DNA of 64,000 nucleotides, from the IMG/VR virus record IMGVR_UViG_2654587994_000003, positions 32,001-96,000 of that record. One strand, given 5' to 3'. Both the position numbers and the translations under genes were made by a program. The notes beneath the pieces are model-generated. The model made no database searches. It saw only the letters and a program-made list of their open reading frames with translations, and was not told the DNA's origin. Shown here one piece after another: positions 1 through 64,000 of the stretch (positions are counted from its first letter, which is position 1; each line of letters starts with the position of its first letter). Source of the DNA: a virus (taxonomy: Duplodnaviria > Caudoviricetes).

Positions 1-54
1 GATTACGGTGCGGGCGGCCTGACGATTGCAGCTGATCTATCGGATGGTGATACT

Positions 55-1554
55 TTGATGAAACAGGGGGACTGGCTCGTCAAAGGTCCTAATGCAGAGC
101 ATATCGCATCTGCAGAAGGTTATGCGGAAGAGGCAAAAAGCGCCAGCGAGACAGCGCTTAATGTGCTTGACCAGATACTTATTCGTGCGCCGAACGCATT
201 TCCGGCGACGCGCTTGGAGTTAAAGGCGCTGCCGACCTCTACTATAACCTCAGCGTATCTTAAGGAACCCGGCCGCGAAGGTCAGTTTATTTGGAAAACC
301 GGAGACTTTAGTGCGCGAATTGCGGCAGATCCGCAAGGCGCTGTTTATCTCAAGGCAGATGCGGTAGCCGGGACAGCAGGCGCGTGGGTCCGGGCTGTCT
401 TTACACCACTGGATCCCAGATGGTTCGGGGCCGTTGGAGACGGCGTCATAAACGACGCCGCCGCGATCCAGGCGATGCTAAATTTCGCCGGACAAAACAA
501 CCTTGCCGTTGAGCTCCCCGCCGGCAAATTTGCATGTGGAACGACGGGCCTGACAGCGTCGGGTGTCCCCAGGATTTGTGGTCGCGGCCGCCAGGCGACA
601 AAGTTCATTTGGGATGCCGGTTTCACGGGTTTTGGCCTCGACATAACGATAAGCCTCGACGGAGCCTATTCGCAGCAGGTCGAACTGGCGCAGTTCTCCC
701 TCGAGACGAAGGCCGCCGCTACAGGCGGCGCAATTCGCGTGGTGGGAACGTCTTCAGGCGCGGGGTCCGTGAACATGGATCGCTCCACAAATAGACTGAC
801 TGTGCGCGATATATTCATCACCGGGAAAACCACCCCTTTGGCAGACGGCTGGTCGACCGGACTTACTATTCGCAACGTTACCAACGCGCTAGTTGATGGG
901 CTCTCGTTCAGAGGTAAAGTGAACTCTGCGGGCGAGCCGAACTATGACAGCAATGACGCAATCGCGTACCAGGGCGACGGGATTACACCGCACCACGTTG
1001 CCCTTACGCTGGTCAATTCGTTTATCATTTATGCTAAACGCGGCGTGAACTGCTATGATTTTGAGGGCGTTCTCGTCGACAACTGCCAGATCATAGGCGT
1101 AGATAAAGGTGTTCTTTTCGCCGCAGCGACTGATTATCCCCACGCATCCGTAATGAACTCGCATATCAATGCAGCGACGACCTGCATCGAAATCACGAAC
1201 ATCAAAGAGTTCGTCATTGTAGGCAACTGCCTTTATTGTGAGCTAGGGGCCTTTACTGCTAGCCATGTAAGCGTATTTGGCATCAGCTCATTCGGCACGA
1301 TCGGCAACAATATCTTCGAAAACCTGAAGACGGCTTTCCACGTCAACTCCATCACGCTTCGAGATACAGTGCATCACTGCCTCATCACTTCTAACGTTTG
1401 GAAACGAACTAATCCGGTGAACGGATCAACCACCGCCGGGATTTGCATATGGATGATGGCATCTACTACGTGGAACAAAGCCCCGGCAAGCGTTAACCTC
1501 TTCGATGCGTCAGGAACCTATCTTCTGAACCAGGGGACCAACAACTCTGGTTAA
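55..1554 (+). CDS. Phage tailspike / right-handed beta-helix (pectate-lyase-like) depolymerase
   Basis: Motif 'PRWFGAVGDGVINDAAAIQA' typical of pectate_lyase_3 N-termini, followed by Asn/Gly-rich parallel beta-helix repeats; start uncertain. Confidence 0.75.
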   Translation: MMKQGDWLVKGPNAEHIASAEGYAEEAKSASETALNVLDQILIRAPNAFPATRLELKALPTSTITSAYLKEPGREGQFIWKTGDFSARIAADPQGAVYLKADAVAGTAGAWVRAVFTPLDPRWFGAVGDGVINDAAAIQAMLNFAGQNNLAVELPAGKFACGTTGLTASGVPRICGRGRQATKFIWDAGFTGFGLDITISLDGAYSQQVELAQFSLETKAAATGGAIRVVGTSSGAGSVNMDRSTNRLTVRDIFITGKTTPLADGWSTGLTIRNVTNALVDGLSFRGKVNSAGEPNYDSNDAIAYQGDGITPHHVALTLVNSFIIYAKRGVNCYDFEGVLVDNCQIIGVDKGVLFAAATDYPHASVMNSHINAATTCIEITNIKEFVIVGNCLYCELGAFTASHVSVFGISSFGTIGNNIFENLKTAFHVNSITLRDTVHHCLITSNVWKRTNPVNGSTTAGICIWMMASTTWNKAPASVNLFDASGTYLLNQGTNNSG

Positions 1555-1565
1555 CCCCGCTTAGA

Positions 1566-2036
1566 TTAAGCGGGGAGCAGCGCGGCGTTGAGGCGGGAAT
1601 TCAGGGCGGCGTCGTCAATGTATGACATTGCCTGCCGAATGTTCGCTCTCATCATCATAATCGTGTTGGTCTTCCGCGACGGCTTTGGACCTTTTCTCAG
1701 TTGATTTAGAGCGTCTTCCGCGATCTGAGAAAGTGTGACATCGAACTCTGAAAGGAACTCAACCGTCAACGCAAAGTCCGCAATTGCCCGCTGGGCCGGG
1801 GGATGCGTTACGAGGTCGAACGATAGGGCGGCCTTTGCAGTCTTATGTTCGACTGCCGGAATCGTAACATTTGCCACATCTTTCAGCCGTCGCTTCCATT
1901 CAGCGCTGGGGAGCAGCGCAATGGTCTCCAGTTCCTCCAATGCAAGGACAGCCTCGCGCAACGCTGCCCCAACGGCAGGATAGCCGTTTTCACAAAAGTC
2001 ACGCGCTCGATCGAATAAGTGTTCGTGCCTGCTCAT
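1566..2036 (-). CDS. Hypothetical protein, co-oriented with GT2 moron
   Basis: ORF begins 8 bp after the GT2 stop (MSRHEHL...); no recognisable motif. Confidence 0.5.
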   Translation of the reverse strand: MSRHEHLFDRARDFCENGYPAVGAALREAVLALEELETIALLPSAEWKRRLKDVANVTIPAVEHKTAKAALSFDLVTHPPAQRAIADFALTVEFLSEFDVTLSQIAEDALNQLRKGPKPSRKTNTIMMMRANIRQAMSYIDDAALNSRLNAALLPA

Positions 2037-2043
2037 CGATACT

Positions 2044-3075
2044 TTACCTGGTCTCGCTGATTTTAGAGATGATGGTCCCAAAAAGCATATTGTAGATTTT
2101 GATTCTCATCGAGCGCCATCGCATCCTGCGATAGACTTTCCTGTTTAGCTTTGTCGATCGTTTGATGACATTAATGTATTCGTCCATGATCGCGATTAGT
2201 TCATCGCGATGAGCGCGCATCTTCTTGTCTTGCTTGCTGCTCGGACAGCGAACCGCCCTGCGTGCCTCTCCAATCACCAGTTTTGTAAAGCGCGGATGGA
2301 TCAGGTCGCGAACGAAAAAGCGGTTTTTATCCTTGTCATCAGGGAATAGCGCGCACAGCTTCTTTATATACCTCAGCCGGCTGCGGCTCATCCTGATGCT
2401 GTAAGAGGTGCTATCTGTATTAATACACCAAACCGTCACTGACTTATCGATAAACCTGTTCGTATAGCCACGACGAAACATTCTCAGGAATAGGTCATCA
2501 TCTTCGTAGCCGGTAAACTGCGGGTCGAAACCGCCGACATCTTCATAAGCTTCTCGGGCGATCAACGAAGCAGACGGAAGCACAAACATGTCGTTGCCGA
2601 TAAGATCGGTGATGTGTCGTTTCGGATGGGTGCTGTGGTGCGTCACCATTTCCGTTCGGCTGATGTTTCCGTCACCATCTGCCTCCATAAGATCAGCGTA
2701 GACCCAGCCAAAATGGAGATCATAAGGATCGATGCCCTTAACCAGCGTTTCTATATGGTGCTTTAGGAAAAAATCGTCCTGGTCGAGAAAACAGATGTAC
2801 TTCGACTTTGTGTTCTCTACGCCAAAGTTGCGAGCCGAACCCTGCCCGCCATTGTCTTTGCGAAGAACTGTGAAGCCAATCTCCTTCGAAACCTCGATCA
2901 GCTTTTGATGCTCTTCCTCTGTAGATCCGTCATCAACAACGACGAATTCATTGGCCTTCATCGTCTGTTCGATCACGCTTTTTGCTGATCTTCGGATGAA
3001 GTTCGACCCGTTGTAATAGGGGATAATGACCGCGACTGTTATCTCGCTGGCCTTTTTCTCACTCGGGAAACTCAT
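2044..3075 (-). CDS. Glycosyltransferase family 2 (prophage moron)
   Basis: VIIPYYN, VVDDGS, G.G.ARN.G, FLDQDD (DxD), GGFD..F...EDDDL motifs; antisense to phage late genes. Confidence 0.9.
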   Translation of the reverse strand: MSFPSEKKASEITVAVIIPYYNGSNFIRRSAKSVIEQTMKANEFVVVDDGSTEEEHQKLIEVSKEIGFTVLRKDNGGQGSARNFGVENTKSKYICFLDQDDFFLKHHIETLVKGIDPYDLHFGWVYADLMEADGDGNISRTEMVTHHSTHPKRHITDLIGNDMFVLPSASLIAREAYEDVGGFDPQFTGYEDDDLFLRMFRRGYTNRFIDKSVTVWCINTDSTSYSIRMSRSRLRYIKKLCALFPDDKDKNRFFVRDLIHPRFTKLVIGEARRAVRCPSSKQDKKMRAHRDELIAIMDEYINVIKRSTKLNRKVYRRMRWRSMRIKIYNMLFGTIISKISETR

Positions 3076-3397
3076 TCAAACTCCGATCAGAATTGACGTC
3101 TTCAGCTGATATACTCGCCTGTCCCCCTTGTAAATTATAGGAAGTCAGAGGTTATGCCTGTCAATACGGGCAACTTCTGATATTCGAGTTTTATCGGTTA
3201 ATGCAACTGCAAATGACATGGGCTTTGTGGAAATCCACGGTCCAAGCGATTCCCGGATAGGCCCTTCAACGCGCCGGACCCTTCTATGGTGGGAGCTTCG
3301 CCAGGCTCATATTCCTCAAAACGCACTACGCCCAGTGCGTTTGACCCTACCCTGCGGCGCGTAACATGGCTCCAGTTGAAAAACCGGAGCCGTTTTC

Positions 3398-4294
3398 ATG
3401 TCCGCCAAACTACCTGAGACTGTCCCACTCCCCGCACAAAACCTACTGGATTTCATCGGCGAAATCGAAGCCCCCAAGGGGTTCGATACGATCTTTGGAA
3501 ACCGCCAGGGAAAACTGCGCGTTCCTCTCACCCAGATGACCTACGGCGACATCATCGATGCGCAAGCCAACTGGGGGAACAAGACGTGGGTGAAAAAAAA
3601 CTGGGGCTATGACACGGCGTCCAGCGCGGCCGGCCGTTATCAGTTCATGCGCGCCACTCTGCAGGACATCGCGAAGGAGGTTCCATCCATCGATGGCAGG
3701 ACAATCTTCTCCAGCGGCTTACAGAACAAGCTCGGTTATTACCTGCTGCTGCGCCGGGGCTATGCCGACTTCATTTCGGGCAAGCTCAACCTCGTCCAGT
3801 TCGGCCTGAAACTCGCCCAGGAGTGGGCAAGTTTTCCCGTGCTTTCCGACACAAAAGGCAAGCACCGGCAGGTGGTCCGCGGCCAGAGCTATTACGCCGG
3901 CGACGGGCTTAACAAGGCTCTGGTCAGGCCGGAGCGCGTGGAGGCACGGCTGCGCCATGTGCTCGATCTCGCCAGGCTCGTGACAGTCGGCGATACGCCG
4001 GCGACGATTTCCCCCGCGCCTGCCCGGCCGGAACCTGACGCCGCCGTGAACACTGCACCCGTGCCGGCGGAAAAGGTGGATCCGGAAAAACTCGACAAGC
4101 CGCTCCTGAAATCGAAAACCGTCTGGCAATGGATCATCACAACAATTGTTGTGCCTCTGGTTGCACTTATCACTAACCCTTGGGTGCAGGCATTCCTGAT
4201 CGCCATAGTCGCCGGATTTGCGATCTACGCCATCAAGCGCCGCTCCGACATTGCAAAGGTGTATCGCGATTTGAAGGCCGAGTTCGATGCTTGA
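3398..4294 (+). CDS. Endolysin (lambda-R-like muramidase) with C-terminal hydrophobic helices
   Basis: IGEIE, SSAAGRYQFM and LAQEWASFP motifs; lysis-cassette position. Confidence 0.85.
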   Translation: MSAKLPETVPLPAQNLLDFIGEIEAPKGFDTIFGNRQGKLRVPLTQMTYGDIIDAQANWGNKTWVKKNWGYDTASSAAGRYQFMRATLQDIAKEVPSIDGRTIFSSGLQNKLGYYLLLRRGYADFISGKLNLVQFGLKLAQEWASFPVLSDTKGKHRQVVRGQSYYAGDGLNKALVRPERVEARLRHVLDLARLVTVGDTPATISPAPARPEPDAAVNTAPVPAEKVDPEKLDKPLLKSKTVWQWIITTIVVPLVALITNPWVQAFLIAIVAGFAIYAIKRRSDIAKVYRDLKAEFDA

Positions 4295-4577
4295 CCAGGT
4301 CAAGACCGCACTGGCGGTGATCGGCGGGGCGGCAGCCGGTATCACCGCCACATATGCCGTCGCCGCGCTCGTGATGGTGCCGGCGGCGAAGCGGGAAGGC
4401 AAATCGGCGGCTATCGCCGAAATGGCCGTGGCGGCCGCCAAGGTCGAGATGCAAAGAAAGGGTGATGATGCGAGCCTGCAAACCAAAACAGATTATGAGC
4501 TTTGCGTTCTTGGCCTTCGCAGCAACGGCCTGCCAGTCGATGCCTGCGAGCAGCTGCGCGGGGTGGACGAAAAATAA
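4287..4577 (+). CDS. Inner-membrane spanin (Rz-like)
   Basis: N-terminal TM helix plus helical periplasmic part with Cys; follows the endolysin and is overlapped by a lipoprotein ORF. Confidence 0.6.
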   Translation: MLDQVKTALAVIGGAAAGITATYAVAALVMVPAAKREGKSAAIAEMAVAAAKVEMQRKGDDASLQTKTDYELCVLGLRSNGLPVDACEQLRGVDEK

Positions 4578-4683
4578 CCTTTCCCCTTCCGGCCTGGTGG
4601 CGTTGATCGCTGCCGATCGGCCGGGCGCGGAAAGGGTAATAGGAAACGACCGTAACGGACAGCGGCAGGGATGTTGGAGCTGA
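4495..4683 (+). CDS. Outer-membrane spanin (Rz1-like lipoprotein)
   Basis: Overlaps the Rz-like 3' end; lipobox-like FAATAC; start may be 4462. Confidence 0.55.
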   Translation: MSFAFLAFAATACQSMPASSCAGWTKNNLSPSGLVALIAADRPGAERVIGNDRNGQRQGCWS

Positions 4684-4684
4684 A

Positions 4685-5014
4685 ATGAACTTTACGGATC
4701 TCCTTGATGCGATCGGGATCAAACTGGGCGTTTTGATTGCCGGTTTCGCCGGCGGCCTTCTTCGTGCGTTGTCCCGGCAAAGTTTCACCGTGCGGGAAGT
4801 CTTTGTCTCCCCGATCTGCGGCGCGCTGGCCGCCGCCTACCTCACCACACCGGTACTGCACTACTTCTACAAAATCGGATGGCCCCTTCCGGAAGATCCT
4901 GTTGCCACGATGCACGCCGCGGCGTTTTTGACGGGCGCCAGCGCAATGTGGATCTCCGATCTTCTGATCCAGGCGCTCAGTCGATGGATCAACAACAGGA
5001 GATCCGTCGGCTGA
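4685..5014 (+). CDS. Holin-like membrane protein
   Basis: 109 aa with about 3 hydrophobic segments (AGFAGG...), last gene of the lysis cassette. Confidence 0.6.
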   Translation: MNFTDLLDAIGIKLGVLIAGFAGGLLRALSRQSFTVREVFVSPICGALAAAYLTTPVLHYFYKIGWPLPEDPVATMHAAAFLTGASAMWISDLLIQALSRWINNRRSVG

Positions 5015-5142
5015 GAGAGATATCCACCCTTCACGGTGGATATTTTTTCGCCTTGTTGAGGTTCGGCGACATTCCGCGTATATGAGAAAAAGTCCCACAA
5101 AGGCCCATCGCTACGGCCTTGAAAACGCTTCTGCCAATAGTA

Positions 5143-5188
5143 ACTTTTAATCAGTAGGTCCAGGGTTCGAATCCCTGCGCTCTCACCA
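5143..5188 (+). repeat. att site: 3' half of tRNA-Lys(TTT) (prophage A attachment duplication)
   Basis: ACTTTTAATCAGTAGGTCCAGGGTTCGAATCCCTGCGCTCTCACCA gives anticodon loop, T-arm and CCA; the 5' half (acceptor and D-arm) is absent. Confidence 0.85.
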
Positions 5189-5556
5189 CCTCATAATATT
5201 TTTCGTATGTATTTCCATGGGCTTACCCAACCGGCAGGCAATCATCCCGCCGGGTGTTCAAAGCGTTTCCAACATCAACACAGAAAACAAAAGCGTCGCC
5301 ACCACGGACGCCTAGCGGTACGCGTAGATGTAACGTGCTATATTGTCATAAAAGCTGGAAAGATAAGCGGGCAGCCGCCTCAGTCGGGTAAATGTAGACG
5401 GGCAAATTGGACACAGGCTGCATTTCGCAAGGCACCATAAGCGGGAAACAATGAACCGCCGCGTCCTACAACAATGGGAACGTTGCGTCCACGGTCACGC
5501 TCCACTGTCCATCGTCAGGAGTGCCGTGGCTGTAAGCCGGCAAGGAATGGTCGCAA

Positions 5557-6819
5557 TCACTTCCGCGCGGCGGTACGGCGGCAGCGCCAGTTCCAGTCTC
5601 TCGGTTCACCGGTGTCCATATGAACCGATTCGGTATGGCAATAGGTGCCGACACCCCCGCGGTTGGGCAGGGAACGCAGATAGGTTGCAAGCTCCCACTT
5701 GGAGACACCCTTGATCTGTATGTCGGCCGCATCGCAGGTATAGTGTTTTGAACCCTGCCTTATTCCCTTTGGCGGACGGTAGCCGGAGGTGACAATGGCC
5801 GGGCTGTTATAATGTCGCTCCACATCCTTGATCATGCTGATGAGTTCCGGCTTGAAACAACCGACTTCAACGCGATCTGTCTGCAGGAAAAGCCCGTTCG
5901 GCGCGACGCGGGTCAGGCCGGAGAGCGAGGCAAGCTTCATCAGCCCGGTGGGTTCATCGTCCTCTTCATCGAGATGAGCGTCGTCGAATTCGTCGGACAT
6001 CATCGAGCGACCGGAGAGCGCAATGCCCATCGTCTTGTCCGCCGCTCCCGGAAGTGCGGCCACCTGCGTGCCACCTGCCGAACCGCTTTCGATCATTTTC
6101 GGCAGGCGCTTCTTGGCTGCACCGGCGAAAAATGCTGCAAGCGTGACGCCCTTGCCTTCGCCTTCCTGCTTCTCGTCGCCCATGGCGGCACTGGTCGCGG
6201 GCTGCACCGAACCAAGCTGTTCCGATGCGGTTTGTGGCACCGGCACGGCAGCGGGCTGGCGGTTCTCGCTGTGCTGCTCCGGTACCTGCGCGGCTGACGG
6301 CACAGCAACAGGCGCGGATACCGGCTGCGGTTGCGCCACCTGCACAGGGGCGGAGTAAACGCTGCTGAGCGCAGGTGTGATTTTCTGGGAAGGCACGCCC
6401 GCCGCGGCCGCGCCGGGCGCCGTGGCGGCCGGGGAAGGCACTGCGGATGCGGTAGAATAGATGCTTGATGTTCCAGCGGAAATTCCCGTTGGCTGCGTCG
6501 TCAGTCCGGCGATATCGGCGGCAGCGCCGTAACCCTGTGCCGGGCCGCCCGCTGCCTGATGCTGCGCCGGAGCCGTGGTCGCGCCAGCCGCTGACGCCAC
6601 GGCGGGATCCACATAATGCCCCTGCTGCGCACCGGCCGCGGGTGCAGCAGTTGCGGCCATCTGCTGCTTCTGCTGTCCGGCAACTTCCGGCTTTTTGGCA
6701 GTGGCGGCCATCTCCTCGTCAGTCACCGCCGAAACGCATCCGGAAAGCCCCAGCAACGAAACCGCGATGACGAGACGCCGACAAGAAACGCGTCCCTTTG
6801 CGCCCTCGACAGTTTTCAT
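5557..6819 (-). CDS. Lipoprotein with C-terminal peptidase M15 / YcbK-like domain
   Basis: Lipobox LSGC; Ala/Pro/Gln-rich linker; TSGYR..., S.H..C.AADI, GGVGTY...VHMDTG motifs. Confidence 0.85.
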   Translation of the reverse strand: MKTVEGAKGRVSCRRLVIAVSLLGLSGCVSAVTDEEMAATAKKPEVAGQQKQQMAATAAPAAGAQQGHYVDPAVASAAGATTAPAQHQAAGGPAQGYGAAADIAGLTTQPTGISAGTSSIYSTASAVPSPAATAPGAAAAGVPSQKITPALSSVYSAPVQVAQPQPVSAPVAVPSAAQVPEQHSENRQPAAVPVPQTASEQLGSVQPATSAAMGDEKQEGEGKGVTLAAFFAGAAKKRLPKMIESGSAGGTQVAALPGAADKTMGIALSGRSMMSDEFDDAHLDEEDDEPTGLMKLASLSGLTRVAPNGLFLQTDRVEVGCFKPELISMIKDVERHYNSPAIVTSGYRPPKGIRQGSKHYTCDAADIQIKGVSKWELATYLRSLPNRGGVGTYCHTESVHMDTGEPRDWNWRCRRTAARK

Positions 6820-6976
6820 GGGTGGCCTCCGTATCTTTTATTTCCAACAGCAGCACGGGAACGGAATCGTGTGCTTCCCCCAAAACGGGACTGGCCGTTT
6901 CGATTCGCGGACTATGCCTCATCCCCTCAGGACAAGGCAAGAGCGCCCGAAAACGCTGCTGCTCACCGGAAAATCC

Positions 6977-7417
6977 CTACCAGGAACCGGTATTCTGCAT
7001 AGATATCCACGGTTCGGCTGGTGCGAGGCTTTCGCCTTTCTGCAAAATTTCGAAAGAAATACCATCCGGTGAACGTACGAAGGCCATATGCCCGTCTCGC
7101 GGTGGCCGGTTGATGATGATGCCGTTCTGCTGCAGATGCGCGCAGAAGTCGTAGATATTATCGACCTCATAAGCGAGGTGACCGAAATTGCGGCCGCCGG
7201 TATAATCTTCGCTATCCCAGTTATAGGTGAGTTCGAGGCACGGCGCCTTGTTTTCCTTCGCCGCAGCAACGTCGTCGCGAGCTGCAAGAAACACGAGAGT
7301 GAAGCGGCCTTTTTCGTTCTCGATTCGGCGTATTTCGGTAAGGCCGAGCAGGTCGACATAGAATTTAAGTGATTCGCCAAGGTCTTTGACGCGAACCATC
7401 GTGTGCAGATACCGCAT
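6977..7417 (-). CDS. gloA: Lactoylglutathione lyase (glyoxalase I, VOC family)
   Basis: [32 protein letters not shown] motifs. Confidence 0.9.
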
Positions 7418-7609
7418 TTTATTCCTCTCCATTACACGGGTCCGAAGCCGTTAAACGCATGATCGCAAGCCCCGGACAAGGACGGCGACATAAAAGCAGC
7501 TGCGTAAATCAAAAACTAGGGCTTGCGTGAAACCGTTACCAAGATGTTAATCTGGCGCACAGGAATCAGTTGACCGGTGTATGGCGCGTAATCGAGGGGT
7601 TGGCAGGAT

Positions 7610-8188
7610 ATGGCTGATAGGATGTCATCGAAAACGATAGTCGATGTCGAGGACCTTTCGGGCGATGCCGTGGACCTGACCGAGATCACCGGCGTCGTGA
7701 AGTGGTTCGATGTCGCCAAGGGTTTCGGCTTCATCGTGCCCGACAACGGCACACAGGATGTGCTGCTGCATGTTTCCTGCCTGCGTCGCGACGGTTACCA
7801 GACGATCCTTGAAGGCACGCGCATTGTCGCCCTTATCCAGCGGCGCGACCGTGGCTTTCAGGCATTTCGCATTCTCTCCATGGATCAGTCCACCGCCGTC
7901 CACCCCTCGCAGCTGCCGCCGGTGCGCACCCATGTGCAGGTGACGCCGTCCAGCGGACTGGAGCGCGCCATCGTCAAGTGGTTCAACCGCACCAAGGGTT
8001 TCGGTTTCCTGACGCGTGGCGAAGGAACGGAAGACATTTTCGTGCATATGGAGACACTGCGCCGTTTCGGCCTGACCGAACTTCGCCCCGGGCAGGTTGT
8101 GCTGGTGCGTTATGGCGATGGCGACAAAGGCCTGATGGCCGCGGAAATCCACCCGGACAACCCGGTTTCGATCGGGATGTCGCATTGA
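7610..8188 (+). CDS. Tandem cold-shock domain protein
   Basis: Two VKWF..KGFGF (RNP1) and D(V/I)..H (RNP2) domains. Confidence 0.92.
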   Translation: MADRMSSKTIVDVEDLSGDAVDLTEITGVVKWFDVAKGFGFIVPDNGTQDVLLHVSCLRRDGYQTILEGTRIVALIQRRDRGFQAFRILSMDQSTAVHPSQLPPVRTHVQVTPSSGLERAIVKWFNRTKGFGFLTRGEGTEDIFVHMETLRRFGLTELRPGQVVLVRYGDGDKGLMAAEIHPDNPVSIGMSH

Positions 8189-8670
8189 TGCCCGCCCTGC
8201 CCGATATGGTGAAGAGCGCCGTTATGGCGCTTCTTTTTTTCACGCTGGCCAGCGCCGCCCAGGCCCAGCAACAGCAGACATTCACCTCCGAACCGCTGCA
8301 GATTGAAACGGCCGGGGGAAAAAGCAATGATTTCACTGTGGAACTGGCGCTGAACAATGCCCAGCGCGAACAGGGCCTGATGTTTCGCAAGAGCATGCCA
8401 CCAGAAAACGGCATGTTGTTCAATTTCGGTGAACCGCGTGATGTCGCCATGTGGATGCGGAACACGCTTATTCCGCTCGACATGCTTTTCATTGGCCGTG
8501 ACGGTCGCATCACCCACATTCACGAAAACGCGGTTCCACATTCGGAAGCCATCATCAGCTCCCGCGGGCCAGTGAAATTCGTGCTTGAACTGAATGGCGG
8601 CGCTGCGAAACGTTACGGCATCAAGCCTGGCGATATTGTGCGCAGCGCGCAAATTGGCAACCGGAAGTGA
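8188..8670 (+). CDS. DUF192 family exported protein
   Basis: VELA...QGLMFR, GMLF, MWMRNTLIPLDMLF, VLELNGG motifs; TGATG coupling to the upstream gene. Confidence 0.9.
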   Translation: MPALPDMVKSAVMALLFFTLASAAQAQQQQTFTSEPLQIETAGGKSNDFTVELALNNAQREQGLMFRKSMPPENGMLFNFGEPRDVAMWMRNTLIPLDMLFIGRDGRITHIHENAVPHSEAIISSRGPVKFVLELNGGAAKRYGIKPGDIVRSAQIGNRK

Positions 8671-8730
8671 CGTTGCCGCGTTATTGCGTCTGAATGAGCC
8701 GGACGATGTTTCGCCCGGCTGGCGCAATGT

Positions 8731-8979
8731 TCAGTAGACCGGCTCTATATGGCTCAGAATCCTGCAGTTGGAAATGGAAGCGGCAAGGTTGATGGCGATG
8801 TCGATCGCCTCGACTGAATCAGCCGTGCCTTCCAGATAGATCACGTCATTTTCGACAGTGGCGGAAATGCGCGACTTTTCGAGACCTGATTCGAAGGCCA
8901 GTGCCGAGGTAATGGCCTGGCATACGCCCGCCATGCGGTCACCAAAGAAGCTTTCCTGAATACCTGACAGATTGAACAT
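8731..8979 (-). CDS. BON-domain-like protein
   Basis: I..ALA......SRISATVENDVIYLEG pattern; SD GGAGAA before ATG at 8979. Confidence 0.6.
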   Translation of the reverse strand: MFNLSGIQESFFGDRMAGVCQAITSALAFESGLEKSRISATVENDVIYLEGTADSVEAIDIAINLAASISNCRILSHIEPVY

Positions 8980-9112
8980 ATGTGTTCTCCTTCTTATGGA
9001 CATTACAACGCCTTTGGTGGCGGTTTTGTTCATCTCCGGTTCATCTATTTGTTCATCTTCCATTCATCTTGAAAAATTGGAACCCCCCAATCGATCACAT
9101 TTTAGGTGATCG

Positions 9113-9137
9113 GGAACCATTTCGTGAGGCGGGCATT
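9113..9137 (+). promoter_or_regulatory. EcfG/RpoE2-type promoter of DUF982 gene
   Basis: GGAAC-N16-CATT upstream of 9204. Confidence 0.55.
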
Positions 9138-9203
9138 TCGCGCATGGGAGTGAAAAGAGAGTGAAAACCGCCATGAAGGCGCGTGAAACAGGAGGAGAAT
9201 GAC

Positions 9204-9473
9204 ATGCTGATCAACAGAACGGAGCCGTGTCACCACGCCTCGTGGATGAAGCCGGTGGCGATCCACCTGCCCTTGTCCGCAGCAGTGGAAATCTACAGCC
9301 CGCTGGTAGCGCTGGACATGCTGATGTACCGCTGGCCGGAAGAACACGGCCCGGAATATGAAGAAGCACGCAGAAACTGCCTCGATGCCATCGCCGGACG
9401 ATGCGACATCGAAAAAGCGCGGGAGTCGTTTCTCATCGCAAGCAGCCACGCTCATATTCTCAACATGCACTGA
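9204..9473 (+). CDS. DUF982 family protein
   Basis: W.KPV..., AL..L..RWP...G..Y..A...CLDA..G......AR..F..A motif; SD GGAGGAG. Confidence 0.85.
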   Translation: MLINRTEPCHHASWMKPVAIHLPLSAAVEIYSPLVALDMLMYRWPEEHGPEYEEARRNCLDAIAGRCDIEKARESFLIASSHAHILNMH

Positions 9474-9684
9474 CGTTCATTATCCGCGTTGATGACTGGC
9501 CCTTCTCCGCGAAGGGCTTTTCTTTTGGCGTTCACTGTTTCAGGCACAGGGTCGCGCGCGGAAAACTCCCGCCTGCCGCCGGTGACATGTAACTGTCACG
9601 CAAACGTTATAATCGGCAGAGACAAATTCCGTGGAATCACCGGGCGGACAAACCGCCGGAAGCTCGGGAGTGGACCTGGCCAGC

Positions 9685-10827
9685 ATGGAAACCGTCTTTG
9701 CCCTTTGCGCAATTCTGCTCGTCGCTCTCAACCTTCTCGGTATCTGCCTTGCCGGGTGGCGGCTAAAGCGGCGCGACCCGGAAAATTCCCTTGCGCGGCA
9801 AAAACCGCCTGTCTCGATCGTTGTGCCACTGCGCGGTGTGGAAAGTTTCACCCCTCTTACGCTGTCACGCGCCTTCGAGCTCGATTGGCCGGATTACGAG
9901 CTGCTTTTCTGCGTTGCAGATGAATTCGACCCCGTCATTGCGCAAGTACGTAAAGCCCAGAGCGCCTTTCCTTCCGTTTCAGCGCAATTGCTCATCGGCG
10001 ACGACCGGATCAGTGCCAATCCAAAACTGAACAATTGCGTCAAGGGCTGGCTGGCCGCCCGGCATGAATGGGTCATCCTCGCCGATTCGAACGTATTGAT
10101 GCCTAAATCCTACGTGACGCGCATGATGTCGGCCTGGCGGAAAGACAGCGGCCTCGTGTGCTCCCCGCCGCTGGGCTCGCGGCCGACGGGTTTCTGGGCG
10201 CATGTGGAATGCGCCTTCCTCAACGGCGCGCAGGGCCGCTGGCAATATGCGGCAGAAGCCATCGGAATGGGTTTCGCGCAGGGCAAATCCATGTTGTGGA
10301 ACAAACCGTTCCTCGAGGACCATGGGGGTATCCGCGCCCTCGCCGCCGAAATCGCCGAAGACGCCGCCTCGACGAAGCTGGTGCGGAACGCTGGCCGCAG
10401 GGTGCATCTTGTCTCCGCCCCTTTCGAGCAACCGCTCGGCCAGCGTCACGCCGGCGAAATCTGGTCACGCCAGGCCCGCTGGGCGCGGCTAAGGCGCGTG
10501 ACCTTCCCGCAATATTTCGCGCCGGAAATCCTGACGGGTGCACTTCCCCCGCTTCTGTTCGCACTCACCGCGGCGGCCATGATGGACGTGAACCTCTTAG
10601 CGACCGCCCTCGCCGTCCTCGTCCTCATATACGGCCCCGAATTGGCCCTGACCGCCCTCAACGGGTGGCCAATATCGCTCCATACCCTGCCGGCCATGAT
10701 CGCACGGGACATCATCATGCCCGTCATCTGGACGAGAAGCTGGATTGGCAGCGCAGTGGCATGGCGCGGCAATGTCATGACAATCGGTACGGCGGAAAGC
10801 ACTTTGGCCGGCCCGCCAGCGGAATAA
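9685..10827 (+). CDS. Ceramide glucosyltransferase / HpnI-like GT21 family
   Basis: PPVSIVVP, NPKLNN, LADSNV, AEDAA and RQARWAR motifs; TM segments. Confidence 0.85.
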   Translation: METVFALCAILLVALNLLGICLAGWRLKRRDPENSLARQKPPVSIVVPLRGVESFTPLTLSRAFELDWPDYELLFCVADEFDPVIAQVRKAQSAFPSVSAQLLIGDDRISANPKLNNCVKGWLAARHEWVILADSNVLMPKSYVTRMMSAWRKDSGLVCSPPLGSRPTGFWAHVECAFLNGAQGRWQYAAEAIGMGFAQGKSMLWNKPFLEDHGGIRALAAEIAEDAASTKLVRNAGRRVHLVSAPFEQPLGQRHAGEIWSRQARWARLRRVTFPQYFAPEILTGALPPLLFALTAAAMMDVNLLATALAVLVLIYGPELALTALNGWPISLHTLPAMIARDIIMPVIWTRSWIGSAVAWRGNVMTIGTAESTLAGPPAE

Positions 10828-10879
10828 TGACAATTTATGGGAAGAGGTTACGCCGGAAAGCTGATGCTTTGCCTTAAAA

Positions 10880-10956
<77 letters not shown>

Positions 10957-11220
10957 CCGAGGCGATGGCTGGGGAATACACGGTTCATACGCAGTCCGCA
11001 ACAGGGAAATTCATCTTTGTTCAGCCGCGACACAGTTGAGCAAAACCTAAGGTCGAGCGGGCAGCGCATGAACCGACAGCAAGGGGATAATCGTCTTGAC
11101 TCTCACTTGAACTCGGTCCATTTCAAATTCTACGTTCCTGACACGATTTGGTTATTCTATTCAGGTACGTGATGAATAATCCGGGGTTTCACCCCGCTGT
11201 CCAACCGGAGCAGTTTCGAC

Positions 11221-11526
11221 ATGTCTGCGAAGATTTACCGCCCTGCAAAAACCGCCATGCAATCCGGCAAGGCGAAGACCAATGTCTGGGTTCTGGAATT
11301 CGACGCCGAGGTTCCGCGCAAGATCGATCCGATCATGGGCTACACCTCCAGTTCCGACATGAAACAGCAGGTCAAGCTGACATTCGAGACACAGGAACAG
11401 GCCGAAGCCTATGCCCAGCGCAAGGGCATCGAATATCGCGTGATCCAGCCGAAAGAGGCGACTCGCAAGGTGGTTTCCTACACCGACAATTTCCGTTTCA
11501 ACCGCACCCAGCCCTGGACGCACTGA
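11221..11526 (+). CDS. ETC complex I subunit conserved region (NDUFS4-like)
   Basis: AKIYRPAKTAMQSG, DPIMGYTSS.D, V.L.F...E.A motifs. Confidence 0.9.
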   Translation: MSAKIYRPAKTAMQSGKAKTNVWVLEFDAEVPRKIDPIMGYTSSSDMKQQVKLTFETQEQAEAYAQRKGIEYRVIQPKEATRKVVSYTDNFRFNRTQPWTH

Positions 11527-11574
11527 AACACGACGACCAAAGTTTTTGCCGGAGCATCGATTGCCCGGCATGAC

Positions 11575-11651
11575 GGCCCCTTAGCTCAACTGGATAGAGC
11601 AACTGCCTTCTAAGCAGTAGGTCGCAGGTTCGAGTCCTGCAGGGGTCGCCA
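11575..11651 (+). tRNA. tRNA-Arg(TCT); integration site of prophage B
   Basis: GGCCCCTTAGCTCAACTGGATAGAGCAACTGCCTTCTAAGCAGTAGGTCGCAGGTTCGAGTCCTGCAGGGGTCGCCA is a full cloverleaf; AT-rich phage-like DNA follows immediately. Confidence 0.97.
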
Positions 11652-11687
11652 ATTATTTCAAACACTTAGCGACATTTCCTTAATCAC

Positions 11688-11716
11688 CAGTTTGCAATTT
11701 TCTGGCGCAGTTTGCA
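11688..11716 (+). repeat. Direct repeat CAGTTTGCA x2, putative integrase arm-type sites
   Basis: 9-bp exact repeats at 11688 and 11708, about 40 bp from the tRNA 3' end. Confidence 0.45.
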
Positions 11717-12104
11717 GAATTCGTTCTGCGGGCGTTCTGGTGGTGCAACTTTTGGATGATTGGTTGGAAAAATAAGCGGCAATTAATTGCCGATCGAATT
11801 ATCTGATAATCGCCAATACAATTAGATAAATAATTAATAAGTGCAAATTGGAGGGAAACCGACTTGACGGAATCGTCATTTTGGGGATAAGTGTGTATTA
11901 GTTAACAAATCCCTAAAATTTCTCTTGCCGAATCTGTCGTTGTCTGGAAAAGATGAAGGCCGAAACGCGTGGTGCGTTTCGGCCTTTGTGATTCTGCTTC
12001 GGTTATCCTGGTCGCCGAAGCAGAACAGGATTGAAGCGGTAGTCGTAGCAGAGCCGTGATAGTCCTCAAAGGCCCATAATTCAAGGCCAGAGGGCAAAAA
12101 AACT

Positions 12105-12242
12105 ATGTCTAAAGCGCAGTCTGGAAATAAAGCATCGTCTATTGCAGGCAAGGTTCTCGCAGGAACAAAACCTTCAAAGACCGAAATAATGACCTTGGCA
12201 GCGTCCGTGCTCCGGCAGGACGAAACTAAGGGCAAGCGTTAA
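12105..12242 (+). CDS. Small basic 45-aa protein (not in ORF track)
   Basis: MSKAQSGNKASSIAGKVLAGTKPSKTEIMTLAASVLRQDETKGKR; SD-like GAGGG upstream, terminator downstream. Confidence 0.65.
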   Translation: MSKAQSGNKASSIAGKVLAGTKPSKTEIMTLAASVLRQDETKGKR

Positions 12243-12249
12243 TGTGACT

Positions 12250-12279
12250 GGCGGGGAGCCACTAACTCCCCGCCTTTTA
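12250..12279. terminator. Intrinsic terminator between convergent genes
   Basis: GGCGGGGAG-N7-CTCCCCGCC followed by TTTT. Confidence 0.8.
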
Positions 12280-12304
12280 ACTTTCTGGAGACGGGAATGT
12301 TCCG

Positions 12305-12961
12305 TCACGCCGCGTCCTCCAAGTGCCAGTGCAGGAAAGCATCAAGCTGGCGATGCAAATCCACGATGTCACCGATGTTGTGGATCTCGACGTCGGCACC
12401 ACCACACCCCGCCTCGCTCTCATGCGATCCTGCAATACCGCCACGACCGACAAGCTGCCAGACCACGCCACCGAGCTTGCGAACCTCGTCGGCTTCGTTC
12501 GGGAAGCGGCAGTCATCGACGACTACGCAGCCGCCAAACGCAAGCACGCCGTCTACGCGTGAGCGCCAGAGGTTTGTCCAGAAGTCCTCCCCCATGCACT
12601 TGCGGCCCCATTCAGTGCCAAGCGTTTGCATAGCGTAGCGAGGCGTGCGTCCGGACAGCATTGCAAGGTCGGTTTCTTTGTGCGCTCCTTCGATGTGGCC
12701 TTCACCAAGACCTATGGCCCGCAACATGTCTTTCAGCGGCCCTGCGAACTTCACCAGTTGGTATCCGTGCCTCTCAACCAGGTATTTGCTGGCCGTGCTC
12801 TTACCGCTGCCAGCAAGGCCGGTGAGCGCGATGACGGTTGGCAGACTGGTGCTAACCTTCCCAATCGCCGCGCCGAGCGCGCGCAGTTCTGCTGGCACAT
12901 TATCGTTCGCCGGTACGGCTGTGAGGCAGCCGGTGTCTTTGGATGTGATTGCGTCTACCAT
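12305..12961 (-). CDS. Deoxynucleoside monophosphate kinase
   Basis: P-loop GLAGSGKS, FAGPLK, R.AMQ.LGTEWGR, DDCRFPNE, H.SE motifs. Confidence 0.9.
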   Translation of the reverse strand: MVDAITSKDTGCLTAVPANDNVPAELRALGAAIGKVSTSLPTVIALTGLAGSGKSTASKYLVERHGYQLVKFAGPLKDMLRAIGLGEGHIEGAHKETDLAMLSGRTPRYAMQTLGTEWGRKCMGEDFWTNLWRSRVDGVLAFGGCVVVDDCRFPNEADEVRKLGGVVWQLVGRGGIAGSHESEAGCGGADVEIHNIGDIVDLHRQLDAFLHWHLEDAA

Positions 12962-13218
12962 AAATCCTCCGAATAGAGCTGGGGGCCATTGGTGGCCGAT
13001 TTGATTTGGCCTGCCGCATGCGCGAGATAGAATGCCTCAACGCGGTTCACGAAACGACCTCTATCTGTGATGAATCCTTGCGCCTGAGGCGTCGCCACCG
13101 CGCCATCTATGCTCATTTGGGTGTCCATCGTTTGGATGATGGTGTGATGTCTGGCAGGCGGCGGGAGCGAAATCGTTGCGCCGAACTGGATTGCCGCGGC
13201 GGCTATACGCTCTAGCAT
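12955..13218 (-). CDS. Conserved phage hypothetical protein
   Basis: RHH...QGFITDRGRFVNR.EA...A..AGQ...LYSEDLW, a pattern recalled from phage hypotheticals. Confidence 0.7.
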   Translation of the reverse strand: MLERIAAAAIQFGATISLPPPARHHTIIQTMDTQMSIDGAVATPQAQGFITDRGRFVNRVEAFYLAHAAGQIKSATNGPQLYSEDLW

Positions 13219-13445
13219 TTGTCTGCCTCAGCGAGCGCTTCAAATATTACTTCTTCGTTCAAGTAATTCTCTCGCGCCAGACTTGCGAAATCCACTTCAG
13301 CAGGGCAGTGAACGATCGCCGCTGCAATGGCCTCCCTCGACCGCTGGAGGTATCGAAGTCGCTCTGCTCTTGGCATCCCCATCCACGACCTCTTATCAAA
13401 AGAGGAGTCCGATTTTGCCATCGCTGCAATGACCTTAGCTAACAT
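13212..13445 (-). CDS. Hypothetical phage protein
   Basis: Tightly overlapping operon member. Confidence 0.55.
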   Translation of the reverse strand: MLAKVIAAMAKSDSSFDKRSWMGMPRAERLRYLQRSREAIAAAIVHCPAEVDFASLARENYLNEEVIFEALAEADKC

Positions 13446-13723
13446 ACCGTCTCCTTAATCCTCTTCTTGCCTTCGACATTCGGCTTCACCACCGGCTTAA
13501 ACCGGCGCAGCGCGAACGGTGGATCCTCATCGCCGAACTGCGGACACACGCCACGGTTCACGCCCGCCAGCCTGATGCCGGCGTAATCTCCACCGAGATA
13601 CGTGCGGCACATGCCCACCCACGTCGCCGTGTAGATCTCCCCGGCACGAATGCCGGGGTATTGCTCAGGAAGGGTGGTGTCGTCGACGCAGACGACTTCG
13701 TCGCCGGGTTTGATCGCATTCAA
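13439..13723 (-). CDS. Hypothetical phage protein (SH3-like)
   Basis: KPGDEVVCVDD...G.IYT...F...RF.P pattern; coupled operon member. Confidence 0.6.
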   Translation of the reverse strand: MNAIKPGDEVVCVDDTTLPEQYPGIRAGEIYTATWVGMCRTYLGGDYAGIRLAGVNRGVCPQFGDEDPPFALRRFKPVVKPNVEGKKRIKETVC

Positions 13724-13920
13724 GAGACGGCCTCCTCCCGCGTCATTTCACCAAGGTAGCTCACTGCGATTGGGCACGCGTCGGCGCCTCCCAAAACAGC
13801 ATTCCGCGCTTCTCGAATCCGCCCCTCGTTCACGTATTTGTCGGGCCACCCCATCGTGACGCGCGCAAACGTTCCATTCGCTGCCGCGTAGCTGAACATG
13901 AAATAATGGAGCTTCTTCAA
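13720..13920 (-). CDS. Hypothetical phage protein
   Basis: 4-bp start/stop overlaps on both sides. Confidence 0.55.
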   Translation of the reverse strand: MKKLHYFMFSYAAANGTFARVTMGWPDKYVNEGRIREARNAVLGGADACPIAVSYLGEMTREEAVS

Positions 13921-14648
13921 GCCGCCCTCCCCGCCATCAACGCATCAAACGTCGCCAGGAACTCAAGCTCCGCCTCCTCCGGCGACCAGTACCGCAGCTT
14001 CACGCCCAGCTCTTTCCCGGCGTACCGCGCATGCCACGGCATCTCCCGCAGGTTGACCAGCTCGTCGGCGATGATGCTGTTGTCGGCGTCGTGAACCTCG
14101 CGCGGCAACTCCTTCGGCAAACCAAACCGCGCCGCGATAGCCAGCCAGTTGTCTTGCTCGATCGCACGGTAGTTCGTCAGGTACGGCTTGAGTGGGCGCG
14201 GAATGTCCACGCAGTATGCTTCAGGGGCATCGTGCAGAAGGCCAGCCAAAGCCACCTCCGGCGCGTGCTTGGCTGCAAGGTGACGGGCAATCAGAACTGA
14301 ATGTTCGGCGACGCTGTAGAACTTGATGCAGTGCCCTGCGTAGCGGCATTGCAGGCCGAGCGAATGCGCGATGTCTTCGATGTAGACTTCGTGCGGGCGC
14401 GGCGACATCGGCCAATATTTGCGACCGGTGAAGGTTTGCATGAAATCGCCGGCGCGGGGTGGTTCGGCTGGTGTGTTGCGGGTTAGGCCGATGTATTGTC
14501 CGTTGTCCTGGGACTGAGGACGGTTGTCGTTGGCGGCAACTGGGGTACACCTTGTGCGCTCTTCGCGCAGCGCCATTGCAGCCTTAAAGGTGGCGATCTT
14601 TTTATCTGCGATCTCTCTCGCGTCTATCACTGCAGCGTATGGCATCAA
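13917..14648 (-). CDS. HD-domain phosphohydrolase (YfbR/YfdR-like 5'-deoxynucleotidase)
   Basis: IEDIAHSL...CRY.GH...FYSVAEHS, LLHDA.EAY..DIP.PLK motifs. Confidence 0.88.
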   Translation of the reverse strand: MMPYAAVIDAREIADKKIATFKAAMALREERTRCTPVAANDNRPQSQDNGQYIGLTRNTPAEPPRAGDFMQTFTGRKYWPMSPRPHEVYIEDIAHSLGLQCRYAGHCIKFYSVAEHSVLIARHLAAKHAPEVALAGLLHDAPEAYCVDIPRPLKPYLTNYRAIEQDNWLAIAARFGLPKELPREVHDADNSIIADELVNLREMPWHARYAGKELGVKLRYWSPEEAELEFLATFDALMAGRAA

Positions 14649-15073
14649 AACGCCTTCCCACCAGCCATAAGCCGGTTTTCGATTTTGTGGTCAGGGCGGT
14701 TGGCGTTGAATGCCATCTTCTCGACGGCGGCGCCGCCGAGGTCATAGCCAAGGAACGCAGCCAGATCGCCGATCCGAATCATTGCGTCAGCAAGCTCCAC
14801 CTCAGCCATAGGTCGGTGCGGCAGCTTGTCGTCCATCAGCACTTTACCGGGCTTGGACTTGCGATAGCCCTCCATCGCTTCGCTGATCTCGCTGTGAATC
14901 AGGCAAAGCATCTCAGGCACGTTGCGGTCCAGCGCCCTGCCTGTGGCGAGGTCAGTGTACCAGCCTGCTCTACGGCTTGCTGCGTGGCAGTCGGCTGCAA
15001 ACAGGTTGATCGCTGCGGCGTGGTGGAATTCCACCTCCGCAGCAATTTTTAAAGTCACGACGTTGTCACTCAT
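14645..15073 (-). CDS. MazG-like NTP pyrophosphohydrolase
   Basis: LIHSEISEAMEG.RK...EVELADA.IRI.DL ExxE motifs. Confidence 0.8.
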   Translation of the reverse strand: MSDNVVTLKIAAEVEFHHAAAINLFAADCHAASRRAGWYTDLATGRALDRNVPEMLCLIHSEISEAMEGYRKSKPGKVLMDDKLPHRPMAEVELADAMIRIGDLAAFLGYDLGGAAVEKMAFNANRPDHKIENRLMAGGKAF

Positions 15074-15279
15074 TCTTGTCTCCTCAGTGGCGGTGGTTGA
15101 CCGCCAGTTGGTAGCTGGCGGCTGGTTGGGGATTGCTGGGGAAGTCGCTGTATAAATGCTAAAAAAACCCGAATTTGCCGGTTGTTTCGGTGGTTATCCC
15201 CCATTGGCAATTGACCTTCGGCCCGTAGGGAGTCCTTATTGCCATTGTGGTGCCAGCGAATCTTTCACTGGAGCACCAA

Positions 15280-15429
15280 ATGAAGACCTTCCTTAAGTTC
15301 AGGCACGGTAAAACCGAAGGTGAAGCGAACAACACTCTCGGAATGTTGCTGCTTACGATCATTGCCGTAACCTACAGGCTTGCGCCGTTCATCGCGCTGG
15401 GCGCTGGCGGATACTGGTATGTTCGCTAG
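15280..15429 (+). CDS. Small 49-aa membrane protein (antisense moron)
   Basis: SD GGAG, hydrophobic C-terminal half; opposite strand to flanking operon. Confidence 0.5.
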   Translation: MKTFLKFRHGKTEGEANNTLGMLLLTIIAVTYRLAPFIALGAGGYWYVR

Positions 15430-15433
15430 GGCG

Positions 15434-16687
15434 TCACGCCACCGCCCTCGCCGGCTCATTGTCATTGGCCGCCGCATATCGCCCCGCGACCATCTCCGGA
15501 CGCAACGTGGCGCGGGCAACTTCGCCGAAGCGGCGAGAATACGTGATAACTTTGGCAGACCGGCCCGACAGCCATCCGCCGCCAGCAGCGTATGCGTCAG
15601 GCGCGGCAAGCGTTTCGTGGCGCTCGACATACATCAGCGCCGACTTGCGGCCCTCATCGCTGTGCAGGTGCCCGACATGCGCGAAGGCGTACTTCGATGC
15701 GCCGAACATTTCGCGGAACATGCCTGCCAACGTCGCATCGACCTGGGCCACGCCACGCTTATGGCCGTGGTGATAGAACAGCGCTGTGTCGCCCCACTTG
15801 TAGGCGTAATAAAGCATAGGGCTGGTATCGACCGACACGCGCGGCTCGTTCTCGTAGATCGTCGCCAACAGCTCGCGAACCCATACGGACGAGGCCGGGT
15901 CATGGTTGCCCGAAGCCATGACGACGTGAACGTGCTTGTGCTTTTGCAACAGCATATCAACGACGCGACGCAGAGTGCGAATAACGACGCGGACCACCTT
16001 ATGCAGGCGGGAATCGGCGTCGAGAACGTGCTTATGCGCAGGCGTCACGCTCTCAAGAGCGTCATGGTGCAAGAGGTCGCCGAGCTGCGCGAGAACAGCT
16101 GTGTGCGCCTGCGGAGCGCCAGCCACAGCGGCGGCAAACCAATCCAGCAGCAACTGTTCGGCCAGCCTTAGATCGTAGTCGGCGCCCGTTTCCTCGCGAT
16201 GGGCCAGCATGCCAAAATGGCTGTCGGTCACAACGAACTGGTTGAGGAGGTCTTCTTCGATGTGCTGCGGCGCAGGCATTATCGTGATGCGAGGCAGATT
16301 TTCCTTGAGGCCGTCGACAACGGCGCGGAACGCGGCCAACTGCCCTTCGGCATCCACCGCCGTCTTCTGCCACTGCTGGATAACGCGCCCCTCAGCATCA
16401 ACGAGGGCAGACACACCTTTGACGACGTGGCCAGTCGGCACCGCGAACTTCTCGCCCCGTTCCGGCGTCTGCTGGATGAACGTGCCGCTCGGAGTGTTGC
16501 TGATACGGCTTATGCGAAAGCCAGGAAGGACAGGCTCCGTGCCAAGAAGGCCAGCTTCGGCGGCGCGTTTGATGCTCTCGGCAAGAGCGGACTTGCCGAT
16601 GCCAAGCACGGCGGCAGCCTTCACGAGCGTGCCGTGCTCTTTGTAGGCATCGGCTCTCCGGCGTAGTTCTTCTATGGGTAGAGGCAT
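15434..16687 (-). CDS. Calcineurin-like metallophosphoesterase with N-terminal HTH
   Basis: D.H.G, GD..H.D, GNHD, HHGH, GHLH motifs; start at MPLPIEE after GAGGAG. Confidence 0.8.
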   Translation of the reverse strand: MPLPIEELRRRADAYKEHGTLVKAAAVLGIGKSALAESIKRAAEAGLLGTEPVLPGFRISRISNTPSGTFIQQTPERGEKFAVPTGHVVKGVSALVDAEGRVIQQWQKTAVDAEGQLAAFRAVVDGLKENLPRITIMPAPQHIEEDLLNQFVVTDSHFGMLAHREETGADYDLRLAEQLLLDWFAAAVAGAPQAHTAVLAQLGDLLHHDALESVTPAHKHVLDADSRLHKVVRVVIRTLRRVVDMLLQKHKHVHVVMASGNHDPASSVWVRELLATIYENEPRVSVDTSPMLYYAYKWGDTALFYHHGHKRGVAQVDATLAGMFREMFGASKYAFAHVGHLHSDEGRKSALMYVERHETLAAPDAYAAGGGWLSGRSAKVITYSRRFGEVARATLRPEMVAGRYAAANDNEPARAVA

Positions 16688-16739
16688 GCAGTCTCCTCGA
16701 TGTGGTGGTGAAGGCCGCTTGGTGGGCGGCCTGATTATT

Positions 16740-17405
16740 TTACTTACGCGCCAGCAACTCACAAACCGCAGTCGAAGGCACGACATAGCCATAGCCAACC
16801 AGCGAGCCTGAGAAGCCAATAGGCGCAGCCATGACGCCAACAGTGATGCCGATCAGGTCGCCGTTGTCTGCGTAGACGGGTCCGCCTGACTGGCCCATCA
16901 CAGTTGTGATGTCTGTCACATAGACCGATTTCCAAGGACCTGTTTCGCGGGACTCGCCAGCGATCTTTCCGTATGCGGCAACGAATTCGATTTTCAGAGG
17001 ATTGCCGTAAGCAACGATAGGATCGCCAACATTCACAGCGTGGCAGGCCAGTTTTGCGACGCCGAGGCCGTCCGACGACGTACGCAGCAGTGCAATGTCA
17101 TTGGCTTTGTTGACCCAGAGGACATCAGCCTTGCGAAGAGCTCCGCCCTTCGCTTTCAACTGAACTTCCTTCGCGTCGCCGACGACGTGCGCAGCAGTGA
17201 CTATGAAGCCATCGCCGATATGAACGCCGGAGCCGTGGCCGTTTTCAAGCTGGATTTTAACGGTGGCTGTTTCTGTTGCTGCGGGTGTTGGTGGAGGAAG
17301 GAGCGCATAGGCGGCCGCAGATGTCGCGGCGATGACGAGGAATAAAGCAACGAGGAATGCTGTTGGCGTACGCCGCGACGCGGCATGCAGGAATCGTCTG
17401 AGCAT
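16740..17405 (-). CDS. Trypsin-like serine protease with N-terminal membrane anchor
   Basis: GSG, TAAHVV, DIALL, GQSGGP catalytic motifs. Confidence 0.9.
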   Translation of the reverse strand: MLRRFLHAASRRTPTAFLVALFLVIAATSAAAYALLPPPTPAATETATVKIQLENGHGSGVHIGDGFIVTAAHVVGDAKEVQLKAKGGALRKADVLWVNKANDIALLRTSSDGLGVAKLACHAVNVGDPIVAYGNPLKIEFVAAYGKIAGESRETGPWKSVYVTDITTVMGQSGGPVYADNGDLIGITVGVMAAPIGFSGSLVGYGYVVPSTAVCELLARK

Positions 17406-17485
17406 GATTATCCCCTCTTTCTGGCGACCGTGCGCCAATGTGGTGGTCTCGGTTGGTTGCCGAGCGGCTGGTGAGGCCGACAATC

Positions 17486-17517
17486 AAGCTATACTGTTTT
17501 TACAAATTTGTCAAGAT
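17486..17517 (-). promoter_or_regulatory. Sigma70 promoter with embedded palindrome (copy 1 of an exact 32-bp repeat)
   Basis: Minus strand TTGACA-N17-TAGCTT containing ACAAATTTGT; identical to 60018-60049. Confidence 0.8.
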
Positions 17518-17559
17518 TTGCGGCCGCCTCAGAATCCCGATTGACTCTTTAGAGCATGA

Positions 17560-17574
17560 GAACATAATAAGAAC
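17560..17574 (+). promoter_or_regulatory. Alphaproteobacterial LexA (SOS) box overlapping a promoter
   Basis: GAAC-ataataa-GAAC (GAAC-N7-GAAC) overlapping the -10 of TTGACT(17541)...CATAAT; upstream of the SRAP operon. Confidence 0.8.
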
Positions 17575-17604
17575 ATCATGTCTCACAAGATGCGAACACA
17601 AGCA

Positions 17605-17781
17605 ATGAAACAGTACAGATTTCGGGCTGGGCGCTGGATCGTAACAGTGCGCGCGCCGACCTTTGCCCACGCTAAAATAGCCGCCGCAGCAAAGCTGGAT
17701 CAACGGGCAGCGAAGCTTTTCGCTAGTCCGCCTGCATGCGGCTGGAAGCTTGAACGACTAGCAGACACCACCAGAGGATAG
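17605..17781 (+). CDS. Small hypothetical protein (SOS operon)
   Basis: First ORF after the LexA box; start uncertain (17578-17605). Confidence 0.5.
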   Translation: MKQYRFRAGRWIVTVRAPTFAHAKIAAAAKLDQRAAKLFASPPACGWKLERLADTTRG

Positions 17782-17785
17782 TCCT

Positions 17786-17986
17786 GTGCGCCCAAATTCA
17801 AGAGAACCGCAAGCTGATCCGGTTGACCACATCATTGCATGGCATGACGGCGATAGCCGCGCCGCGATTGAGACGCTGATGGAAGACATCCAGCACTTGC
17901 GGCTGCAGCTTGCGCTGGCGACCGCAGCGATGGGAACCGGCTTCACGAGAGGATGGAAGCCGGACGCCGACAGAAATGCCAGGTGA
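17786..17986 (+). CDS. Small conserved rhizobial hypothetical protein
   Basis: VD..IAWHDGD.RAAI.TL..D...LR.QL...GFTRGW pattern; SD GAGGA. Confidence 0.7.
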   Translation: MRPNSREPQADPVDHIIAWHDGDSRAAIETLMEDIQHLRLQLALATAAMGTGFTRGWKPDADRNAR

Positions 17987-18452
17987 AGGAGCTTATCTGC
18001 TTTCGGACTACGGCGGCGAGCCTGTCGGCGTTATATGTGAGGAATGCGAGCTCCTGAAATTCATTAGTTCGGCCGAGCTAATGGTCGAATTTGGCGACCT
18101 GTCGATGCCGACGATGCTGCGGCGCATTTCCCAAGAAGTGATCAAATGCGCTAGGCCGATGGAGGGCTTTTCAGGCCGCTGCATGCTTCATTACCACGCG
18201 CGCGCCGGCAGTCAGATCGATGCATTGAAACAAGCGACGCCGCCGGCCGTTAGAGTGAAGGAAATTCGAAACTGGGAGATTGTCGTTGCCAAGTGCAACT
18301 ACTGCGGCCACGTTTCAAATATCCCGCACTGGCAACTGAACCGCGCGGCGAAGACGGACACTACGGTGGACGAAATTGCCAAGCGACTGAAATGCAAACG
18401 ATGCAGCGTGAAGGGTGATGTGAAAATCACCATAGCCAAGATGCCGAGGTGA
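17976..18452 (+). CDS. Zn-ribbon protein (multiple CxxC)
   Basis: CEEC, CNYC, CKRC motifs; coupled within the operon. Confidence 0.65.
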
Positions 18453-18454
18453 GC

Positions 18455-19228
18455 ATGTGTAACTTGTATCGCATGGAGGACAAGGACTGGGTCTCGAAAT
18501 GGGCTCAGGACGCCGAAAGCTTTATCAACCTGATGCCGGCCTATCAAATGAACCCCGATCAGATGGGCCCCATCGTCCGCAACACTGCGGATGGCAAGAA
18601 GCAGCTTGTGCATGCGCGCTGGGGCCTGCCCTCACCGATTTTCGTGCAGAAGAAGGCTGCGGAAGCTCGAGCGGATAAGCTGAGGGCCAAAGGCAAGGCC
18701 GTCGATATGGATGAACTCATCCGGATGGAGCCGGACCGCGGTGTGACGAATGTGCGCAAGCTCAATCTGCCTCACTGGACGCGCTGGTTCGGCGTCGAGC
18801 ACAGGTGTCTCGTCCCGGTCACCAGCTTTGCCGAGCCGGATCCGGCAAGCAAACAGGAAGGTGGCAATGTGCCTAATGCCTGGTTTGCCCGAGACGAGGC
18901 AAAATCACTCATGTTCTTCGCGGGCATCCACGTGCCGCAATGGAAAAGCGTTCGCAAGGTGAAGGACGGAATGACCACGGACGATCTCTATGGCTTCCTG
19001 ACCACGGATCCCAATGATCTCGTTAGGCCCATCCACGAGAAGGCTATGCCCGTTCTTCTGTTGACGAAGGAAGAAACCGACGTCTGGATGCGGGCGCCTT
19101 GGGATGAGGCAAAGCACCTCGCCCGCCCACTGCCAAACGATGCCCTGATTGTGCTGTCGCGTGAACCTTATGGCTCAACGATTGTTTCGCGAAGCGGAGA
19201 ACCGGTGGAGCAAGGAAGCCATTTATAA
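18455..19228 (+). CDS. SOS response-associated peptidase (SRAP/YedK/HMCES family)
   Basis: N-terminal MCNLY (catalytic Cys2), RCLVP.T.F.E, IH.KAMPV motifs. Confidence 0.92.
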
Positions 19229-19301
19229 CCGGCGGCCGCCGCCAGATGAATGCATGTCAATGAGGAGAGTAAGCCCACTATTCGGATAGAGGAGGAGGAA
19301 G

Positions 19302-19715
19302 ATGCATATTCGCCCCTACATTCTCGAAAATCACGGTGTCTACCCAAAGCGGTTTCTGGAAGATGGCGACTTCTTCGGAGTGCAAAAAGCCATTCACGAG
19401 GATCTGGACGCGCGGCTGATCGCTGAGGTGGATCGAGAATCCGACCTCACCGCCTATTCCGGATACGTCGCGATGGAACTGTGGGCCGATGACGACGACA
19501 TACCGACGGGCGCGAAGATCGAGATGTTGTTCAGTGAACGGAAAGGCATCGCCGCCGTCCTCTACGACCATCCGAAAATATCCGATGCTTTCATTGAGTG
19601 GGTGTTTTGCAACTCGCCCAACGACGCATTGACCAAATGGAAGAAGAAAGTTCGTTGGCCGCTGATGGAAACATCACGGGGGCCGGTCGACATAACCGGA
19701 GAGGCCCAACAATGA
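19302..19715 (+). CDS. Hypothetical protein
   Basis: Strong SD GAGGAGGAGG. Confidence 0.6.
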   Translation: MHIRPYILENHGVYPKRFLEDGDFFGVQKAIHEDLDARLIAEVDRESDLTAYSGYVAMELWADDDDIPTGAKIEMLFSERKGIAAVLYDHPKISDAFIEWVFCNSPNDALTKWKKKVRWPLMETSRGPVDITGEAQQ

Positions 19716-19879
19716 GCGACCAGACCAGCAAGGCCGGCGACGGCATCCACGAGAATCACTGGTGCGAGCATCCGGGCTGTCGTAAATGGGGTGGTTTCGG
19801 CTTTAGCCGAAATAAAGTTGAGAAGTCATCCTGGCATTGCTGGGAGCATTATCCGTTCAAGGAGCAGCGCGGCGGTTAA
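19712..19879 (+). CDS. Small Cys/His zinc-binding protein
   Basis: HWCEHPGC.KWGGFG...WHC.EH; ATGA overlap with the upstream gene. Confidence 0.65.
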   Translation: MSDQTSKAGDGIHENHWCEHPGCRKWGGFGFSRNKVEKSSWHCWEHYPFKEQRGG

Positions 19880-19911
19880 CGAGCTGCTGCGCCAATCTCA
19901 ATCACTTTTAC

Positions 19912-19936
19912 GGAACGCCCGGCTTATTATCTCGTT
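19912..19936 (+). promoter_or_regulatory. EcfG/RpoE2-type promoter
   Basis: GGAAC-N16-CGTT 35 bp upstream of 19971. Confidence 0.65.
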
Positions 19937-19970
19937 CGTCAAATTACAGACGAGAACAGGGATTTAGGTA

Positions 19971-20240
19971 ATGCCGCGGTACTACTTTCACGTTCGAGAC
20001 GCCGAAGGTCTGTCCGTGGATTTCGAGGGCGCTGATTTCGCTAGTGACGAGCGAGCCTGCGACGAGGCGAAGCAAGCTGCAAAAGAAATGCTTGCGGAGA
20101 GAATTCTGAGAGATGAGCTTCTGGACGGCACCATGTTTGAAGTGTTCAAATCAGCCGGCGTTTTGGTCGCGAAAATCCCGCTGATGTCTGTAATGCGTTT
20201 CAAACTTTCGATCAGTCAAAGATTTGACGGTCGCGAGTGA
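19971..20240 (+). CDS. DUF6894-like small protein
   Basis: MPRYYFHVRD.....D.EG.D......A..EA..AA.E pattern. Confidence 0.75.
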   Translation: MPRYYFHVRDAEGLSVDFEGADFASDERACDEAKQAAKEMLAERILRDELLDGTMFEVFKSAGVLVAKIPLMSVMRFKLSISQRFDGRE

Positions 20241-20410
20241 ATCCTGCACCATCGCGAATGTGTAGGCAGGATTGGAGGGCATCGGCTCATGATGATCATG
20301 AGCGAAGAGGACATTCCCGCTTTTGTTGAAGCTTGAGGCGGCTCTGGGAACGGATGAGCTTGAGCGGATGAAACGGGACGAGGTGAAGAAGCAGTGAGGG
20401 GCCGCCGAAA

Positions 20411-20683
20411 ATGATGAGCCTGGCACGTCTCATTTGCGGACTTTTTGCGGTTGTGGCCATCGTTATTTTTATTGGCCTGCTGACGGTAGATCGGTGGTTT
20501 ACCATCGGGGAACGAGCGCAAGGTGATTACCCGACACGGACGCAGGCAGAACAAGCCGAGGCTGAAGCTAGGGCGAGCGCAGCGGCCGCGGAAGCTCGTA
20601 AGGCGGCTGGGAATGCTTTAAAGGCGTCAGAGGAGACAAACGGGCTTGAGCAAATGAAACGCGACGAGGTGAAAAATCAATGA
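20411..20683 (+). CDS. Small membrane-anchored protein
   Basis: N-terminal TM helix, Ala-rich coiled coil. Confidence 0.55.
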   Translation: MMSLARLICGLFAVVAIVIFIGLLTVDRWFTIGERAQGDYPTRTQAEQAEAEARASAAAAEARKAAGNALKASEETNGLEQMKRDEVKNQ

Positions 20684-20729
20684 GCGGTGAAGGGGTAATT
20701 TTCGGTCCTGTCACTGGGGAAGCAAAATA

Positions 20730-21734
20730 ATGCGCTCGATTCTACTTTTCCTTTGTTTCTCGGCATTCTCCTGCCTTCACGCGAACGCCGACGATATTCA
20801 GGCCGGTGGTGAACAGTGGCAAGACCCGACATGCAAAGATGTGGCGCGCGCAATCATCATGACTGAGATCTATCCTTCTTATTCCTACGAGATGCCTCTT
20901 GTGCGAGAAGACGGGACATATCGCCCTTTCATCGAGAGGAAATTTTCACCGACCGAACGCCAGGAAAAGCGGCATTTTGAGAAGGAGTGGAGATCAACTC
21001 CTCGCCTTGGCGTCGAGTGGTCGTCTTGGGACAGATATGAGCCCACCTTGACAAACTGCAAGCTGGTTGGCTCGGAAGTGGACGCGAGAGGCGTGGTAAT
21101 TCACTACCGGATGAACTGGACCAGCCTCCCTTACCGAGCGGAAATGGATGCGTGGGTTTCGCAAGACCATCAGATGTTAACGCGTGTTACACGTCGCTAC
21201 CTCGGCGGTGGATTAGAGTTCCCCGAGGAACGAGTGGCGTTTCTGTTCAAGTATGACGGCCTCTTGATCACCTCGCCACTGAGGAGCCCAAGACCTTCCG
21301 ACAGCCTCACATCTTGCGATCGGGTGAAACGGATGGTTGCGAAATTCAATGAGACGCAAGCCGTCCAAATGACGATGCGATTCGTCAATAATGGCGAAGG
21401 AGAACCTTATTTTGGCCAGTATTTGCACGTTGGCGCAAAGGAGTACTCGCGAGATACAGGATGGCCGTGGGAAGTCCGGGATCGTGTATTCGTCCCTACA
21501 GAGATAATTAACAAATGCAAATTGCTCGGCTTTCAAGAAGTAAATGGCATTGCAACTTCATTGTATGAATACGAAAGGCCAGACCTTCGAGACGGCGAAC
21601 TGCGTATCCTGACCTGGATTTCTGACGAAACCCATCTGCCCGTAAAGGCCCATTTCACACGGCCAAAGCCCGTCGATGGTTTCGAGGTGTACATCACCTA
21701 TGCATTCGACCCGGACGTGAAAGCGCCAATCTGA
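20730..21734 (+). CDS. Secreted protein with two internally duplicated domains
   Basis: Signal peptide; halves share C..V, CKL(V/L)G and W(V/I)S motifs. Confidence 0.7.
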   Translation: MRSILLFLCFSAFSCLHANADDIQAGGEQWQDPTCKDVARAIIMTEIYPSYSYEMPLVREDGTYRPFIERKFSPTERQEKRHFEKEWRSTPRLGVEWSSWDRYEPTLTNCKLVGSEVDARGVVIHYRMNWTSLPYRAEMDAWVSQDHQMLTRVTRRYLGGGLEFPEERVAFLFKYDGLLITSPLRSPRPSDSLTSCDRVKRMVAKFNETQAVQMTMRFVNNGEGEPYFGQYLHVGAKEYSRDTGWPWEVRDRVFVPTEIINKCKLLGFQEVNGIATSLYEYERPDLRDGELRILTWISDETHLPVKAHFTRPKPVDGFEVYITYAFDPDVKAPI

Positions 21735-21872
21735 CACGGCCGCGTGATTTTGACATCCCTGAAGGGCAACTTGCCGCCCCGGATACGCTTGGGTTGCTAG
21801 TGTTGCCTGCCCGCTACAGCATATTTCATCGAGTTGTTGTTTAGTGGAGGCTCAAATTTAGGAGTTCAGACC

Positions 21873-22535
21873 ATGAAAAAGACACTCGCGACCCTGGCTT
21901 TTGTTTTGGCAGCGTCCACCGCTATGGCTGCTGACGCGGTTTCTGAAGTACCAGCAGCGCCTGTTGCTGATGTAGCACCAGCATTCAGCTGGACTGGCTT
22001 CACCATCGGTGTTCAGGGTGGCTACAACTGGAACAACCAGGACATCGAAATCAGCGGCACCGCAGGTAGCTTCTCAGAAGATTTTGACGGCGGTATCCTC
22101 GGCGGCTTCGTTGGTTACAACTATGACTTCGGCAACAGCTGGGTAGTCGGTCTTGAAGCTGATTTCGATAAGAACTGGGCAGACAACACTGCGTTCGGCG
22201 GCGCACTCACCTATGGTTTCGACTGGCAGGGTTCGGTTCGCGGCCGCGTTGGATACGCCTTTGACCGCGCTCTCGTGTACGGTACTGCCGGCTGGGCTTA
22301 TGCTCGCGGCTATGCGGACGTAGCGGGCTTCGGTGAAGAGAAAGAAACCTTCAACGGCTACACCCTCGGTGTTGGCCTTGATTATGCCTTCACGGACAAC
22401 GTTTTCGCCCGTCTGGAATATCGCTACACCGACTTCGGCGACAAGACGTTCGATTTCGGCGGCACTGGTGGCGGCACCATCAACTCTGACATCGATCAGC
22501 ACGCTATCCGTGTCGGCCTCGGCGTAAAGTTCTGA
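21873..22535 (+). CDS. Omp25/RopB-family outer membrane beta-barrel protein (moron)
   Basis: Signal peptide ...AMAADAV, FSWTG, GGFVGYN, RGRVGYAFDR, EYRYTD, terminal Phe. Confidence 0.92.
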   Translation: MKKTLATLAFVLAASTAMAADAVSEVPAAPVADVAPAFSWTGFTIGVQGGYNWNNQDIEISGTAGSFSEDFDGGILGGFVGYNYDFGNSWVVGLEADFDKNWADNTAFGGALTYGFDWQGSVRGRVGYAFDRALVYGTAGWAYARGYADVAGFGEEKETFNGYTLGVGLDYAFTDNVFARLEYRYTDFGDKTFDFGGTGGGTINSDIDQHAIRVGLGVKF

Positions 22536-22556
22536 TAGCCATTCGCTATGATCATG

Positions 22557-22586
22557 AAAAGCCCGGCCATAGTGTCGGGCTTTTTG
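22557..22586. terminator. Bidirectional intrinsic terminator
   Basis: AAAAGCCCGGC-catagt-GTCGGGCTTTTT. Confidence 0.8.
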
Positions 22587-22589
22587 TCT

Positions 22590-22934
22590 TTACCCAGACC
22601 TCGTCGTCCTTGGCTTCGACTGATTTTCAACAATCCTATCGACGCGCATGGTCATCTTGTCGACGGCGTCCTTCACGGCGCCGATAGCGCCCATGATCTG
22701 CTCCGTCTGCTCGCGAAGGCCGGATTTGGAAACATACGTTTCGGCGACGTGGAGCCTATGGGCGGCAAGCTCTTCCCTCGCCAGAGAAGCCATCGCCGAG
22801 GCCGCAGACGCCGCTGCAGACGCCTCCGTCTTTGCCGCACCGATCTTCGCGTCGACGTACTTCCACAGGCCGAAGAAGAAACCGAAGAGCATCACGAAGA
22901 AACCCGCAACCGCCATGATCTCGGCGCCGGTCAC
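22590..22934 (-). CDS. Membrane protein of lysis cassette (holin/antiholin-like)
   Basis: N-terminal TM plus coiled coil; GTG start overlaps the Rz1-like stop. Confidence 0.55.
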   Translation of the reverse strand: MTGAEIMAVAGFFVMLFGFFFGLWKYVDAKIGAAKTEASAAASAASAMASLAREELAAHRLHVAETYVSKSGLREQTEQIMGAIGAVKDAVDKMTMRVDRIVENQSKPRTTRSG

Positions 22935-23122
22935 GGTTTCACCCCGCACAGTTTCATCAGCTTCTCATTCTCAGCCAAGATTTGCCGCTTTGTTTCTGGC
23001 GTCATCTGGTCATCGACAGAAGGACGCACCGGGCGCGCGATATCGCAGTAGCTACCGCTTGTCGCGCATCCACTTGCCAAGAGCGTCATCAACGCCAGCG
23101 TCATCCAAATTCCTAATTTCAT
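22931..23122 (-). CDS. Outer-membrane spanin (Rz1-like lipoprotein)
   Basis: Lipobox LASGC; overlaps the Rz-like 3' end. Confidence 0.65.
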   Translation of the reverse strand: MKLGIWMTLALMTLLASGCATSGSYCDIARPVRPSVDDQMTPETKRQILAENEKLMKLCGVKP

Positions 23123-23291
23123 TTTCGACATCCCCGGCCTTCTTGATGGCCTTGGCATTTGCTGCGGCCTGTTCGTCTTTTGCCGCGGAGCGCCCTGCCC
23201 TCTGGCCATACAAAAAGACGCCCGCGAGGATCGCGAGCGCCGTACCGATTGCGGCTAGATAGCCTTTGAGTTTTGCCCACAAGAGGATCAA
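23052..23291 (-). CDS. Inner-membrane spanin (Rz-like)
   Basis: N-terminal TM, helical C-terminal domain, directly after the endolysin. Confidence 0.65.
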   Translation of the reverse strand: MILLWAKLKGYLAAIGTALAILAGVFLYGQRAGRSAAKDEQAAANAKAIKKAGDVENEIRNLDDAGVDDALGKWMRDKR

Positions 23292-24214
23292 ACCACCACC
23301 TCCTTCCCGCGCCAGCTATTCCAGCGGCGAGCGATGACATCGCGATTGCGATAGGCGACATAGGCAACAGCAGCGACAGCGACGCCGGCGACGATCCACC
23401 ACCATGGAAGGCCTGCCACGAAAGCGAGTAAGCCTGAGCTTGCAGCTGAGCCAACACCCTTCGTGACAGCTTCCCTTGCTGTCGATGCGTCGCGCCGAAG
23501 CTGTGCGAGCGTGGCGGGACCGATGATGCCATCGGCGATCAGGTGTGGGTGCGCCTTCTGATACGCGATCACAGCGGCCTTTGTCTTCTCGCCCATCCAG
23601 CCGTCGATGGCGCCGGGATTGAGGCCAGCCGCAGTCAGCAGCTCCTGCGCTTCCTTCACAACCGGATCAGGCTGGGCGGGCGGCTCGGCGGTAGCCTCCT
23701 TGGTTGCGCTACCTACGCCGGTGTAGATGCCCTTTTCGAAGAGCAGGGCCTCTTCCTTGCGGCGGCGCACGAGACCTGGAAGCTTCTTGCCTTTCGCCGT
23801 GTTGTAGTTGGAGGCAAGATGAGCAGCTGCCTTCTTAATCTGGCCTTTGCGCCAGTAGTCGGCCCATGTCCAATTCATGGCGCCGACGCCGAGATTGAAG
23901 GTGACAGAAGTGGCCGCGTCGAGCTCGTGCTGCTTGCGGTCCGCGGGAGAACCGGCAACGACAGCTGGCACGTACTCAGCGGCGAGCACAGCGTCGAGGA
24001 TGGCATCGCTTTGCGCAGCTGTGATCTTGGTCTTGCCTGGCACGAGCTTCGTGATGCCGATTTTGGCCAGCTCGCGGCGAACGGAATCGCTGCGCATCGT
24101 GAATCCGGTTCCGATCGTCGGAACACCGACAGGATCAAGGTAGGCGGTAAGCGGATTGCCCTCATGCAGGCGCACGAAAGCCCTCCCCTGTGTGGAGATT
24201 TTGGTGATTGGCAT
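23288..24214 (-). CDS. Endolysin: GH24 lysozyme + PG-binding domain + TM
   Basis: HEG....AYLDPVGVPTIGTG (E-8aa-D-5aa-T triad), FNLG, LPGLVRRR..EA.LF; IDG..G..T..AV...Q PG_binding_1 motif. Confidence 0.93.
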   Translation of the reverse strand: MPITKISTQGRAFVRLHEGNPLTAYLDPVGVPTIGTGFTMRSDSVRRELAKIGITKLVPGKTKITAAQSDAILDAVLAAEYVPAVVAGSPADRKQHELDAATSVTFNLGVGAMNWTWADYWRKGQIKKAAAHLASNYNTAKGKKLPGLVRRRKEEALLFEKGIYTGVGSATKEATAEPPAQPDPVVKEAQELLTAAGLNPGAIDGWMGEKTKAAVIAYQKAHPHLIADGIIGPATLAQLRRDASTAREAVTKGVGSAASSGLLAFVAGLPWWWIVAGVAVAAVAYVAYRNRDVIARRWNSWRGKEVVV

Positions 24215-24240
24215 TGATTTTCCTTTTTAAGGGAGCGCTG

Positions 24241-24265
24241 GGAACATTAAGGCGGCCTTCGCGTT
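24241..24265 (+). promoter_or_regulatory. EcfG/RpoE2-type promoter driving a short non-coding transcript
   Basis: GGAAC-N16-CGTT. Confidence 0.65.
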
Positions 24266-24270
24266 GAAGC

Positions 24271-24338
24271 CGTCGCCATGTCCCCAACTCCATGGCCTAA
24301 AGACCCGCGCACACATCCCCCCGCTGCGCGGGTCTTTT
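24271..24338 (+). ncRNA. Candidate EcfG-dependent sRNA with two C-rich loops
   Basis: Hairpin GCCATG-tccccaactc-CATGGC, then terminator AGACCCGCGCA-cacatccccccgc-TGCGCGGGTCT-TTT. Confidence 0.55.
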
Positions 24339-24380
24339 GCTGCTATTGATACAGCCGATACTTGCAGATATGGGAGAAGC

Positions 24381-24455
24381 GCCGCACGTCCCCTGAAACA
24401 GGCTGCGGTATTGAGGCCTCGGCGCTTGCGAGGAGCGACGGGCCTCTTTTGTTTT
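24381..24455 (+). ncRNA. Structured 75-nt RNA, copy 1 (sRNA or attenuator)
   Basis: Two hairpins plus U-tract; TTGATA-N17-TATGGG promoter at 24346-24374; 68/75 identical to copy 2. Confidence 0.65.
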
Positions 24456-24539
24456 GTGGGTTATGGGTGCCGGGTTACGCTGCCTGCTCCAGGGTCATTC
24501 ACCCTCCGTTCAGGCCCGGCACAGCACTATCGAGCTTGT

Positions 24540-24564
24540 GGAACCGAAGTCACAGGCGCACGTT
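24540..24564 (+). promoter_or_regulatory. EcfG/RpoE2-type promoter of lipoprotein moron
   Basis: GGAAC-N16-CGTT 27 bp upstream of ATG 24591. Confidence 0.65.
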
Positions 24565-24590
24565 TGATTGCGTTATTGGGAGATAAGATC

Positions 24591-24851
24591 ATGAAGCTTC
24601 TGACCGCAGCAATTGCGCTCGTATCAGTCGGTATTCTTAGTGGATGCGTAGATGATAGCGGATATCGCTCAGGCGGGTATTACTCGTCGGGTGTCTATTA
24701 TCGCTCATACGATAGAGACAGGTATTACCGGGATTACGACCGCCGAAACTGGCGTCACCACAGAGAATGGCGCGATCGGCGGGAAGGAAGGGGTGATTAC
24801 CGCTACCGCCCGCCGCGTGATGGCCAGTTATATGGCCGTCTGATTAATTGA
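24591..24851 (+). CDS. Small Arg/Tyr/Asp-rich lipoprotein (moron)
   Basis: Lipobox LSGC after a signal peptide; SD GGGAGA; low-complexity mature part. Confidence 0.75.
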   Translation: MKLLTAAIALVSVGILSGCVDDSGYRSGGYYSSGVYYRSYDRDRYYRDYDRRNWRHHREWRDRREGRGDYRYRPPRDGQLYGRLIN

Positions 24852-24874
24852 CAAAGTCTCGTTGTTTGGTTGGC

Positions 24875-24907
24875 CTAAACGGCCGGCCAAGCGATGGGAG
24901 CGATTTC
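24875..24907 (-). pseudogene. Remnant of the 3' end of the tail-fibre-assembly gene
   Basis: Encodes EIAPIAWPAV*; 21/23 nt match to 25946-25968 (EIAPIAWP). Confidence 0.65.
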
Positions 24908-25068
24908 CGTTCGTATTGACCGTCTTAGTTTGGTCGGACTGCACTGATCCGACATAGCCGCCCTAGTGACCAAACATAAGGTCAAGAGCGACGGGAAGCG
25001 TTTCCCGAGCCATGATAGTCTCCTGATTGTTGATTTGACGGCGAGACAGTTGGTCACCATACCAGAGC

Positions 25069-25143
25069 GCCGCGCGTCCCCTGAAACAGGCTGCGGCATA
25101 GAGGCCCAGGCGCTTACGAGGAGCGACTGGCCTCTTTTGTTTT
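25069..25143 (+). ncRNA. Structured 75-nt RNA, copy 2
   Basis: TTGACG-N17-CATACC promoter at 25035-25063; compensatory C-G/A-U change versus copy 1. Confidence 0.65.
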
Positions 25144-25290
25144 GCGGATCAGGCTAAGCCGTCGCTAACCCCCTGAATTTTAGTGGGTCATAATTCACGC
25201 CATAGCTGTTTATTTTGCGAAGCGCCGACAATTTTCCGTTGTCTTCAGCATTCCTAATATGTCAATAAGGAGGCGGAAAAGGGGCGTTTT

Positions 25291-25932
25291 ATGGATCGGC
25301 AAATTCTCTTTCACTGTCGCAGGTTAGCAAATATTGTTGGAGCGGGCCCAAAACGCATAGCGCTGGTCGGCAACGGCGAAAACGCTCGCGGATTTGGCTC
25401 CGAAATCGACTCTCACGATTTCGTGGTACGGATGAACCGCGCAATTCATTTCGGCGAAGCAGGCACAAAGACAGATGCTTTAGCAGTCATTAATTGGAGC
25501 GGGCCCGGTCGATGGATGACCAACGGAGAAACCCCCATCAACGCCGAAGCTTTAAGGGCGGCTAAATCGATCTGGCTACCAATGCCTCCTGAGGATATGG
25601 AATCCGTGAAAAATGACCAACCAGGCACCTTTGAGTGGCCGACGTACGTCGACTTCACGTCAGAGGTGATAGATAATCTGGTTGACGGACGTCCCTATAT
25701 TAAGTTCCCACCGAATATTTGGCGGTCTCTAACAAAAGAACTTCGCGGCTTAGGGGCGGCCAAGACGCAGGCCTCCAGCACTGGAGCACTCGTGCTGGCT
25801 TACTTGGTTAGGGTTTGGCCTAGATCAAAAGTCACGCTTTATGGCTTCACTCACGAGGGGTGGGATGGGCATCCTTGGGAGCAAGAGAAGGCGTGGATCC
25901 GGAATCTGGATCGAGTCCCGTATAAGCCATAG
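25291..25932 (+). CDS. Glycosyltransferase family 29 (sialyltransferase)-like moron
   Basis: Sialylmotif-like IALVGNG...G.EIDSHDFVVRMN, SSTG, LYGF, H.W..E. Confidence 0.75.
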   Translation: MDRQILFHCRRLANIVGAGPKRIALVGNGENARGFGSEIDSHDFVVRMNRAIHFGEAGTKTDALAVINWSGPGRWMTNGETPINAEALRAAKSIWLPMPPEDMESVKNDQPGTFEWPTYVDFTSEVIDNLVDGRPYIKFPPNIWRSLTKELRGLGAAKTQASSTGALVLAYLVRVWPRSKVTLYGFTHEGWDGHPWEQEKAWIRNLDRVPYKP

Positions 25933-26406
25933 CTACAGTATGATTGGCCAAGCGATGGGAGCAATCTCGTCAAGGAACTTCTCGACGGTCGGCTGCGCGC
26001 GCTGGCCCGCCTGCACTTTGGCCAACTCGCCGTAGGAGTACCGCCAAACATTATCGCGCCATGCGACGAAAGCCATAGCCTCTGCCGCCCACCTTGGAAT
26101 TGTTGACCCGATGTAGGAGGCGAGCGTCACGCCGTCGCGGAACTGCTTCTCACGCGCAGTCTCATCGACAAGGTTCTGGATGGCGTTTTCGTAGTCGGTG
26201 ATGGTGGGTGGCGCGGCGGTCGACTCGACCACGACAACCTCCCCATCCACGTAACGACGACTACCGGAATTTTCCAGAAATTCGAGGTGCTGCCCTTCTG
26301 TGATAACAACTGCGTCCGTTGGGATGACTGCTTCTGGATCGCTGCATGCCGCCGTAACCCAGAAGCCGAGCGGAAACCCCAACTCATCGAATTTTGCATA
26401 GATCAT
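25933..26406 (-). CDS. Tail fibre assembly-like protein
   Basis: IP.DAV.IT...H..., LASY..S..P.W..EA.AF..WRD.VW motifs; follows the tail fibre gene. Confidence 0.7.
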   Translation of the reverse strand: MIYAKFDELGFPLGFWVTAACSDPEAVIPTDAVVITEGQHLEFLENSGSRRYVDGEVVVVESTAAPPTITDYENAIQNLVDETAREKQFRDGVTLASYIGSTIPRWAAEAMAFVAWRDNVWRYSYGELAKVQAGQRAQPTVEKFLDEIAPIAWPIIL

Positions 26407-27923
26407 GGCGCCAGTCCTATTGCTATCCAGTCGACTCTGGCCGCTCCAGACCCGAACGCGGCACCAGTAGACCCAATCTTGCAGGAAACTATTACCCCGG
26501 TTGCCTGAGGCCAGGGGCTTGTTCTGTATTGAGATAAAACAAGATTACCTCCAGCCGTTGCACTTTCCCCATTCCAGCAAACAAAGTTGTAAGACGATGA
26601 TGAGGAAAACGCGGTTGGAAACGTAACGATTCCATTTCCTGCGCCATCGGTTGTTATTACGGTCGTTCCCCACTGCATCAACCGGCCGTTCGGCAGCTTT
26701 GTCCAGCCTGTGCCTGATGTCGCCCCCATGGTTGCAAACATCGTCGCGCCATCAGCGTCATCGAGCAGCGAGCGCGCCAATGCCGTGAGATCGGTCAACG
26801 ATGCTGCACCAGCTCCTGTGAAATACGGAAGCTTGTTGGCGGCGGGCGTCAAAGCATGAAGAGCAGCAATCGCACCGGTGATAGCCTTGATGAGCTTCCC
26901 AGTGGTCGTGTCGAACGCCACAGGGAAATTGTCGACCGCACTTGACGGCCCGACAACATCACCCGTGCCCGACCCATCCGTGCCTTTGCGCGCCAGCAGA
27001 CGCCAGTAGGCATTACTCTCGGTCGGCAAGGTCGGAGGCGCATTGCCCGTGGTCGGCTGGAGCGCAATCCACGTGGAGCCGTTATTGAGAACGATATCAT
27101 TCGCAGCATAAGCCGTCGCAGCACTGTACGCGCCGCGATCCACCACGCCCTGAGTGCCGGAGCGAGCGAACAGCAGCCATTGTGTGTTCTCGGTTGTCGG
27201 AATCGTCGGCGGCGCGTTGCCCGTCGTGGCAACCTTGGCGATCCACGTCGATCCGCCATACTGCACGATATCGCGGATAGCGTAGGCCGTGCCTGCGCTA
27301 TAGTTGCCGCGCTGATTAACGCCAGCAGGACCGACAGGACCAGTGATATAGGACGGCGCACTCCAGTCACCCGACGTGGCCGAGTTCTTGAAATAGAGCG
27401 CAGACCGGCCGTCTCCAATGTCGATAACGAGAACGGAGAAGCCAGCGGCAGCGCCGTTGTATGCCGCCCTGCCCGCAAGGTTCGCCACCCAAGCATCATA
27501 CTGAACGCCCTGAACCAGAGCCGCCTTGTTGATCGTGCCAAACACACCCGGTCCAATGCCAATCGGAATATCATCGGTGCCAACCGAGATTTCAGACAGG
27601 CTGTCGAGGTTGCCATTCGACAACGAAGCCAGCAGCCGGCGCATGGCCTCGACTGCGGCAATCGTTGGCGAGGTCAGTTCGACCTTGTAAGGCGCGTCCG
27701 TCTGCGCAGGACCGGGCCAATCATCAGCAAGCAACAGTTCCGTATCGCTGATGATCTGCTCGATAACGATCGGGCGGCCGACATGAATGCCAAACTTGTC
27801 TCCAACCTTGATCGGCGTCAGACCAGCAACTTCCGTCAGCCAGCCCGTATCCGTGCCGGTGACAGTGCGAGAGCCGACAGCAACGGTAGCCGTACCGTCG
27901 CCGTACCATGTGGTGTTAGCCAT
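26403..27923 (-). CDS. Tail fibre protein
   Basis: GPVGP collagen-like linker, two 58-aa repeats, ANKLPYFTG, C-terminal gp53-like GWTKLPNG..QWG. Confidence 0.85.
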   Translation of the reverse strand: MANTTWYGDGTATVAVGSRTVTGTDTGWLTEVAGLTPIKVGDKFGIHVGRPIVIEQIISDTELLLADDWPGPAQTDAPYKVELTSPTIAAVEAMRRLLASLSNGNLDSLSEISVGTDDIPIGIGPGVFGTINKAALVQGVQYDAWVANLAGRAAYNGAAAGFSVLVIDIGDGRSALYFKNSATSGDWSAPSYITGPVGPAGVNQRGNYSAGTAYAIRDIVQYGGSTWIAKVATTGNAPPTIPTTENTQWLLFARSGTQGVVDRGAYSAATAYAANDIVLNNGSTWIALQPTTGNAPPTLPTESNAYWRLLARKGTDGSGTGDVVGPSSAVDNFPVAFDTTTGKLIKAITGAIAALHALTPAANKLPYFTGAGAASLTDLTALARSLLDDADGATMFATMGATSGTGWTKLPNGRLMQWGTTVITTDGAGNGIVTFPTAFSSSSSYNFVCWNGESATAGGNLVLSQYRTSPWPQATGVIVSCKIGSTGAAFGSGAARVDWIAIGLAP

Positions 27924-28141
27924 TATTCGGACGCTCCGTTACCGGTGTCGACGGCGTCGCGCGCCAGGCGCAGATCGGCTTCAAGGCCGTTGATCTTGTC
28001 GAGGAGGGTTTTGTTTTCCTGCTTCTGCATTACGAGATGCTGAGCGAGCAGCAAGGTCCGCTGCTTCAGGAATTCTTCGCGCACTTCTGCTTCCTGCAGG
28101 GCGACGAGGGCGTCGACCTGCATCTGATTGCCGGTTGTCAT
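27923..28141 (-). CDS. Hypothetical tail-module protein
   Basis: Coupled between tail tip and tail fibre genes. Confidence 0.6.
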   Translation of the reverse strand: MTTGNQMQVDALVALQEAEVREEFLKQRTLLLAQHLVMQKQENKTLLDKINGLEADLRLARDAVDTGNGASE

Positions 28142-28143
28142 GA

Positions 28144-31011
28144 TTACCTCTTGAGGACCATTGCAATGATCTTGTTCGACTTGAACTTTAGGGACGATCC
28201 ACCCTGAAGCTGAAGCCTGTAGGTGGTCTGCGTTCGGCCAGAAGGAGGGTTATGTACAGCCATCCAACTGACAGGGCTCGACCCACCGCTTCCCTGCAGC
28301 GCCTCAAGGCCAGCGTTGCCTGTTTGGTCGCGAATGACGAACGACCACACTCTCGGCGTTCCACCGACATCGTCCAGCACATAGCTCTGACCAGTGACAA
28401 GTATCCTTGGGGAGCCTGCGCCATGGTTTATGGTTACATCGAGGTTGTAAAAGCTGGATCCATCGGACGTGATGTCACCCATCGTTGCGGTCTCGACGAC
28501 TGTGATCGCCCCTGGATCGATATTCGATGTGCCAACGGTCAGTGTGCCGATATAGGCCTCGGAGATGTTGACGTTTCCAAGCTCGCTCGAAAATGCCGAG
28601 AGCTTGTTCGCCCTGATATCGTTGGCGTAAAGCACACCGCCTTGTACGGTGAAGGGCTGCTTGATCACACTGCCGTCGTCGCTCGCTACAACAAACTGGC
28701 CAGCCTGAACAATGACGCGTGTTGGCAGAGCCGGATTGGCAGGAACATCAAGCAGCAACGATGCCGCGCGATATGCCCCATCATTGACTGCGGCCGTAAC
28801 GCCGTACCGAGCTGCATATCCTGATGGAGCCGCGATGGCAGCCCATGCCACATTGACGAAGGCTGAGCTGCCACCTAGCGCCGCCGTCAGTGTTTCGACC
28901 TTGCCTGCAACGGCCATGGTCTCATTCACGGCAAGTTGGATCTCTTCCTTGTATTCAGCGCGGGCCTCGCCGAGTTCGACAGACAGTTCTCTGGCAAGTT
29001 TGCGCGTGTCTTTGTACGCGACCGTTGCCAATTCCATCTGGGCGGCGATGAGGCCGTCGATGGCATCCTGTGCAGTTCGGGTGCTGTTGCGCAGCCAGCC
29101 CAGCGCCTCTTCAATGCCGGTCAGATCGATGTCAACAAACACATCCTTGTCAGAAAGCAGGATGTTCGGCGTGATGACGGGAATAAACCCAGACCACAAC
29201 ACCGGCCTGTCGCCGCCAGGAATGTATCGCCCACGGACGACGTAGCTTTCGGCCGGAAGGAGGCTTTGCGAGATAAGCATCGAGCCGACCTGCGGCTGGT
29301 CTGTGCGGCCTTCGGAGACCTTCTCCAGCGTGGCCTGTAGTCTCACCTCGTATTCGATGCCGATCACGTCATCGAGGCGCCCATCGCTGTTATCCCAGGT
29401 CAGCCGAATAGCGGGTCGGCGATCTTCACCAGAACTGTCTTTGACCGTGGCCGGCTCTGCGAACCAATCGACAATAGGCTGTGGCGTCGGGCGAATGACG
29501 CCAAGCTGACCGTCAACGGGCGGCTTGAACTCGGTATCGCTGCTCCAGTCGTAATCGGACGGGTCAACCTCAGTGATGTCTATCATCACATCGAGATTGG
29601 CGCGATCGGCAACGCCGTCGATCCGCATCAGCTTGGCGATGTAGCCGTTGCGCTCTGACGTCCACGAAAACACCGTTCCCGGTGTTGCGTAGGCCCAGAA
29701 CTTCGGCGGCAGGACAATAGTATGTCTGCGGAAGCGTCGAGCCTCCTCAAGCGCCGATTTCATCAAGCGCTGAACCTGCTCCGGATAGGGAACGAAGTTC
29801 AGGTCGACGTCGGCCATCAGGCGGCGGTTGCCGTCGATCGCTTCAAGGTCCGTCCGATAGAGCGGCGGTGCGGTTTTGGCGACCCAGCCATCTGACGGCG
29901 AAGGATAGTTTGCCGAAACCCCGTTGATGGTGTCCGCCAGCCCGAGGAATGGCGTGAACTCCTGCTCTTCCGTCGACAGGATATCATCGTCGGTGAAGGC
30001 AATAACGGGAGCGTCAGGTGCACCGGAGTGCAGATAGTAGACGCCACCGACTTCCGAAATCCTGCCTTGGCAAGCCGTCAGCAATGCTTCAACTGCGGAG
30101 GTCAGTGGCGCATCAACCTGAATTTCACCGCCGCTGCGGTAGGTGTTTACCCAGCCGGTCGACTCCAGTGTGCCGGCGCGATGCTTCTCGATCTGCGCAA
30201 TCCACGCTGCGGCAGGCAGGCGTGAAGAGGACAGGTTCTGGAGACCATAGAACCACTGACCGTTATAGGTGATGCCGCGCAGCAGATTGTATATCTGCAC
30301 CGCCGGCAAGAAGTCACCGTCGCCGCCCCAGGTCGAGGGATCGACCCAGCGATGACCGCCAACTCCGCCAACCGTGCTGTCTCGCGACGGGTCGTAAAGC
30401 CGCATGCCCTCAAGCACGAACTTGAAGGACGGCACGCCGGAGAACATGTTCTTCGAAACGCGAGCCGTGACGATCGCATAAGCAACGCCGCGCCCGATGC
30501 GATCCGGGTTCCACCACCTGTTGCCGTTCGAAACCGACGTGAACAGGAAGCTGTCAGCGGTCGTCTGCGTGCCGTCATAGAACTTGATCCAGAGGCTGTC
30601 CGGATACTCGTTGACCGCATAGCCGCGATCAGTCAGACCGCCGAGCGTCACGAGCTCGCCATTGACCCAAACCTCGGCAAGACCGCGAACGGGCAAATCC
30701 GACAGCGCGATAACCTGCGTCAGGTATGCGTTGGGAGTGTCGCCGTCCTGCCCCCAGGTGTTGACGAACACGAGGGAGCCAGCGGTAGCAGTGCGACCCA
30801 TGACGAAGGAGCGCGGAACATCGCCGCCGCCCTGCAGTGTGCCGTTAATCGAGAACGTCGGATCTTTGGGCTCGCCAGCGAGAGATTGCGCGAGAAGGCT
30901 GAGGCCAACGCCGACGGCGGTCTTCAGCAGGAACGCGCCTACTGCGCCAAGGCCGCCAATAAAACTCGATATCCCACCGATGATCGCAGTGGCGAGTGAA
31001 AAGATTGCCAT
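28144..31011 (-). CDS. Tail tip / host-specificity protein (gpJ-like)
   Basis: 955 aa, G...YDP.RDST.GG, FN3-like segment, DUF1983-like C-terminal region; position in the tail module. Confidence 0.85.
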   Translation of the reverse strand: MAIFSLATAIIGGISSFIGGLGAVGAFLLKTAVGVGLSLLAQSLAGEPKDPTFSINGTLQGGGDVPRSFVMGRTATAGSLVFVNTWGQDGDTPNAYLTQVIALSDLPVRGLAEVWVNGELVTLGGLTDRGYAVNEYPDSLWIKFYDGTQTTADSFLFTSVSNGNRWWNPDRIGRGVAYAIVTARVSKNMFSGVPSFKFVLEGMRLYDPSRDSTVGGVGGHRWVDPSTWGGDGDFLPAVQIYNLLRGITYNGQWFYGLQNLSSSRLPAAAWIAQIEKHRAGTLESTGWVNTYRSGGEIQVDAPLTSAVEALLTACQGRISEVGGVYYLHSGAPDAPVIAFTDDDILSTEEQEFTPFLGLADTINGVSANYPSPSDGWVAKTAPPLYRTDLEAIDGNRRLMADVDLNFVPYPEQVQRLMKSALEEARRFRRHTIVLPPKFWAYATPGTVFSWTSERNGYIAKLMRIDGVADRANLDVMIDITEVDPSDYDWSSDTEFKPPVDGQLGVIRPTPQPIVDWFAEPATVKDSSGEDRRPAIRLTWDNSDGRLDDVIGIEYEVRLQATLEKVSEGRTDQPQVGSMLISQSLLPAESYVVRGRYIPGGDRPVLWSGFIPVITPNILLSDKDVFVDIDLTGIEEALGWLRNSTRTAQDAIDGLIAAQMELATVAYKDTRKLARELSVELGEARAEYKEEIQLAVNETMAVAGKVETLTAALGGSSAFVNVAWAAIAAPSGYAARYGVTAAVNDGAYRAASLLLDVPANPALPTRVIVQAGQFVVASDDGSVIKQPFTVQGGVLYANDIRANKLSAFSSELGNVNISEAYIGTLTVGTSNIDPGAITVVETATMGDITSDGSSFYNLDVTINHGAGSPRILVTGQSYVLDDVGGTPRVWSFVIRDQTGNAGLEALQGSGGSSPVSWMAVHNPPSGRTQTTYRLQLQGGSSLKFKSNKIIAMVLKR

Positions 31012-31069
31012 CGATTTTCCTTGGGATGCGCGATGCGCGCGGGGCGCGGATGGCGCCGAAGGAATGCCG

Positions 31070-31498
31070 CTAGAGCGGCTTCATGAAATGTGTTTCGACA
31101 GCGCTGTAGCCGCGCCGCTCGTAAAGGCTGGAGACGTCGTTGGTCGCGAGCGAAGCCATGCCAGCGGAGACGCAGCCAACCGATCGCGCCCACGCTTCAT
31201 AAGCGTCGAGCATCCTGATCGCTCCCCGACCGCGTGCCGCTGGCGACACGAACCAGACCGTTTCCTTGGCAATGCGACCAGCGCCGAATGGGTGCTCGAA
31301 AGCACAGGCCATTAGGACGCCCTGCGCGGGCTTGCCAGCAACAAGAACGCAGGACGCTGGCGACGCCAGATGCTGCTGGAATAGCCGATCGGCGTAGGCT
31401 GCCTGGAATGGAAAGGTAAACCCGGCGGCTTCATGGCTCTCACGCAGGAGCGCCACAACACGGTCGCGGTCCTCAGCAATAGCGAAGCGGACGTCCAT
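31070..31498 (-). CDS. GNAT family acetyltransferase in tail module
   Basis: ETVWFVSP.ARGRG acetyl-CoA motif, LYERRGY; TGATG coupling with the HNH gene. Confidence 0.8.
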   Translation of the reverse strand: MDVRFAIAEDRDRVVALLRESHEAAGFTFPFQAAYADRLFQQHLASPASCVLVAGKPAQGVLMACAFEHPFGAGRIAKETVWFVSPAARGRGAIRMLDAYEAWARSVGCVSAGMASLATNDVSSLYERRGYSAVETHFMKPL

Positions 31499-32034
31499 CA
31501 CAGAGGGATCCAAGTTTTCATCCGTCTGATCATGCGAATGTTTGCTGACGTCACACCAAATCGGCGGGCCACATGCGGATTCGGTTCAGAAGACTCTCGG
31601 ATATCGTAAACATCATCCCAGGTCAGCTTTCGGAGGTGCGATCGTTCGCCCCTGTTATGAGTTCCATGGCACTCTCGGTCGCGCTGATTTTCGGCTGGAG
31701 TAGCCCAGCGCAAATTCTCGGGCGTATTGTTTGTAAAGTCCCCGTCATTGTGCGCGACCATACTCTTCTCAGGCGTCGGCTGCGGCCCATTAAACGCTGC
31801 GCAAACGAGCCTGTGGACATATCCCTTGAATGATCTACCCTCTGCTTGCATGCGGACCGTCGCGTACCCATCGCGATAATCAAACTTCATGATGGCACCG
31901 CGTCGGCGCACTGTCGTTGTCCGACCGTCGCCGTAATCTCGCGTTACCGTTCGATCTACGGAGCGAACACGCCCAAGGTTCGAAACCTCATAGAATCCTT
32001 CAAAGCCGCAGACCGGCAGCCAAGCCTCAGCCAT
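31498..32034 (-). CDS. NUMOD4-HNH homing endonuclease
   Basis: W.PV.GFEG.YEVSNLGRVRS (NUMOD4), VHRLV..AF, H.DG...NN...NL.W.T..EN (HNH_3). Confidence 0.92.
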   Translation of the reverse strand: MAEAWLPVCGFEGFYEVSNLGRVRSVDRTVTRDYGDGRTTTVRRRGAIMKFDYRDGYATVRMQAEGRSFKGYVHRLVCAAFNGPQPTPEKSMVAHNDGDFTNNTPENLRWATPAENQRDRECHGTHNRGERSHLRKLTWDDVYDIRESSEPNPHVARRFGVTSANIRMIRRMKTWIPL

Positions 32035-32046
32035 CCAGAAGCTCCT

Positions 32047-32715
32047 CTAAAATAGACCTAAAAATTTGCGGCGTTTCTTCGGCTGCGTCGCGACCTTGCC
32101 TTTTTCGGAGCCCCAGAAGAATTCCCACTCGGACGAGGTGTCAGCATCGGTGTAGAAAGCATCGCCAGCCTGCCGCAGCACCTGCGTGGCGTGACTGCGC
32201 GTCGACGGGTTGGAACGCGTCATCTCTTGAGTGTGGCTGGCGCAAACCATCGTCACGCTGCCTTCCTCATTCTCGGAAGGGGTGTTGATCGTGATTGTGT
32301 CGACGAACCCCACGAAGCGGCATTCCGCCGGCGCCACCATCTGGCGGCTGTCAGGATCGAACAGGCCTCGGTAGATCTCGACGCGGGCCTGACGGCAGTC
32401 ATACTGCCGCACCAGCGTCTGCACGTGCTCGCTGACCTGCGAGAGGCGGATATTGACGTTCTGCACTGAAAGGTTGGCAACGAGCGGAATGTCGTCGATC
32501 TGCACCAGCGTGCCGGAACCGTACCAGTCACGCGTAACCGGCAGTCCCGTGTCAGGGTGCACGATGGCCGCCGACACGTTGCCGACATCCGACCACATGC
32601 CGTCGGTGACTGGCGCACCAGTCGCGCGATCGCGCGCAACGAACCAGAGGAAGTCACGCGCCACCAGCTGCCGCGCCTCAAGCGCAGCAAGGTTTTCTGC
32701 TGAGATGTTTCTCAT
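32047..32715 (-). CDS. Minor tail protein (hub/gpL-like)
   Basis: Position after Dit; F.G.VD...I, R.....RS...Q......D.F...W pattern. Confidence 0.7.
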   Translation of the reverse strand: MRNISAENLAALEARQLVARDFLWFVARDRATGAPVTDGMWSDVGNVSAAIVHPDTGLPVTRDWYGSGTLVQIDDIPLVANLSVQNVNIRLSQVSEHVQTLVRQYDCRQARVEIYRGLFDPDSRQMVAPAECRFVGFVDTITINTPSENEEGSVTMVCASHTQEMTRSNPSTRSHATQVLRQAGDAFYTDADTSSEWEFFWGSEKGKVATQPKKRRKFLGLF

Positions 32716-32724
32716 TGATTTCCC

Positions 32725-33369
32725 TTAGCGGGCTTCGATCGCCTGAAACGTGACCGTGCCGCGACCGGTGGCCATGTCGGCTGTTGTCGAGATCGAGCCG
32801 GGCACGATCGCCATGATGCAGGAAGGCTTTACCAGCGTCGCCGCCACAGGCGCCGTGACACCAGGCCATAGATGCGGACGAACCTCAAACTGCGTTGTCA
32901 CTCCGCCTGCGCTGGCCGTCATAGGCTCCATCACCATATGCAGGTCTTTGTCGCCAATCTGGACGTAATCGCCTACCGAGACCTTGTAGCCAGCGGGAAG
33001 ACCCGACAGCGAGATTGCCTTGCGGTTACTCGCAATCGTAGCCACCTGCCCTACCCCGGCAAATGCGCTCCCGGTTGGCCAACTGCCATTCGGATAAGCC
33101 ACCGGGAAGCAGCGAGACTTCGGGAATGCGCGGAACGTCTTGAGCCCGTTTTCCAAGCTCGTCAGCCGCGCTCGCCAGTAATCCAGCTCGTTCGGCTTCA
33201 TCGAGCGCGATTGCGCCGTCATCTGCCAGAGCGGCGATCCCATGTCTTTGACCACCGTCTGGCCGCCTGCTGTGCGCGACTGCTCCTGCCGCCAGAGCAG
33301 ATTGAACTCTGTCGACCAGCCGGGGAACTCATCGAAAAACGAAGTTGGGAGCGGGTATGTGATTGTCAT
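32725..33369 (-). CDS. Distal tail (Dit-like) protein
   Basis: SRTAGG.T...D.G.PLW; position after the tape measure. Confidence 0.7.
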   Translation of the reverse strand: MTITYPLPTSFFDEFPGWSTEFNLLWRQEQSRTAGGQTVVKDMGSPLWQMTAQSRSMKPNELDYWRARLTSLENGLKTFRAFPKSRCFPVAYPNGSWPTGSAFAGVGQVATIASNRKAISLSGLPAGYKVSVGDYVQIGDKDLHMVMEPMTASAGGVTTQFEVRPHLWPGVTAPVAATLVKPSCIMAIVPGSISTTADMATGRGTVTFQAIEAR

Positions 33370-33731
33370 CAAGATCGCCTTGCGTTTCGACGCTGGGCGG
33401 ACGCAATTGCTTCCTCGACACGCTTCGCAAAAGTCGAATTCAATTCATCCAGCTTGCGGCGTAGTTCGGTCATCTGTTCGGCGCACGCTCCGCCCACATC
33501 ACATAATGATACGATCTTCACCGGCAGAGGCTCGACAACGTGCTCGGAGATAGCAACGGCCTCCATGATGATGAACGATTCGCCCGGCTCTAAGCGAGCG
33601 CGACGATCAGCCTCTTTTTTGGCTCCATCCAACTCGTAGTGGACAAAACTGTCAGAAGCATAGATTGCGTAACCATCATCCGCCACATACGGCTTGCCAA
33701 CGACAACGTAAGCTTTCATTGTGTTCCTCAT
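33369..33731 (-). CDS. Hypothetical protein inserted in the tail operon
   Basis: ORF coupled to Dit by TGATG; no motif recognised. Confidence 0.5.
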   Translation of the reverse strand: MRNTMKAYVVVGKPYVADDGYAIYASDSFVHYELDGAKKEADRRARLEPGESFIIMEAVAISEHVVEPLPVKIVSLCDVGGACAEQMTELRRKLDELNSTFAKRVEEAIASAQRRNARRS

Positions 33732-33753
33732 TCATCTTAAGGGGGAATTTTCG

Positions 33754-33909
33754 ATGTCGGTAAACAATCTGCGGTCTCTCGCACAATCAGCCGCTAATGC
33801 TGTTGAGCCCAAAAGCCGGGCGGCGGTGTATCAAGCGCTTGAAGCAATGGCGAAAGAGATCATCAAGCTCAGGAATGAACTTGATGATCTGAAAGCTAAA
33901 GTGGGCTAA
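33754..33909 (+). CDS. Small coiled-coil protein (antisense moron)
   Basis: SD AAGGGGG; 51 aa; abuts the tape measure stop. Confidence 0.45.
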   Translation: MSVNNLRSLAQSAANAVEPKSRAAVYQALEAMAKEIIKLRNELDDLKAKVG

Positions 33910-36255
33910 TCACCCCAACTTCACGTTTCGTTTCTGAGCAGACCGAACGGCCGCTTCAACACGGCTTTGGAGCTCGCCCTGCATCTTGGCCAGCGCCTTT
34001 TCCTGTCTCGCGACGGCTTCAACAGACGCGCCGCGATTGTCGACGACTGGATTGAAGTTGACGACGACACCGGCAGATTGCGCGGACATGGATCTCAAAC
34101 TCGGTACACTCGGGACCGAAATCCCGACCGGGCCGCCGTTGGCGTAGCCTTTACGGAGCGCTTCAACCGCCCCTACTCCACCGGCCCGCGCCACGTCGGC
34201 CTGGGACCACACGACTTCGCCTTTGTGCACGATGCCGGCAGGCTGATATTTGCCGCCCGGACCAGTGAAGCCGCCCTCTGAGAAGAGGCCGCCTGACAGC
34301 CCGGCGTAGCGAGATGCCCCACCGCCAAAAAGGCTGAACAGGCCACTCAATAAACCGCCACTGCCGCCAGCCGCACTGTTGACCTTGAAGATGCTATTGA
34401 GCACATCGTCCAGGAGCGCATCTGCGATGCGGCTGAGCGCGCCAGCAAATGCATCCGCGGCACTCTCACCATGGATCAAATCGTCGATGAAGCCGCGCGT
34501 TGCGTCTCTCGCGACGTTGTTCCACTCGTTCAGCTTCTGCTGTTCCTCTTGCGCTTTTCTAAGCGCCTCAGATTGCCGAGCATATGCAGCAGACTCCTGC
34601 TCTATTGCAGCTATCTTGTCGGGCGAAAGCTTGATGCTTTCGAGGTCTTTTTCGCCCTTCTTGCGAGCCTCTTCGCGAAGGTCGGCCAGCGCCTTCTGCT
34701 CCAGGTCTAGCGCTGTACGGCGCTTAACTTGAGCCTCATTGGACAAGCCAATAAGGTTCATTTCCTGGCGCAACGCCTCAGTCCTATCTCGGACAGCCTG
34801 AAGGTCTTCCGCGAAGCGGTCAGATGCGGTCTTTTTGGGAGCCCTTGGCCGCTTCGGCGTACCAAAGCCTCTGTTTTTGTCTGTGTCCAGATCGGATGGG
34901 CGGCGTTCTGGTGTGGGGCCGTTGTCCGGTAGGGGAAACTGCGTTCCTTGGATTGTGGCGTCCGCGCCGAACTGGGAATCCTGTTGGCCTGCTCCGCGCC
35001 ACGTCCTCGGATCATTGATCCTGGAGGTCGCAACAGAGGTGACCTCATTGACCTTTTGGACGCTATCCGCGGCAGTCAACGCTGCCGCAGACAGTGTGGA
35101 GAAGTATTTAGCGAACTCAGCGAGTGCAGGAATGCCAGTGCTGTTTATCGCCGCACTTAGAGCGGCCTGCACACGGTCGACATCTTCAGTCTGCGCCTTA
35201 CCTTCTTCGGCAGCCTTCGCGAAGTCATTGAATGCTGACTGGAGGTTCTTGATAACGTCAGCTTCTTCACCTGCAGACTGGAGTTGCGAAACTAGATCGG
35301 CAATGGTGGCACGCGTACTTTCAAGCTCTTTGCGAACGTCAGCGAGCGTATTGGTATTTACAATGTCGGCGCCCTTGGTGAGGTCGGCATTGTCCTGCGC
35401 TCGTTTCAGCTGGTCGGCGTAGTCGCGCAAAGCGGGAACGGCATCGCCCCAGCGTTCGGCGACCGCAGCAATCAGCGCAGCCTGCTCTTTGAGCACTTCG
35501 GCGGACTTATCGCCTTCGCTCATAATCGTCGAAAAGTACTGAAATGCCGCTGTGCCTGCGGCGATGACGCCAATCGTTACCAGCGACAACGGAGAAATCA
35601 CCGACGCGAAAGCAGCCGCAAGACCTTGGCCGACACCCTGCCCGCTATCCTTTATCTGCTGCAGGACGGCCGAAAGCTGGGTGCCCTGCTGCAGGGCGAT
35701 CTGAATGGGAGACATCCCCATCGCTGCGGTCACGCCGATGTCCTGGAACTGAGCGGCAATGTTTGCGGTATTGAAGCTGTTGCCGCTACTGGTAGTGACC
35801 GTAGCCTTTAGCGCTGCGTTGCGACCCTTAATGGCCGCGGTCGACGCAAGTGCCGCCTGTCGCTCCCTCTGAATCGCAGACGCCATCTCGTTGGCAGAAA
35901 TTGCGCCGGCGGCATGGGCCTGCCGAATTTCGGCGACCGCATTCTTATAATTCGAAATTGTTGCGAACAACGGGCTGTATTTGGCGCGGAGGCGATCAAG
36001 CTCTTTCTGCTGATCAGCAAGAACCCCGTTCCATTCTTTTGCTGCCGTCGTACCAATGCCCACCATGCTGTTGATGCGATCCTGCATCGAGGTGGTGAGG
36101 GAGTTGTTGATAGACTTACCGGTAGCGGCAAAACGTTTCTCAATGCCGTTGGATGCTGCGCCTACGTCCGACACCAGCCGATTTAGCGCACGCTTTACGG
36201 TTGCAAGATCGGTGCTGATTGAGATAATCAGATCATCACTGTTGTTGCCGGCCAA
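33910..36255 (-). CDS. Tail tape measure protein
   Basis: QFQDI......G.SP....LQQG.Q (TMP_2) and GGFTG.GGKY.PAGIVH.GE.V motifs; Ala-rich helical. Confidence 0.92.
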   Translation of the reverse strand: MAGNNSDDLIISISTDLATVKRALNRLVSDVGAASNGIEKRFAATGKSINNSLTTSMQDRINSMVGIGTTAAKEWNGVLADQQKELDRLRAKYSPLFATISNYKNAVAEIRQAHAAGAISANEMASAIQRERQAALASTAAIKGRNAALKATVTTSSGNSFNTANIAAQFQDIGVTAAMGMSPIQIALQQGTQLSAVLQQIKDSGQGVGQGLAAAFASVISPLSLVTIGVIAAGTAAFQYFSTIMSEGDKSAEVLKEQAALIAAVAERWGDAVPALRDYADQLKRAQDNADLTKGADIVNTNTLADVRKELESTRATIADLVSQLQSAGEEADVIKNLQSAFNDFAKAAEEGKAQTEDVDRVQAALSAAINSTGIPALAEFAKYFSTLSAAALTAADSVQKVNEVTSVATSRINDPRTWRGAGQQDSQFGADATIQGTQFPLPDNGPTPERRPSDLDTDKNRGFGTPKRPRAPKKTASDRFAEDLQAVRDRTEALRQEMNLIGLSNEAQVKRRTALDLEQKALADLREEARKKGEKDLESIKLSPDKIAAIEQESAAYARQSEALRKAQEEQQKLNEWNNVARDATRGFIDDLIHGESAADAFAGALSRIADALLDDVLNSIFKVNSAAGGSGGLLSGLFSLFGGGASRYAGLSGGLFSEGGFTGPGGKYQPAGIVHKGEVVWSQADVARAGGVGAVEALRKGYANGGPVGISVPSVPSLRSMSAQSAGVVVNFNPVVDNRGASVEAVARQEKALAKMQGELQSRVEAAVRSAQKRNVKLG

Positions 36256-36308
36256 GTCGGTGTCCTAACGTGAAAAAGCCCGCCAATGGCGAGCTGGGAG
36301 GCGATCCA

Positions 36309-36644
36309 ATGGATAACTGGTTGAAGGCGCTCGTTGCGTGCGCGTGCGTCGTCATCATTTCTGGCGGCGGCTATTATGCTTGGGGAGAGTACAGTGCCCA
36401 CCAACGCGAGAACGAACGGCGCGAGAAGTCTAACCGCGAAGCCTCACTTAAGAATCAGGCGACGCTATTAAAATCCAAATTTTCGGCAGCTGAGTGCATC
36501 AGGATGGCGAAAGAAACCCTGCCAGACAAAAAAGGCGAGCCGGTTAAGACGACAAAGTATAACGGCGACTTATCTATATGCGATGACCTCCAAATGTTCG
36601 ACCCGACATGGAGGCAAGCACTCGATATGGCTGGCGTGTTCTGA
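36309..36644 (+). CDS. Membrane-anchored hypothetical protein (moron)
   Basis: SD GGAGG; N-terminal TM; antisense to the tail operon. Confidence 0.65.
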   Translation: MDNWLKALVACACVVIISGGGYYAWGEYSAHQRENERREKSNREASLKNQATLLKSKFSAAECIRMAKETLPDKKGEPVKTTKYNGDLSICDDLQMFDPTWRQALDMAGVF

Positions 36645-36821
36645 TGGACAAGACGGCAAACTGTTGCCCGCCGTCAACTTGACCCATCCTGGGGGGACGC
36701 AACCCTATCTTCACTCCATGTTTTGCCATGGTGATCTTCGTCATTCGGGGCTCAACACAGAATCTGGCTAGACAACCCATCATTGAATTTTGCATCCTCG
36801 ACAAATGAATGGGGGCGCAAC

Positions 36822-37532
36822 ATGCATAAGCAATACCACCTTGAAAACTCCACCTATCCCGACACTCACCGCATCTACGAAGAGCGGCTATCCATCGCTG
36901 GTATTCACCATTATCGGAAGGATGCCATTTCGTTTTGCAGATCCAGAGAGAAAGCCATCTATTTCGATCTGGATGCGGCCAATCCTTACGATAGGAACGC
37001 AATCAGAATCATGGGCCGATGGAAAGGTCTGTGGGGTACGAAGGTTAAAATACTGGGATACGTAGACGCAGACACAGCTAGTAAGATAGCTGCATTGGGT
37101 ATTCAAAACGATATTCTTCCACGACTACTCAAGACATATGTCGGCGAAGACGACTACGTCGAGATTATGTACCAAATCGTCGGCCCCAAAGATGGGTACG
37201 CAGAATACTCCCCGCCACGGATAACACCAGTATCGACGGCCAAGAAACTCATGGAGGCTGGAAACGATGTTGAAGCTGTAAAAGCGCTGCTCGCCGACAT
37301 TGACAAGGAAGAGATTGAGGCGAAAAAATCGGGCGGTGGTGTAGCGGCCAGATCATACAAAGCGCTTGCGGACTTTTACAAAAAGCAAAAAAGCTACGAT
37401 GAAGAATACGCTATCCTTGAGCGGTTTGTGTCGCAGAGGCGCGCAAGGGGTGTAAACCAAGATAAGTTGGCCGAGCGATTTTTGAAGGCCCGCGAATCGC
37501 GAGATAAACGAAACGCTTCGAAAACTCCGTAA
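36822..37532 (+). CDS. HIRAN-like domain protein (moron)
   Basis: IAGI.HY...A, NPYD.NAI.I.G...LGYV HIRAN pattern; helical C-terminus. Confidence 0.65.
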   Translation: MHKQYHLENSTYPDTHRIYEERLSIAGIHHYRKDAISFCRSREKAIYFDLDAANPYDRNAIRIMGRWKGLWGTKVKILGYVDADTASKIAALGIQNDILPRLLKTYVGEDDYVEIMYQIVGPKDGYAEYSPPRITPVSTAKKLMEAGNDVEAVKALLADIDKEEIEAKKSGGGVAARSYKALADFYKKQKSYDEEYAILERFVSQRRARGVNQDKLAERFLKARESRDKRNASKTP

Positions 37533-37614
37533 CTTGCTTTTGAAAGCAAGTTTCCAGACGCCTTCGAAGAGAGTTCGTCGCCGCCACGGGTACAGCGGTC
37601 AAGCTGAAACCAGC

Positions 37615-37848
37615 CTAACCACCATACTTCTTGATCAACTCATCCATCTCTTCGTCAGACGGTGGCGCCACGGACTTTTTGGCTCCGTTCGCTTCGGCCT
37701 TCCCCTTCACCGCAAGGGTGAACTCGGTCAAGCTTGACGACCAGAATATTACTGGGGGCCAGCCGAGGCCGCCGAATGCGATCTTTTGCCAATCGCGCCA
37801 AGGGAAAGGTTCTTCTATGCCGCCTTTAGAGCGGCTTCCCCGTTTCCC
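37615..37848 (-). CDS. Tail assembly chaperone -1 frameshift extension (gpGT-like)
   Basis: The -1 frame from slippery G GGA AAC reads ...FPWRDWQKIAFGGLGWPP..FWSSSLTEF...YGG*. Confidence 0.8.
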   Translation of the reverse strand, partial: GKRGSRSKGGIEEPFPWRDWQKIAFGGLGWPPVIFWSSSLTEFTLAVKGKAEANGAKKSVAPPSDEEMDELIKKYGG

Positions 37849-38174
37849 TCGTCGTCCTCATCAAAATGATGAGACAGCGCCTCGGAAATCGCCTTGGCAA
37901 CGGCGCCGAAGTGCTTCAGCTTCAGCGCACCAATTGCCGCGACTTTGTCGCCGCGCACGGTAAGCAGGTCGAGTGCGGCCACAGTAGCGGCCGGCTCGAC
38001 GCCTGAAAGGCGAAGAAACAGATCAGACATGCTCTTGCAGGAAAGGCGCGAAGACACAGCGGCAAGACCGCCCATCTCGGCAACGATAACCAGCGGCACC
38101 TTGCCAACGAACAGGCCGACTTCGCCCCGCGCACCATTCACTTCAAGCGGGAACGGCTTTTCAGCATCAGCCAA
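37815..38174 (-). CDS. Tail assembly chaperone (gpG-like)
   Basis: Between tail tube and tape measure; N.ARGEV.L motif; TTG start with SD GGAGG. Confidence 0.8.
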   Translation of the reverse strand: MADAEKPFPLEVNGARGEVGLFVGKVPLVIVAEMGGLAAVSSRLSCKSMSDLFLRLSGVEPAATVAALDLLTVRGDKVAAIGALKLKHFGAVAKAISEALSHHFDEDDEGNGEAALKAA

Positions 38175-38175
38175 A

Positions 38176-38607
38176 TTACACCTCCGCAACGAACGTCAGA
38201 ACGCCGGCAGCAACGAACGTGGCCGTGAATTCCATGTTGCCCTCCATCTCGCCGCTGAACTCGAATTCAGAAACGAACCAAGGGCCGGTGTAAGTACCCA
38301 GGCCAGGAACGATCACCTTGGCATTGAATTTGGTAGCATCATTGACGTGCGTCATGAACGCGGTGTTCGAAGCGCTCTTAACGAACTTGCCGGAGCCAGA
38401 GAACGTGCGGTTCTTGATGCCCGGCTCTGCTGTTTTCTGTGGCGTATTCTCTGGATTGACGCAGTCCGTGATGGTCGTGTCGACCTCATTGGCGGACATA
38501 TTGAAACTGCGGGTCGTGAGACCGCACAGGTTCGAAAAGACTTCAGGAGTTTCGCCGTCACCGATCTGGATGAGCAGCGTACGACCAATCTGTTGACCGT
38601 CGGCCAT
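38176..38607 (-). CDS. Major tail tube protein
   Basis: GR.LLI.IGDG..PE.F..LCGL..RS, VD.T..DC, SGSG.F motifs. Confidence 0.9.
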   Translation of the reverse strand: MADGQQIGRTLLIQIGDGETPEVFSNLCGLTTRSFNMSANEVDTTITDCVNPENTPQKTAEPGIKNRTFSGSGKFVKSASNTAFMTHVNDATKFNAKVIVPGLGTYTGPWFVSEFEFSGEMEGNMEFTATFVAAGVLTFVAEV

Positions 38608-38641
38608 TTGTAAACCTCAAAAAGTAGGGGTTGGTGGCCAA

Positions 38642-39052
38642 TCAGGCCGGTGTCTCGACGCGCGCGACAAACTCGACGACACCGTGGGTCGTGACTTCGT
38701 CCGGGTCTTTGAAATGACGGGTGTCTTGCCGCGTGATCGATATCAATCGATGTGAGGGCAGCACTAATGGCGCTTCATCCAGAGCCTCGACGACCTCGTG
38801 AATGAGTTCCTTCAGCTCCTTGAAGCCTCCGGAGTATTGCGACCAAACGTGAATCGTCACGTAGATGAGGTTCGACTTTAAACAGCCGACATCATCCCTG
38901 ATGACTTGGCTTTCGCCGTACTCGACGTACGGAAACGGTGCGTTGGTCGGCGGTCTGTCATAAATTCTTTGGGCCACCTTCGCCGTCAGACCTGCTCGCG
39001 CCTTTAGCCTCGCAACGATGGCACCCTGGAGTTCGAGATCGGGGTTAACCAT
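38642..39052 (-). CDS. Tail terminator (DUF3168)
   Basis: LQ.AI..RL, RIYD.PP....PYV..G, HVWS, DPD..T.HGV motifs. Confidence 0.88.
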   Translation of the reverse strand: MVNPDLELQGAIVARLKARAGLTAKVAQRIYDRPPTNAPFPYVEYGESQVIRDDVGCLKSNLIYVTIHVWSQYSGGFKELKELIHEVVEALDEAPLVLPSHRLISITRQDTRHFKDPDEVTTHGVVEFVARVETPA

Positions 39053-39546
39053 TATTTTTTCATGGCCTCCCTCACGCCTCGCCAGACGGCGTCGTTGATG
39101 CGTTTCTTCGCTTTGGCCCTAAATGCTCGCCACGTTGGAAAAATATGCGGTTGCGCCCGCGTGCCAGGGTGCATCTTTGCGCCGGCCGCCTGCTTCTTGC
39201 CGGCAACCGTACCGCCACCCTTCGCAACGTTATGCGGCCGCGTGCCGAACTCCAAAAAATGCCAAATCCACGCAGCGAAAACGCCAGTCGCATCAGGATC
39301 CTTGCTGGCAGATGCACCGACAAGCGCTTTCGCAGACGGTCTGTCAGAGATCTTGGCGCCCTGTATGGAGGCAGCGTAGTCGCCAGCCGTTGCGCTGTTG
39401 CTTATCGGCGCTCGGTCGGAGATTTTATCGGCGGCTTCGGTAGCGATCTGTAGCTTCGCTTCGGCGGCATACTTGTTGGCGAGAGGAGCGACCTGATTCA
39501 GCTTCTTCGTCAGCGCTTCGCGGCCTAAGACTTTTGCCTTGATCAC
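39052..39546 (-). CDS. HK97 gp10-like tail completion protein
   Basis: HFLEFGT...HPGT.AQP..FP motif. Confidence 0.85.
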   Translation of the reverse strand: MIKAKVLGREALTKKLNQVAPLANKYAAEAKLQIATEAADKISDRAPISNSATAGDYAASIQGAKISDRPSAKALVGASASKDPDATGVFAAWIWHFLEFGTRPHNVAKGGGTVAGKKQAAGAKMHPGTRAQPHIFPTWRAFRAKAKKRINDAVWRGVREAMKK

Positions 39547-39899
39547 GACGCCTCCCCGTGTACCACAAACAGCTCGATCCACTGGTTGCGTTCGTCGATG
39601 TTGACCGCAGCCTTGATCGCATAGAGCACACCGGTGCGCTTGTTCCGCGCCCGCCAAGCTGGCGTGATGATGCGCGTGCGCTCGTTGCTGCGGACAGTCA
39701 TGGTGTAGGGCTGCAAACCTTGAAGGCGGCTGGCAATTACCGTCTCGCTGCCGACGCGCGGTTCAAGGCGGGCTGGCTCCACGAATTGCTCAGCAAAGCC
39801 GACCACTACACCGCCATACCCATCATCGCCCTCACCCTCGGCCTCAAAGCCGATGCGTTCACCCAGCGAGCCTGCGCCCGCCCTCCTGCGTTTTGGCAT
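39543..39899 (-). CDS. Head closure / head-tail joining protein
   Basis: AG.L.ERI.F....DDGYGG pattern. Confidence 0.85.
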   Translation of the reverse strand: MPKRRRAGAGSLGERIGFEAEGEGDDGYGGVVVGFAEQFVEPARLEPRVGSETVIASRLQGLQPYTMTVRSNERTRIITPAWRARNKRTGVLYAIKAAVNIDERNQWIELFVVHGEAS

Positions 39900-40050
39900 T
39901 CGGTCGATCCTTGGTGGGTTCGGCAGCCTCGGCCGCTATTGCAGCCGCGGCGCACTTGCGCGTGACGTTGTAAAGACCGATCGAATAGGCAATCGTGAAA
40001 CCCGGCTGGCGCCAGTCGAACGGTTCATGGAAGCGGAGCCACATAGTCAT
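39859..40050 (-). CDS. Small hypothetical neck-module protein
   Basis: Overlapping operon member. Confidence 0.55.
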   Translation of the reverse strand: MTMWLRFHEPFDWRQPGFTIAYSIGLYNVTRKCAAAAIAAEAAEPTKDRPNAKTQEGGRRLAG

Positions 40051-40372
40051 CCGCCACTGTTCGCCAGACACGCCACGGAGCCAGAAGCATCCGTACCGCT
40101 CGCGGAAGAACTGCGTCGCCCGTTGCCTTTGGGTCAGGCTCTCGCACCTCGTAGAGATCGCCGGTCACGAGAAGGATCGCCGACACGATCGCGGGCGTTG
40201 CTGCAATGCCGTCGGTGACCGTGGGCGTTTCGCCTACGGCTACAACTTCGCGATCAAGATGCTGCGTAACGATGCTTTCTGCAGCATCACGGTAAAGGCC
40301 GATCTCCGCGTCTTCATCATCATGAAAGACACGTAGATGCTTCTTTACGGTTTCGAGATCGACGATTGGCAT
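40025..40372 (-). CDS. Head-tail connector (gp6-like)
   Basis: L..VK.HLRV..D.ED..I..Y..AA, AILL..GDLYE.RE motifs. Confidence 0.9.
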   Translation of the reverse strand: MPIVDLETVKKHLRVFHDDEDAEIGLYRDAAESIVTQHLDREVVAVGETPTVTDGIAATPAIVSAILLVTGDLYEVREPDPKATGDAVLPRAVRMLLAPWRVWRTVADDYVAPLP

Positions 40373-40373
40373 A

Positions 40374-40715
40374 TCAGGCCGCCACTACTGCGGCAGTAGG
40401 CGCGCTTGTGACGGGCACGCTGCCCTTGTCATTGGTGGCTGTGACGCGAACCGTGATGGCCTTACCAACGTCGCCGGCGACCGGCACATATGTAGCCGCA
40501 GTGGCGCCAGAAATCGCGACGCCAGCAGCAAACCACTGCCGCGCGTAAGTCGGCGAGCCGGACCATGTGCCGGTTGTCGACGTCAGCGTCTGGCCAACCT
40601 GTGCGGTGCCTGTGATGGCAGGTGCAACAGAATTCACCGGTGAGCCGATACCGTTGACGATACCAGCGCCGATATAGGATGCTACCCTGCGCTTACGAAC
40701 CTTCGTTGACAGCAT
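40374..40715 (-). CDS. Ig-like domain protein (possible virion decoration)
   Basis: P.N..AP.ITGTAQVGQTLT...GTW...QW...G.AI.GAT..TY....DVGK.ITV.VTA.N. Confidence 0.75.
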   Translation of the reverse strand: MLSTKVRKRRVASYIGAGIVNGIGSPVNSVAPAITGTAQVGQTLTSTTGTWSGSPTYARQWFAAGVAISGATAATYVPVAGDVGKAITVRVTATNDKGSVPVTSAPTAAVVAA

Positions 40716-40953
40716 CGGGTTTGTCCTTCTTCTTCGTCGAGCGAGCAGAGGAGATCACAGGCTTGTCAGCGGCTTCATCCGTGGCGTCGTCTTCAACGGC
40801 GGCCTGCGCCTCGCCCACGATGTCGACAAGACCCTGCGCCTCGAGCTGCTTCGCCTCGCCTGCCTCGACCTTGAACGGATCGCTCTTTTTGGTTTTCAGT
40901 TCTTTGCCCACCGCAAACGTGCGCTTGGCCTTCACTTCCAGAAAATCGGTCAT
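40693..40953 (-). CDS. Hypothetical protein after capsid gene
   Basis: SD GGGAG; F.V...EA.QL...GLV pattern. Confidence 0.7.
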   Translation of the reverse strand: MTDFLEVKAKRTFAVGKELKTKKSDPFKVEAGEAKQLEAQGLVDIVGEAQAAVEDDATDEAADKPVISSARSTKKKDKPDAVNEGS

Positions 40954-40968
40954 GTTCACTCCCTTTCA

Positions 40969-40991
40969 AGAAAGGGGAGCCGAAGCTCCCC
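40969..40991 (-). terminator. Terminator after major capsid gene
   Basis: Minus strand GGGGAGC-TTCG-GCTCCCC-TTTCT. Confidence 0.75.
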
Positions 40992-41000
40992 ATAGGTCAA

Positions 41001-42209
41001 TCAGGCGCCTTCAACGTCGCCGGTCACGAAGGACTCAGGGCGATAGACTGCGAACGCCAGGCGCTCTTCGGCGCGGATGGTGAACATGTTCTTCTCGAAG
41101 TCGTCGACGTTCTCGCTGGAAAGCAGAACCTCGATTTCCATGCGGTCGAAGATCTGGGCTGCGAAGCTGAACGCACCGGTGAGGAACTCACCTGCGGCCA
41201 TGGCCTGCGTCGAAACGACCGGCAGGTTCCAGAGCGTCGGAGTGAGCGAGCCCTGCGGATTGCCGATGATGTAGTTGCCGCCGGCATCCTTGGTCAGTTC
41301 GATCTTCGCCCAGTCGATGGGGTTAAGCACGAACGCAGTTGCCGGATACTCGGCGAGAACGACCTGCAGAACAGCCAGACGGAGACGGTCAATGCCCGTT
41401 TCGTCAGCGGCAGCGAACGCCGGGTTGAACGCGGTAGCCTGCGGAACCAGGCCGTGGATGTTCTGGCCGGTGCCAGAGCCATTCAGCAGCTGATTTTCTT
41501 CGGCGAAGCGCAGACCGTAACGAGCGCGGCCGTCGATGTAGGAGCGAAGCGCGGGCGCGTCATCCAGGATCTGGCGAGAGGCCTTGAACAGGTGCGCGAT
41601 CGTGCGAACCGGCGCGGACGTCATGTCGAACGTCAGATCCGAATAAGGCTTTGCAGTCGTTTCAGCGACCGGCGCAGCATTGTTCGTGTAGCCCGTTTCC
41701 TTGACGTACTCGATCGAGCTCGAAGCAGTCTGACCCGGCAGAACGAGATCGCGGATCGTCAGCTGGCGCTCAGGCAGGCCGAAGATGCCGGGAACACGCG
41801 CGCCGGGGACCAGAGACGTACCCTGAGAGCGGCCGGCGCCGACAGTGGTATTGGCAGAGGTGATTGCAGCACGATCAGCCTTCACGCGGATAGAGCCGCG
41901 AGATGCACCGGTGAGCATACCGGCCTTGAACTCGGCAGAATCGATGACGAGGTCACCGAGCGACTTCTGCTCGTTTTCGCCGATTTCGTTTTCTCGAGCG
42001 GCGCGCTTCTCAAGGTCACCGAGGCGGGTCGTAACGTCGCCGAGTTCGGAAAGTGCCTTGTCGGTCTTTTCCTTCAGCTCAGCGGAAACTTCGCCGTTGG
42101 CGGCAAGCTTCGTGGTAAAGTCGGTTGCGAGATTGCCCACCTGCTCCTTGATGGACGCAAGCGAAGTACCGAGCTCGCCGATCTTATCGGCAAGTTGATT
42201 ATCAGCCAT
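41001..42209 (-). CDS. Major capsid protein (HK97 fold)
   Basis: Coiled-coil delta domain, A.VAE...KP.S...F, E.QLLNG.G, F.KN..TIRAEER motifs. Confidence 0.95.
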   Translation of the reverse strand: MADNQLADKIGELGTSLASIKEQVGNLATDFTTKLAANGEVSAELKEKTDKALSELGDVTTRLGDLEKRAARENEIGENEQKSLGDLVIDSAEFKAGMLTGASRGSIRVKADRAAITSANTTVGAGRSQGTSLVPGARVPGIFGLPERQLTIRDLVLPGQTASSSIEYVKETGYTNNAAPVAETTAKPYSDLTFDMTSAPVRTIAHLFKASRQILDDAPALRSYIDGRARYGLRFAEENQLLNGSGTGQNIHGLVPQATAFNPAFAAADETGIDRLRLAVLQVVLAEYPATAFVLNPIDWAKIELTKDAGGNYIIGNPQGSLTPTLWNLPVVSTQAMAAGEFLTGAFSFAAQIFDRMEIEVLLSSENVDDFEKNMFTIRAEERLAFAVYRPESFVTGDVEGA

Positions 42210-42220
42210 GAGTGGCTCCT

Positions 42221-43339
42221 TTATCGAATGAGTGGTGATTTTGCTTCGGCGATTAGCCGGTCGATGGCTGCCAAAGCAGCAGCATCCGCATCGACGTCAG
42301 GAGCCCCCTGACCATCCTTGAGGTAGAGCCGAGCGGCCCGCTCTGCCTCAGAGCCCGACAACCCCATCAGTCCCCTGATGCCGTTTTCGAACTCGCGTTT
42401 GGTGATTTGCTCGCCGGCCGTCATCTTCGCGACCAGCGTTTGTGCGGCATCCGCCTTTGCGGCGTTCGCGGCCTTGATGCGCTTTACCGGCGCAGGCTCG
42501 ACGTCGGCGCCGTAGCGGGCCAAGGTCTCGTCAAGCGTCGCAATGCGGTCGACCATACCGCGGTCCATCAACGCTTCCGCGTAGAAAACTCGGCCTTGGC
42601 CATAATTATCTTCGACCTTGCTGACAGTCACGCCTCGCCCTTCGGCGACGGCTGCGACGAAGCGATTGTATGACCGGTTAATACCGTCCTGCACATGCGC
42701 CAGCGCTTCCTTGCCGAGCGGTTCGGTCTCGTTGCCTTCGACCTTGTGCTTGCCAGCAGAAATGTACGTGCGTTTGATTCCGCGCTGCTCAAGGGCAGCA
42801 GAAAGATCGTCGTGTGCAGTGTAAACGCCGATCGAGCCGGCGCGGCCGGAAGGCGTGACGACAATTTCGTCGGCCGACGCCGCAATCCAGAACGCCGCAC
42901 TTGCAGCCAGGCTATTGACCTGCGCGATGATCGGCTTATCGCCACCGCGAAGCTTGCGAATTTCGGTTGCGAGCTCGTCGGTGCCTGGGACCGTCCCGCC
43001 GGGGCTGTCGATGTCGAGCACGACAGCCTTGATATCCTCGTTCGAAAGCGCTTTGTGCAGCGCTCTCTTGATGCCGGCATAGGAAGTGCCGCCGCTCATC
43101 GCGGAAAACAGGTCCATTTTATCGGCCAGAACCCCGTAAACCGGGATTACGGCGACGCTGCCGCTGGTTTCAGCAATTTCCTTGGCGCGCGCGTCGTCGA
43201 TTGATGCCGCGAACTCGGACGAAAACAGCTTCTCACCTTCGGCCCGCGCCACCAAAACATCAGCCAAAACGCCCAGTTTTTCGCGCTGAATAGCCCAAGG
43301 TTCGGCCAGAAAGGCCGAAATCAGGTGTTCAAACTTCAT
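42221..43339 (-). CDS. Prohead protease, peptidase S49 (SppA-like)
   Basis: LDIDSPGG, AASAA.WIA..AD, GSIGV, AGKHK motifs. Confidence 0.92.
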   Translation of the reverse strand: MKFEHLISAFLAEPWAIQREKLGVLADVLVARAEGEKLFSSEFAASIDDARAKEIAETSGSVAVIPVYGVLADKMDLFSAMSGGTSYAGIKRALHKALSNEDIKAVVLDIDSPGGTVPGTDELATEIRKLRGGDKPIIAQVNSLAASAAFWIAASADEIVVTPSGRAGSIGVYTAHDDLSAALEQRGIKRTYISAGKHKVEGNETEPLGKEALAHVQDGINRSYNRFVAAVAEGRGVTVSKVEDNYGQGRVFYAEALMDRGMVDRIATLDETLARYGADVEPAPVKRIKAANAAKADAAQTLVAKMTAGEQITKREFENGIRGLMGLSGSEAERAARLYLKDGQGAPDVDADAAALAAIDRLIAEAKSPLIR

Positions 43340-43348
43340 GATTTTCCC

Positions 43349-44578
43349 TTATGCAGCGCGCGCTGCTGGCGTTGGCGCCGGAGTTTCTGTCTTGCCGAGC
43401 GTATCGAGGCGCGTCATCGTGCCATTCACGATGGCTTTGTTGCCGCCGTCGACTGGCGCCTTGTCTTCGTAAGATCGAGCCTCATCGACGAGGTAGATGC
43501 CGTTCGTGACCATCTTCGACAGGAATTCTGCTCGCGCCGTGCTGTCGCCGCGCAAGAGCTCTTCCATGTTGAATTTCACCTTCGTGGTCTTCCTGGTCTT
43601 TGCGTCCAGCAGGTCACGATAGATTGCCGCCTCGATGCGCTTGAGCATCGGTCGCATGCAGGTCTTGGTGAATTGGAGGATCAGTTGCTCGATGCCGCTG
43701 CCCCAGGTGGTCGTGCCGTTGGCTGCGTGCCCGATCATAACTGGCGGCACGCCGAAGATGCGGCAGATCTGCTCGACGCTGTACTGCCTCGCCTCCAGGA
43801 ACTGAGCGTCCTTGGGGTTGATCGACATCGGATAGGGCTTGAAGCCAGCCTCCAATACCGTCACGCCGCCAGCCTTCTCGGCGCCCGCGAACTGCGTCAG
43901 TGTGTCGGCGATCTGTTTGCGTTGCTCAGGCTTTAGGATCTGATCCGAGCTGACAATGAGAGACGAAAGCAGGCCGTTCTTGAACATCCGGCCAGCGACC
44001 TTTTCGCCTGCCAATGCACTCCCGACCGTATTGCGCACAACCGCGATCGGCGACATGCCACGATCACAGCCCGGCAGTCGGACGCCGCGGACATGAAACA
44101 TCTTGCCTTCGGGCACACGGCGCTTTTTGCCGTCTTCCGTCACCTCGTAGTGGCGCGTATTGCGACCGTCTTTCGACCGGCACACATCAACGCTAAGAGG
44201 GTGAAGTGGGTTGAGCGCAACGAGGCGCTCGCCGTTCATCTTCTTTTCCGCGAAGAAGTTGCCATCTAGCAGCAAGCACATCGCTGCCATCGACCAGAAC
44301 TCTGGCGCCGTGTCGTCCATGTTCGGCATGTCGTGCAGAAGCTCGTAAAGCGGAGCGTTCTTATCGACCGTCACGCCGTCCTCGCCGTAAACGATGCAGG
44401 GAAGCGTGCCGGCCGCGTTCTGCACGAGGTTGACGCACGCCCAAACCGCATCAAGCGACAGGGAACTCTCAATTGTGACTGTCTCCCCGGACGTGGTGCC
44501 GAGGCCAAAGAAGCCTCGCCAGAACTCGCCGTCGGTGAGCTTGATAGGCCTTCCGACCCATCTCTCAAAAAAGCCCAT
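43349..44578 (-). CDS. Portal protein (HK97 family)
   Basis: AVWACV, H..PN, LL.GN, G.SPI, DAQFLE.R...VE.ICR.FGVPP, LLRGD motifs. Confidence 0.95.
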   Translation of the reverse strand: MGFFERWVGRPIKLTDGEFWRGFFGLGTTSGETVTIESSLSLDAVWACVNLVQNAAGTLPCIVYGEDGVTVDKNAPLYELLHDMPNMDDTAPEFWSMAAMCLLLDGNFFAEKKMNGERLVALNPLHPLSVDVCRSKDGRNTRHYEVTEDGKKRRVPEGKMFHVRGVRLPGCDRGMSPIAVVRNTVGSALAGEKVAGRMFKNGLLSSLIVSSDQILKPEQRKQIADTLTQFAGAEKAGGVTVLEAGFKPYPMSINPKDAQFLEARQYSVEQICRIFGVPPVMIGHAANGTTTWGSGIEQLILQFTKTCMRPMLKRIEAAIYRDLLDAKTRKTTKVKFNMEELLRGDSTARAEFLSKMVTNGIYLVDEARSYEDKAPVDGGNKAIVNGTMTRLDTLGKTETPAPTPAARAA

Positions 44579-44602
44579 CAGGCCTCACCACTAGGTTGCC
44601 CG

Positions 44603-46246
44603 TCACCAGGTGACAGAGATGATATTGTTGACGAAGTCGTCGAGGTTGCCGCTATCGCCGCCCTCGTAGGTCCCGGCCATCGCCGTTGCCATTGCCAAGG
44701 CGACTGCGCCGTCGATGCGGCGTTCGCGATTGTGTTTGACGAGCTTTCGATTTCCAGCAGGATCCGCCTTGACGGTGGCATTCATCATGCACATCGTAAG
44801 CACCGGATGGTCCCCGTGGGCCAGATTGCCGTTCAGGATGATGCTCTCAAGCTCGCGAAGTGCCGGAGACATCGACTGGAAGCCCTGCCCGAAAGGCTGG
44901 AAAACAGCATCATCGCCCTCAAGCTGATCGTCCGTGAAGCCGACCTTCTGCAGCCATGGCTTCAGGTGCCTGAAATTCCATCGGTCGAAAGCGATCTTGC
45001 GGATATCCATCTCTTCGAACCGGTCGCGCAGGTAATGCGCAACAAACTCGTAGTCGACGGTTCTGCCTGGAGCGGCTTCGAGATGTCCATCCGTATGCCA
45101 GACATCGTAAGGCACGCGGTCGGCTTTTGCCTTGGCGCGTATCCCGTCGCCGGGCAGCCAGAACGTCGGCTTCACGTGCCAGATGGTTTTGCCTTCCTGC
45201 TCCTTCGGCGCCATGAGCACCAGAGCAGTCAGGTCGCTCACCTCAGAAAGGTCGAGCCCACCAAAGACAGGGAGACCATCAAAGTCCACAACTCGAGCGT
45301 TACACGCTCGCCAAATAGCCGGCGACACAAACGGAGCATTGGCATCGATCCTTTGGTTGAGATGGAGCCAGCGGAAGCTGGCCTCCTCAGTCGGCATTCG
45401 TGCCGCGCGCTCCGCGTCGTCTCGCACCGATGAAACGGACTTGAACTTACCAAGCGCAGGGTTCGCGGCCTTCCACGCTTCCTCGTCGAGGACGTCGCAA
45501 TCAGCCGGAGCCGTGTAGAGGTGCGAAACCGTTCTTGGTGCTTTCGACGTCTCGGCATCGTCCAGCCATCGCGAGAACAAGTCGCCGTCGGTTGCCGCCT
45601 GCGTCGAGATGGCGAAGATCATCGCCTTATCGCCGTAGGCGCCTTGCGACGTCACGATCGCTTCAACGAAGTCATCGTGCGGACCTTTGATCTGGCCGAC
45701 CTCATCGAGGATGGCGACCAGTGGCGAACCGCCGTGCGCGCTCTTGGCTTCCGCTGAGCTGGCGCGGTAAACGACGTTCTTGCGCAGACCGACAATCATC
45801 TTGCCGGACGGGACGATGCGATACAGCCCTTTCAGGCGCGGCGACATCATCAACATCTTGCTGGCGTAGTTGAAAACTTCCGCAGCCTGGTCGCGAGAAC
45901 GCGCGCCCGACATGATGCGGCTGTTTGGAAACGCCTCAGGGCCAATAACGTGGCCGAGCAAGAGGCAGGCGATAGTGGCCGTCTTGGAGTTCTTTCGCGC
46001 GATCGACAAATACGCTCGCGACGTGCCGTTCGGGTTGTCATAGACCGACAGGATGAAGGCCACCTGGAAGTCCAGCAGCCTGATCGGCTGCCCAACCAGC
46101 GCACCCTCTGGTACGACCAAATACTCTTCGATAAAGCGGCACATCTTCTCGCCGCGGGTGAGCTCCGACGTCGGCAGTCCGCGCCAGTCGCGCAGAACCG
46201 GGATCGGGCCGCACTTGATGGCGCCGACCACGGCCTCAGAAAGCAT
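44603..46246 (-). CDS. Terminase large subunit
   Basis: ARKNSKT Walker A, ILDE Walker B, GLDLS...DLTA, RIDG.VA nuclease motifs. Confidence 0.95.
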   Translation of the reverse strand: MLSEAVVGAIKCGPIPVLRDWRGLPTSELTRGEKMCRFIEEYLVVPEGALVGQPIRLLDFQVAFILSVYDNPNGTSRAYLSIARKNSKTATIACLLLGHVIGPEAFPNSRIMSGARSRDQAAEVFNYASKMLMMSPRLKGLYRIVPSGKMIVGLRKNVVYRASSAEAKSAHGGSPLVAILDEVGQIKGPHDDFVEAIVTSQGAYGDKAMIFAISTQAATDGDLFSRWLDDAETSKAPRTVSHLYTAPADCDVLDEEAWKAANPALGKFKSVSSVRDDAERAARMPTEEASFRWLHLNQRIDANAPFVSPAIWRACNARVVDFDGLPVFGGLDLSEVSDLTALVLMAPKEQEGKTIWHVKPTFWLPGDGIRAKAKADRVPYDVWHTDGHLEAAPGRTVDYEFVAHYLRDRFEEMDIRKIAFDRWNFRHLKPWLQKVGFTDDQLEGDDAVFQPFGQGFQSMSPALRELESIILNGNLAHGDHPVLTMCMMNATVKADPAGNRKLVKHNRERRIDGAVALAMATAMAGTYEGGDSGNLDDFVNNIISVTW

Positions 46247-46258
46247 TCACAACCTCGA

Positions 46259-46714
46259 TTAGGCTAGGAGTTCGTCATCCACGCTCGCGCCCGCCTCAAT
46301 CTCCTTGGCATGGTCGCGCCGCTTGGCTGCGTCCCTCGCCTCGCCCTGTACGGCGCGCGCATGCAGCGCCAGCGATCGGCGGAACGAAAGAATGGAAGAA
46401 GCATGCATCTGGACCACGGACTTGCGGGGGTTCGCGACCGGAGTGCCTTTTTCGGTGACGGCGACCGAACCCTCTGTGCGTAGCAGATCCTGCTCCCTCA
46501 CAAGGTCGGCCATCGTGCGAGCAAGCATCGCGGCAATCTCAAGCTGGTGCGCCGACCAATCGGCGCGGGCGTATTCAGCGATGACGTTCTTGAAAAACGG
46601 GACGTCACCGTCGTCGAGCGGCACGTTTTCGGGAAACTGGATCTCCTCAGATGCCGCAGAGGCAATCCTTATGGCCTCATCAACGCTGTCGACGCGGCTT
46701 TTCTTCTCAGACAT
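46259..46714 (-). CDS. Terminase small subunit
   Basis: L..EG.V....G.PV.NP pattern; directly upstream of TerL. Confidence 0.85.
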   Translation of the reverse strand: MSEKKSRVDSVDEAIRIASAASEEIQFPENVPLDDGDVPFFKNVIAEYARADWSAHQLEIAAMLARTMADLVREQDLLRTEGSVAVTEKGTPVANPRKSVVQMHASSILSFRRSLALHARAVQGEARDAAKRRDHAKEIEAGASVDDELLA

Positions 46715-46835
46715 GCGGAATCCCCTCGCGCACGCGCGCTTGCGCACGCGCTAGGCAAAAATCTGTGTTTGCATTTGCGTTGTGCTGCCCTCACGGTCCT
46801 GCGGTGGTCGGTCGGCCACTTTCGAGGCACCCCTA
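46715..46835. other. Probable cos region
   Basis: Non-coding gap between HNH and terS, the usual cos position in HK97-like phages; GCGCACGCGC direct repeat; exact cut site not determinable. Confidence 0.45.
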
Positions 46836-47153
46836 CCCACCAACCTCGACCGGATATCCGTCAACGCCGATGACCACGGCCTGCTGGCCTCGCTCGAGGC
46901 GAGCCTTCAGCTTGTCGTGGCATGGAGCGCACAACGATTGCAGATTGCTTGGGCCGTAGAACAAAGCCTCATCACCCTTATGCGGCTCGATATGGTCACA
47001 CACCGTAGCTTCAGTGACGTCCTCAATGGCTAGGCAGAACCGACACAAGGGCTCGGCAGCAAGCTGAGCCTCGCGCAGTCGCGCCCATCGTGCCGTCTTG
47101 TAGAGGCGACGGTAGAGAGCGGCTTCGGTCGAGCGGCCGTAGGGTTTGGGCAT
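46833..47153 (-). CDS. Packaging HNH endonuclease (HK97 gp74-like)
   Basis: Y...RW..LR..QL..EPLC..C, DHI.PHKGD..LF....NLQSLC..CH. Confidence 0.92.
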   Translation of the reverse strand: MPKPYGRSTEAALYRRLYKTARWARLREAQLAAEPLCRFCLAIEDVTEATVCDHIEPHKGDEALFYGPSNLQSLCAPCHDKLKARLERGQQAVVIGVDGYPVEVGG

Positions 47154-47213
47154 TGCACTACACCCTTATGACGTGCATTCTTCCTTACATTCTATCGCTG
47201 ACTGGGGAACAGA

Positions 47214-47636
47214 ATGGACATTGTTGGATCAATTAGCGCCGTTACATCGGCTATTTCTCTCGTGAAGGAACTTAGGGAAATTGACGCCCAGTTCGACAAG
47301 GCAGAGATGAAACTCAAAGTTGCCGAACTTACTGAAGCTCTGTCGGACGCGAAGTTAGGCCTCGTGGATGTTGCTCAATCGCTGAAAGAGAAAGATGAGC
47401 AAATCAACAAGCTGAAGGCCTCGATCCAACGTCGAGAAGAAACGGTCGAGAGAAATGGGTATCGGTACCGCAAAGGCGAAAACGGAGAGCCAGTCGGTAA
47501 GCCTTTTTGTCCGGTTTGTCTGGAGGAAGGCAACTTCATATTGACGGTCAACAGCTTCGATGACGGCAGGCCGACAAAATGTCCGCGATGCAAGGCGAAC
47601 TTTGGAAATGTGACTGGCTACCGAGAACAATCCTGA
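47214..47636 (+). CDS. Coiled-coil protein with C-terminal Zn ribbon (moron)
   Basis: FCPVC...CPRC; antisense to phage genes; SD GGGGA. Confidence 0.7.
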   Translation: MDIVGSISAVTSAISLVKELREIDAQFDKAEMKLKVAELTEALSDAKLGLVDVAQSLKEKDEQINKLKASIQRREETVERNGYRYRKGENGEPVGKPFCPVCLEEGNFILTVNSFDDGRPTKCPRCKANFGNVTGYREQS

Positions 47637-47735
47637 ACAGCGTCATCGAACGCTAAAACAAAAGCGCCGGGCTCAACCACGATGGGGAACCCGGCGCACG
47701 ATCACCATGCAAGCGGAGGAGAACGCGCATGGGAT

Positions 47736-47812
<77 letters not shown>

Positions 47813-47944
47813 TGATAGTTACCCGCTGCGTTCAGCGGCTGCACCGAATGCAGCATGACGGCGGGGCGGTCGTAACCGCAAAGGGGCGAAGGTATCTTTC
47901 GATACCCTCTCACCCCTCGGGGATTTGAGTGCGCGTGGCGGTCC

Positions 47945-48889
47945 CTATGCTGCGCGGTCACGGAAACGGCTGAGTGCCAACTCTGCTAACCTTGCCTCGC
48001 GTTTATCGATCTCCTGCCACCTAATGCTCACAGTGCCTATTGCCATGCCAACCAATGCGCGACCAGCAACAGCTGGCTTCAAGACCTCACCCCTGCGCTT
48101 TCCTATTTCGGAGTAGCTCTGGCCGCCCAACACCGCATCCTCGAAAGGTTCGACCAGCGGTCCTAGTGACGACCGAAGCTCCGCCAGGATCGGTTTGGCG
48201 TCGATATATTCATTCAGGATTTCATCGGTGATCTTCACGTGTAAGCTTTCCGTCTTGATCACACTGCCTGAAGCCACGTTGTCGTTGGCTGCGACCACAG
48301 TCCTCCGTGGCGGTATCGAATGCGATCCCTTGCTCTTCTTGACCTTCGTAGAGATTTTGATCTCGCCACTCGGCATTTCCTTCCAGTCGGACGCGGCGGC
48401 TCGGTCAATGTCCGATTCTGGCGTAAGGCGTTTGGTTTCCCTGACCACCTCCCCTCCGTCAGCCTTGCTGTAGTCCAACCCTTTCAGCGGCTCAGCCTCA
48501 CAAAGCGCCACAAGCCGGCGATATCGAAGGACGACAGCTACAAGATCCTCACGCTCATCACGGCGAAGCGCCTCAAGCAACGGAAAGTCCTCGCCGCGGC
48601 TCTGAACACAAGAGGGATCACCAATCGACTGCCGCTTCACTATCGCCCTCCGAACCTTCGCCATTTTCCTCGCCTCGTCAGCCGCTTTGGCTTTTGCTCG
48701 TTCTCTGCCTGCCGCCCTCTCCTCTGCAGTCTGCGGGATTTTGAGAACGTCTCTTGTTTTGGTTTCCTCGATTGGCTCCCACTTTCCATCCACCTTACGG
48801 AAGCGAGTGTTGGTCCTGTATGGATGCGGCTGGTCGCCGGTGAAGGCTACCCTGCCAGTGGCGTCGATGATCTGGTCTTCCTCGTTCAT
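47945..48889 (-). CDS. Hypothetical protein, possible late-gene regulator
   Basis: C-terminal HTH-like 'G.SYSEIG'; position just upstream of tRNA/HNH/terS. Confidence 0.6.
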   Translation of the reverse strand: MNEEDQIIDATGRVAFTGDQPHPYRTNTRFRKVDGKWEPIEETKTRDVLKIPQTAEERAAGRERAKAKAADEARKMAKVRRAIVKRQSIGDPSCVQSRGEDFPLLEALRRDEREDLVAVVLRYRRLVALCEAEPLKGLDYSKADGGEVVRETKRLTPESDIDRAAASDWKEMPSGEIKISTKVKKSKGSHSIPPRRTVVAANDNVASGSVIKTESLHVKITDEILNEYIDAKPILAELRSSLGPLVEPFEDAVLGGQSYSEIGKRRGEVLKPAVAGRALVGMAIGTVSIRWQEIDKREARLAELALSRFRDRAA

Positions 48890-48926
48890 TGCTGTCTCCC
48901 CTGTGGTGCTCTTACTGCTGCTGCGC

Positions 48927-49400
48927 TTACGTTGGATGATTGTCGTTATCGGCCAGCCATCCTTTGACGAGTGCCACTGCCTTGTCGGCCGCTTCTGTCG
49001 TGGATGTGAACCGCACCACTTCCACTGGGTGCCCTAGCCGCGCCAGCGACGCATGCCGCTCAACCTGAGCCGGAGACAGGCGGCCTTTGCCGACTTTGTT
49101 CTCGATCATCCGCAGGGTGCCGCCCTTGAGGTAGATCCGCAGGTCAGCTTCTCCCGGCGTCATGCCAGTTGCGATTGCGTCAGCCTGGGCCCGTGGCCCG
49201 CGCTTCGCGCTGTTCATGTCGCCTGCCAGCAGGAACTGGCGGCCGTACTCCGGCAGCGACCGCAGGGCGCGAACCTGGGCCGCCTGCCCTTCACTTTCCT
49301 TGATGGGTGCGTCTGCGACAGTGACCTTGCCTTTTGGCGAAGTACGGATGACGACGCGCTTGCCATTGATGCGGGTGGTTTGGCTTGTGGCTCTGCCCAT
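48927..49400 (-). CDS. VRR-NUC domain nuclease
   Basis: E...Q, G...G.ADL, IENK...GRLS..Q...H..L..LG..V.V motifs; start at MGRATS. Confidence 0.85.
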   Translation of the reverse strand: MGRATSQTTRINGKRVVIRTSPKGKVTVADAPIKESEGQAAQVRALRSLPEYGRQFLLAGDMNSAKRGPRAQADAIATGMTPGEADLRIYLKGGTLRMIENKVGKGRLSPAQVERHASLARLGHPVEVVRFTSTTEAADKAVALVKGWLADNDNHPT

Positions 49401-49504
49401 GGGCGTCTCCTCGTGGTGCGGTGTCGTGGTGGCGACACACTTACTTTCCGAGAGACGAGCGAAAACGGGTAGTCGAATTTGAAAATATTTTTGGGTGAGC
49501 ATCA

Positions 49505-49700
49505 GGTTGCACCCGGACCGCCCCTCTGGCCGGTGCACGTTGCCCGAATAAATCATCTTGAGAACCGTGCGCGCGGCACACCGCCCTGCACGGTTGCACG
49601 TGTAGGGGTATATATAAATATATACCCTACTAAACGTGCACTAACCGGGCAGCGCTGTGCAGGTGTCTCCGCCCGGACGTGCACAGTTACTGCACGGATA
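49505..49700. other. Putative phage replication origin
   Basis: About 8 TGCAC/GTGCA repeats flanking the AT-rich near-palindrome GTAGGGGTATATAT-aa-ATATATACCCTAC (49602-49630). Confidence 0.55.
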
Positions 49701-49767
49701 AAATTTTGTTATCCGGGCAAACTTTAACGCGAATATGATGATGCGTTTTGGTTGTATTGCCGGTCGC

Positions 49768-50715
49768 TTACGACAGCTCTTTTTCCGATTTCGACAAGAA
49801 CAAGATTGTGGACGCTGTCATATGCATTATGTACTCGACGACACTATCGTCAACGTCAACCGGAGTTGCACCCTGGCCATGCCCAGCGTTCTTGTTGCGG
49901 CCGGTGGGTACCCCACTCTCTAGGAGCGCTTTTAAATTCGATAGATTGTTTTGCCAATACGAAGGCACGAGACCCTTATCAAAGCATATTGTAATGAGGT
50001 CTTTTGCCGTGGCCCTTCCCTTATCATAAGTCCACCCGCGCTTGTCGCAGATCGCCTTCATCGTGCTCTCGAATGCCTTAAGGCAGTCTACAATCGCTTG
50101 CTTGTGTTCGCCAGCACGGTAATGTTTGTGCGCACTGAGGAATTCCTGTCTTGGTCCAGCGTACATTGCGCCATTCAGGAAGGATAGCGCAGGCTTTACA
50201 ATCTCCGCATGCACAAGCTCGGAGTCTATGCGAACGATTTGATCGTTTAGCCACTCAAACCCTACGCCGTTTTCTTTGATTCTATAGTTTATTTCTTTGA
50301 TAGCTTCGTCGCAACGATGCGCCGCATCTTCCAGCGCGCGATAAGATTGTGATCTGCAAAAAACATTAATGGCAGTTATGCCAACTTCAACCGCATCTAA
50401 ATAGAAATCAGCCGATTTAGATGATAGAATATAGTTCAAGTATTCCAGCCGGAAATCATCATCGTATGACTTCGAGCCCGAGAGGCGCATTACCCCATGC
50501 TCTCTGCGGAGAATTCTAACTACTTCCTCATAGCATCGATGCACATTCACGGCGCGGTCGTCGCTGCGATAATAGTCATCTGGATTGCCAAAAATCTCAT
50601 CGAATATCTGTACCGTCTGCACCTTGAGCTTTTGCGGAATATTTTCGTATTCGTAAACGTCAACTACGTTCCCAGATTTCTTGGCCGCGCGCTTTGAATA
50701 CAGTTCAAATATCAT
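49768..50715 (-). CDS. AbiJ-NTD4 / HEPN-like (STM4504/CBY_0614-type) putative abortive infection protein
   Basis: IFELYSKR...DVY.Y..IP..L.VQ N-terminus; AI....KAFEST.K.IC and RN...GHG (Rx4-6H) C-terminus; lower GC. Confidence 0.75.
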   Translation of the reverse strand: MIFELYSKRAAKKSGNVVDVYEYENIPQKLKVQTVQIFDEIFGNPDDYYRSDDRAVNVHRCYEEVVRILRREHGVMRLSGSKSYDDDFRLEYLNYILSSKSADFYLDAVEVGITAINVFCRSQSYRALEDAAHRCDEAIKEINYRIKENGVGFEWLNDQIVRIDSELVHAEIVKPALSFLNGAMYAGPRQEFLSAHKHYRAGEHKQAIVDCLKAFESTMKAICDKRGWTYDKGRATAKDLITICFDKGLVPSYWQNNLSNLKALLESGVPTGRNKNAGHGQGATPVDVDDSVVEYIMHMTASTILFLSKSEKELS

Positions 50716-50944
50716 GGAAAACTACCCCAGCAAACCAAAGACAATTCACCTATCCTCAATACACCTCAAAGTTTATCTTTCAGAGTAAAAAGCCGCTCAG
50801 TCCACAACAAAAAAGGCCGGTGCATCACTGCCCCAGCCTTCCTGTCGCTCGCCGCTGCTGCCAGTACATGCGTGGTCAGTGCGCAAGCTACTTGGCGTTA
50901 TGAATGCGTGGAGGCTGGTTTGGTTCCTCCTTCTCGCTTAGAAT

Positions 50945-52312
50945 TCAGAAAGTTCTCGACAACACTTTCTGAACGACTCCCTCAATAACTTTCTCCGAAA
51001 GGCTGTGCCCTCCGAAGCTTGAAAGCATGGGATCAGTTGCGCTTTTGATGAGAGGAGCAAGGGAGTTTATCGGGGTGTCACACCTCATCTGAACATAACC
51101 AGTTTCGCTATCGACGTATGACGGATCCCATGCTGAAATGTAGCGGCTCCAGTCACTCCAAGCTTCCAACTCCCTGCCTGCGATACCCGACCATTTAAAT
51201 AAAACATGAATCTCTGCATCATCGCTAGCGCCCAATTCGCGCGCAAACGCAAGAAGCACAGCCAATGTTTCTGCAACGCGCCAGAGAACCAATATTGGAT
51301 CAAGTTTTGTTCTCGGCGGTACCTTGTCTGTTAAATCATCTTGGAGAATACGCCACAAATAGAACTCTCCCGTCTTCCGAATTCGATAGAAATCTACATG
51401 ACCGGATAAGATCGTAGTCTCCCAGTGGCTGTTGACTTTTCTTGGCTTCCATCTTTGGTCATAAAAATTTCGGGAATCTAGCCAAACAGGCCATCCGGTA
51501 TACCTTGGGTTACTCGAAGCGACCTTGTTCAAGAAATCAATGTCGTTTCCCTCGCTTATCGGCGGGTCGATTATTGCCATTGCGCTCCATGAACCCATAT
51601 CAGCAAACGGACTGTAATCTGTTGCAAAGTCGGATGAACTGAGGACTTGATCTCGTCGATCCTCGTTTTCTGCCATAAGGACAGTCAATCTTTCCAACAT
51701 AGTTGGTGGAGCGGGTGCGGCTCCGAATGACTGCAAGAGAGCGGTAAGCGATTCCCCGCCAAGGTGCCTGCGAAGAAATCTACCGATGTCGGCCTCACGG
51801 TTATCGAAACAGATATCTACAATATCTTTCCAATCGGAAGCCAGAGCTGGCGCCGAACTTACTCGACCGTTTGAGTTGAGCGTCCTGAAATAAACCCTAT
51901 CTTTCAGCACACTGTTTCCACCTGGCACCGTCAATTCACGCTTCGTGGCTACAGGCACTGTAACGCCCGCAGGGACTTTTATTACTGGGTATGGTCGGTC
52001 TTTAAACCTGGCGAAACCTACAAGAACTTCGAATGGTATCGACGCGTATTTTGAGACAATTCCCTGCACCACGTCCGCATGAAATGCTTCAAATACGTCT
52101 GTTAGTTCATTTTCCAGATCAGGCAGTAGAGTGGTGTCATCGAAGCCGACAACAAGATAACCCCCGTTTCTATTTCGAAGCGCGATGGTAGCTTGTATTA
52201 TTTTTGCTGCCCCTGAGGGTAAACGTGGATCAATCCATCTCTTAACCTCAACACTTAGCGACTCAGAAAGGCTGGAAACAAGTCCATCTATCTCGTCTTG
52301 CGTGATATCCAT
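50945..52312 (-). CDS. Schlafen/AlbA_2 domain protein (putative defence)
   Basis: SES..VE.K.W, ALRN.NGGYLVVGFDD, V.YFR motifs; lower GC. Confidence 0.8.
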   Translation of the reverse strand: MDITQDEIDGLVSSLSESLSVEVKRWIDPRLPSGAAKIIQATIALRNRNGGYLVVGFDDTTLLPDLENELTDVFEAFHADVVQGIVSKYASIPFEVLVGFARFKDRPYPVIKVPAGVTVPVATKRELTVPGGNSVLKDRVYFRTLNSNGRVSSAPALASDWKDIVDICFDNREADIGRFLRRHLGGESLTALLQSFGAAPAPPTMLERLTVLMAENEDRRDQVLSSSDFATDYSPFADMGSWSAMAIIDPPISEGNDIDFLNKVASSNPRYTGWPVWLDSRNFYDQRWKPRKVNSHWETTILSGHVDFYRIRKTGEFYLWRILQDDLTDKVPPRTKLDPILVLWRVAETLAVLLAFARELGASDDAEIHVLFKWSGIAGRELEAWSDWSRYISAWDPSYVDSETGYVQMRCDTPINSLAPLIKSATDPMLSSFGGHSLSEKVIEGVVQKVLSRTF

Positions 52313-52392
52313 TAGTCCCTCCAGCATTGTTCGCCTACGAATAAGAACTTTATTTGCCTGGGGTAGCAAGATGCTGTAGCGACACCTCCGCT

Positions 52393-54615
52393 TCACGCCG
52401 CCCTCACAAACACCGCCAACTCTCGCCGCACAGGATCCCGCTCCTCCCGCTCGACAAGCGCGCCTTCACGCATAAGGGCGCCCACAAGGCTGGCCGCCCG
52501 CTTGCGCTGCACGTTGTCGTCCAAATCCAGCCCCACAGCGTACGCTACAGCGCCTCCGACCCAGTTCTTGGCCTTCGGTGACTTCTTGTAGTCGGACGCG
52601 CTTACGGCCGCCAGGATGGACGCGCGCTGGTCTTCCGTGAGTTCGCCCGCTACTTCCGCAGCGCTTGGCCACTGCCACTCCGTGACGACCGGTGCGAAGT
52701 CCTGCGGCTGAGCAAGGCCGGTCCCGTTTCCAAGCGGCGTCGAGACGAGATGGCGCCACTCGGCCTTGTGCGAAAGCGGCGTCAGGTTCGACTTGCCATA
52801 GGTGGTGTAGAAATAGCCGAAGCGGTCAGCCTTATCGATACCAGCCTCGCCTGCCTGCTCCTCTGACATGCGGTTCAGGACGCGCACCGAACGCGCCGCG
52901 CCTATCAGTGACACCGCACCACGCGCATCTTCAACCGTCGCCTCTCGGTCAGCGACCTTGCGAAGGTGGTGCACGATGTCGATTGAGCAGTTGGTGTAGT
53001 CAGCAATTTGGGCCCAAAGCTTCGCCACCTTGTCGATCGCACCGTTGTCGTTCTCATTGACGCCGTGCGTGGACACGAACGGATCGACAATCATGACGTC
53101 GATGCCATTGCGCTCGATCTGCTCGACCACCGCCTCGACGATCGGTTGCTGAATCCGAACGCCAGCCTTCTTGTCCTCGATGGCGACGCACAGTTCCTGC
53201 TCACGACCGCTGTCCAGGAAGAGATGGCCTTCGAGGTCGGCAGGCTTCAGTTTGTAGTGGATGCAGGCCGCCATGATGCGCCGCTCCATTTCGTCGCGCG
53301 GATCCTCGGCGTTGAATATCCACGTGCGCAGACGCTTCGGCGGCTTGGTGCCAAGCAGCGCCCTGCCCGACACCATGGCAAGCGCCTCAGCGATGCTGCT
53401 GGACGTCTTGCCTAGGCCGCCAGGCGACACCGTGACGGACACGTATTTGCGGATGAAGTGCGAGCCGTATGCGAACTCACGGCGCGGCAGTGTCTTGGGA
53501 TCGATCCACTTGAAGGCAGTTGCGGTGATGGGTGACGGAGGCGTGTTGTCGTTGGCGGGCTCGATATCACCAGCGGGTGATACGACTTCCTGCTCGGGAA
53601 TATCCGTGCGGTTCTGCGGCACGGCTTCCACCACGACATCCGCTTCCACCGCAGCCGCCTGCTCGCGCAGCCTGCCTTTTTCAAGGCCTCGCTGGATCAT
53701 CCGCGTAATGTCCACCAGACGCGTGTTGTCGTGCGCCGGGAAGTCGGGCTCAGGAATGTGGCGCGGGTTCTGGATGCCAGCCTTAAGACCGTTCTCGATG
53801 GTCTTGCAGCAGCGCGACCAGTCCCTGCCCCAGCCGCGAGCAACGTCCTGTAGCAGCGCACGCGCCTCCGCCTCGCTAAGTGCACCAGCGCCGACGATAG
53901 TGCCGATTGAGAACGCGGCATCGTTGAGCGCATTGTTACGCGTCCCCATGGGAGCGCCAGCAAGGTCCGCCAGCTCACGGTCGACGGCGGCATCCACATA
54001 AGCGTTGTTGGTAGCTGCCGACAGGCTGTACTGCGTGTGAGCGGGCGCCGACTTCGGCAGCAGCAGGTCAAGCAGCCAGGCCGGCGCGTCCGCGATTTCG
54101 CGCGTGTCTGTTTCCCACTTGTATGATCGCCCATTCGCCATCGTGCTGCCAGCGGCCAGCACGTAGCCGCCCTCGGACCGGATATCGACGCCAGCACCAA
54201 GCGCGCCGCGGTTGCGCGTGCCCACGACGTACTTGAAGTAGATATGCAGCCCGCCGTTTGGGCTCGTAACGCGTGCCGTGTCTGGCAGCGGACCGTGCTC
54301 CGCTTCCATCTCGGACAACCAATCGAAGCCATTCGCGCCGCCGGGCTTATTGTCGATGTCCAACGCGAAGAAGCCCGTCTTTTCGCCCGTCGGAAGGCCA
54401 ACGGCGGCATCCGGCCAATCCGACCACCATCTCTCGATGATGCGCGGAAAACGCGTCGCGCCCTTGAAGCCATTGGGCGTCAAAGGCGTCTTTTCGCCAA
54501 GCGTAATGATCTCGCCGGTTGCCTGGTCGACGTGTTCCTCGGCGTGTGAGCGGCATGGAAATACGGGCCAGCCTTGGGCGACGTAGTATTGCGCTAATTC
54601 AAGCGGGGTTTGCAA
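52393..54615 (-). CDS. Bifunctional Prim-Pol fused to AAA_25 (RepA-like) helicase
   Basis: GWPVFPC, LDID, SPNGGLH.Y, DIRS.GGYV; PGGLGKTS Walker A, IVDP, IVHH.RK motifs. Confidence 0.92.
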   Translation of the reverse strand: MQTPLELAQYYVAQGWPVFPCRSHAEEHVDQATGEIITLGEKTPLTPNGFKGATRFPRIIERWWSDWPDAAVGLPTGEKTGFFALDIDNKPGGANGFDWLSEMEAEHGPLPDTARVTSPNGGLHIYFKYVVGTRNRGALGAGVDIRSEGGYVLAAGSTMANGRSYKWETDTREIADAPAWLLDLLLPKSAPAHTQYSLSAATNNAYVDAAVDRELADLAGAPMGTRNNALNDAAFSIGTIVGAGALSEAEARALLQDVARGWGRDWSRCCKTIENGLKAGIQNPRHIPEPDFPAHDNTRLVDITRMIQRGLEKGRLREQAAAVEADVVVEAVPQNRTDIPEQEVVSPAGDIEPANDNTPPSPITATAFKWIDPKTLPRREFAYGSHFIRKYVSVTVSPGGLGKTSSSIAEALAMVSGRALLGTKPPKRLRTWIFNAEDPRDEMERRIMAACIHYKLKPADLEGHLFLDSGREQELCVAIEDKKAGVRIQQPIVEAVVEQIERNGIDVMIVDPFVSTHGVNENDNGAIDKVAKLWAQIADYTNCSIDIVHHLRKVADREATVEDARGAVSLIGAARSVRVLNRMSEEQAGEAGIDKADRFGYFYTTYGKSNLTPLSHKAEWRHLVSTPLGNGTGLAQPQDFAPVVTEWQWPSAAEVAGELTEDQRASILAAVSASDYKKSPKAKNWVGGAVAYAVGLDLDDNVQRKRAASLVGALMREGALVEREERDPVRRELAVFVRAA

Positions 54616-54692
54616 TGGGGGTCTCCTTGGCTTGATAAGGCGAGACGGCGGCTGCTACACAACGCAGACACGCATTTTGGCTAGGGGTGGCT

Positions 54693-55514
54693 ATGTCCTG
54701 GGGATTCGATAAAGGTCGCATTTACAACAGACGCGCGAGCATTCACGCGCCGTTCGGCGGTCAGCAGCAGGGCGGCATCATCACCCCTAAGAAACATAAT
54801 CTGGTGATCATCGTCACAGGCGAAGAAGGTCACGAGCATGGCTACAATGACACGTGGTCCCCAGATGGTAGGTTCGATTACTTTGGCGAGGGCCAAGTCG
54901 GCGACATGAAGATGGAGAAGGGCAATCTCGGCATTGCCAGCCATTCGGCCCGCGGCAAAAGCCTCTTGCTCTTCACTAAACTAAAGGCAGGCCTAAGGTT
55001 CGAAAGCGAGATGGTTTATGAGGGCCATAAGATCGTCAGAGCTCCCGACCGTCTGGGAAATATGCGTGACGCCATAGTGTTCGCCCTTCGCCCGATCGAC
55101 ACGGTGTTCGAGCACGTCGAAAGTGTGCCTGTCGCCTCGCCACAGACGGCCAAATCCTTGGATGATCTCAAGAAGCGTGCCTTTGCCGCATCTGTCCAGA
55201 AACCGGCAAAAAATCAGGTGACTACGAGCGTCTTCGACAGAAGTCGTGACGTGCGAGATTACGTGGTTGCGCGATCTCTCGGCAAATGTGAGGGCTGTGG
55301 GAACGACGCTCCCTTTACCCGGCCGAATGGTGTGCCCTACCTCGAGCCCCATCACATCCGCCGCCTCACTGACGGAGGGCCAGACGACCCGAGATTTGTG
55401 ATTGCGCTCTGCCCCAACTGTCATCGACGTGTTCATTCCGGGAGTGATGGCGCCGATTACAACGGGACGCTTCTTGAGAAGATGAAGACTATCGAGCTGG
55501 GCGTGCCCAGTTAG
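54693..55514 (+). CDS. SRA-like + HNH (McrA-type) putative modification-dependent restriction endonuclease
   Basis: FGGQQQGGI.TP, GY.D.W, YFGEGQ.GDM...GN (SRA-like); C..C...PF...PYLE.HH...GG.D...ALCPNCH (McrA HNH). Confidence 0.78.
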   Translation: MSWGFDKGRIYNRRASIHAPFGGQQQGGIITPKKHNLVIIVTGEEGHEHGYNDTWSPDGRFDYFGEGQVGDMKMEKGNLGIASHSARGKSLLLFTKLKAGLRFESEMVYEGHKIVRAPDRLGNMRDAIVFALRPIDTVFEHVESVPVASPQTAKSLDDLKKRAFAASVQKPAKNQVTTSVFDRSRDVRDYVVARSLGKCEGCGNDAPFTRPNGVPYLEPHHIRRLTDGGPDDPRFVIALCPNCHRRVHSGSDGADYNGTLLEKMKTIELGVPS

Positions 55515-55519
55515 CCGGC

Positions 55520-55894
55520 TCAAAATGGCGCCTCGCTCAACGCCGCCCTTAGCCCCCGAGCGCAGCCCTCCCACGCTGCCTTGACCATCATGCGCTGCAT
55601 GAGCTCGTCAAAGTGCGCCAGGTCAGTAACACCATGCTCGGCGATGTATTCGCCGACGGCATCAACGCCTGCATCCAGGGCGCGCAGCTCGTAGTCATCG
55701 AGGCGATCGATTTTCTTGTAGTTGTCGATGCCCACGGCGCACCTCCGGCAGATGTAGTTAGGGTCCTTGTCTCGGCCGTTGGCGTTCACGCCGATACCGA
55801 AGGCGTGCATGCCGCAGACAAAGCATGTGGTCGGATTATGGTCGGCGTCGACCGTTGGCGTGTGTTGTCTCGGGGTGGTTGGGAGTTTGGTCAT
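55520..55894 (-). CDS. Hypothetical phage protein (DUF6511-like, Zn-binding)
   Basis: CFVC...ICRRC; E..A...G...GEY pattern. Confidence 0.65.
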   Translation of the reverse strand: MTKLPTTPRQHTPTVDADHNPTTCFVCGMHAFGIGVNANGRDKDPNYICRRCAVGIDNYKKIDRLDDYELRALDAGVDAVGEYIAEHGVTDLAHFDELMQRMMVKAAWEGCARGLRAALSEAPF

Positions 55895-56124
55895 GCCTGC
55901 GCCTCCGCCCATTCGACCCACGCCAGCAACTTCTCTGCAGGAAAGCTGCTAAGACGGCTGCCATCATCCTTGATCTGCAACAGGTATCCGCGCGGGAACC
56001 TGGGCGGTGGCTTGAAGCCTTCTGGCAAAACCAGCGAAACGCTGGCCTTGCTCTCATCCAGACCTAGTTCGCGCGCACCGGTAAGGCTTGCGTTGCAAGC
56101 TTCTTTCATCTCGGCCGAGGTCAT
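55891..56124 (-). CDS. Hypothetical phage protein
   Basis: ATGA overlaps on both sides. Confidence 0.6.
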   Translation of the reverse strand: MTSAEMKEACNASLTGARELGLDESKASVSLVLPEGFKPPPRFPRGYLLQIKDDGSRLSSFPAEKLLAWVEWAEAQA

Positions 56125-57179
56125 GCTGCCACCTTGGCAACAGCATGATTATCGTTGGCGGCAGAGAACAGATCGGCCACCGGCTGCTCTTTCGTGCCAA
56201 GCGACGCGATGTTCTTCACTGCCTGACGGAAGTATGAAGGCTTGAGCTCGAAGCCGACGCCCTTGCGGCCCATCTCGACGGCTGAATAAACCTCGCTGCC
56301 AATCCCGAGGAACGGCGTAAGCACTGTCTCACCGGGCAGGCTCCACAGATCAATGCAACGTTCGATCACGTCCAGCTGCAAAGGCGAGATATGCTGTTCG
56401 TCTTGCTCATCTCGGGCGGATCGGTATTGCAGTGTGCGTGTTTGGCGAATGTCGCTCCAAACCGGCGATGCGTATCGCTGCCAGACGAATACGGAGCGCC
56501 ACTGCTCGAAGCTCCAGGGCGTGCGACCATCGGCAATTGTTTCTGCGGCGTGACGGTCATAGGCCTCGCGGCTGATGTCGAGACTTTCGTCGCCCACCCA
56601 CATATCGAACATGCCATCGACCGGTTCAGAGTTTTCGCCCGGCTTTCGGAACGAGACGATGTAGTCGGCAAGCCCCTGCCCGCTGATGCAGCTGTCCTTC
56701 GTGATCTGCTTGTGCAGCAGGCGAATGGATTTGGTGCGCTGCTGGGCAACTACCGGGTCTTTCCAGATGCAGACTTCGGAATGAAAGATCCAGCCGGCGT
56801 CCTCATAAGCACGGATGATCTCACCGCGGAAATCGCGCATGCCGATAAAGCCGTTGCGTCTCTTGCTCGTCGGCAGCTGCATGCAGTGAACGCTATGAAT
56901 GCGTCCCGGTTTTGTGACGCGCAACAGTTCTTGGATAAGAAACGCGTAATGCTCCCAGAATGCGCCGCCCTCATTGTTGCTGATGTCGCGGTCAAAGCTC
57001 GAAAACTTGTAGAGGCCTTCGAACGGTGGAGAGTGGATGCCGAAATGCACGCTGTCACCAGGGATAGCGCGAATGAGCTCACACGAGTCACCTTCGTAAA
57101 TGGCGTAGTTGTCGGTGATGACCTGGTTCACGGCGTTGATGTCGGCGGTCAAGGCCGCAGTATTCTGTGCGTTCGTCAT
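56121..57179 (-). CDS. DNA methyltransferase (N4/N6, beta class)
   Basis: SPPF motif IV precedes H..PLQ and VLTPFLGIGS motif I. Confidence 0.92.
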   Translation of the reverse strand: MTNAQNTAALTADINAVNQVITDNYAIYEGDSCELIRAIPGDSVHFGIHSPPFEGLYKFSSFDRDISNNEGGAFWEHYAFLIQELLRVTKPGRIHSVHCMQLPTSKRRNGFIGMRDFRGEIIRAYEDAGWIFHSEVCIWKDPVVAQQRTKSIRLLHKQITKDSCISGQGLADYIVSFRKPGENSEPVDGMFDMWVGDESLDISREAYDRHAAETIADGRTPWSFEQWRSVFVWQRYASPVWSDIRQTRTLQYRSARDEQDEQHISPLQLDVIERCIDLWSLPGETVLTPFLGIGSEVYSAVEMGRKGVGFELKPSYFRQAVKNIASLGTKEQPVADLFSAANDNHAVAKVAA

Positions 57180-58588
57180 TATGCGGCACCTCCTAGCCAT
57201 GATGGGATTTGCATCGGGATTTTCGGGTCGTAGCTAGCCTTCTCACGCGCCTGCGCATTGATCGCCTGCTTGGTGATATTGGCTGTGTGGAGCACCATCG
57301 CTGCGGCCATGCGGTCGGCGTCGGCCTCCTTGCGCTTAAGGTTGGCAACCACAGCGCCTTCGGTCTCGGCGGCGATAAAGTGAGCTGTGACCTCTTTCTG
57401 CTGCCCAAACCGGTAGAAGCGGCGAACCGCCTGATGGATCTGCTCGAAGCTATCGTTGAGACCAACAAATCCAGTGTCTGCACAGTGCTGCCAGTTCATG
57501 CCGAAGCCAGCGATCGAGGGCTTGGTTACGAGCACGCGAATCCGGCCTTCGCTGAAGTCGATGAGCTTGCGCTCCTTCACATCCTCTTTATCCGAACCGC
57601 GCACTTCGACCGCGCCGGGGATGGCCTTGGTCAGAGCCTCGCTCTCGGCGTTGAGATTGCACCACCACACGAAAGGCCTGTCCTTCGGCGTCATCGCGGC
57701 AGCGAAGGCTACGCGATCATCCACACTGTCACGACGCGCCTTGATGCGCTCTTGGAGCGTCGATGCACGGCTGCCCACGAGATCACCGACAGCAACGGGA
57801 GCTGTCACCGTGTGGTGAATTTGATGCAGCGCCGGCAGCAAATAGGCGCCATCGTCGTATCCAAGATCGGAAGGCTTGCGAAGCATGACTGCCCACGACG
57901 CCATCCAGCGCCAGAAGTCGTTTTCGGCGTGACCTTTGAGCCGCCACTTCTGCGTTTCCCCGCCGTCGTGAGTAAAGAAGGTCGCTAGCATGTCGGAGTA
58001 GGACATGATGCCGAGAAATTCAGCGTGGTTGCCAAGCTCCATAAAATCGTTCGGTGCAGGCGTAGCAGTAGCAGCCAGCCGGAACGGTATGCCGTGGCAC
58101 GCCTCGACTAGCTCGTTGCGATAATGGCCAGTCTCGGATTTCAGAATGCTGCTCTCGTCGAGAATGACGCCAGAGAACTGCGACAGGTCGAAAGCATCAA
58201 TCTTCTGATAGTTCGTGACGTTAATGCCTGAGCCGATGTCTGACTGTGATCGCACGTGTCTGGCGGGGATGCCGAACTTCTCAGCCTCGCGCACCATCTG
58301 CGCCGCGACTGCCAGAGGCGCGAAATGTAGGACATCGCCCTGTGTCGACGCACTGACCGCCTGCCCCCACGCAAGCTCCATGAAGCTCTTGCCGAGGCCA
58401 GTGCCGGCGAAGAGCGCAGCGCGGCCACGCTTGAGAGCCCAGGTCACGATGTCGCGCTGGAACGGGAATAGCACCGATGGAAGATCTGGAATCTCGGTTA
58501 GACCCGTCGGCGGGTCTAGAATGGCTTTTCTAGCCAAGAACGCAGCATAGGCGTTCGCTTGCGCACTGAGCGCAACATTCATGTTCAT
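57179..58588 (-). CDS. SNF2-like helicase
   Basis: FQ...V.WA, GLGKS, LDESS, TATPAPND, GFGMNWQ, Q..RR.YRFGQ motifs. Confidence 0.9.
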   Translation of the reverse strand: MNMNVALSAQANAYAAFLARKAILDPPTGLTEIPDLPSVLFPFQRDIVTWALKRGRAALFAGTGLGKSFMELAWGQAVSASTQGDVLHFAPLAVAAQMVREAEKFGIPARHVRSQSDIGSGINVTNYQKIDAFDLSQFSGVILDESSILKSETGHYRNELVEACHGIPFRLAATATPAPNDFMELGNHAEFLGIMSYSDMLATFFTHDGGETQKWRLKGHAENDFWRWMASWAVMLRKPSDLGYDDGAYLLPALHQIHHTVTAPVAVGDLVGSRASTLQERIKARRDSVDDRVAFAAAMTPKDRPFVWWCNLNAESEALTKAIPGAVEVRGSDKEDVKERKLIDFSEGRIRVLVTKPSIAGFGMNWQHCADTGFVGLNDSFEQIHQAVRRFYRFGQQKEVTAHFIAAETEGAVVANLKRKEADADRMAAAMVLHTANITKQAINAQAREKASYDPKIPMQIPSWLGGAA

Positions 58589-58668
58589 ATTGTCTCCTCA
58601 GACTGTGGTGTTCCCGCCGAAGCGGAAGCCGCGTTGGTGGCGCGGCGGGTGATGTGGTAGTGTTGCCG

Positions 58669-59439
58669 ATGGGGAATCGGGGTCGGCAAGTGGTTGAAAA
58701 AATCAAACGTTATTGGTGGCTTGCTGCATGCCTGTGGGCACTTCTCGCCTTTGTGTCCTGGCACTTTGAGAGCACATGCGGGGTGTTTTTCTTCTCCGCG
58801 TGCCTCTCCGAGTATTGGGCAGGAATTCGGTGGATCGCCTTGCTCAAATGGGTTTCTCCCTATCAGGCACTACTAGCTGGCATTGCGGCTGTTGTCGGCG
58901 GATACTTTGTCCTCCTTTCCCAGCGGCTTCAGATCGATGAGGCGCGCCGCGTTGGCGTCGCATCGAAAGATGCCTCATTTCGCGCAGCTTTAGCGACTGT
59001 GCGTTCTGAATGCCTGCACGTCGCCGATCAGCTGGGCTCTGACGAGCTTCATACATCGACCAAGACCCTAGATTTCACACGCGCGTCATTTCCTATCTTC
59101 GCCGATCGAGATCCAAGGCTTCTTCATATAACTATGAGCGTGACCCACCGTCTTGAGAAAGCTCTAGAAGAGAAGAACAAGGGACGGGAATCTGCTTTCT
59201 CACAAACAAAACTTTTGTGGTACTCAAGCATTGGAATGGCTTTTGCAGAACTCCTGATACAAGTCAGCGAGAAGTTGAACGCAAACGAGGACGCCAGCGT
59301 CAGCTACGCGTCTTTCGATGGCCACCGACTCTACAGTTTCCTAGAAAGGAGAGGCCAAACCCCGAGCGTTTTGTTTGAACTCGGGGCATATTTTAGTTGG
59401 CCGGTGGAGCAACATATGGAGGATGAGTGGCGCCCATAG
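58669..59439 (+). CDS. Membrane-anchored hypothetical protein (moron)
   Basis: N-terminal TM helices (YQ.L.AG..A..GG); antisense; start uncertain. Confidence 0.6.
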   Translation: MGNRGRQVVEKIKRYWWLAACLWALLAFVSWHFESTCGVFFFSACLSEYWAGIRWIALLKWVSPYQALLAGIAAVVGGYFVLLSQRLQIDEARRVGVASKDASFRAALATVRSECLHVADQLGSDELHTSTKTLDFTRASFPIFADRDPRLLHITMSVTHRLEKALEEKNKGRESAFSQTKLLWYSSIGMAFAELLIQVSEKLNANEDASVSYASFDGHRLYSFLERRGQTPSVLFELGAYFSWPVEQHMEDEWRP

Positions 59440-59442
59440 CCA

Positions 59443-59970
59443 TCACGCCACCCTCACCGACAGCTGCTCACCCGCCTCGCCCATCTTTGCGCCGCGCACC
59501 TTCTTGCCAGCCTGCAACGCCTCCTTGATGGCGGTCTTGTCGGGCGATGTCGAAACGCGCACGTAAGCCTTTGGCAACGCGGCTTCGTCGATGATCTCAA
59601 CCGATGCAGCCTTCTTGCCGATGGATATCGTCGCCTCGGCCAGCGGCACGCGCGGCACGCCGGCAGCCTTCAGCAATTTTAACATCAGGCTTCGCATGGC
59701 CTCCTTGCGTCGCTCTGCGCGCGACTTGCGCGCTTGCAGATCGGAAATGCGGAGCGCAACTGACTTTGCCAGGCTGTCGGCGTCGCGCTCGCCGTTGACG
59801 AGGCGCGTCAGGACGGCGTGGAAGTTGGTCTCTCCTTCCAGCATGTCTGCGCGCAGTTCTTCGTCTGTCTCAAGCTCCGGATAAGCGGCCAGCATGTCGG
59901 CGAAAAGCGCTTCGAGGTTGGCGACGTCGGCGGCCAAATAGTTGTCGTTGGCGGATCTTCTCTCGCTCAT
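59443..59970 (-). CDS. Siphovirus Gp157 family protein
   Basis: D.LEGET, S.EI.DE..LP..Y.....PDK.AIK.AL..G..V.GA motifs. Confidence 0.88.
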   Translation of the reverse strand: MSERRSANDNYLAADVANLEALFADMLAAYPELETDEELRADMLEGETNFHAVLTRLVNGERDADSLAKSVALRISDLQARKSRAERRKEAMRSLMLKLLKAAGVPRVPLAEATISIGKKAASVEIIDEAALPKAYVRVSTSPDKTAIKEALQAGKKVRGAKMGEAGEQLSVRVA

Positions 59971-60017
59971 TTGTGTCTCCTCAATGTGGTGACGCCATTG
60001 GTGTGGCGTAGAGTTTG

Positions 60018-60049
60018 AAGCTATACTGTTTTTACAAATTTGTCAAGAT
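60018..60049 (-). promoter_or_regulatory. Sigma70 promoter with embedded palindrome (copy 2)
   Basis: Exact match to 17486-17517. Confidence 0.8.
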
Positions 60050-60136
60050 ATAACATTGAATGCAGTTTTTGTGATTGCGCGAAGTTGAAACCACCCACAA
60101 CTTTTCCTACGTATTTTGTGTAATCAACTACAGGAG

Positions 60137-60592
60137 ATGAAATTGGGGCTTCGGGACAATCTGAAAAACATTATCGACGATCAACAGAGAGCGGCGGATG
60201 AGGCGGCAGAGCGAGCAAAGCGCGAAGCCGCAATCGCTCGGGCTAAATCTCTCGACACGGCAATAAAGTCTTTTTGCCGTCTCCTGGATGAAGGCACGGT
60301 GCAGGAGATCATTGAACATCACATTAAGAGCATCCGTGGGATGCGGGTAGTAGTACTCGGGTGTTCCCGTGACCGAGCTGTGATCTACTTAGATCCGGAA
60401 AGCAATGTTCCTCGTCAGTTCCCGCTAGACATCGAATTCAATGCTGACCCATTTGTCATGAATGAAGCTATCGAATCCGTGGAGGTCCAAGCCGCGATTG
60501 AAGCTCTGAAGAAGGAGGGTGTGATTGTGACAGCCGGACGAGAGCAAGGAAATGGCGCAATCCGCGTGACGCTTGACTACAGGAATATCTAA
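60137..60592 (+). CDS. Hypothetical protein (moron)
   Basis: SD AGGAG; own terminator GGCGGGGC-aga-GCCCCGCC-TTT at 60600. Confidence 0.65.
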   Translation: MKLGLRDNLKNIIDDQQRAADEAAERAKREAAIARAKSLDTAIKSFCRLLDEGTVQEIIEHHIKSIRGMRVVVLGCSRDRAVIYLDPESNVPRQFPLDIEFNADPFVMNEAIESVEVQAAIEALKKEGVIVTAGREQGNGAIRVTLDYRNI

Positions 60593-60624
60593 AATCGTCG
60601 GCGGGGCAGAGCCCCGCCTTTCCC

Positions 60625-62379
60625 CTAAAATGGCACGTCATCGTCCATCAACACCCGCCAATCCTCTTCTTCCGGCGCGTTGTCATTCGCCGGCGACACG
60701 CGATTATCATTGGCCGCTCCAACCACGTGACCCACGACATCCCAGTATTTCTGGCGCGGCTTCACCGTGATCTCCACCGTGTCGGCCAGCTCTGACTGAC
60801 GCTCAATCCACTCCAGAACCGTCTTGGGAAACGGCATCTTGCCGCCATGCGCGCGCCAGTAACGGTCGGCCTTTGACTTCGGGAATCCGCTATGTTGCGG
60901 GCAAACCCACTCGTTGATCGCCGTCATGCCGACCATGTAGCTGACCTTCACCGACGGCGGCTTATCGCCCTTCCCTTCGTGGTAGTAGAAGCTACGCGAA
61001 GTGACGGTGCGGGGTTCTGGTTCTGCCGTCGACATGATCGGCGTATCAGCAGCCGTCGCCGTAATCTTAGGGCTGTCATCGATATCGAACTCATAGCCGC
61101 AGCAAGAGCACGTGCGCGCTGAGGCATGCACCTTCTCGCCACAGCCGAAGCGACCATTCTTGTCCTCGACGTCGAACGGGCAGACCTTCACTGGCGCTTC
61201 CCCGTCGCCCTTGTTGGGCGTCTTTGGCTGCACCATGTCGACCGGTCCGTGCTTGTCGACGAGACCGGCGAAGTCCAGCACAAGGCACGAGGGTTTCGGA
61301 CCAGCCTTAATCGCGGCAATGCGCCCCTGAGGCGTGTCGAGAGGCATGCCAGGCGCGTATATCACGCGAGTGCCGCGGCCCATCATCTGCACGTACAGCG
61401 AAACTGACAACGTTGGCCGAAGGGCAGCAATCAGGTCGACACCCTTGTGATTAAATCCGGTGGTCAGAACCGAGTTGTTTGTCAGCGCGCGGATCTTGTA
61501 GGACTTGAAGTCCTCGATAATGCGACGGCGCTCATCCTTCGGTGTTTCGCCGCTAATCATCTCGCAGGAGATGCCGCGTGAACGAATCTCGTCACGCACA
61601 TGCTCGGCGTGCTCGACGCCGGAGCAGAAGCAAAGCCATGACTTGCGGTCGGCGCCCTTTGCGACGATCTCATCGACGGCGGAACGCGTGACGTCCATCT
61701 TGTCCACGGCAGCCTGCAGCGCGGACTGCTTGTAGTCGCCGCCCTGCCTTCCGACGCCCTTCATGTCGAAGGTCGTGGCAGTGGCCTTGGACGAAAGCGG
61801 CGCGAGATAGCCGTCAGCAACGCCGTCGGCGATGCCATAGGTGTAGACGATCTGGTCGAACAGCCGATCGTCGCCCTCATCCAATCGGCCTGTATCCAGC
61901 CGGTAAGGCGTGGCGGTGAGGCCTAGGATTTTCATGTCGGGATTGATGGCACGCAGGGCCGCGATGAAGCGACCGTACATCGTGTTGCTGTTGGCGGGGA
62001 TCAGATGGCACTCGTCCACCATCAGCACGTCGATGTGCCCGATGAGCGCAGCTTTGCTGTGCACGGTCTGAATGCCGGCGAAGATGATCTGGCTGCGCGC
62101 GTCACGACGGCCAAGGCCGGCCGAGAAGATCCCCGCCGGAGCAAATGGCCAAATGCCGAGCAGCTCAAGGTAATTCTGCTCGATTAGCTCAGCGACATGG
62201 GTGGCGACAAGGATGCGCATGTCCGGCCAGCCTTCAACCAGCCTCTTGATGAGCGAAGCCATGAGCAGCGACTTGCCGCAGCCGGTGGCAAGGTCGACGA
62301 GCGGATTGCCGGCCGTCGTTGACCAATAGTCGAAAACGGCGTTTTCTGCTTCTTCTTGGTAGTGGCGCAGTTGGAGCAT
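60625..62379 (-). CDS. DEAD/DEAH SF2 helicase (RadD/YejH-like) with Zn finger
   Basis: LR.YQ, TGCGKS, DECH, TATP, LTTGF, QM.GRG.R motifs. Confidence 0.92.
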   Translation of the reverse strand: MLQLRHYQEEAENAVFDYWSTTAGNPLVDLATGCGKSLLMASLIKRLVEGWPDMRILVATHVAELIEQNYLELLGIWPFAPAGIFSAGLGRRDARSQIIFAGIQTVHSKAALIGHIDVLMVDECHLIPANSNTMYGRFIAALRAINPDMKILGLTATPYRLDTGRLDEGDDRLFDQIVYTYGIADGVADGYLAPLSSKATATTFDMKGVGRQGGDYKQSALQAAVDKMDVTRSAVDEIVAKGADRKSWLCFCSGVEHAEHVRDEIRSRGISCEMISGETPKDERRRIIEDFKSYKIRALTNNSVLTTGFNHKGVDLIAALRPTLSVSLYVQMMGRGTRVIYAPGMPLDTPQGRIAAIKAGPKPSCLVLDFAGLVDKHGPVDMVQPKTPNKGDGEAPVKVCPFDVEDKNGRFGCGEKVHASARTCSCCGYEFDIDDSPKITATAADTPIMSTAEPEPRTVTSRSFYYHEGKGDKPPSVKVSYMVGMTAINEWVCPQHSGFPKSKADRYWRAHGGKMPFPKTVLEWIERQSELADTVEITVKPRQKYWDVVGHVVGAANDNRVSPANDNAPEEEDWRVLMDDDVPF

Positions 62380-62930
62380 ACGAAATTCCAGACCTTGAGA
62401 TAAACGATTGGATTGCAGGGTTATCTGCGCTCGCCGCTATGCTCGCGGCTGCTTTTGCTTTCTCGTCGGCCCGCCAAGCCAAAAGACAAGCGGACGCGGT
62501 TCTCGGAGACGTAGAGCCTGTATTCAGCGCCTATCAGCTACCAGACGATGGGAAAAACTATCGCCACAGGGTCGCCATCGAGATAGTCAACCACAATCGG
62601 CTACCGCTCTATGTCCAAAGCATCAGGTTGGAGTACCCTGACTGGGTGCTTATTCACCGTGGAGCGGAAGAGGTTCGCGATCTTGTTGCCGCACTTTACG
62701 ACGTAGTCATCGAGAAAAAGCGTGAGCACGTATTTGACGTTCCTTTCCGTCTCGCTGGGCGCTTCTCGAGTGATATGCCTGCAGTATCCACAAGCGTTTT
62801 CAATGTGAGATTTCTCGACCAGAACCAGCAGGGCGGTTTTGTACTAGGCTTCATCGTCCATTATCGCATGCATGGATCGAAGCGGGTTCGAGTTGCGTTT
62901 GCCTCGACAGGATTCGACGTTTTGGACTAA
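62319..62930 (+). CDS. Membrane-anchored hypothetical protein (moron), start uncertain
   Basis: W...LSALAA..AA..A..SA..A.RQA pattern; antisense between the sigma-like and helicase genes. Confidence 0.55.
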   Translation: MTNSRKRRFLLLLGSGAVGAYEIPDLEINDWIAGLSALAAMLAAAFAFSSARQAKRQADAVLGDVEPVFSAYQLPDDGKNYRHRVAIEIVNHNRLPLYVQSIRLEYPDWVLIHRGAEEVRDLVAALYDVVIEKKREHVFDVPFRLAGRFSSDMPAVSTSVFNVRFLDQNQQGGFVLGFIVHYRMHGSKRVRVAFASTGFDVLD

Positions 62931-63463
62931 CCAGCCTCCCGCAGCAGCCCAAGCACCCTCGCCCGCTCCTTGATGACGATCTGGCGAACGCGCTCTTTGG
63001 TGAGGCCGTGGTCATTGCCGATGGCCTCCAGCGTCTCGCCCATCGCCCTGCGCATCAGCATCGTGCCATTCCGGCCTTCCAGCAGGGAGACAACGCGCGA
63101 TAAGTCGGTGCCCTCCTCCTGGTGCGGATCAGCAGAACCCGGCAGCTCTTCGAACGCGGAGAGACTGCAGACCTCAGCGGACCGCGACTTGGTGGAATTT
63201 GTGCGAACGAATTCCTGCGCCGTACCCCGAACACAGAGGACGGCCCATGTCCAAAAGGTCTCAAGCCGGCATTCCCGATGACGGCGCAACATGACGACCA
63301 TCGCCGACTGAAAAAGTTCGTCGGCCGCGTCTTCGTTCTTGGTGATCTTTCGCGCCAGTCTTCGTAAAGCCGGCTCGTAGGCCAGAAGCTTGCGGTCGAA
63401 CTCGGGACTGCGCAGATTGTTATCATTGGCAGCGACAAGCGGCGTGCGTGCAACAAGCGGCAT
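62927..63463 (-). CDS. ECF-like sigma factor / HTH transcriptional regulator
   Basis: L.R.A..IT.N.D.ADEL.Q (region 2), GETLE.IG...GLTKERVRQI (region 4). Confidence 0.8.
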   Translation of the reverse strand: MPLVARTPLVAANDNNLRSPEFDRKLLAYEPALRRLARKITKNEDAADELFQSAMVVMLRRHRECRLETFWTWAVLCVRGTAQEFVRTNSTKSRSAEVCSLSAFEELPGSADPHQEEGTDLSRVVSLLEGRNGTMLMRRAMGETLEAIGNDHGLTKERVRQIVIKERARVLGLLREAG

Positions 63464-63483
63464 GGTGGTCTCCTCATAAGGTG

Positions 63484-64000
63484 TTAGGCGTTGGTGGCGC
63501 CATCTATCCATGTCGTGCCGTCTCGCAGCACATAAGTGATTGTCTCAGCTTCCTCATCGCAATCCGTTTGCGTGCCGGGGACGAGGGCCGGGATCGTCAG
63601 ATGCGTGGGGCAGCCTTCCTTTTGCTCGTCGAATGAAATCGGCTTTGCCCAGCGTGCGCAGGACCAATGACCGCCGCCGCCCATTTCCGGCGACGAGTGA
63701 ATGCAGGATCGACAGGTGACGCGTGGCCATGCACTCTCCTTGCATACAGGCTTGTGCTTGCAGAAGGTGCATTCGAACCAGTCCGGCGCATCGTTGATGC
63801 GCGACGGGGGCTCTGGCGAATTGATGATCCGTTCTAGCCGCGCCAGCAGACGCAGACAGAACTCCGGATCGTATTCGATGCGCTCGGCATAAAGCGTGTC
63901 ATCATCCTTGCAGCTGACGAGGTAGAGGCAGCGCGATAGACCGAACGCGTGCATTCCAAGCTGGCACTGTCCGTAGTGGAGCGGTTTCGCTTCCTTGCAG
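63484..64000 (-). CDS. PD-(D/E)xK Cas4-like exonuclease (5' end beyond window)
   Basis: H..QCQ..MH, FECTFC.HK..C, CRSC.H, W.C..W Cys-rich C-terminus. Confidence 0.75.
   Translation of the reverse strand, partial: CKEAKPLHYGQCQLGMHAFGLSRCLYLVSCKDDDTLYAERIEYDPEFCLRLLARLERIINSPEPPSRINDAPDWFECTFCKHKPVCKESAWPRVTCRSCIHSSPEMGGGGHWSCARWAKPISFDEQKEGCPTHLTIPALVPGTQTDCDEEAETITYVLRDGTTWIDGATNA

Follow-up and report, generated by a model that had tools for sequence, protein, structure and literature searches.

The tetrapeptide ANDN recurs in frame in fourteen proteins of a temperate phage, and we consider it fairly probable, judging from the sequences, that it is a genome-encoded and often split mimic of the host tmRNA (ssrA) tag, read by SspB-ClpXP. 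The lifetime of the carrier proteins is probably handed over to this host protease: the host adaptor SspB would bind the ANDN head and tether the carrier to ClpX, ClpX would engage either an Ala-Ala at the C-terminus or a weaker Val-Ala, decay then being dependent on SspB, and ClpXP would degrade the carrier. If so, the likely benefit would be that lysogens are kept free of leaky early-lytic proteins, and a single saturable decay route common to all early proteins could act as a timer after induction.

The window, by which we mean the whole analysed stretch of 64,000 nucleotides, belongs to a 108,556-bp record that consists of a 64.7-kb prophage inserted in tRNA-Arg and of host flank. The phage is a temperate, tRNA-Arg-integrated prophage of an Agrobacterium-type host. 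It starts at attL (11607..11651, plus strand), a 45-bp direct repeat identical to the 3' end of tRNA-Arg(tct). The second 45-bp copy, attR, lies past the window end (record positions 108237-108281) and is adjoined by the tyrosine integrase.

Number and distribution of ANDN copies

A six-frame search found eleven ANDN in the window. Ten of them lie within minus-strand frames that run 199-753 codons from stop to stop, and start at 12899, 14523, 15458, 48278, 53545, 56148, 59941, 60679, 60703 and 63419; the preceding residue is A in six, P in three and S in one. These ten had been located in a preliminary description of the window and were all recovered in frame, and its count proved too low, with seven further copies lying just outside the window. 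The eleventh match (33696, plus strand), preceded by L in a 48-codon frame, looks like a chance match. The true total for the record is 17 in-frame copies across 14 proteins, against about 0.23 expected, and three proteins (the helicase, a 116-aa protein and an Xis-like protein) carry two each. In a crude ORF set of the whole record (136 ORFs, 33,355 aa, three small conserved ORFs missed), ANDN is the most over-represented tetrapeptide (12 observed vs 0.234 expected, Poisson 4.5e-17), and AAND the second.

Could the pattern be due to chance, or have its cause at the level of the DNA, for instance in a repeat, in a binding site or in an artefact of codon bias? The same 12-mer, GCCAACGACAAC, does occur in five of the eleven window copies, but we give this explanation next to no probability. 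The corresponding DNA pattern, GCNAAYGAYAAY, has 11 matches in the window, against a mean of 0.22 and a maximum of 2 in 100 dinucleotide-preserving shuffles, none of which reached 11. Codon variation is confined to the third positions (GCC/GCG, AAC/AAT, GAC/GAT, AAC/AAT); the codons of all copies confirm the earlier claim of peptide-level conservation with free third positions. Moreover, 10 of the 11 copies are in frame on the coding strand, their flanks are unrelated, and the peptide is kept across orthologues while neighbouring residues differ. The shuffles, the wobble-only variation, the tetrapeptide ranking and the orthologue alignment led us to reject a chance or DNA-level origin.

All fourteen carriers are non-virion proteins, and they include nucleotide enzymes, nucleases, a primase, a helicase, a methylase, an SSB-like protein, a sigma factor and an excisionase-like protein. 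The virion and packaging module (25933..47153, minus strand), with tail fibres, tape measure, major head, protease, portal and the large and small terminase, is free of ANDN. Virion proteins hold no copy in 6,671 aa (P about 0.001 that all 17 copies would fall elsewhere) and the host flank of the record none in 13,465 aa, in agreement with the earlier statement that virion and host genes lack the motif. It had also been asked whether ANDN is equally frequent in host and structural proteins; besides the virion proteins and the host flank of the record, a host sample of 320 kb (96,427 aa) contained none. At the DNA level, one A. pusense genome has 43 matches, of which 20 are in its 54-kb prophage, one is ssrA and 22 are spread over the remaining ~5.2 Mb. 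Among phages with homologous replication genes, a temperate Sinorhizobium americanum phage has 20 ANDN copies and an integrase-less S. americanum phage has none in 68,522 bp, which argues that ANDN is dispensable for enzyme function. In RHph_X2_25, one copy is located near the N-terminus of the major capsid protein, which weighs against a tag mimic.

Placement within the carrier proteins

The motif is found in tails and linkers that are probably unstructured. It lies outside Pfam domain matches, and outside the PHROG exonuclease and Gam-like matches, in regions where the alignments are rich in indels. All genes described here are on the minus strand. In the dNMP kinase (12305..12961, 218 aa, ending in LEDAA), ANDN occupies residues 18-21 (12899-12910) of an N-terminal tail, and the Pfam DNMK/AAA matches begin after it, at residue 43 at the earliest. 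The HD-type dNMP phosphatase (13917..14648, 243 aa, ending in AGRAA; phrog_318, 2.5e-66) carries it in an N-terminal extension (residues 39-42, 14523-14534). Two proteins have a C-terminus that looks like a whole tag. One is the DNA-repair exonuclease (15434..16840, start possibly over-called; phrog_704, 2.7e-126 over residues 58-451), with ANDN at 15458-15469, seven residues before the end of the C-terminal sequence AAANDNEPARAVA. The other is the N6/N4 DNA methylase (56121..57200, 359 aa), whose Pfam domain stops at residue 329 and whose C-terminus, SAANDNHAVAKVAA, is of native tag length, with eight residues between ANDN (56148-56159) and the end. A hypothetical protein of 314 aa (47945..48889, ending in RDRAA) has an interior copy at residues 201-204 (48278-48289) and matches no Pfam, PHROG or named Atlas family. 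The endonuclease-like protein (48927..49556, 209 aa) carries, as described earlier, the variant ADNDN (48939-48953), four residues from the C-terminus KGWLADNDNHPT; this variant is excluded from the copy counts.

The Gp157/Mu-Gam-like protein (59443..59970, 175 aa) has the split arrangement, with ANDN at residues 7-10 (59941-59952) and an end in SVRVA. In the sigma-70-like factor (62927..63511, 194 aa), the motif lies upstream of region 2 (residues 28-31, 63419-63430) and the protein ends in LREAG, without Ala-Ala. The ResIII/Helicase_C helicase (60625..62379, 584 aa) has two copies in its C-terminal tail (60703-60714 and 60679-60690) and ends in MDDDVPF. This end copies the tip of the host SSB, the A. 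pusense SSB ending in MDDDIPF: the phage helicase shows the acidic stretch with a final D-[IV]-P-F that defines such a tip, and [IV]-P-F is kept in 9 of 10 helicase orthologues, with I-Q-F in one. Most gene labels of the preliminary description (kinase, HD, an exonuclease called 'phosphoesterase', primase-helicase, methylase, Gp157, helicase and sigma) held up; the 'late regulator' matched no family, and the 'VRR-NUC' protein has only endonuclease-type PHROG matches.

The Prim-Pol and AAA_25 primase-helicase (52393..54615, 740 aa, ending in FVRAA) carries ANDN at residues 354-357 (53545-53556), in a variable, indel-rich interdomain linker. Over the 42 linker columns before a conserved I.A, in an alignment of 15 members (one of them a fragment), only ANDN and the x-P that follows it are conserved in at least 60% of the rows, two scattered Pro columns aside. 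We read such conserved islands in indel-rich linkers as a probable mark of purifying selection. The one structure model made for motif accessibility was of low confidence, with a mean pLDDT of 53 and values below 50 throughout residues 289-650. Placement in linkers and tails would also suit a cleavage site for an endopeptidase, of phage or host origin, that shortens tails or cuts domains apart (the primase from the helicase, for instance), and the phage does encode a head maturation protease. Nonetheless, the proteins normally cut by such a protease carry no copy, the trimming of 4-10 terminal residues has no obvious use, and cleavage leaves both the AA ends and the identity to the host tag head unexplained; we find this explanation hardly credible.

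Host tag and C-terminal alanine

Prophages 87-95% identical in the primase are found in four Agrobacterium genomes with the tmRNA tag ANDNNAKEYALAA, and a more distant one (71%, primase) in a Shinella genome with the tag ANDNYAEARLAA. The comparison with the host ssrA tag that had been proposed earlier favours mimicry, the tags of the likely hosts starting with (A)ANDN and ending in AA. Of 27 alphaproteobacterial tags, 25 start with ANDN, which is followed by 6-9 variable residues, and all 27 end in AA; head and end, the two invariant parts of the tag, are exactly what the phage copies. All five genomes with related prophages have SspB (PF04386) and the ClpX zinc-finger domain (PF06689), and their SspB shows a variable linker followed by an invariant C-terminal tail. 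SspB-alpha binds the ANDN head of the tag. Solved SspB structures are available (2QAS/2QAZ), including that of the Agrobacterium orthologue (2NYS).

The preliminary description had also suggested that ANDN goes together with a C-terminal AA. Indeed, nine of the 14 carriers in the record end in AA (seven) or VA (two), compared with 6/75 non-carriers (p=1.1e-5) and 20/317 host ORFs, and the endings quoted earlier for seven of nine window carriers are correct. AA is the most frequent C-terminal dipeptide among the sampled host ORFs (16/317), and AA alone is therefore no strong death signal there. Counted by family over 15 related prophages, ANDN and an AA/VA end give a 2x2 table of 10/8/9/58 (p=4.9e-4). 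The distance from ANDN to the C-terminus in relatives peaks at 7-10 residues (26 of 104 distinct copies), and of these 26 copies 20 end in AA and two in VA. Native head-to-end spacing occurs in two of the 17 copies of the record, those of the methylase and the exonuclease; the remaining copies are split. Evidence for the split form comes from the Gp157 family, in which only three of 150 representatives have an N-terminal ANDN, all three ending in RVA, while among the 147 others three end in VA and none in AA (p=3.6e-5). In the Gp157 tree, two rows without ANDN within the ANDN clade also lack the Ala end, which suggests that N-terminal ANDN and C-terminal VA were gained and lost together.

Other observations weigh against a tag mimic. 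Five carriers (the helicase, sigma, SSB-like, 125-aa and Xis-like proteins) have neither AA nor VA at the end. Among 106 contexts, position -1 holds A in 52 and P in 37, and Pro stands at position +2 in 44; in native tags, -1 is always the tmRNA-borne Ala, and +2 is Ala in 16 and Pro in one of 25 ANDN-type tags. Both features would fit a docking motif for another reader. This could be a host protein, or a phage hub at which the enzymes of replication and the nucleotide enzymes are brought together, and the resemblance to the tag would then be coincidental or secondary. The carriers are mostly DNA-handling proteins, and the second short host motif in the same phage, the SSB tip on the helicase, is clearly for docking. 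We regard this possibility as unlikely: it leaves the AA/VA coupling, the native spacing and the joint gain and loss in Gp157 unexplained, and the homologous replication proteins of RHph_X2_26 function in the same host species although they lack ANDN. Additionally, there are ANDN-rich viral contigs that share only 0-2 proteins with the phage, some of them with complete tag-like tails, which speaks against a shared phage reader and makes a host-side reader likely.

The host tag, the presence of SspB and ClpX, the location in tails and linkers, the AA/VA ends, the native spacing and the Gp157 family all support the part of the earlier interpretation that proposed ssrA-tag mimicry. A tag-like head might also serve as a decoy, the ANDN copies occupying SspB after induction so that SspB-delivered proteins, for example tmRNA-tagged ones, are spared or ClpXP is jammed, without the carriers being meant for degradation. 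The many copies, two each in three proteins, the several carriers without Ala-Ala and the saturable nature of SspB-ClpXP, as reported in PMC12013620, are compatible with decoys. Nevertheless, we think decoys quite unlikely. They fit less well because a co-selected C-terminal Ala-Ala or Val-Ala would be needless for a decoy, as would the native spacing, and a single small, abundant decoy would cost less than 14 edited enzymes. Furthermore, the motif is absent from the integrase-less phage of the same host species, in which host takeover should matter at least as much.

Comparison with known systems

Our literature search found no publication describing ANDN tag mimicry in phage proteins. Viral contigs show no enrichment of the E. 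coli-type head AANDENY (8 matches vs 28 for a reversed control), which weighs against a tag mimic and indicates that tag copying is no general phage habit at that stringency. The native alphaproteobacterial tag, AANDNFAEEFAVAA in Caulobacter, shares with the phage motif an identical (A)ANDN head and Ala-Ala end, and the same spacing in two phage proteins and in the 26 copies of relatives. It differs in being added co-translationally by tmRNA to broken proteins, whereas the phage motif is encoded in the genes of intact proteins, is often split between N-terminus or linker and C-terminus, and often has Pro in place of Ala at -1 and +2.

Phage proteins are known to be degraded by ClpXP: lambda O, the Mu transposase and the Mu repressor are substrates. 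In M. tuberculosis, ssrA-like degrons on anti-sigma factors are described in a preprint (bioRxiv 10.1101/491043). As with the phage motif, the signals of both groups are encoded and have Ala-Ala-type ends read by ClpX, but each concerns one protein and copies no SspB-binding head, whereas here 14 proteins of one phage are involved. A natural precedent for a genome-encoded split signal could be E. coli RseA, whose N-terminal fragment Flynn et al. reportedly found in 2004 to be delivered by SspB to ClpXP. It is said to have an internal SspB-binding stretch that differs from the tag head and lies far from the C-terminal Ala-Ala, with the Ala-Ala exposed only after cleavage; RseA is a single host protein, compared with multiple phage carriers.

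Phage pf16 also touches the SspB pathway and, according to PMC5587285, encodes an SspB homologue; pf16 thus carries the adaptor, whereas the phage described here carries the adaptor's presumed ligand and its record has no SspB match. Finally, in engineered SspB-dependent tags such as DAS+4, a tag head is paired with a weakened end at the C-terminus, which makes decay SspB-dependent (PMC3064785). These tags are man-made, exclusively C-terminal and of E. coli type, unlike the phage motif, but by analogy the Val-Ala ends of the phage carriers may act like these weakened ends.

The prophage and its ANDN copies

The 45-bp direct repeat that forms the 3' end of tRNA-Arg(tct) at attL (record 43607-43651, window 11607-11651) recurs at attR (record 108237-108281; positions 12237-12281 of L001, the locus right of the window), which adjoins a tyrosine integrase (record 106972-108063). 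Since the repeat is found at both ends with the integrase alongside, the prophage is about 64.7 kb long; the first 43.6 kb of the 108,556-bp IMG/VR provirus record, of which the window is bases 32001-96000, are host flank. The nearest relatives of its primase-helicase (87-95% identity) sit in genomes of Agrobacterium burrii, A. pusense, A. tumefaciens and A. rosae, and remoter ones in Neorhizobium, Shinella, Rhizobium and Limoniibacter, which points to an Agrobacterium-type alphaproteobacterium as the host.

All ten copies of ANDN (Ala-Asn-Asp-Asn) claimed in the preliminary description are present at the positions claimed, each of them in frame on the coding strand with Ala, Pro or Ser just before it. 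Codon variation among them is confined to third positions, as it had stated, so that conservation lies at the peptide level. An eleventh six-frame match (33696, plus strand), in a frame of 48 codons, looks like noise. The DNA pattern GCNAAYGAYAAY has 11 matches in the window against 0.22 expected, a number reached by none of 100 dinucleotide-preserving shuffles, and when every tetrapeptide is ranked by over-representation in a crude protein set from the entire record, ANDN comes first (12 observed where 0.234 are expected, Poisson 4.5e-17). Readings of ANDN as a DNA-level repeat, a chance occurrence or a cleavage site were rejected or down-weighted. The gene calls used throughout are crude longest-ORF calls and include some antisense shadows.

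The copies in the window therefore stand as described, but the set was incomplete, the record holding 17 in-frame copies in 14 proteins (hereafter carriers). Just right of the window are a 277-aa protein with no assigned function, an SSB-like protein (L001:2461-3039, minus strand), a 116-aa protein with two copies and the end RVAA, a 125-aa protein ending ANDNGRRR, and an excisionase-like HTH protein with two copies. The SSB-like carrier also has a near-copy, SNDN, eight residues past ANDN (...AAANDNRRTAASNDNKPAAAAA...), and the pair is kept in its relatives. Five of the 17 copies fall in the first 45 residues of their protein, eight in the final 35 and the other four in internal linkers; they lie outside every Pfam domain match, and also outside the PHROG matches that span most of the exonuclease and the Gam-like protein. 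The module of virion and packaging genes (6,671 of 19,893 aa) has none of them (P about 0.001), nor does the host flank (47 ORFs, 13,465 aa), and the claimed absence from virion and host genes thus holds in this record. The label of late regulator once given to the 314-aa carrier found no backing in Pfam, PHROG or the named Atlas families. A tRNA-Met(cat) gene (window 47736-47812) lies between the packaging genes and this carrier.

Protein ends and the host tag

ANDN might be a docking site for a reader other than the host adaptor SspB, which we consider unlikely. What most clearly tells a tag mimic apart from docking motifs of other kinds is the coupling of ANDN to the C-terminus. In this prophage, nine of the 14 carriers end in Ala-Ala (seven) or Val-Ala (two), as against 6/75 non-carriers (Fisher p=1.1e-5; after manual addition of three small conserved ORFs and removal of two overlapping calls) and 20/317 host ORFs (p=1.3e-7); the co-occurrence with C-terminal Ala-Ala that the preliminary description had proposed for checking is an enrichment, not a universal trait of the carriers. 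Counted per protein family across related prophages, the association of ANDN with AA or VA ends persists (table 10/8/9/58, p=4.9e-4). Measured from ANDN to the C-terminus, the most frequent spacing is 7-10 residues (26 of 104 copies), and 20 of these 26 copies are followed by an AA end and two by a VA end; the corresponding spacing in the native tags of these hosts is 8-9 residues. Whole tag look-alikes close the methylase (...SAANDNHAVAKVAA) and the exonuclease (...AAANDNEPARAVA). Six prophage proteins that lack ANDN, the portal included, are Ala-Ala-ended as well (window 43349-44578, 40374-40715 and 57179-58588; L001:3222-3995, 4800-5693 and 5690-5971), and their ends may be ClpX-only degrons or neutral endings.

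The split arrangement, with ANDN at the N-terminus and Val-Ala at the C-terminus, was followed in the Gp157 family (window 59443..59970, minus strand) by searching the Gp157-like query against 1.84 billion representatives. Among the best 150, N-terminal ANDN occurs in three, all of them RVA-ended; the other 147 include three with a VA end and none with an AA end (p=3.6e-5), the usual ending of rows without ANDN being R-V/T-K. In a tree of 56 rows, ANDN is confined to one supported clade of 11, in which two rows without ANDN are also without the Ala end. Independent events are few: three by parsimony, with at least one forced by well-supported branches.

Each of five genomes bearing related prophages encodes a two-piece alpha-type tmRNA, SspB and ClpX with its zinc-finger domain. 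The tags read ANDNNAKEYALAA in four Agrobacterium genomes and ANDNYAEARLAA in Shinella; host-type tags, with which the preliminary description had suggested a comparison, thus carry the same ANDN head and AA end. In all five, sspB and the tmRNA gene share a strand and are separated by about 260 nt (L023 and L028 in A. pusense, L024-L027 and L029-L032 in the others), and the structure of Agrobacterium SspB is already solved (2NYS). For the class as a whole, 29 tmRNA loci from an even sample were given to ARAGORN and 27 were read: ANDN starts 25 of the 27 tags and AA ends all of them, with 6-9 variable residues after ANDN. The two tags that start otherwise (loci L332 and L343) are AKSDYAEYALAA and a 25-residue tag beginning AKDS. 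The tmRNA tally, 60 of 61 genomes, includes one unpublished genome (G045) that contributes nothing else. Judged by sequence, the phage appears to copy exactly the two parts of the tag that are invariant across the class.

The enrichment itself is a phage trait and not a host trait. One A. pusense genome has 43 matches to the ANDN DNA pattern (backwards control: 10), with 20 in a 54-kb prophage, one in the tag-coding part of ssrA and 22 over the remaining ~5.2 Mb. A host sample of 320 kb (317 crude ORFs, 96,427 aa) contains no ANDN against 0.53 expected.

Related and unrelated phages

Related prophages (14 loci plus the record, frames of at least 80 codons) yield 111 ANDN copies in 106 distinct contexts. 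Among the latter, the position before the motif (-1) is Ala in 52 and Pro in 37, the second position after it (+2) is Pro in 44 and Ala in 13, and +1 varies freely. When the primase, helicase, sigma, methylase and Gp157 families are aligned, ANDN stands out as conserved amid otherwise variable, indel-rich tails and linkers, which argues for selection on a short linear motif. Because pooled counts of orthologues are not independent, we rely on per-genome, per-family and tree-based counts; ENDN, a candidate second motif with a pooled count of 17 in related prophages, was rejected, being part of VNENDNG, a conserved helicase motif that recurs from orthologue to orthologue. A structure model of the primase-helicase (13-row alignment; mean pLDDT 53.1, residues 289-650 all below 50) was too poor to separate linker from helicase domain.

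Two phages isolated on Sinorhizobium americanum, RHph_X2_25 and RHph_X2_26, have replication genes homologous to those of this prophage. RHph_X2_25, with an annotated integrase and repressor, has 20 in-frame ANDN copies, 11 of them in AA-ended proteins and one in a VA-ended protein. One copy is an exception to the absence from virion proteins, falling near residue 22 of the protein annotated as major capsid (record 53393; 3393-3404 of locus L355). In RHph_X2_26 (68,522 bp), ANDN is absent from all six reading frames; the genes of this phage all lie on one strand, and a search limited to tyrosine integrases gave no match. Its primase ends in TLRA, its helicase retains only the IPF tip (...TIPF), and 4 of its 114 crude ORFs end in AA. 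Since these homologues go without it, ANDN is not required for enzyme function in this host family. The comparison covers three genomes only (17 and 20 copies in the temperate phages, none in the integrase-less one), and with a contrast of one against two ANDN seems to go with the lineage that lysogenises.

Beyond these relatives, we seeded IMG/VR with GCNGCCAACGACAAC, one GC-rich coding version of AANDN, which gave at least 118 loci, the reverse giving at least 119, totals that are not comparable. Two or more in-frame copies occur in 28 of the 118 seeded loci listed, and among the matches listed there are 167 in-frame copies in 1.08 Mb of seeded loci, compared with 3 in the control loci (1.06 Mb). 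Several ANDN-rich loci have 0-2 proteins in common with this phage and still contain complete tag-like tails; so little shared protein content favours a reader encoded by the host. IMG/VR shows no enrichment of AANDENY, the head of the E. coli type (8 matches, with 28 for the reversed pattern), and there is no sign of E. coli-type tag mimicry at this seven-residue stringency. Only one of the 8 has a native-looking end (AANDENYALAA*); it falls within a frame of 31 codons right where a provirus contig ends (13735-13755 of locus L051) and is probably the host ssrA gene at an integration site.

A candidate SspB-ClpXP route and a second copied motif

What might ANDN do for the phage? We think it likely, from the sequence patterns described here, that the carriers undergo turnover dependent on SspB and the protease ClpXP. 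SspB would bind the ANDN head, its conserved C-terminal tail would dock on ClpX, ClpX would take the Ala-Ala or Val-Ala end, and the carrier would be degraded. Two sources describe the E. coli SspB domain as binding the first seven tag residues and tethering substrates to ClpX (PMC9963277), and SspB as present in both E. coli and Caulobacter (PMC8138137). For tags with a weakened end, such as DAS+4, a third reports inactivation upon SspB expression (PMC3064785). Together these known facts make the proposed route plausible. The SspB-ClpXP reading is weakest on three counts: Pro is common at -1 and +2, five carriers lack an Ala end, and AA is the commonest C-terminus in the host sample too (5%). 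That the ANDN copies are instead a decoy for SspB seems to us quite unlikely, and the remaining explanations, taken together, very improbable.

A wider role is conceivable but doubtful, namely that the ribosome-rescue tag has become a proteome-wide post-translational switch. In the lysogen, each leaked early-lytic protein would be destroyed via SspB-ClpXP. A rise in the host's tmRNA-tagged load, or induction flooding the pathway, would jam this shared, saturable route and stabilise all ANDN proteins together, so that host translational stress would act as the commitment signal and proteolytic queueing would co-ordinate the early proteins. A lysogeny-linked role fits the integrase-less relative on the same host species, which is without ANDN. 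ClpXP in alphaproteobacteria also drives the cell cycle. We found no description of this use of ANDN by a phage in abstracts of the literature.

Should SspB read these motifs, a virus would be borrowing the host's quality-control tag and using it to decide how long an entire class of its own proteins lasts. Prophage silence and induction would then be tied to trans-translation and ClpXP capacity in alphaproteobacteria, and dozens of natural, graded SspB-dependent degrons would be at hand for the engineering of Agrobacterium and Rhizobium. In phages of alphaproteobacteria, ANDN would also let annotators recognise early, non-virion genes by a simple sequence mark, and perhaps a temperate lifestyle too.

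The helicase C-terminus (window 60625-60650, minus strand) resembles another host protein: it ends in ...EEEDWRVLMDDDVPF, and A. pusense SSB in ...FSNDMDDDIPF. The helicase tip is a second copied short motif of the host, the SSB C-terminal tip, and shares its tail with two ANDN copies; 10 of 10 orthologues retain it as [IV]-[PQ]-F.

Follow-up and report, generated by a model that had tools for sequence, protein, structure and literature searches.

Leader hairpins with a fixed ACCA loop in an alphaproteobacterial prophage: possible kissing-loop operators for a predicted small RNA

Thirteen leader hairpins, one per gene, with variable stems and a conserved loop occur in an Agrobacterium prophage of which a window of 64,000 nucleotides was analyzed (record IMGVR_UViG_2654587994_000003, positions 32,001 to 96,000). 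The loop consensus is CNACCAA, and a second loop type is CUCACCA. The family is real and loop-specific, and it occurs almost only in phages that also carry a predicted small RNA with complementary loops. We give nearly even chances to the reading that ACCA, exposed in the loop, makes a kissing contact with this RNA, as one of three contacts of a translational operator. Among the three roles offered by the original prediction (boxB-like antitermination site, translational operator, processing or stabilization site), the translational operator fits best, and antitermination is not supported. No published account of the element was found in full-text literature searches, and there is no Rfam family for it.

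Hairpins and promoters of the prophage

The eight hairpins originally listed are all present on the minus strand. Seven are true members of the family, with a perfect stem of 4–7 bp and a loop of 6–7 nt containing ACCA. As had been noted, they lie close to a start codon (their 3′ ends at 20–42 nt from it) and none is followed by a U-tract; the C/A-rich tails and the absence of a U run after any hairpin of this phage do not fit an intrinsic terminator. The eighth, at 12984–12997 (minus strand; GGCCA-CCAA-TGGCC), is not a member: a CCAA tetraloop on a stem of 5 bp, it lies within a called upstream ORF and has no CACCAC tract. Gene starts throughout are those of our own simple gene caller and gene names come from PHROGs matches.

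The leaders precede early genes (replication, recombination, nucleotide metabolism). In them the hairpin comes first, a CACCAC-type tract follows at a distance of about 15 nt, and the extended Shine–Dalgarno (SD) sequence GAGGAGAC comes last. All those described here are on the minus strand. The hairpin CCGCCAG-CUACCAA-CUGGCGG (15101–15121) is separated by 27 nt from the ATG of a pyrophosphatase-like gene (14645–15073; phrog_5658), with the C/A tract AACCACCGCCAC and the SD GAGGAGAC at 15074–15100. In the leader of the DNA repair exonuclease gene (15434–16687; phrog_704), AGGCCGC-CCACCAA-GCGGCCU (16712–16732) starts 7 nt past the upstream gene (16740–17405) and lies 24 nt before the ATG, followed by the tract UCACCACCACAUC and the same SD (16688–16711). 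That upstream gene (protease-like, phrog_9683) has two hairpins in tandem: CUCGG-CAACCAA-CCGAG (17448–17464), 42 nt before the ATG and followed by ACCACCACA, and CGGC-CUCACCA-GCCG (17465–17479), which was absent from the earlier list. The hairpin GUGUCG-CCACCA-CGACAC (49421–49438), with a 6-nt loop, precedes by 20 nt the ATG of gene 48927–49400 (phrog_824; a weak endonuclease match), with the tract CGCACCAC and the SD at 49401–49420. The leader of the DNA helicase gene (57179–58588) contains GCCGCG-CCACCAA-CGCGGC (58628–58646), 39 nt before the ATG, and at 58589–58627 a second hairpin with a UUCG loop (UUCCGC-UUCG-GCGGGAA), the tract ACACCACAG and the SD. The Mu Gam-like gene (59443–59970) has ACGCCA-CACCAA-UGGCGU (59992–60009), again with a 6-nt loop, 21 nt before the ATG, then the tract CACCACAUU and the SD (59971–59991). 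The hairpin GGCG-CCACCAA-CGCC (63487–63501) belongs to the leader of a sigma-factor-like gene (62927–63463), 23 nt from its ATG, and overlaps the end of the upstream ORF; UAACACCUUAU and the SD follow (63464–63486), with ACCACC between SD and AUG. Five further hairpins lie past the end of the window (window-equivalent positions 65536–65560, 66427–66451, 68768–68790, 70341–70360, and 71334–71352). An example of a leader without hairpin is that of gene 47945–48889, with the tract GCACCACAGG and GGAGAC (48890–48926).

By pattern match, an early promoter occurs in three near-identical copies on the minus strand, with a family hairpin after each. The copy at 17486–17514 is sigma-70-like (TTGACA-N17-TAGCTT) with the palindrome ACAAATTTGT; at 60018–60046 there is the second copy of TTGACAAATTTGTAAAAACAGTATAGCTT. 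Three hairpins start 6–12 nt past the −10 of these predicted promoters (6 nt for 17465–17479, which is expected to occupy the 5′ end of the transcript, and 8 nt for 59992–60009), and the remaining hairpins are operon-internal. The same promoter pattern is found once more, in another register, in the promoter of the small RNA.

Loop specificity and leader architecture

In the phage part, the strict loop with a stem of at least 4 bp occurs 11 times on the minus strand and 3 times on the plus strand, against 0.49 on average and at most 3 in 200 dinucleotide shuffles. In 11 related phage genomes, which share ancestry so that the counts are not independent, 45 of 481 CNACCAA heptamers have paired arms of at least 4 bp (0.51% for all positions); the one-letter variants CNACCAC (4/545 with a stem) and CNACCAG (3/502) are near background, as is the reversed motif (3/466). 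In 465 kb of host DNA, a stem is found for none of 157 CNACCAA heptamers, and the tract-plus-SD pattern has no match there vs. 88 in 687 kb of phage DNA; the element is therefore not a host feature. The flanks of 85 distinct CNACCAA heptamers, picked solely by their position 8–50 nt upstream of an SD and a start codon, are paired in 73%, 74%, 68%, 73%, 61%, and 51% at stem positions 1 to 6, against mostly 20%–45% with a slid partner.

Stem lengths range from 4 to 10 bp. The stems are replaced and the loop is kept, as first noticed in this phage: among 62 hairpins there are 46 distinct stems, and even orthologous leaders differ in stem (for the exonuclease gene, the leaders of relatives have the same loop on different stems). 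In the same 62 hairpins, any base may stand at loop position 2 (C 36, U 12, A 9, G 5), and the terminal A is kept in 50. The proposal of a phage-wide element acting at the RNA level holds, with the loop always on the sense strand of the next gene, also for the small number of genes encoded on the other DNA strand; in 67 of 75 hairpins, an SD and a start codon follow within 60 nt on the same strand.

The spacing within the leaders is constrained. From the loop ACCA to the tract ACCA the median distance is 15 nt (IQR 13–17), and the offset tends to shrink as the stem becomes longer (Spearman −0.33, p = 0.003). The loop is about 26 nt upstream of the SD (IQR 23–30). Among leaders with any ACCA in the last 20 nt before the SD, two or more are present in 22/81 hairpin leaders vs. 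62/124 hairpin-less ones (Fisher p = 0.0014), and the lower share of double tract ACCAs in the former suggests two sites in each leader. In one of the phages that have the small RNA, CNACCAA hairpins are missing and CUCACCA hairpins number four; the hairpin is thus an optional part of the leader.

A candidate small RNA and its complementarity to the leaders

A small RNA of about 140 nt is predicted past the window, on the plus strand and just 3′ of the repressor gene (L208:7075-7213). UGGU occurs in two of its hairpin loops (UGUGGUG and GGUGGUG), its anti-SD, GUCUCCUC, is exposed, and the locus includes a promoter-like site and a U-tract terminator. Judged from the alignment, the predicted RNA is a genuine structured gene: both sides have changed in 14 of 22 pairs (reached in 0 of 500 shuffles), and 88% of the alignment cells are paired, against 42%–50% with a slid partner. 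A search pattern blind to the loops returned 32 distinct stretches. Apart from one unrelated hit due to chance, these are 31 homologues, which without exception have UGUGGUG as loop 1 and [GA]GUGGUG as loop 3. Exactly one copy is present in each of five host genomes. The model of the small RNA matches 16 of 21 related phage genomes at E ≤ 5e-7 and a 17th weakly, where the copy is clear on reading. The 17 genomes with the small RNA contain 73 CNACCAA or CUCACCA hairpins; the four without it contain two, neither of which is followed by an SD.

The loop UGUGGUG is complementary to CACCACA. In clade A, the leader sequence GAGGAGAC faces GUCUCCUC of the small RNA; in clade B, the leader ACACGAGGAG faces CUCCUCGUGU, with A/C vs. 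U/G differences between the subclades. The flank of the predicted anti-SD and the leader consensus thus co-vary between phage clades. The tract base before ACCA is C in 157/232 and shifts to U/A in clade B, where loop 1 ends with A and not G. The commonest hairpin loop, CCACCAA, has six contiguous bases complementary to loop 1 and its closing G (six or more occur in 0.34% of all heptamers), and CUCACCA has five (reached by 1.9% of heptamers). By our own reading, ACCA and UGGU are each at positions 3–6 of 7-nt loops, with a purine next. The small-RNA loops are invariant, so that co-variation is uninformative about a loop–loop contact; the clade shift in the hairpin loops is weak (p = 0.04–0.09).

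In the operator reading, the hairpin would be the 5′ module of a three-part leader, its 7-nt loop exposing ACCA, with the tract about 15 nt further on staying single-stranded. The leader loop and one small-RNA loop would form a short kissing contact of 4–6 bp, the tract would pair with the other loop, and the anti-SD would mask the ribosome-binding site, so that a single small RNA could shut off translation of at least a dozen genes. The full scheme, in which one small RNA reads a three-point address (loop–loop, tract–loop, and anti-SD/SD) and silences or times a dozen to two dozen phage genes, is tentative, its chances being rather below even. We infer here the contact with the loop itself, repression as the direction of control, and the time of small-RNA synthesis. 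Promoters, repressors, and antiterminators are the usual explanation for the timing of phage genes; in this case, a whole set of early genes shares a phage-specific RNA signature (loop, C/A tract, extended SD) that matches one small RNA. If the scheme is true, regulation after transcription, exerted by a single multi-contact RNA, would be a main layer in lysogeny or in the early-to-late switch of a widespread prophage group of Rhizobiaceae and Brucellaceae, and would provide a defined, portable operator/regulator pair for alphaproteobacteria.

The match between the loops is limited to 4–6 complementary bases, and the loop consensus falls short of the best possible complement to the small-RNA loops. 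The free position 2 leaves 4 bp in about 40% of the loops, the conserved terminal A faces a small-RNA G, and CNACCAC loops would pair better, yet they are not enriched. Variable stems, a fixed loop, a free second position, and a terminal A that the small RNA cannot pair have the classic look of a protein site, and the loop could be bound by a phage or host protein (a translational repressor or activator), with the small RNA acting on tract and SD only. In operators of the coat-protein and ThrRS type, a protein acts at a leader hairpin, and a loop about 26 nt upstream of the SD is at the edge of the ribosome footprint. A 70-amino-acid Arg-rich protein (L208:9530-9742) with a stretch resembling, by eye, an arginine-rich motif is a conceivable ligand; however, tblastn finds it in only 2 of 10 hairpin-bearing relatives (small, fast-evolving proteins could escape the search). 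In addition, tblastn finds no non-core protein present in all hairpin-bearing genomes and absent from genome G009, no RNA-binding domain appears in 30 proteins scanned with Pfam and PHROGs, and a host protein is hard to square with the lack of motif hairpins in host DNA. We consider a protein site, as originally proposed, unlikely: no RNA-binding protein tracks the hairpins across the relatives, whereas the small RNA with complementary loops does.

Improbable, too, is a module acting only in cis, in which the hairpin would insulate the ribosome-binding site from structure lying upstream and protect RNA ends (primary 5′, processed 3′ or 5′). The loop and tract, free of G and U, would prevent pairing of the site and, being rich in C and A, would enhance translation. 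[quoted passage not shown] Passages of PMC3879156 describe ACA and C/A-rich elements near the SD that enhance translation in enterobacteria. But neither insulation nor end protection needs a fixed loop, and here the loop persists while stems turn over, with one-letter loop variants at background; moreover, neither host genes nor those related phages that lack the small RNA have the element.

The boxB-like reading, in which nascent RNA would be recognized at the loop by an N-type protein that renders the polymerase resistant to terminators, is very improbable. As in lambda nut sites, the hairpins are short and GC-rich with the specificity in the loop and not in the stem, three copies are promoter-proximal, and the small Arg-rich protein is encoded in an operon ending in the integrase gene. 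The lambda boxB, however, is a GNRA-like pentaloop on a 5-bp stem. The present loops are 7 nt long and made of C and A only (CNACCAA or CUCACCA, on stems of 4–10 bp). Instead of one promoter-proximal site per early operon there are 13 hairpins, one per gene, three of them after a promoter, and they are tied by their spacing to the SD; no shared motif is visible by eye on their 5′ side, and no N-like protein appears to be conserved, the Arg-rich candidate being found by tblastn in 2/10 relatives.

A signal acting as DNA (in priming, packaging, or recombination, as a cruciform or single-strand hairpin) or a pattern due to chance hardly deserves consideration, even with arms that are perfect inverted repeats in DNA and a plus-strand loop TTGGTGG that resembles Chi-like G/T-rich words, since the hairpins are far above shuffles, mostly sit before an SD and start codon of the same strand and, for the few on the other DNA strand, precede genes of that strand. 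The likeness of ACCA to a tRNA 3′ end, also pointed out at first, is not supported as mimicry: in tRNA acceptor ends and RNase P minihelices, RCCA is directly 3′ of the stem, an arrangement present for ACCA in just 5/76 hairpins, and the next ACCA lies anywhere between 0 and 18 nt beyond the stem, so that there is no fixed acceptor-like geometry.

Comparison with known systems

A near parallel to the candidate operator and its small RNA is the c4 antisense RNA of P1/P7 (immI), likewise a small RNA of an immunity region that blocks phage genes via short complementary segments. In c4, one such segment covers a ribosome-binding site, and the target lies in the same operon as the RNA. Here, the complementarity between loops and targets is found (UGUGGUG with CACCACA, GUCUCCUC with GAGGAGAC, and the clade-wise co-variation of the SD flank), but the targets lie scattered along some 58 kb of the prophage and are encoded on the other strand from the small RNA. 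Where c4 has one target in its own operon, the present RNA faces at least a dozen leaders in trans, and these bear a dedicated fixed-loop hairpin. Full repression of ant in P1/P7 needs the C4 antisense RNA, with a C4 binding site in the operon, according to passages of PMC8198154. Rfam gave no match at an E of 1 or better on L003, the locus holding the small RNA, and its assignment to the C4 family was rejected.

With GcvB, the likeness is in a G/U-rich small-RNA region facing C/A-rich elements next to the SD of many mRNAs; in the passages of PMC3879156, the G/U-rich region of GcvB targets such elements, which themselves enhance translation. GcvB differs in being host-encoded and Hfq-dependent, with single-stranded targets; those passages contain no site presented by a hairpin.

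The SAS/ESAS motifs of Cluster K mycobacteriophages are also phage-specific, absent from the host, and SD-centered before many non-structural genes; in the portions consulted of PMC3203893 and PMC12699233 (2025), their function is not established and the partner is given as "either RNA or protein." The sequences are unrelated (the 13-bp SAS consensus at the SD, GGGATAGGAGCCC in PMC3203893, compared with CACCAC followed by GAGGAGAC or ACACGAGGAG here), the hosts belong to different phyla, and here there is a candidate trans-acting RNA. In ESAS, per the same portions, the arms of 17-bp imperfect inverted repeats are conserved around a variable spacer, with little support for an mRNA hairpin; in the present leaders, the arms vary (the 46 distinct stems) but pair, and the loop is conserved. 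If the kissing-loop reading is true, this family would be the first in which dedicated kissing-loop operators are dispersed through a phage genome. The same logic might account for the unexplained SAS/ESAS motifs, and it would offer a testable hypothesis for other start-associated phage repeats that lack known partners.

Prophage setting and the hairpin family

The source record is a provirus of 108,556 bases, with the window as its bases 32001-96000, and a prophage of about 64 kb runs from about window position 12,000 to the end of the record. Upstream of it, window positions 1-12000 and record bases 1-32000 seemingly contain another set of phage structural genes, unrelated to this prophage and encoded on the plus strand. 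An Rfam scan of the window gives three tRNAs and nothing else: two of the genes (10883-10956, minus strand, and 11575-11648, plus strand) are near the junction of the upstream block and the prophage, and the third (47739-47812, minus strand) lies within the prophage, flanked by its packaging and early regions, with an 85% match to tRNA-Met genes of Komagataeibacter phages. At L208:12237-12281 (L208:n is the position n bases beyond the window end in the same record), the contigs of the public sequencing runs break, with a loose end resembling a tRNA gene; the prophage's attachment site probably lies here, at its integrase end. The four runs (X1-X4), labelled RNA-seq, yield contigs of up to 143 kb and flat depth (63-79) over prophage genes and gaps, and thus look like genomic DNA, uninformative on transcription. 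Homologues of its exonuclease gene occur in prophages of Agrobacterium (94% identity), Rhizobium, Sinorhizobium, Brucella/Ochrobactrum, and others; 69 viral contigs also carry one. Among deposited phages, megablast with 20 kb of the window finds partial matches only (the best, Sinorhizobium phage NV1.1.1, with 74% over 15% of the query).

The eight hairpins of the original prediction, between 12984 and 63501, are all present in the sequence at their positions. Seven form good hairpins, whether in the minimum-energy leader fold or by direct pairing, with a variable stem and a loop of 6-7 nt that contains ACCA; the one at 12984-12997 is left out of the family because a better tetraloop fold exists within an ORF and the rest of the leader is missing. 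An additional tandem hairpin, absent from the original list, is found at 17465-17479, and five more lie past the window end, which makes 13 in this phage, every stem being different. Such hairpins had been expected to exceed their frequency in shuffled and host DNA. In the phage part, the minus strand has 11 strict matches vs. 0.49 expected and a maximum of 3 in 200 dinucleotide shuffles, and the plus strand has 3; in host DNA (465 kb, chromosomal, taken from two Agrobacterium genomes), none of 157 heptamers has arms.

In 11 related genomes, an SD and a start codon follow 82 hairpins with an ACCA loop, 62 of which have 7-nt loops. CNACCAA (N2 at loop position 2) accounts for 41 of these 62 (CCACCAA 24, CUACCAA 7, CAACCAA 5, CGACCAA 5), and CUCACCA is the second loop type. 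The replacement of stems around a kept loop, noted originally, is borne out, with 46 distinct stems among the 62. With no preselection of stems in the same genomes, arms of 4 bp or longer flank 45 of 481 CNACCAA heptamers (5 bp or longer in 36), vs. 0.51% and 0.16% of all positions, and one-letter variants of the loop are at background (CNACCAC 4/545, CNACCAG 3/502, CNACCAT 2/364, ANACCAA 6/322), as is the reversed word at 3/466. When all 7-nt loops on stems of 5 bp or more are ranked without bias, CCACCAA comes top (21), followed by the N2 variants (5 each). For 85 distinct heptamers chosen solely by their distance to the SD, pairing of the flanks reaches 51-74% at each stem position vs. mostly 20-45% with slid partners. 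In front of the exonuclease gene, orthologous leaders retain the loop on differing stems (AGGCCGC, AAGGCCGA, UGCGGG, GCCG, CCCGC, and others); in clade B, one of two groups of related phages, the loop heptamer is present also in the single-stranded tract of these leaders, which blurs their alignment. The hairpin family is real, specific, and phage-borne, given the stem enrichment, the one-letter specificity, the pairing of the flanks, and the absence from host DNA.

Architecture of the leaders

On the 3′ side of the hairpin follow a tract poor in G and U, which in this phage reads CACCAC(A), and an SD of striking uniformity, GAGGAGAC. There are 88 instances of CACCAC-N0-8-GAGGAG in the phage DNA (687 kb) vs. 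0 in the host sample. From the 3′ end of the hairpin to the start codon there are 12-56 nt, mainly 24-30, and the loop ACCA is separated from the tract ACCA by 15 nt in the median (IQR 13-17). The offset tends to shrink as the stem lengthens, which keeps the total distance constant. As originally proposed, the element belongs to the RNA level: in 21 genomes, 67 of 75 hairpins precede an SD and start codon on the same strand, and the few hairpins on the opposite DNA strand lead genes of that strand. In the helicase leader, an extra UUCG-tetraloop hairpin (58606-58624, minus strand) separates the family hairpin from the tract, with a similar one at the matching site in the related genome G004.

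The genes led by hairpins in the window (coordinates from our own simple caller, based on ORF, codon, and SD) are of early type: pyrophosphatase, DNA repair exonuclease, a protease-like protein, two helicases, a Mu Gam-like end-protection protein, and a sigma factor. Past the window end they include a sliding clamp, DUF669, and an AAA_24 ATPase. An A/P-A-N-D-N peptide recurs in several early proteins, in some twice (L208:5968-6318, 9530-9742, 10761-11030, and others); examples in the 116-aa first early protein are AANDNNP and AAANDNAE. Three near-identical early promoters (window 17486-17514 and 60018-60046; L208:6372-6400) carry the palindrome ACAAATTTGT directly 3′ of the -35 element, and three hairpins start 6-12 nt past their -10 elements. 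The remaining hairpins are internal to operons, often a few nucleotides past an upstream stop codon.

A candidate small RNA and its complementarity to the leaders

A conserved, structured candidate RNA of ~140 nt is located at L208:7075-7213 (plus strand), directly 3′ of a gene for a 200-aa repressor-like protein (phrog_4, E = 4e-8). In order, there are a TTGACA-type promoter (L208:7048-7075), a hairpin with loop UGUGGUG (loop 1), an internal GUCUCCUC left exposed and unpaired in the fold, and a terminator with inner hairpin loop GGUGGUG followed by U's. The promoter also contains the palindrome ACAAATTTGT, in a different register; the palindrome is probably the operator of the repressor, which would then act on synthesis of the small RNA too. 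Changes on both sides are seen in 14 of 22 pairs, a value reached by 0 of 500 shuffles. A covariance model finds the RNA in 16 of 21 related phage genomes (E <= 5e-7), and a 17th, weak match is a clear copy on reading. A search pattern omitting the loops gives 32 distinct stretches, of which one is unrelated and matches by chance; in the 31 homologues the loops are identical (31/31), on co-varying stems. In five host genomes the RNA is single-copy and in the prophage every time; among 151 genomes of the host's order, under strict filters, only the starting genome matched, and the locus has no match in Rfam.

UGUGGUG is exactly complementary to CACCACA, and GUCUCCUC to GAGGAGAC. The flanks co-vary: in clade A, leaders with GAGGAGAC face a small RNA with the ..GGAGAC complement, and in clade B, ACACGAGGAG leaders face CUCCUCGUGU. 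Within clade B, AACACG leaders face GUGUU and CACACG leaders GUGUG. Where GGUGGUA replaces UGUGGUG in loop 1, the tract base before ACCA goes from C (157/232) towards U and A (20 and 38 of 100); for U vs. other bases between loop-1 types, Fisher p = 7e-5, the leaders of related genomes not being independent. Duplexfold on the whole small RNA and whole leaders was dropped, as it returned meaningless long duplexes for all 100 leaders (median -56 kcal/mol).

For the hairpin loops, the 17 genomes that have the small RNA carry 73 CNACCAA or CUCACCA hairpins vs. 2 in the 4 genomes that lack it, both with no SD behind. CCACCAA, the commonest loop, is complementary over 6 consecutive bases to loop 1 and its closing G, a length that places it in the top 0.34% of heptamers; for CUCACCA the run is 5, and for the remaining N2 variants only the 4-base core. 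Positions 3-6 of a 7-nt loop are taken by ACCA in the leader and by UGGU in the small RNA, with a purine next in both. In anticodon-like loop–loop complexes, the 3′ purine stacks on the short helix, and the matching register suggests that geometry here. One ACCA is present in the tail of 59 of 94 hairpin leaders, and two or more in the last 30 nt of 83 of 133 motif leaders lacking the hairpin; in the last 20 nt, two or more occur in 22/81 leaders with vs. 62/124 without a hairpin (p = 0.0014). Leaders seem to carry two ACCA sites, hairpin or not. The simplest combination of these facts would match the two UGGU loops and the anti-SD of the small RNA to two ACCA sites and the SD of the leader.

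Two other RNA partners were considered. For a separate anti-loop RNA with UUGGU, the intergenic TTGGT words of this phage are complements of leader hairpins or unstructured. A hairpin at L208:7024-7038, directly past the repressor stop, has loop GUGGUGG on the plus strand; stem and loop vary (GTGGTGG, TTGGTGG, TTGGTTG, TTGGTAA, CTGGTAA, others, and a longer indel form) in relatives with repressors 96-99% identical. As partner of the leader loops it is rejected, being confined to the closest relatives and variable in its loop. Several of its forms show family-type loops on the opposite strand, and in the relative G010 a similar TTGGTAG is part of the -10 region of the small-RNA promoter.

Alternative readings and known systems

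A small-RNA-based mechanism for the hairpin leaders is a tentative proposal, though a quite possible one, and an RNA is the more likely partner of the hairpin than a protein. Against a loop tuned for pairing stand the free N2, the last A kept though unpaired, and the lack of enrichment of CNACCAC loops, all of which would suit recognition of the loop by a protein. We consider such a protein unlikely: Pfam and PHROGs give no RNA-binding domain in 30 proteins, and when every phage protein is compared with ten relatives by tblastn, no accessory protein tracks the hairpins. The sole candidate by eye, a 70-aa Arg-rich protein (L208:9530-9742, plus strand; MSRRRD at the N terminus, WHERRKDARNRV inside; no family match), resembles an arginine-rich RNA-binding motif but is present in only 2 of the 10 relatives. 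About equally doubtful is a role of the hairpin purely in cis (insulation, end protection, or a C/A enhancer), which agrees with the promoter-proximal copies and with the ACA enhancers described in PMC3879156, but leaves the letter-exact loop unexplained. A 16S rRNA partner of the motif was a further idea; the lack of armed heptamers in host DNA speaks against a general ribosomal enhancer. The suggested likeness of the ACCA loop to a tRNA end, as tRNA-end or RNase P mimicry, is set aside, the offsets being variable, and so is an anticodon-loop mimic, loop position 2 not being U. From the original interpretation, an RNA operator of translation is retained and the antitermination site is abandoned; the hairpin qualifies neither as a nut site nor as a terminator.

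A full-text literature search found no published description of the hairpin element. Most alike in working is c4 of P1, an antisense immunity RNA (PMC8198154); unlike c4, the small RNA would act in trans on many leaders, and it is not an Rfam C4 member. The small RNA with its tract resembles GcvB with its C/A-rich targets (PMC3879156). As a genome-wide start-associated signature, the closest are the SAS/ESAS of Cluster K mycobacteriophages, whose function and partner PMC3203893 and PMC12699233 leave open; there the conserved part is the repeat arms, whereas in the present hairpins it is the loop.

Follow-up and report, generated by a model that had tools for sequence, protein, structure and literature searches.

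The anti-sRNAs AgvB and AsxR of EHEC prophages are 51 to 60 nt long, carry their own terminators, and occupy a conserved moron insertion site among the late genes of temperate prophages, 3' of PR', in multiple copies per genome (Tree et al. 2014, PMC4104026). As the family is presented there, its members are alike in their 3' part but not in their 5' part, the latter being complementary to an sRNA of the core genome (PMC4104026). The ar14 cuckoo RNAs have been described with CCUCCUCCC loops (Reinkensmeier and Giegerich 2015, PMC4615179). The sRNAs reported for A. tumefaciens C58 include genus-specific, trans-encoded RNAs of 70 to 160 nt with sigma-70-type promoters (Wilms et al. 2012, PMC3384568; Moller et al. 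2014, PMC4201532), and C7, of 157 nt, is described as unique to Agrobacterium and as enriched with Hfq (PMC3384568, PMC4201532).

Here we describe a short element, called E, which is present in two copies, E1 and E2, in the 64,000-nt stretch of provirus DNA that was analysed and that we refer to as the window. To our knowledge, the regulatory RNAs of alphaproteobacterial phages are almost unexplored. By analogy, our best reading is that E is closest in kind to the EHEC anti-sRNAs. Like these, E is short (about 75 nt), has its own terminator, is found at a recurrent prophage moron site and occurs in multiple copies; its variants, namely the E type, the U type and a second tandem unit, share the 3' part and differ in the 5' part, which is complementary to a putative small RNA of the core genome, here called X. 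Unlike the EHEC anti-sRNAs, with which no sequence homology was seen, E belongs to an alphaproteobacterial host whose chromosome bears the same RNA, and it lies on the strand opposite to the late operon, between lysis and tail-fibre genes. The likeness is one of sequence features and genomic location.

As far as ar14 is characterized in the cited report, E resembles it in being a multicopy Rhizobiales RNA with adjacent hairpins and an unpaired, C-rich motif that is anti-Shine-Dalgarno-like, but the motif in E is UCCCCU in a bulge and stem rather than CCUCCUCCC in a loop, and no Rfam model matches E. Like the C58 sRNAs cited above, E and X are predicted to be genus-specific, trans-encoded RNAs within that range of lengths and with sigma-70-type promoters. 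X is similar to C7 in size and taxonomic range, a likeness between the published description of C7 and our own of X. The E family is well delimited, with more than 50 natural variants, a fixed position in phages and a chromosomal counterpart, and it has two concrete candidate partners, X and the ribosome-binding site of the gene for the IHF beta subunit, ihfB.

A repeated element between the endolysin and tail-fibre-assembly genes

Both copies are on the forward strand, E1 at 24381..24455 and E2 at 25069..25143, and they differ at 7 of 75 aligned positions (68/75 identical), as counted in an earlier note on this DNA. A repeat search delimited the same pair as a direct repeat of 82 nt (24378-24459 and 25066-25147) with 90% identity, and E1 and E2 were the sole copies of the repeat in the 108.5-kb provirus record. 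We consider the repeat to be more than chance because of its length, its identity and its homologues elsewhere. Each copy is predicted to specify a small RNA of about 75 nt on the basis of its fold and its match to the covariance model of the family (96.6 bits for E1 and 92.4 bits for E2), to which covariation is added for E1. Hairpin 1 (24381-24409 in E1, 25069-25097 in E2) contains a near-invariant core (24387-24400 and 25075-25088) and is followed by hairpin 2 (24413-24446 and 25101-25134) and a U-run (24447-24455 and 25135-25143). The claim that all 7 differences are wobble-neutral, unpaired or compensatory was borne out position by position. In the outer stem of hairpin 1, an A-U pair is changed to G-U at the innermost position and a G-U pair to G-C at the first position; the linker, the loop and a bulge or edge base have one change each; and hairpin 2 contains a single double change from C-G to A-U.

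Upstream of E1, and pointing away from it, is an endolysin gene on the reverse strand (23288..24214; Pfam Phage_lysozyme, 3.7e-22, and PG_binding_1, 2.8e-13; PHROG 7 endolysin, 1.1e-64). Between the start of this gene and the E1 promoter, a forward-strand hairpin with a C-rich loop and a U-run (24302..24338) forms a terminator-like site, which is kept in loci that have the upstream context of E1. This hairpin gave a sub-threshold match to 6C (32.4 bits, cut-off 47), and a sub-threshold ar14 match at 24204-24339 (20.3 bits, cut-off 58.8) also falls on it, adjoining E1, and not on E itself. The moron that follows E1 is an 86-aa forward-strand ORF with a lipoprotein-like N-terminus and no Pfam or PHROG family (24591..24851), whereas the moron that follows E2 is a 213-aa forward-strand gene resembling glycosyltransferase family 29 (25291..25932; Glyco_transf_29, 1.2e-09, 38.5 bits, cut-off 23). 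As the earlier note had stated, each copy precedes a different moron on the same strand; the distances are 135 and 147 nt.

Beyond the second moron, a 157-aa gene on the reverse strand (25933..26406) is convergent with E1 and E2 and located directly downstream of the tail-fibre gene at 26403-27923. It is named tail-fibre-assembly gene by position only, because it has no Pfam or PHROG family. Its 3' end contains a 23-nt sequence (D3, 25946-25968), a 91% identical copy of which is located at 24885..24907. This second D3 copy is the remaining 3' terminus of a tail-fibre-assembly-like gene and forms the left edge of a 1061-nt segment that bears E2. Within that segment, a reverse-strand remnant ORF of 16 codons with a Shine-Dalgarno sequence (24963..25013) lies at the position where the endolysin gene starts in related phages, an assignment made by position. 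The upstream block TCTCCTGATTGT...TTGAC is common to E2 of the window and to the loci L003, L006, L068 and others, in which the ORF at this place encodes a cell-wall hydrolase. The repeat is real but is not a local duplication: E1 and E2 belong to two different junction modules, each with its own promoter and flanks, that have been joined by recombination. In the window as in related phages, E is located between the endolysin and tail-fibre-assembly genes, which makes this a recurrent moron site.

Distribution, fold and flanking signals of the family

The E family was defined by matches to the covariance model R1 at a threshold of E<=1e-5, which yielded 57 matches, 53 of them distinct. The element was identified in the phages RR1-A and Rivra, on one pAt plasmid (pAtCFBP6625b, copy L010), in 23 IMG/VR contigs (5 from the first scan and 18 from the second) and in 21 of the 48 Agrobacterium species genomes, with 1 to 4 matches per genome and often at a fixed chromosomal place between cysN and the gene for tRNA-Pro. 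A near-identical copy is present in the type strain of A. pusense. In a family-wide sample, E was found in 2 of 151 genomes, both of which were Agrobacterium. The second viral scan had returned 23 contigs, from which L065, L069, L070, L071 and L074 were dropped for having no model match, and a pattern scan of the genome collection had returned 22 stretches, 15 of which were dropped as chance (unrelated organisms, without hairpin 2). The chromosomal tandem locus gave no match in the plasmid collection at E<=1e-3, though the E1 query matched one plasmid. Judged from the sequences, E is an Agrobacterium-specific family of predicted RNAs common to temperate phages, a plasmid and the host chromosome.

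No Rfam 15 family reached its gathering score at E, and three tRNAs were the only passing matches in the whole window; in 12 related chromosomal and variant loci, tRNAs were likewise the only families to pass. At E<=10, no sense-strand match beyond noise was obtained on E1 or E2 in the region 24200-25300, where the noise-level overlaps were a 14.1-bit match that extends 15 nt into E2 and an RT-19 match on the opposite strand (17.5 bits). The proposal of an unannotated prophage sRNA family is therefore retained for the RNA family without an Rfam entry but not for its restriction to prophages, given the chromosomal and plasmid copies. In the literature searched, by motif and by topic, there was no paper on the E element and none on an Agrobacterium phage sRNA, and a search by locus tag led only to C7. 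We also considered a mimic of CRISPR repeats, which was rejected: no CRISPR-DR family matches E, and no arrays of E-like units were seen in the genomes.

The two hairpins drawn in the earlier note were present in both the minimum free energy (MFE) and centroid folds. The folding energy of the single sequences was ordinary, with z-scores of -0.81 for E1 and -0.83 for E2, and 43 and 42 of 200 shuffled sequences, respectively, folded equally well. Covariation, which had been suggested as a check on hairpin 1, was observed in its outer stem. Pair 2-40 was CG in 24, UA in 15 and UG in 14 sequences, and pair 6-36 was GC in 34, AU in 13, CG in 2 and GU in 1. In the family alignment, 96.4% of the cells were paired, compared to 34% to 56% with slid partners, and 7 pairs were changed on both sides, a number reached by none of 500 shuffles; since the alignment was fitted to the covariance model, these values are biased toward the structure.

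The core CGUCCCCUGAAACA is a C-rich stretch of hairpin 1 that is partly unpaired, in a bulge (UCC) and a loop (AAA). While the stems, the top of hairpin 2 and the flanks are variable, the core is nearly constant. The exact core GTCCCCTGAAACA was present in 43 of the 53 distinct rows of the family, an apparent invariance that is inflated because about half of the copies were gathered by exact patterns containing the core, and in 21 of 29 matches of a pattern-free search of the genus. A pairing of CGUCC with the terminator, previously suggested as a switch, was absent from the MFE and centroid structures of both copies.

The promoter-like site of E1 (24346..24374, forward strand) consists of TTGATA at 24346-24351 and TATGGG at 24369-24374, separated by 17 nt and ending 6 nt ahead of E1. 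That of E2 (25035..25063, forward strand) consists of TTGACG at 25035-25040 and CATACC at 25058-25063 with the same spacing, 5 nt ahead of E2. The upstream site in RR1-A (L003) is of the TTGACG-N17-CATA type, as for E2. Across the family, TTGNNN-N17-TANNNN ending 5 to 8 nt ahead of E was found in 22 of 29 distinct upstream clusters (42 of 50 copies), compared to 189 of 19999 random positions (0.9%), and the spacer sequences are unrelated among loci. The promoters described in the earlier note were thereby located at both copies, with a geometry that is kept family-wide and a poor -10 element at E2, where the weak CATACC falls outside the TA-start rule of this count. A stock sigma-70 and terminator scan of the window made no call at the promoters or terminators of E1 and E2; the terminator scan demands an unbroken stem. 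Both copies have a stable hairpin followed by the U-run TTTTGTTTT, which is the make-up of an intrinsic terminator. A U-run is present in most members of the family and absent from about 10 copies of the L072/L067 type. Across unrelated upstream contexts, E is thus accompanied by a putative promoter of its own, as expected of a stand-alone sRNA gene.

Candidate partners in the host

We consider E1 and E2 to be stand-alone sRNA genes whose products act in trans by pairing, with phage copies that add to or mimic a host regulator (probability about 0.5). That E is a real sRNA gene is, by itself, probable. According to this reading, a sigma-70-type promoter at each copy would give a two-hairpin transcript of about 75 nt that ends at an intrinsic terminator and may pair in trans through the near-invariant C-rich stretch of hairpin 1. 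The best candidate partner would be the 5' end of X and the second candidate the ribosome-binding site of ihfB, and the phage copies would serve as extra doses, or mimics, of the host regulator. The more specific proposal that the core acts as a seed on X, on ihfB or on both is tentative, and we hold it to be somewhat less than evenly probable; that the RNAs pair in the cell, in which direction they would regulate and how IHF would be affected are matters of conjecture.

The core and the 5' end of X are complementary over 14 to 15 nt without mismatch. When three genomes were searched for the exact core complement, it occurred only at the copies of E and at one further locus, which is that of X. 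This locus is a gene of about 140 nt with a CTTGAC-N17-TTAGAT promoter and a terminator, it has a folding z-score of -3.81, and 27 of 28 sequences agree throughout the first 26 nt. X is taken to be non-coding because of 1-nt indels among the homologues. It was identified in 27 of the 48 Agrobacterium genomes, including all 21 that contain E, and in 2 of 201 genomes of the family sample, and it gave no match in the phage or plasmid records searched. Five X-positive genomes lacked E, and phylogeny is a confounder of the joint occurrence of E and X. The promoter, terminator, fold and conservation suggest that X is a conserved, expressed sRNA found only in Agrobacterium. We also considered X as the mRNA of a type I toxin with E as the antitoxin, and this was rejected, as the sole ORF (TTG start, 29 to 30 codons) is frame-broken by 1-nt indels among the 28 homologues.

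Cofolding placed the E-X duplex at the predicted site, with ddG values of -11.1 for E1 and -11.2 for E2, compared to -6.6 (sd 2.7) and -6.5 (sd 2.6) for shuffled sequences, 12 of 200 of which reached the energy in each case. For the chromosomal copy of E, 32 of 200 shuffles reached its energy with X; in all three cases the advantage is modest. Duplex energies over the whole length were set aside, as the method forces long duplexes. The X finding is post hoc because the search began from E, and there is no covariation between E and X or between E and ihfB because both sides are invariant. The complementarity to X is broken in the variant L040 and in the plasmid copy L010. In a partner search at 0 mismatches, L040 matched only itself, and the loop of the second tandem unit gave nothing consistent among the genomes. 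Two further exact matches to the hairpin-2 word of the U and E types (G001 C8 and G018 C1) were set aside as chance, the sequences being unrelated on reading.

The second candidate was indicated by the prophage variant L058, which is two positions off the canonical core and complements the ihfB ribosome-binding site, 4 nt ahead of the GTG start, without mismatch over 13 nt. The core of that site, TTCAGGGGGC, was present at all 28 loci for which the start was located, and the longer TTTCAGGGGGC at 27 of the 28. The ddG for L058 and ihfB was -19.2, compared to -7.9 (sd 3.6) for shuffles, and was reached by 1 of 150. At full length, the canonical E1 and E2 had no gain over shuffles with ihfB (67 and 48 of 150 reached their energies), while hairpin 1 alone performed better than shuffles (7 and 5 of 300).

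If both pairings occurred, they could form a three-part circuit of E, X and ihfB that is tapped by temperate phages, a scheme that taken as a whole we regard as improbable. In this circuit, E would be an anti-Shine-Dalgarno sRNA that lowers translation of IHF beta, and the core sRNA X would be a target mimic that sequesters E with its 5' end. Agrobacterium prophages would bring one or two added E genes, some of them retuned to a perfect ihfB match, and would in this manner set host IHF and with it their own integration and excision, late transcription, or how well superinfecting phages fare. If the pairing of E is true, a phage would have copied a host sRNA to enter the host sRNA network, the anti-sRNA idea would reach from E. 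coli to a plant-associated genus, and riboregulation would be tied to IHF, a host factor central to temperate-phage biology.

Alternative explanations for the element

The position of E suggests a role in cis, in which E would be an antisense lock on the lysis cassette: transcribed in opposition to the late operon, a short way upstream of the endolysin gene, it would pair perfectly with late read-through transcripts and cause cleavage or transcriptional interference, and lysis would be silenced in the lysogen or timed. Of the 19 viral loci with an upstream ORF, 17 have a cell-wall hydrolase gene that is divergent from E, and the window has the same layout. The 17 hydrolases comprise Phage_lysozyme (13), Amidase_2 (1), Muramidase (1), GH108 (1) and a protein with only a PG-binding domain (1), and thus at least 4 unrelated catalytic families. 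Late transcription is also expected to read through E, because the antisense strand has no U-run past the hairpin. Yet a purely cis-acting RNA needs no constant sequence, and the core is constant amid unrelated phage flanks; furthermore, the chromosomal and plasmid copies have no adjoining lysis gene, and the endolysin ribosome-binding site is outside E, about 55 to 165 nt from its start. We consider this explanation rather unlikely; it is compatible with an additional role of E in trans. Hairpin 1 might instead be the site of an RNA-binding protein of phage or host, for example a global regulator or an N/boxB-like antiterminator, as could be suggested by a bulge and loop that are near-invariant while the outer stem covaries. 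The boxB of the lambda nut site is a short stem with an A-rich loop just 3' of a promoter, and hairpin 1 is similar in its short stem, its A-rich loop and its closeness to a phage promoter, but differs in that the G and C beside AAA can pair to leave a triloop, and in that a terminator follows directly, with no gene thereafter in several loci. A related palindrome, CCCYGAAAYTCRGGG, is located between the two chromosomal RNAs, and X contains TTTCAG-N7-CTGAAA, so that a common recognition word is conceivable. The word shared by E and X is 14 to 15 nt long and of opposite sense, as pairing predicts, which exceeds the typical length of a protein site, and L058 loses a pair of its own hairpin while gaining complementarity to ihfB; a protein site seems improbable.

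The earlier note had raised, as one possibility, an attenuator of the morons, a leader whose promoter drives the moron gene and whose terminator is read through on a signal. Such a role would fit the same-strand genes that follow the window copies (after 135 and 147 nt) and the copies in Rivra and on the plasmid, the morons of varied size that gather just 3' of E, where the gap to the next late gene was 166 to 2781 nt in nine loci, and the L072-type copies without a U-run. But in RR1-A the next annotated gene after E is convergent, at the chromosomal site the next gene is a convergent tRNA-Pro gene, and a tail-fibre-assembly-like gene, likewise convergent, ends 23 to 34 nt past E in L005, L062 and L033. 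With no moron after E in these last three loci, E does not serve as a dedicated leader, and attenuation is not supported as its general function. The genes that do follow E are unrelated to one another, and no alternative terminator/antiterminator fold was seen among the MFE and centroid structures of either copy; a leader role appears decidedly unlikely. It is also conceivable that the RNA is functionless and that E is an ordinary terminator within a DNA-level boundary promoting phage recombination, or an operator. Consistent with this, E has a high identity between unrelated DNA on both sides, the junction is duplicated in the window, where both flanking genes have left remnants, and differing endolysin families are joined to one element. 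Against it are the compensatory changes that maintain the paired stems, the promoter geometry that is maintained with unrelated spacers and the retention of E at a non-phage chromosomal site in many species; a mere linker would also leave the constant 14-nt stretch amid variable neighbours unexplained, and we regard such a boundary as very improbable. We continue to prefer a stand-alone sRNA that acts in trans. Should its pairing prove false, E still marks the lysis/tail junction and a moron insertion site in Agrobacterium prophages.

Transcription of E1 and E2 is a prediction from their sequence. In the runs X1 and X5, the whole stretch was inside an assembled contig of 28.8 kb that was DNA-like in look. 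The RNA libraries X9 and X10 contained contigs, as distinct from reads, that covered 24584-24910, and in X10 also 25972-26092, neither of which reaches E; the missing cover over E does not speak against its transcription. It was also noted that a contig in X10 joins position 24910 to position 25972.

Duplicated element and extent of the family

The window derives from a provirus record of 108.5 kb in IMG/VR. A repeat search of the window identified a direct repeat of 82 nt with 90% identity (24378-24459 and 25066-25147), and the earlier note had described a duplicated 75-nt structured RNA here, with a promoter for each copy. The alignment confirmed 7 differences over 75 nt between the two copies, which we refer to as E1 (24381-24455, plus strand) and E2 (25069-25143, plus strand), and the same two-hairpin fold was present in the MFE and centroid structures of both. 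The differences comprised one A-U to G-U and one G-U to G-C pair change, a double change from C-G to A-U within hairpin 2, and one base change each in the linker, a loop and a bulge or edge. The promoter-like sites were also found where they had been placed, with the sequences TTGATA-N17-TATGGG for E1 and TTGACG-N17-CATACC for E2. A standard sigma-70 and terminator scan called no promoter or terminator for E1 and E2, and their single-sequence folding energy was not unusual (z about -0.8).

Rfam 15, searched with the whole window at gathering score, returned three tRNAs and nothing else, and the sense strand of E1 and E2 had no Rfam match at E<=10. Relatives of the two copies, here called family E, were identified by BLAST in Rhizobium phage RR1-A (a single phage with two accessions), Agrobacterium phage Rivra and one Agrobacterium plasmid; the matching region carries no annotation in RR1-A and Rivra. 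Exact-pattern scans added 5 further IMG/VR contigs and gave 22 matches in the genome collection, 7 of which were true copies, while the remaining 15 were chance matches and were left out. A covariance model built on 15 sequences matched 21 of the 48 genomes of Agrobacterium species, 2 of the 151 genomes in a family-wide sample, both of them Agrobacterium, and, strongly, 18 of the 23 contigs from a second viral scan. All sources together yielded 57 matches, representing 53 distinct sequences. It was also noted that the three tRNA genes in the window (10883-10956, minus; 11575-11648, plus; 47739-47812, minus) are possible attachment-site markers.

Over the 53 distinct sequences, 96.4% of the cells were paired, compared with 34% to 56% with slid partners, and both-sided changes occurred at 7 pairs, which was reached by 0 of 500 shuffles. 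Most of the covariation fell within the hairpin 1 outer stem (CG/UA/UG; GC/AU/CG/GU) and hairpin 2, and the inner part of hairpin 1 was nearly unvarying. The 13-nt C-rich core within hairpin 1, GTCCCCTGAAACA, was exact in 43 of the 53 sequences, a figure biased by the many loci gathered with patterns containing the core; a genus search free of such patterns gives a fairer value, 21 of 29 matches.

The 50 strongest copies were grouped by their 45 upstream bases, such that groups were less than 80% identical to one another. The motif TTGNNN-N17-TANNNN, ending 5 to 8 nt before E, was present in 22 of 29 groups (42 of 50 copies), compared with 189 positives among 19,999 random positions in the same loci. 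The spacer was 17 nt in all promoter-motif matches and its sequence varied by group; E2, RR1-A and locus L062 contained TTGNNN-N17-CATA instead. This conserved geometry is the strongest of the indirect arguments that E would be its own transcription unit. Taken as a whole, the finding is real and most probably represents an sRNA gene family outside Rfam, and its reading as an sRNA is well supported by sequence comparison. The earlier proposal of an unannotated prophage sRNA family is supported by the comparative evidence and the lack of an Rfam match, but is too narrow with regard to prophages, since a plasmid and chromosomes also contain copies.

Setting at the tail and lysis junction

The junction in the window begins with the spanin and endolysin genes on the minus strand (endolysin, 23288-24214), followed by a hairpin whose loop is rich in C (24302-24338, plus), E1, an ORF for a lipoprotein-like product of 86 amino acids, 23 nt left over from the 3' end of a tail-fibre-assembly gene, a remnant ORF of 16 codons preceded by its Shine-Dalgarno sequence, E2, a GT29-like glycosyltransferase gene (25291-25932, plus; Pfam 1.2e-09), and, on the minus strand, a gene in the tail-fibre-assembly position and the tail fibre gene. 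E1 and E2 each head one of two tandem junction modules, and their upstream DNA is unrelated because they stem from two phage lineages of origin, not from a local duplication. The 1061-nt segment at 24908-25968, which includes E2 and the GT29-like gene, is flanked by a 23-nt direct repeat and is absent from a related contig of the RNA-library run X10, which joins 24910 to 25972; the prophage junction is polymorphic here. The product of the GT29-like (sialyltransferase-like) moron is a candidate surface-polysaccharide modifier in the lysogen.

In 19 of 24 viral loci, an opposite-strand ORF of 90 codons or more started within 320 nt upstream of E, and 17 of these 19 encoded cell-wall hydrolases of at least 4 unrelated catalytic types. 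A tail-fibre-assembly-like gene was located downstream of E in 12 of 27 loci, its end lying 23 to 34 nt away in three and 166 to 2781 nt in nine. E therefore has a constant place at the tail/lysis junction, where its transcription would run against the late operon and morons gather directly behind it. In RR1-A, the gene after E is convergent. The alternative raised earlier, an attenuator controlling morons, fails as a general explanation. A cis-antisense role of E on the lysis cassette may exist alongside pairing in trans.

The hairpin at 24302-24338 is separate from E and lies in the interval from the endolysin start to the E1 promoter. It has a C-rich loop and a U-run, another C-rich stretch lies upstream of it (region 24204-24339, plus), and it was kept in every locus sharing the E1 upstream context. 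The region had sub-threshold Rfam matches to 6C (32.4 bits) and ar14 (20.3 bits), and the hairpin may be a plain terminator or else a further sRNA, antisense to the 5' UTR of the endolysin gene.

Candidate pairing partners of the core

In each of three genomes searched, the exact core complement occurred only at the E copies and at one more locus, here called X, an sRNA-like gene of about 140 nt that is confined to Agrobacterium (L086:1002-1150, plus; homologues L088-L115). Of 48 Agrobacterium genomes, 27 had a conserved X, among them all 21 with E, and five X-positive genomes searched again for E were still negative. In the family sample X turned up in 2 of 201 genomes; it was absent from the phage and plasmid records searched, and had no Rfam match at E<=1. 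The gene has a promoter-like CTTGAC-N17-TTAGAT and an invariant 5' hairpin with the core complement in its loop and 5' arm, followed by a covarying second hairpin, further hairpins and a terminator; the first 26 nt were identical in 27 of 28 sequences. A reading frame in X was ruled out by single-base indels. X is flanked on one side by a branched-chain amino-acid-binding-protein-like gene and on the other by a NUDIX/DEAD-box-like gene pair, both named by eye. X might be C7 of the C58 sRNA catalogue, described as 157 nt, Agrobacterium-only and Hfq-enriched (PMC3384568, PMC4201532).

In cofolding, E and X formed their duplex where expected. For E1 and E2, ddG was about -11 kcal/mol versus -6.5 (sd 2.7) for shuffled sequences, with 12 of 200 shuffles as good; for the chromosomal copy it was -9.1, with 32 of 200 as good. 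Pairing of the core with X is suggestive and not proven, because the search for X began from E, neither side varies, and co-occurrence tracks phylogeny.

A second candidate emerged from a prophage variant (L058) that is two positions off the canonical core, one of the changes disrupting a pair in its own hairpin. The complement of its core had exactly one other site in the genome, the ihfB ribosome-binding site 4 nt before the GTG start, where the complementarity covers 13 nt exactly (L119, G046:C12) and the energy was -19.2 versus -7.9 (sd 3.6) for shuffles (1 of 150 equal). The ihfB ribosome-binding site is conserved across the genus Agrobacterium: its core TTCAGGGGGC was present in 28 of 28 loci with a start found, E-positive and E-negative alike, and the longer TTTCAGGGGGC in 27 of 28. 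The canonical core forms 11 contiguous pairs with this site, one of them G-U. Full-length E1 and E2 were no better than shuffles with ihfB (67 and 48 of 150 equal), and hairpin 1 alone was better (7 and 5 of 300 equal). The sense word UUUCAGGGG is common to X and the ihfB site, and X could therefore compete with ihfB mRNA for E. Overall, there is moderate support for a mechanism in which E would pair with X and perhaps ihfB. In another variant (L040), the changes were compensatory in its own hairpin, and a complement search found no partner.

Known RNAs and additional units

Within the literature collection searched, motif strings led to no paper, and topic searches to none on an Agrobacterium phage sRNA. 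E appears closest in kind to the EHEC prophage anti-sRNAs, a likeness for which no homology is claimed. These are short RNAs in two copies at a conserved moron site that pair with core sRNAs, with a conserved 3' part and a variable 5' part (PMC4104026).

The chromosomal E in many Agrobacterium species was located between a cysN-like ORF (sulfate adenylyltransferase subunit, named by eye) and a convergent tRNA-Pro(CGG). About 100 nt upstream was a weaker paralogue of 68 nt, here called U (16 to 27 bits; L049:1331-1398, plus; same place in L038 and L043-L054, also in L041), whose first hairpin differs from that of E and whose terminator hairpin is similar. In these genomes, the word CGCUCCGCCAAGCG in the first hairpin of U exactly complements CGCUUGGCGGAGCG, the top part of E hairpin 2, and the stretch separating U from E contains a palindrome, CCCYGAAAYTCRGGG.

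Some proviruses contained a second, different unit in tandem with E (L067:4269-4341, L084:4826-4898, L080:1212-1285, L083:1864-1937). Its first hairpin is C-rich and unlike that of E, its second hairpin is of the E kind (27 to 40 bits), and a complement search with its loop gave no consistent site. In some proviruses E has no U-run and the second unit follows about 40 nt on; such pairs may form a longer two-unit transcript. Given U and the tandem second units, the family therefore consists of a common 3' hairpin combined with several kinds of 5' hairpin.
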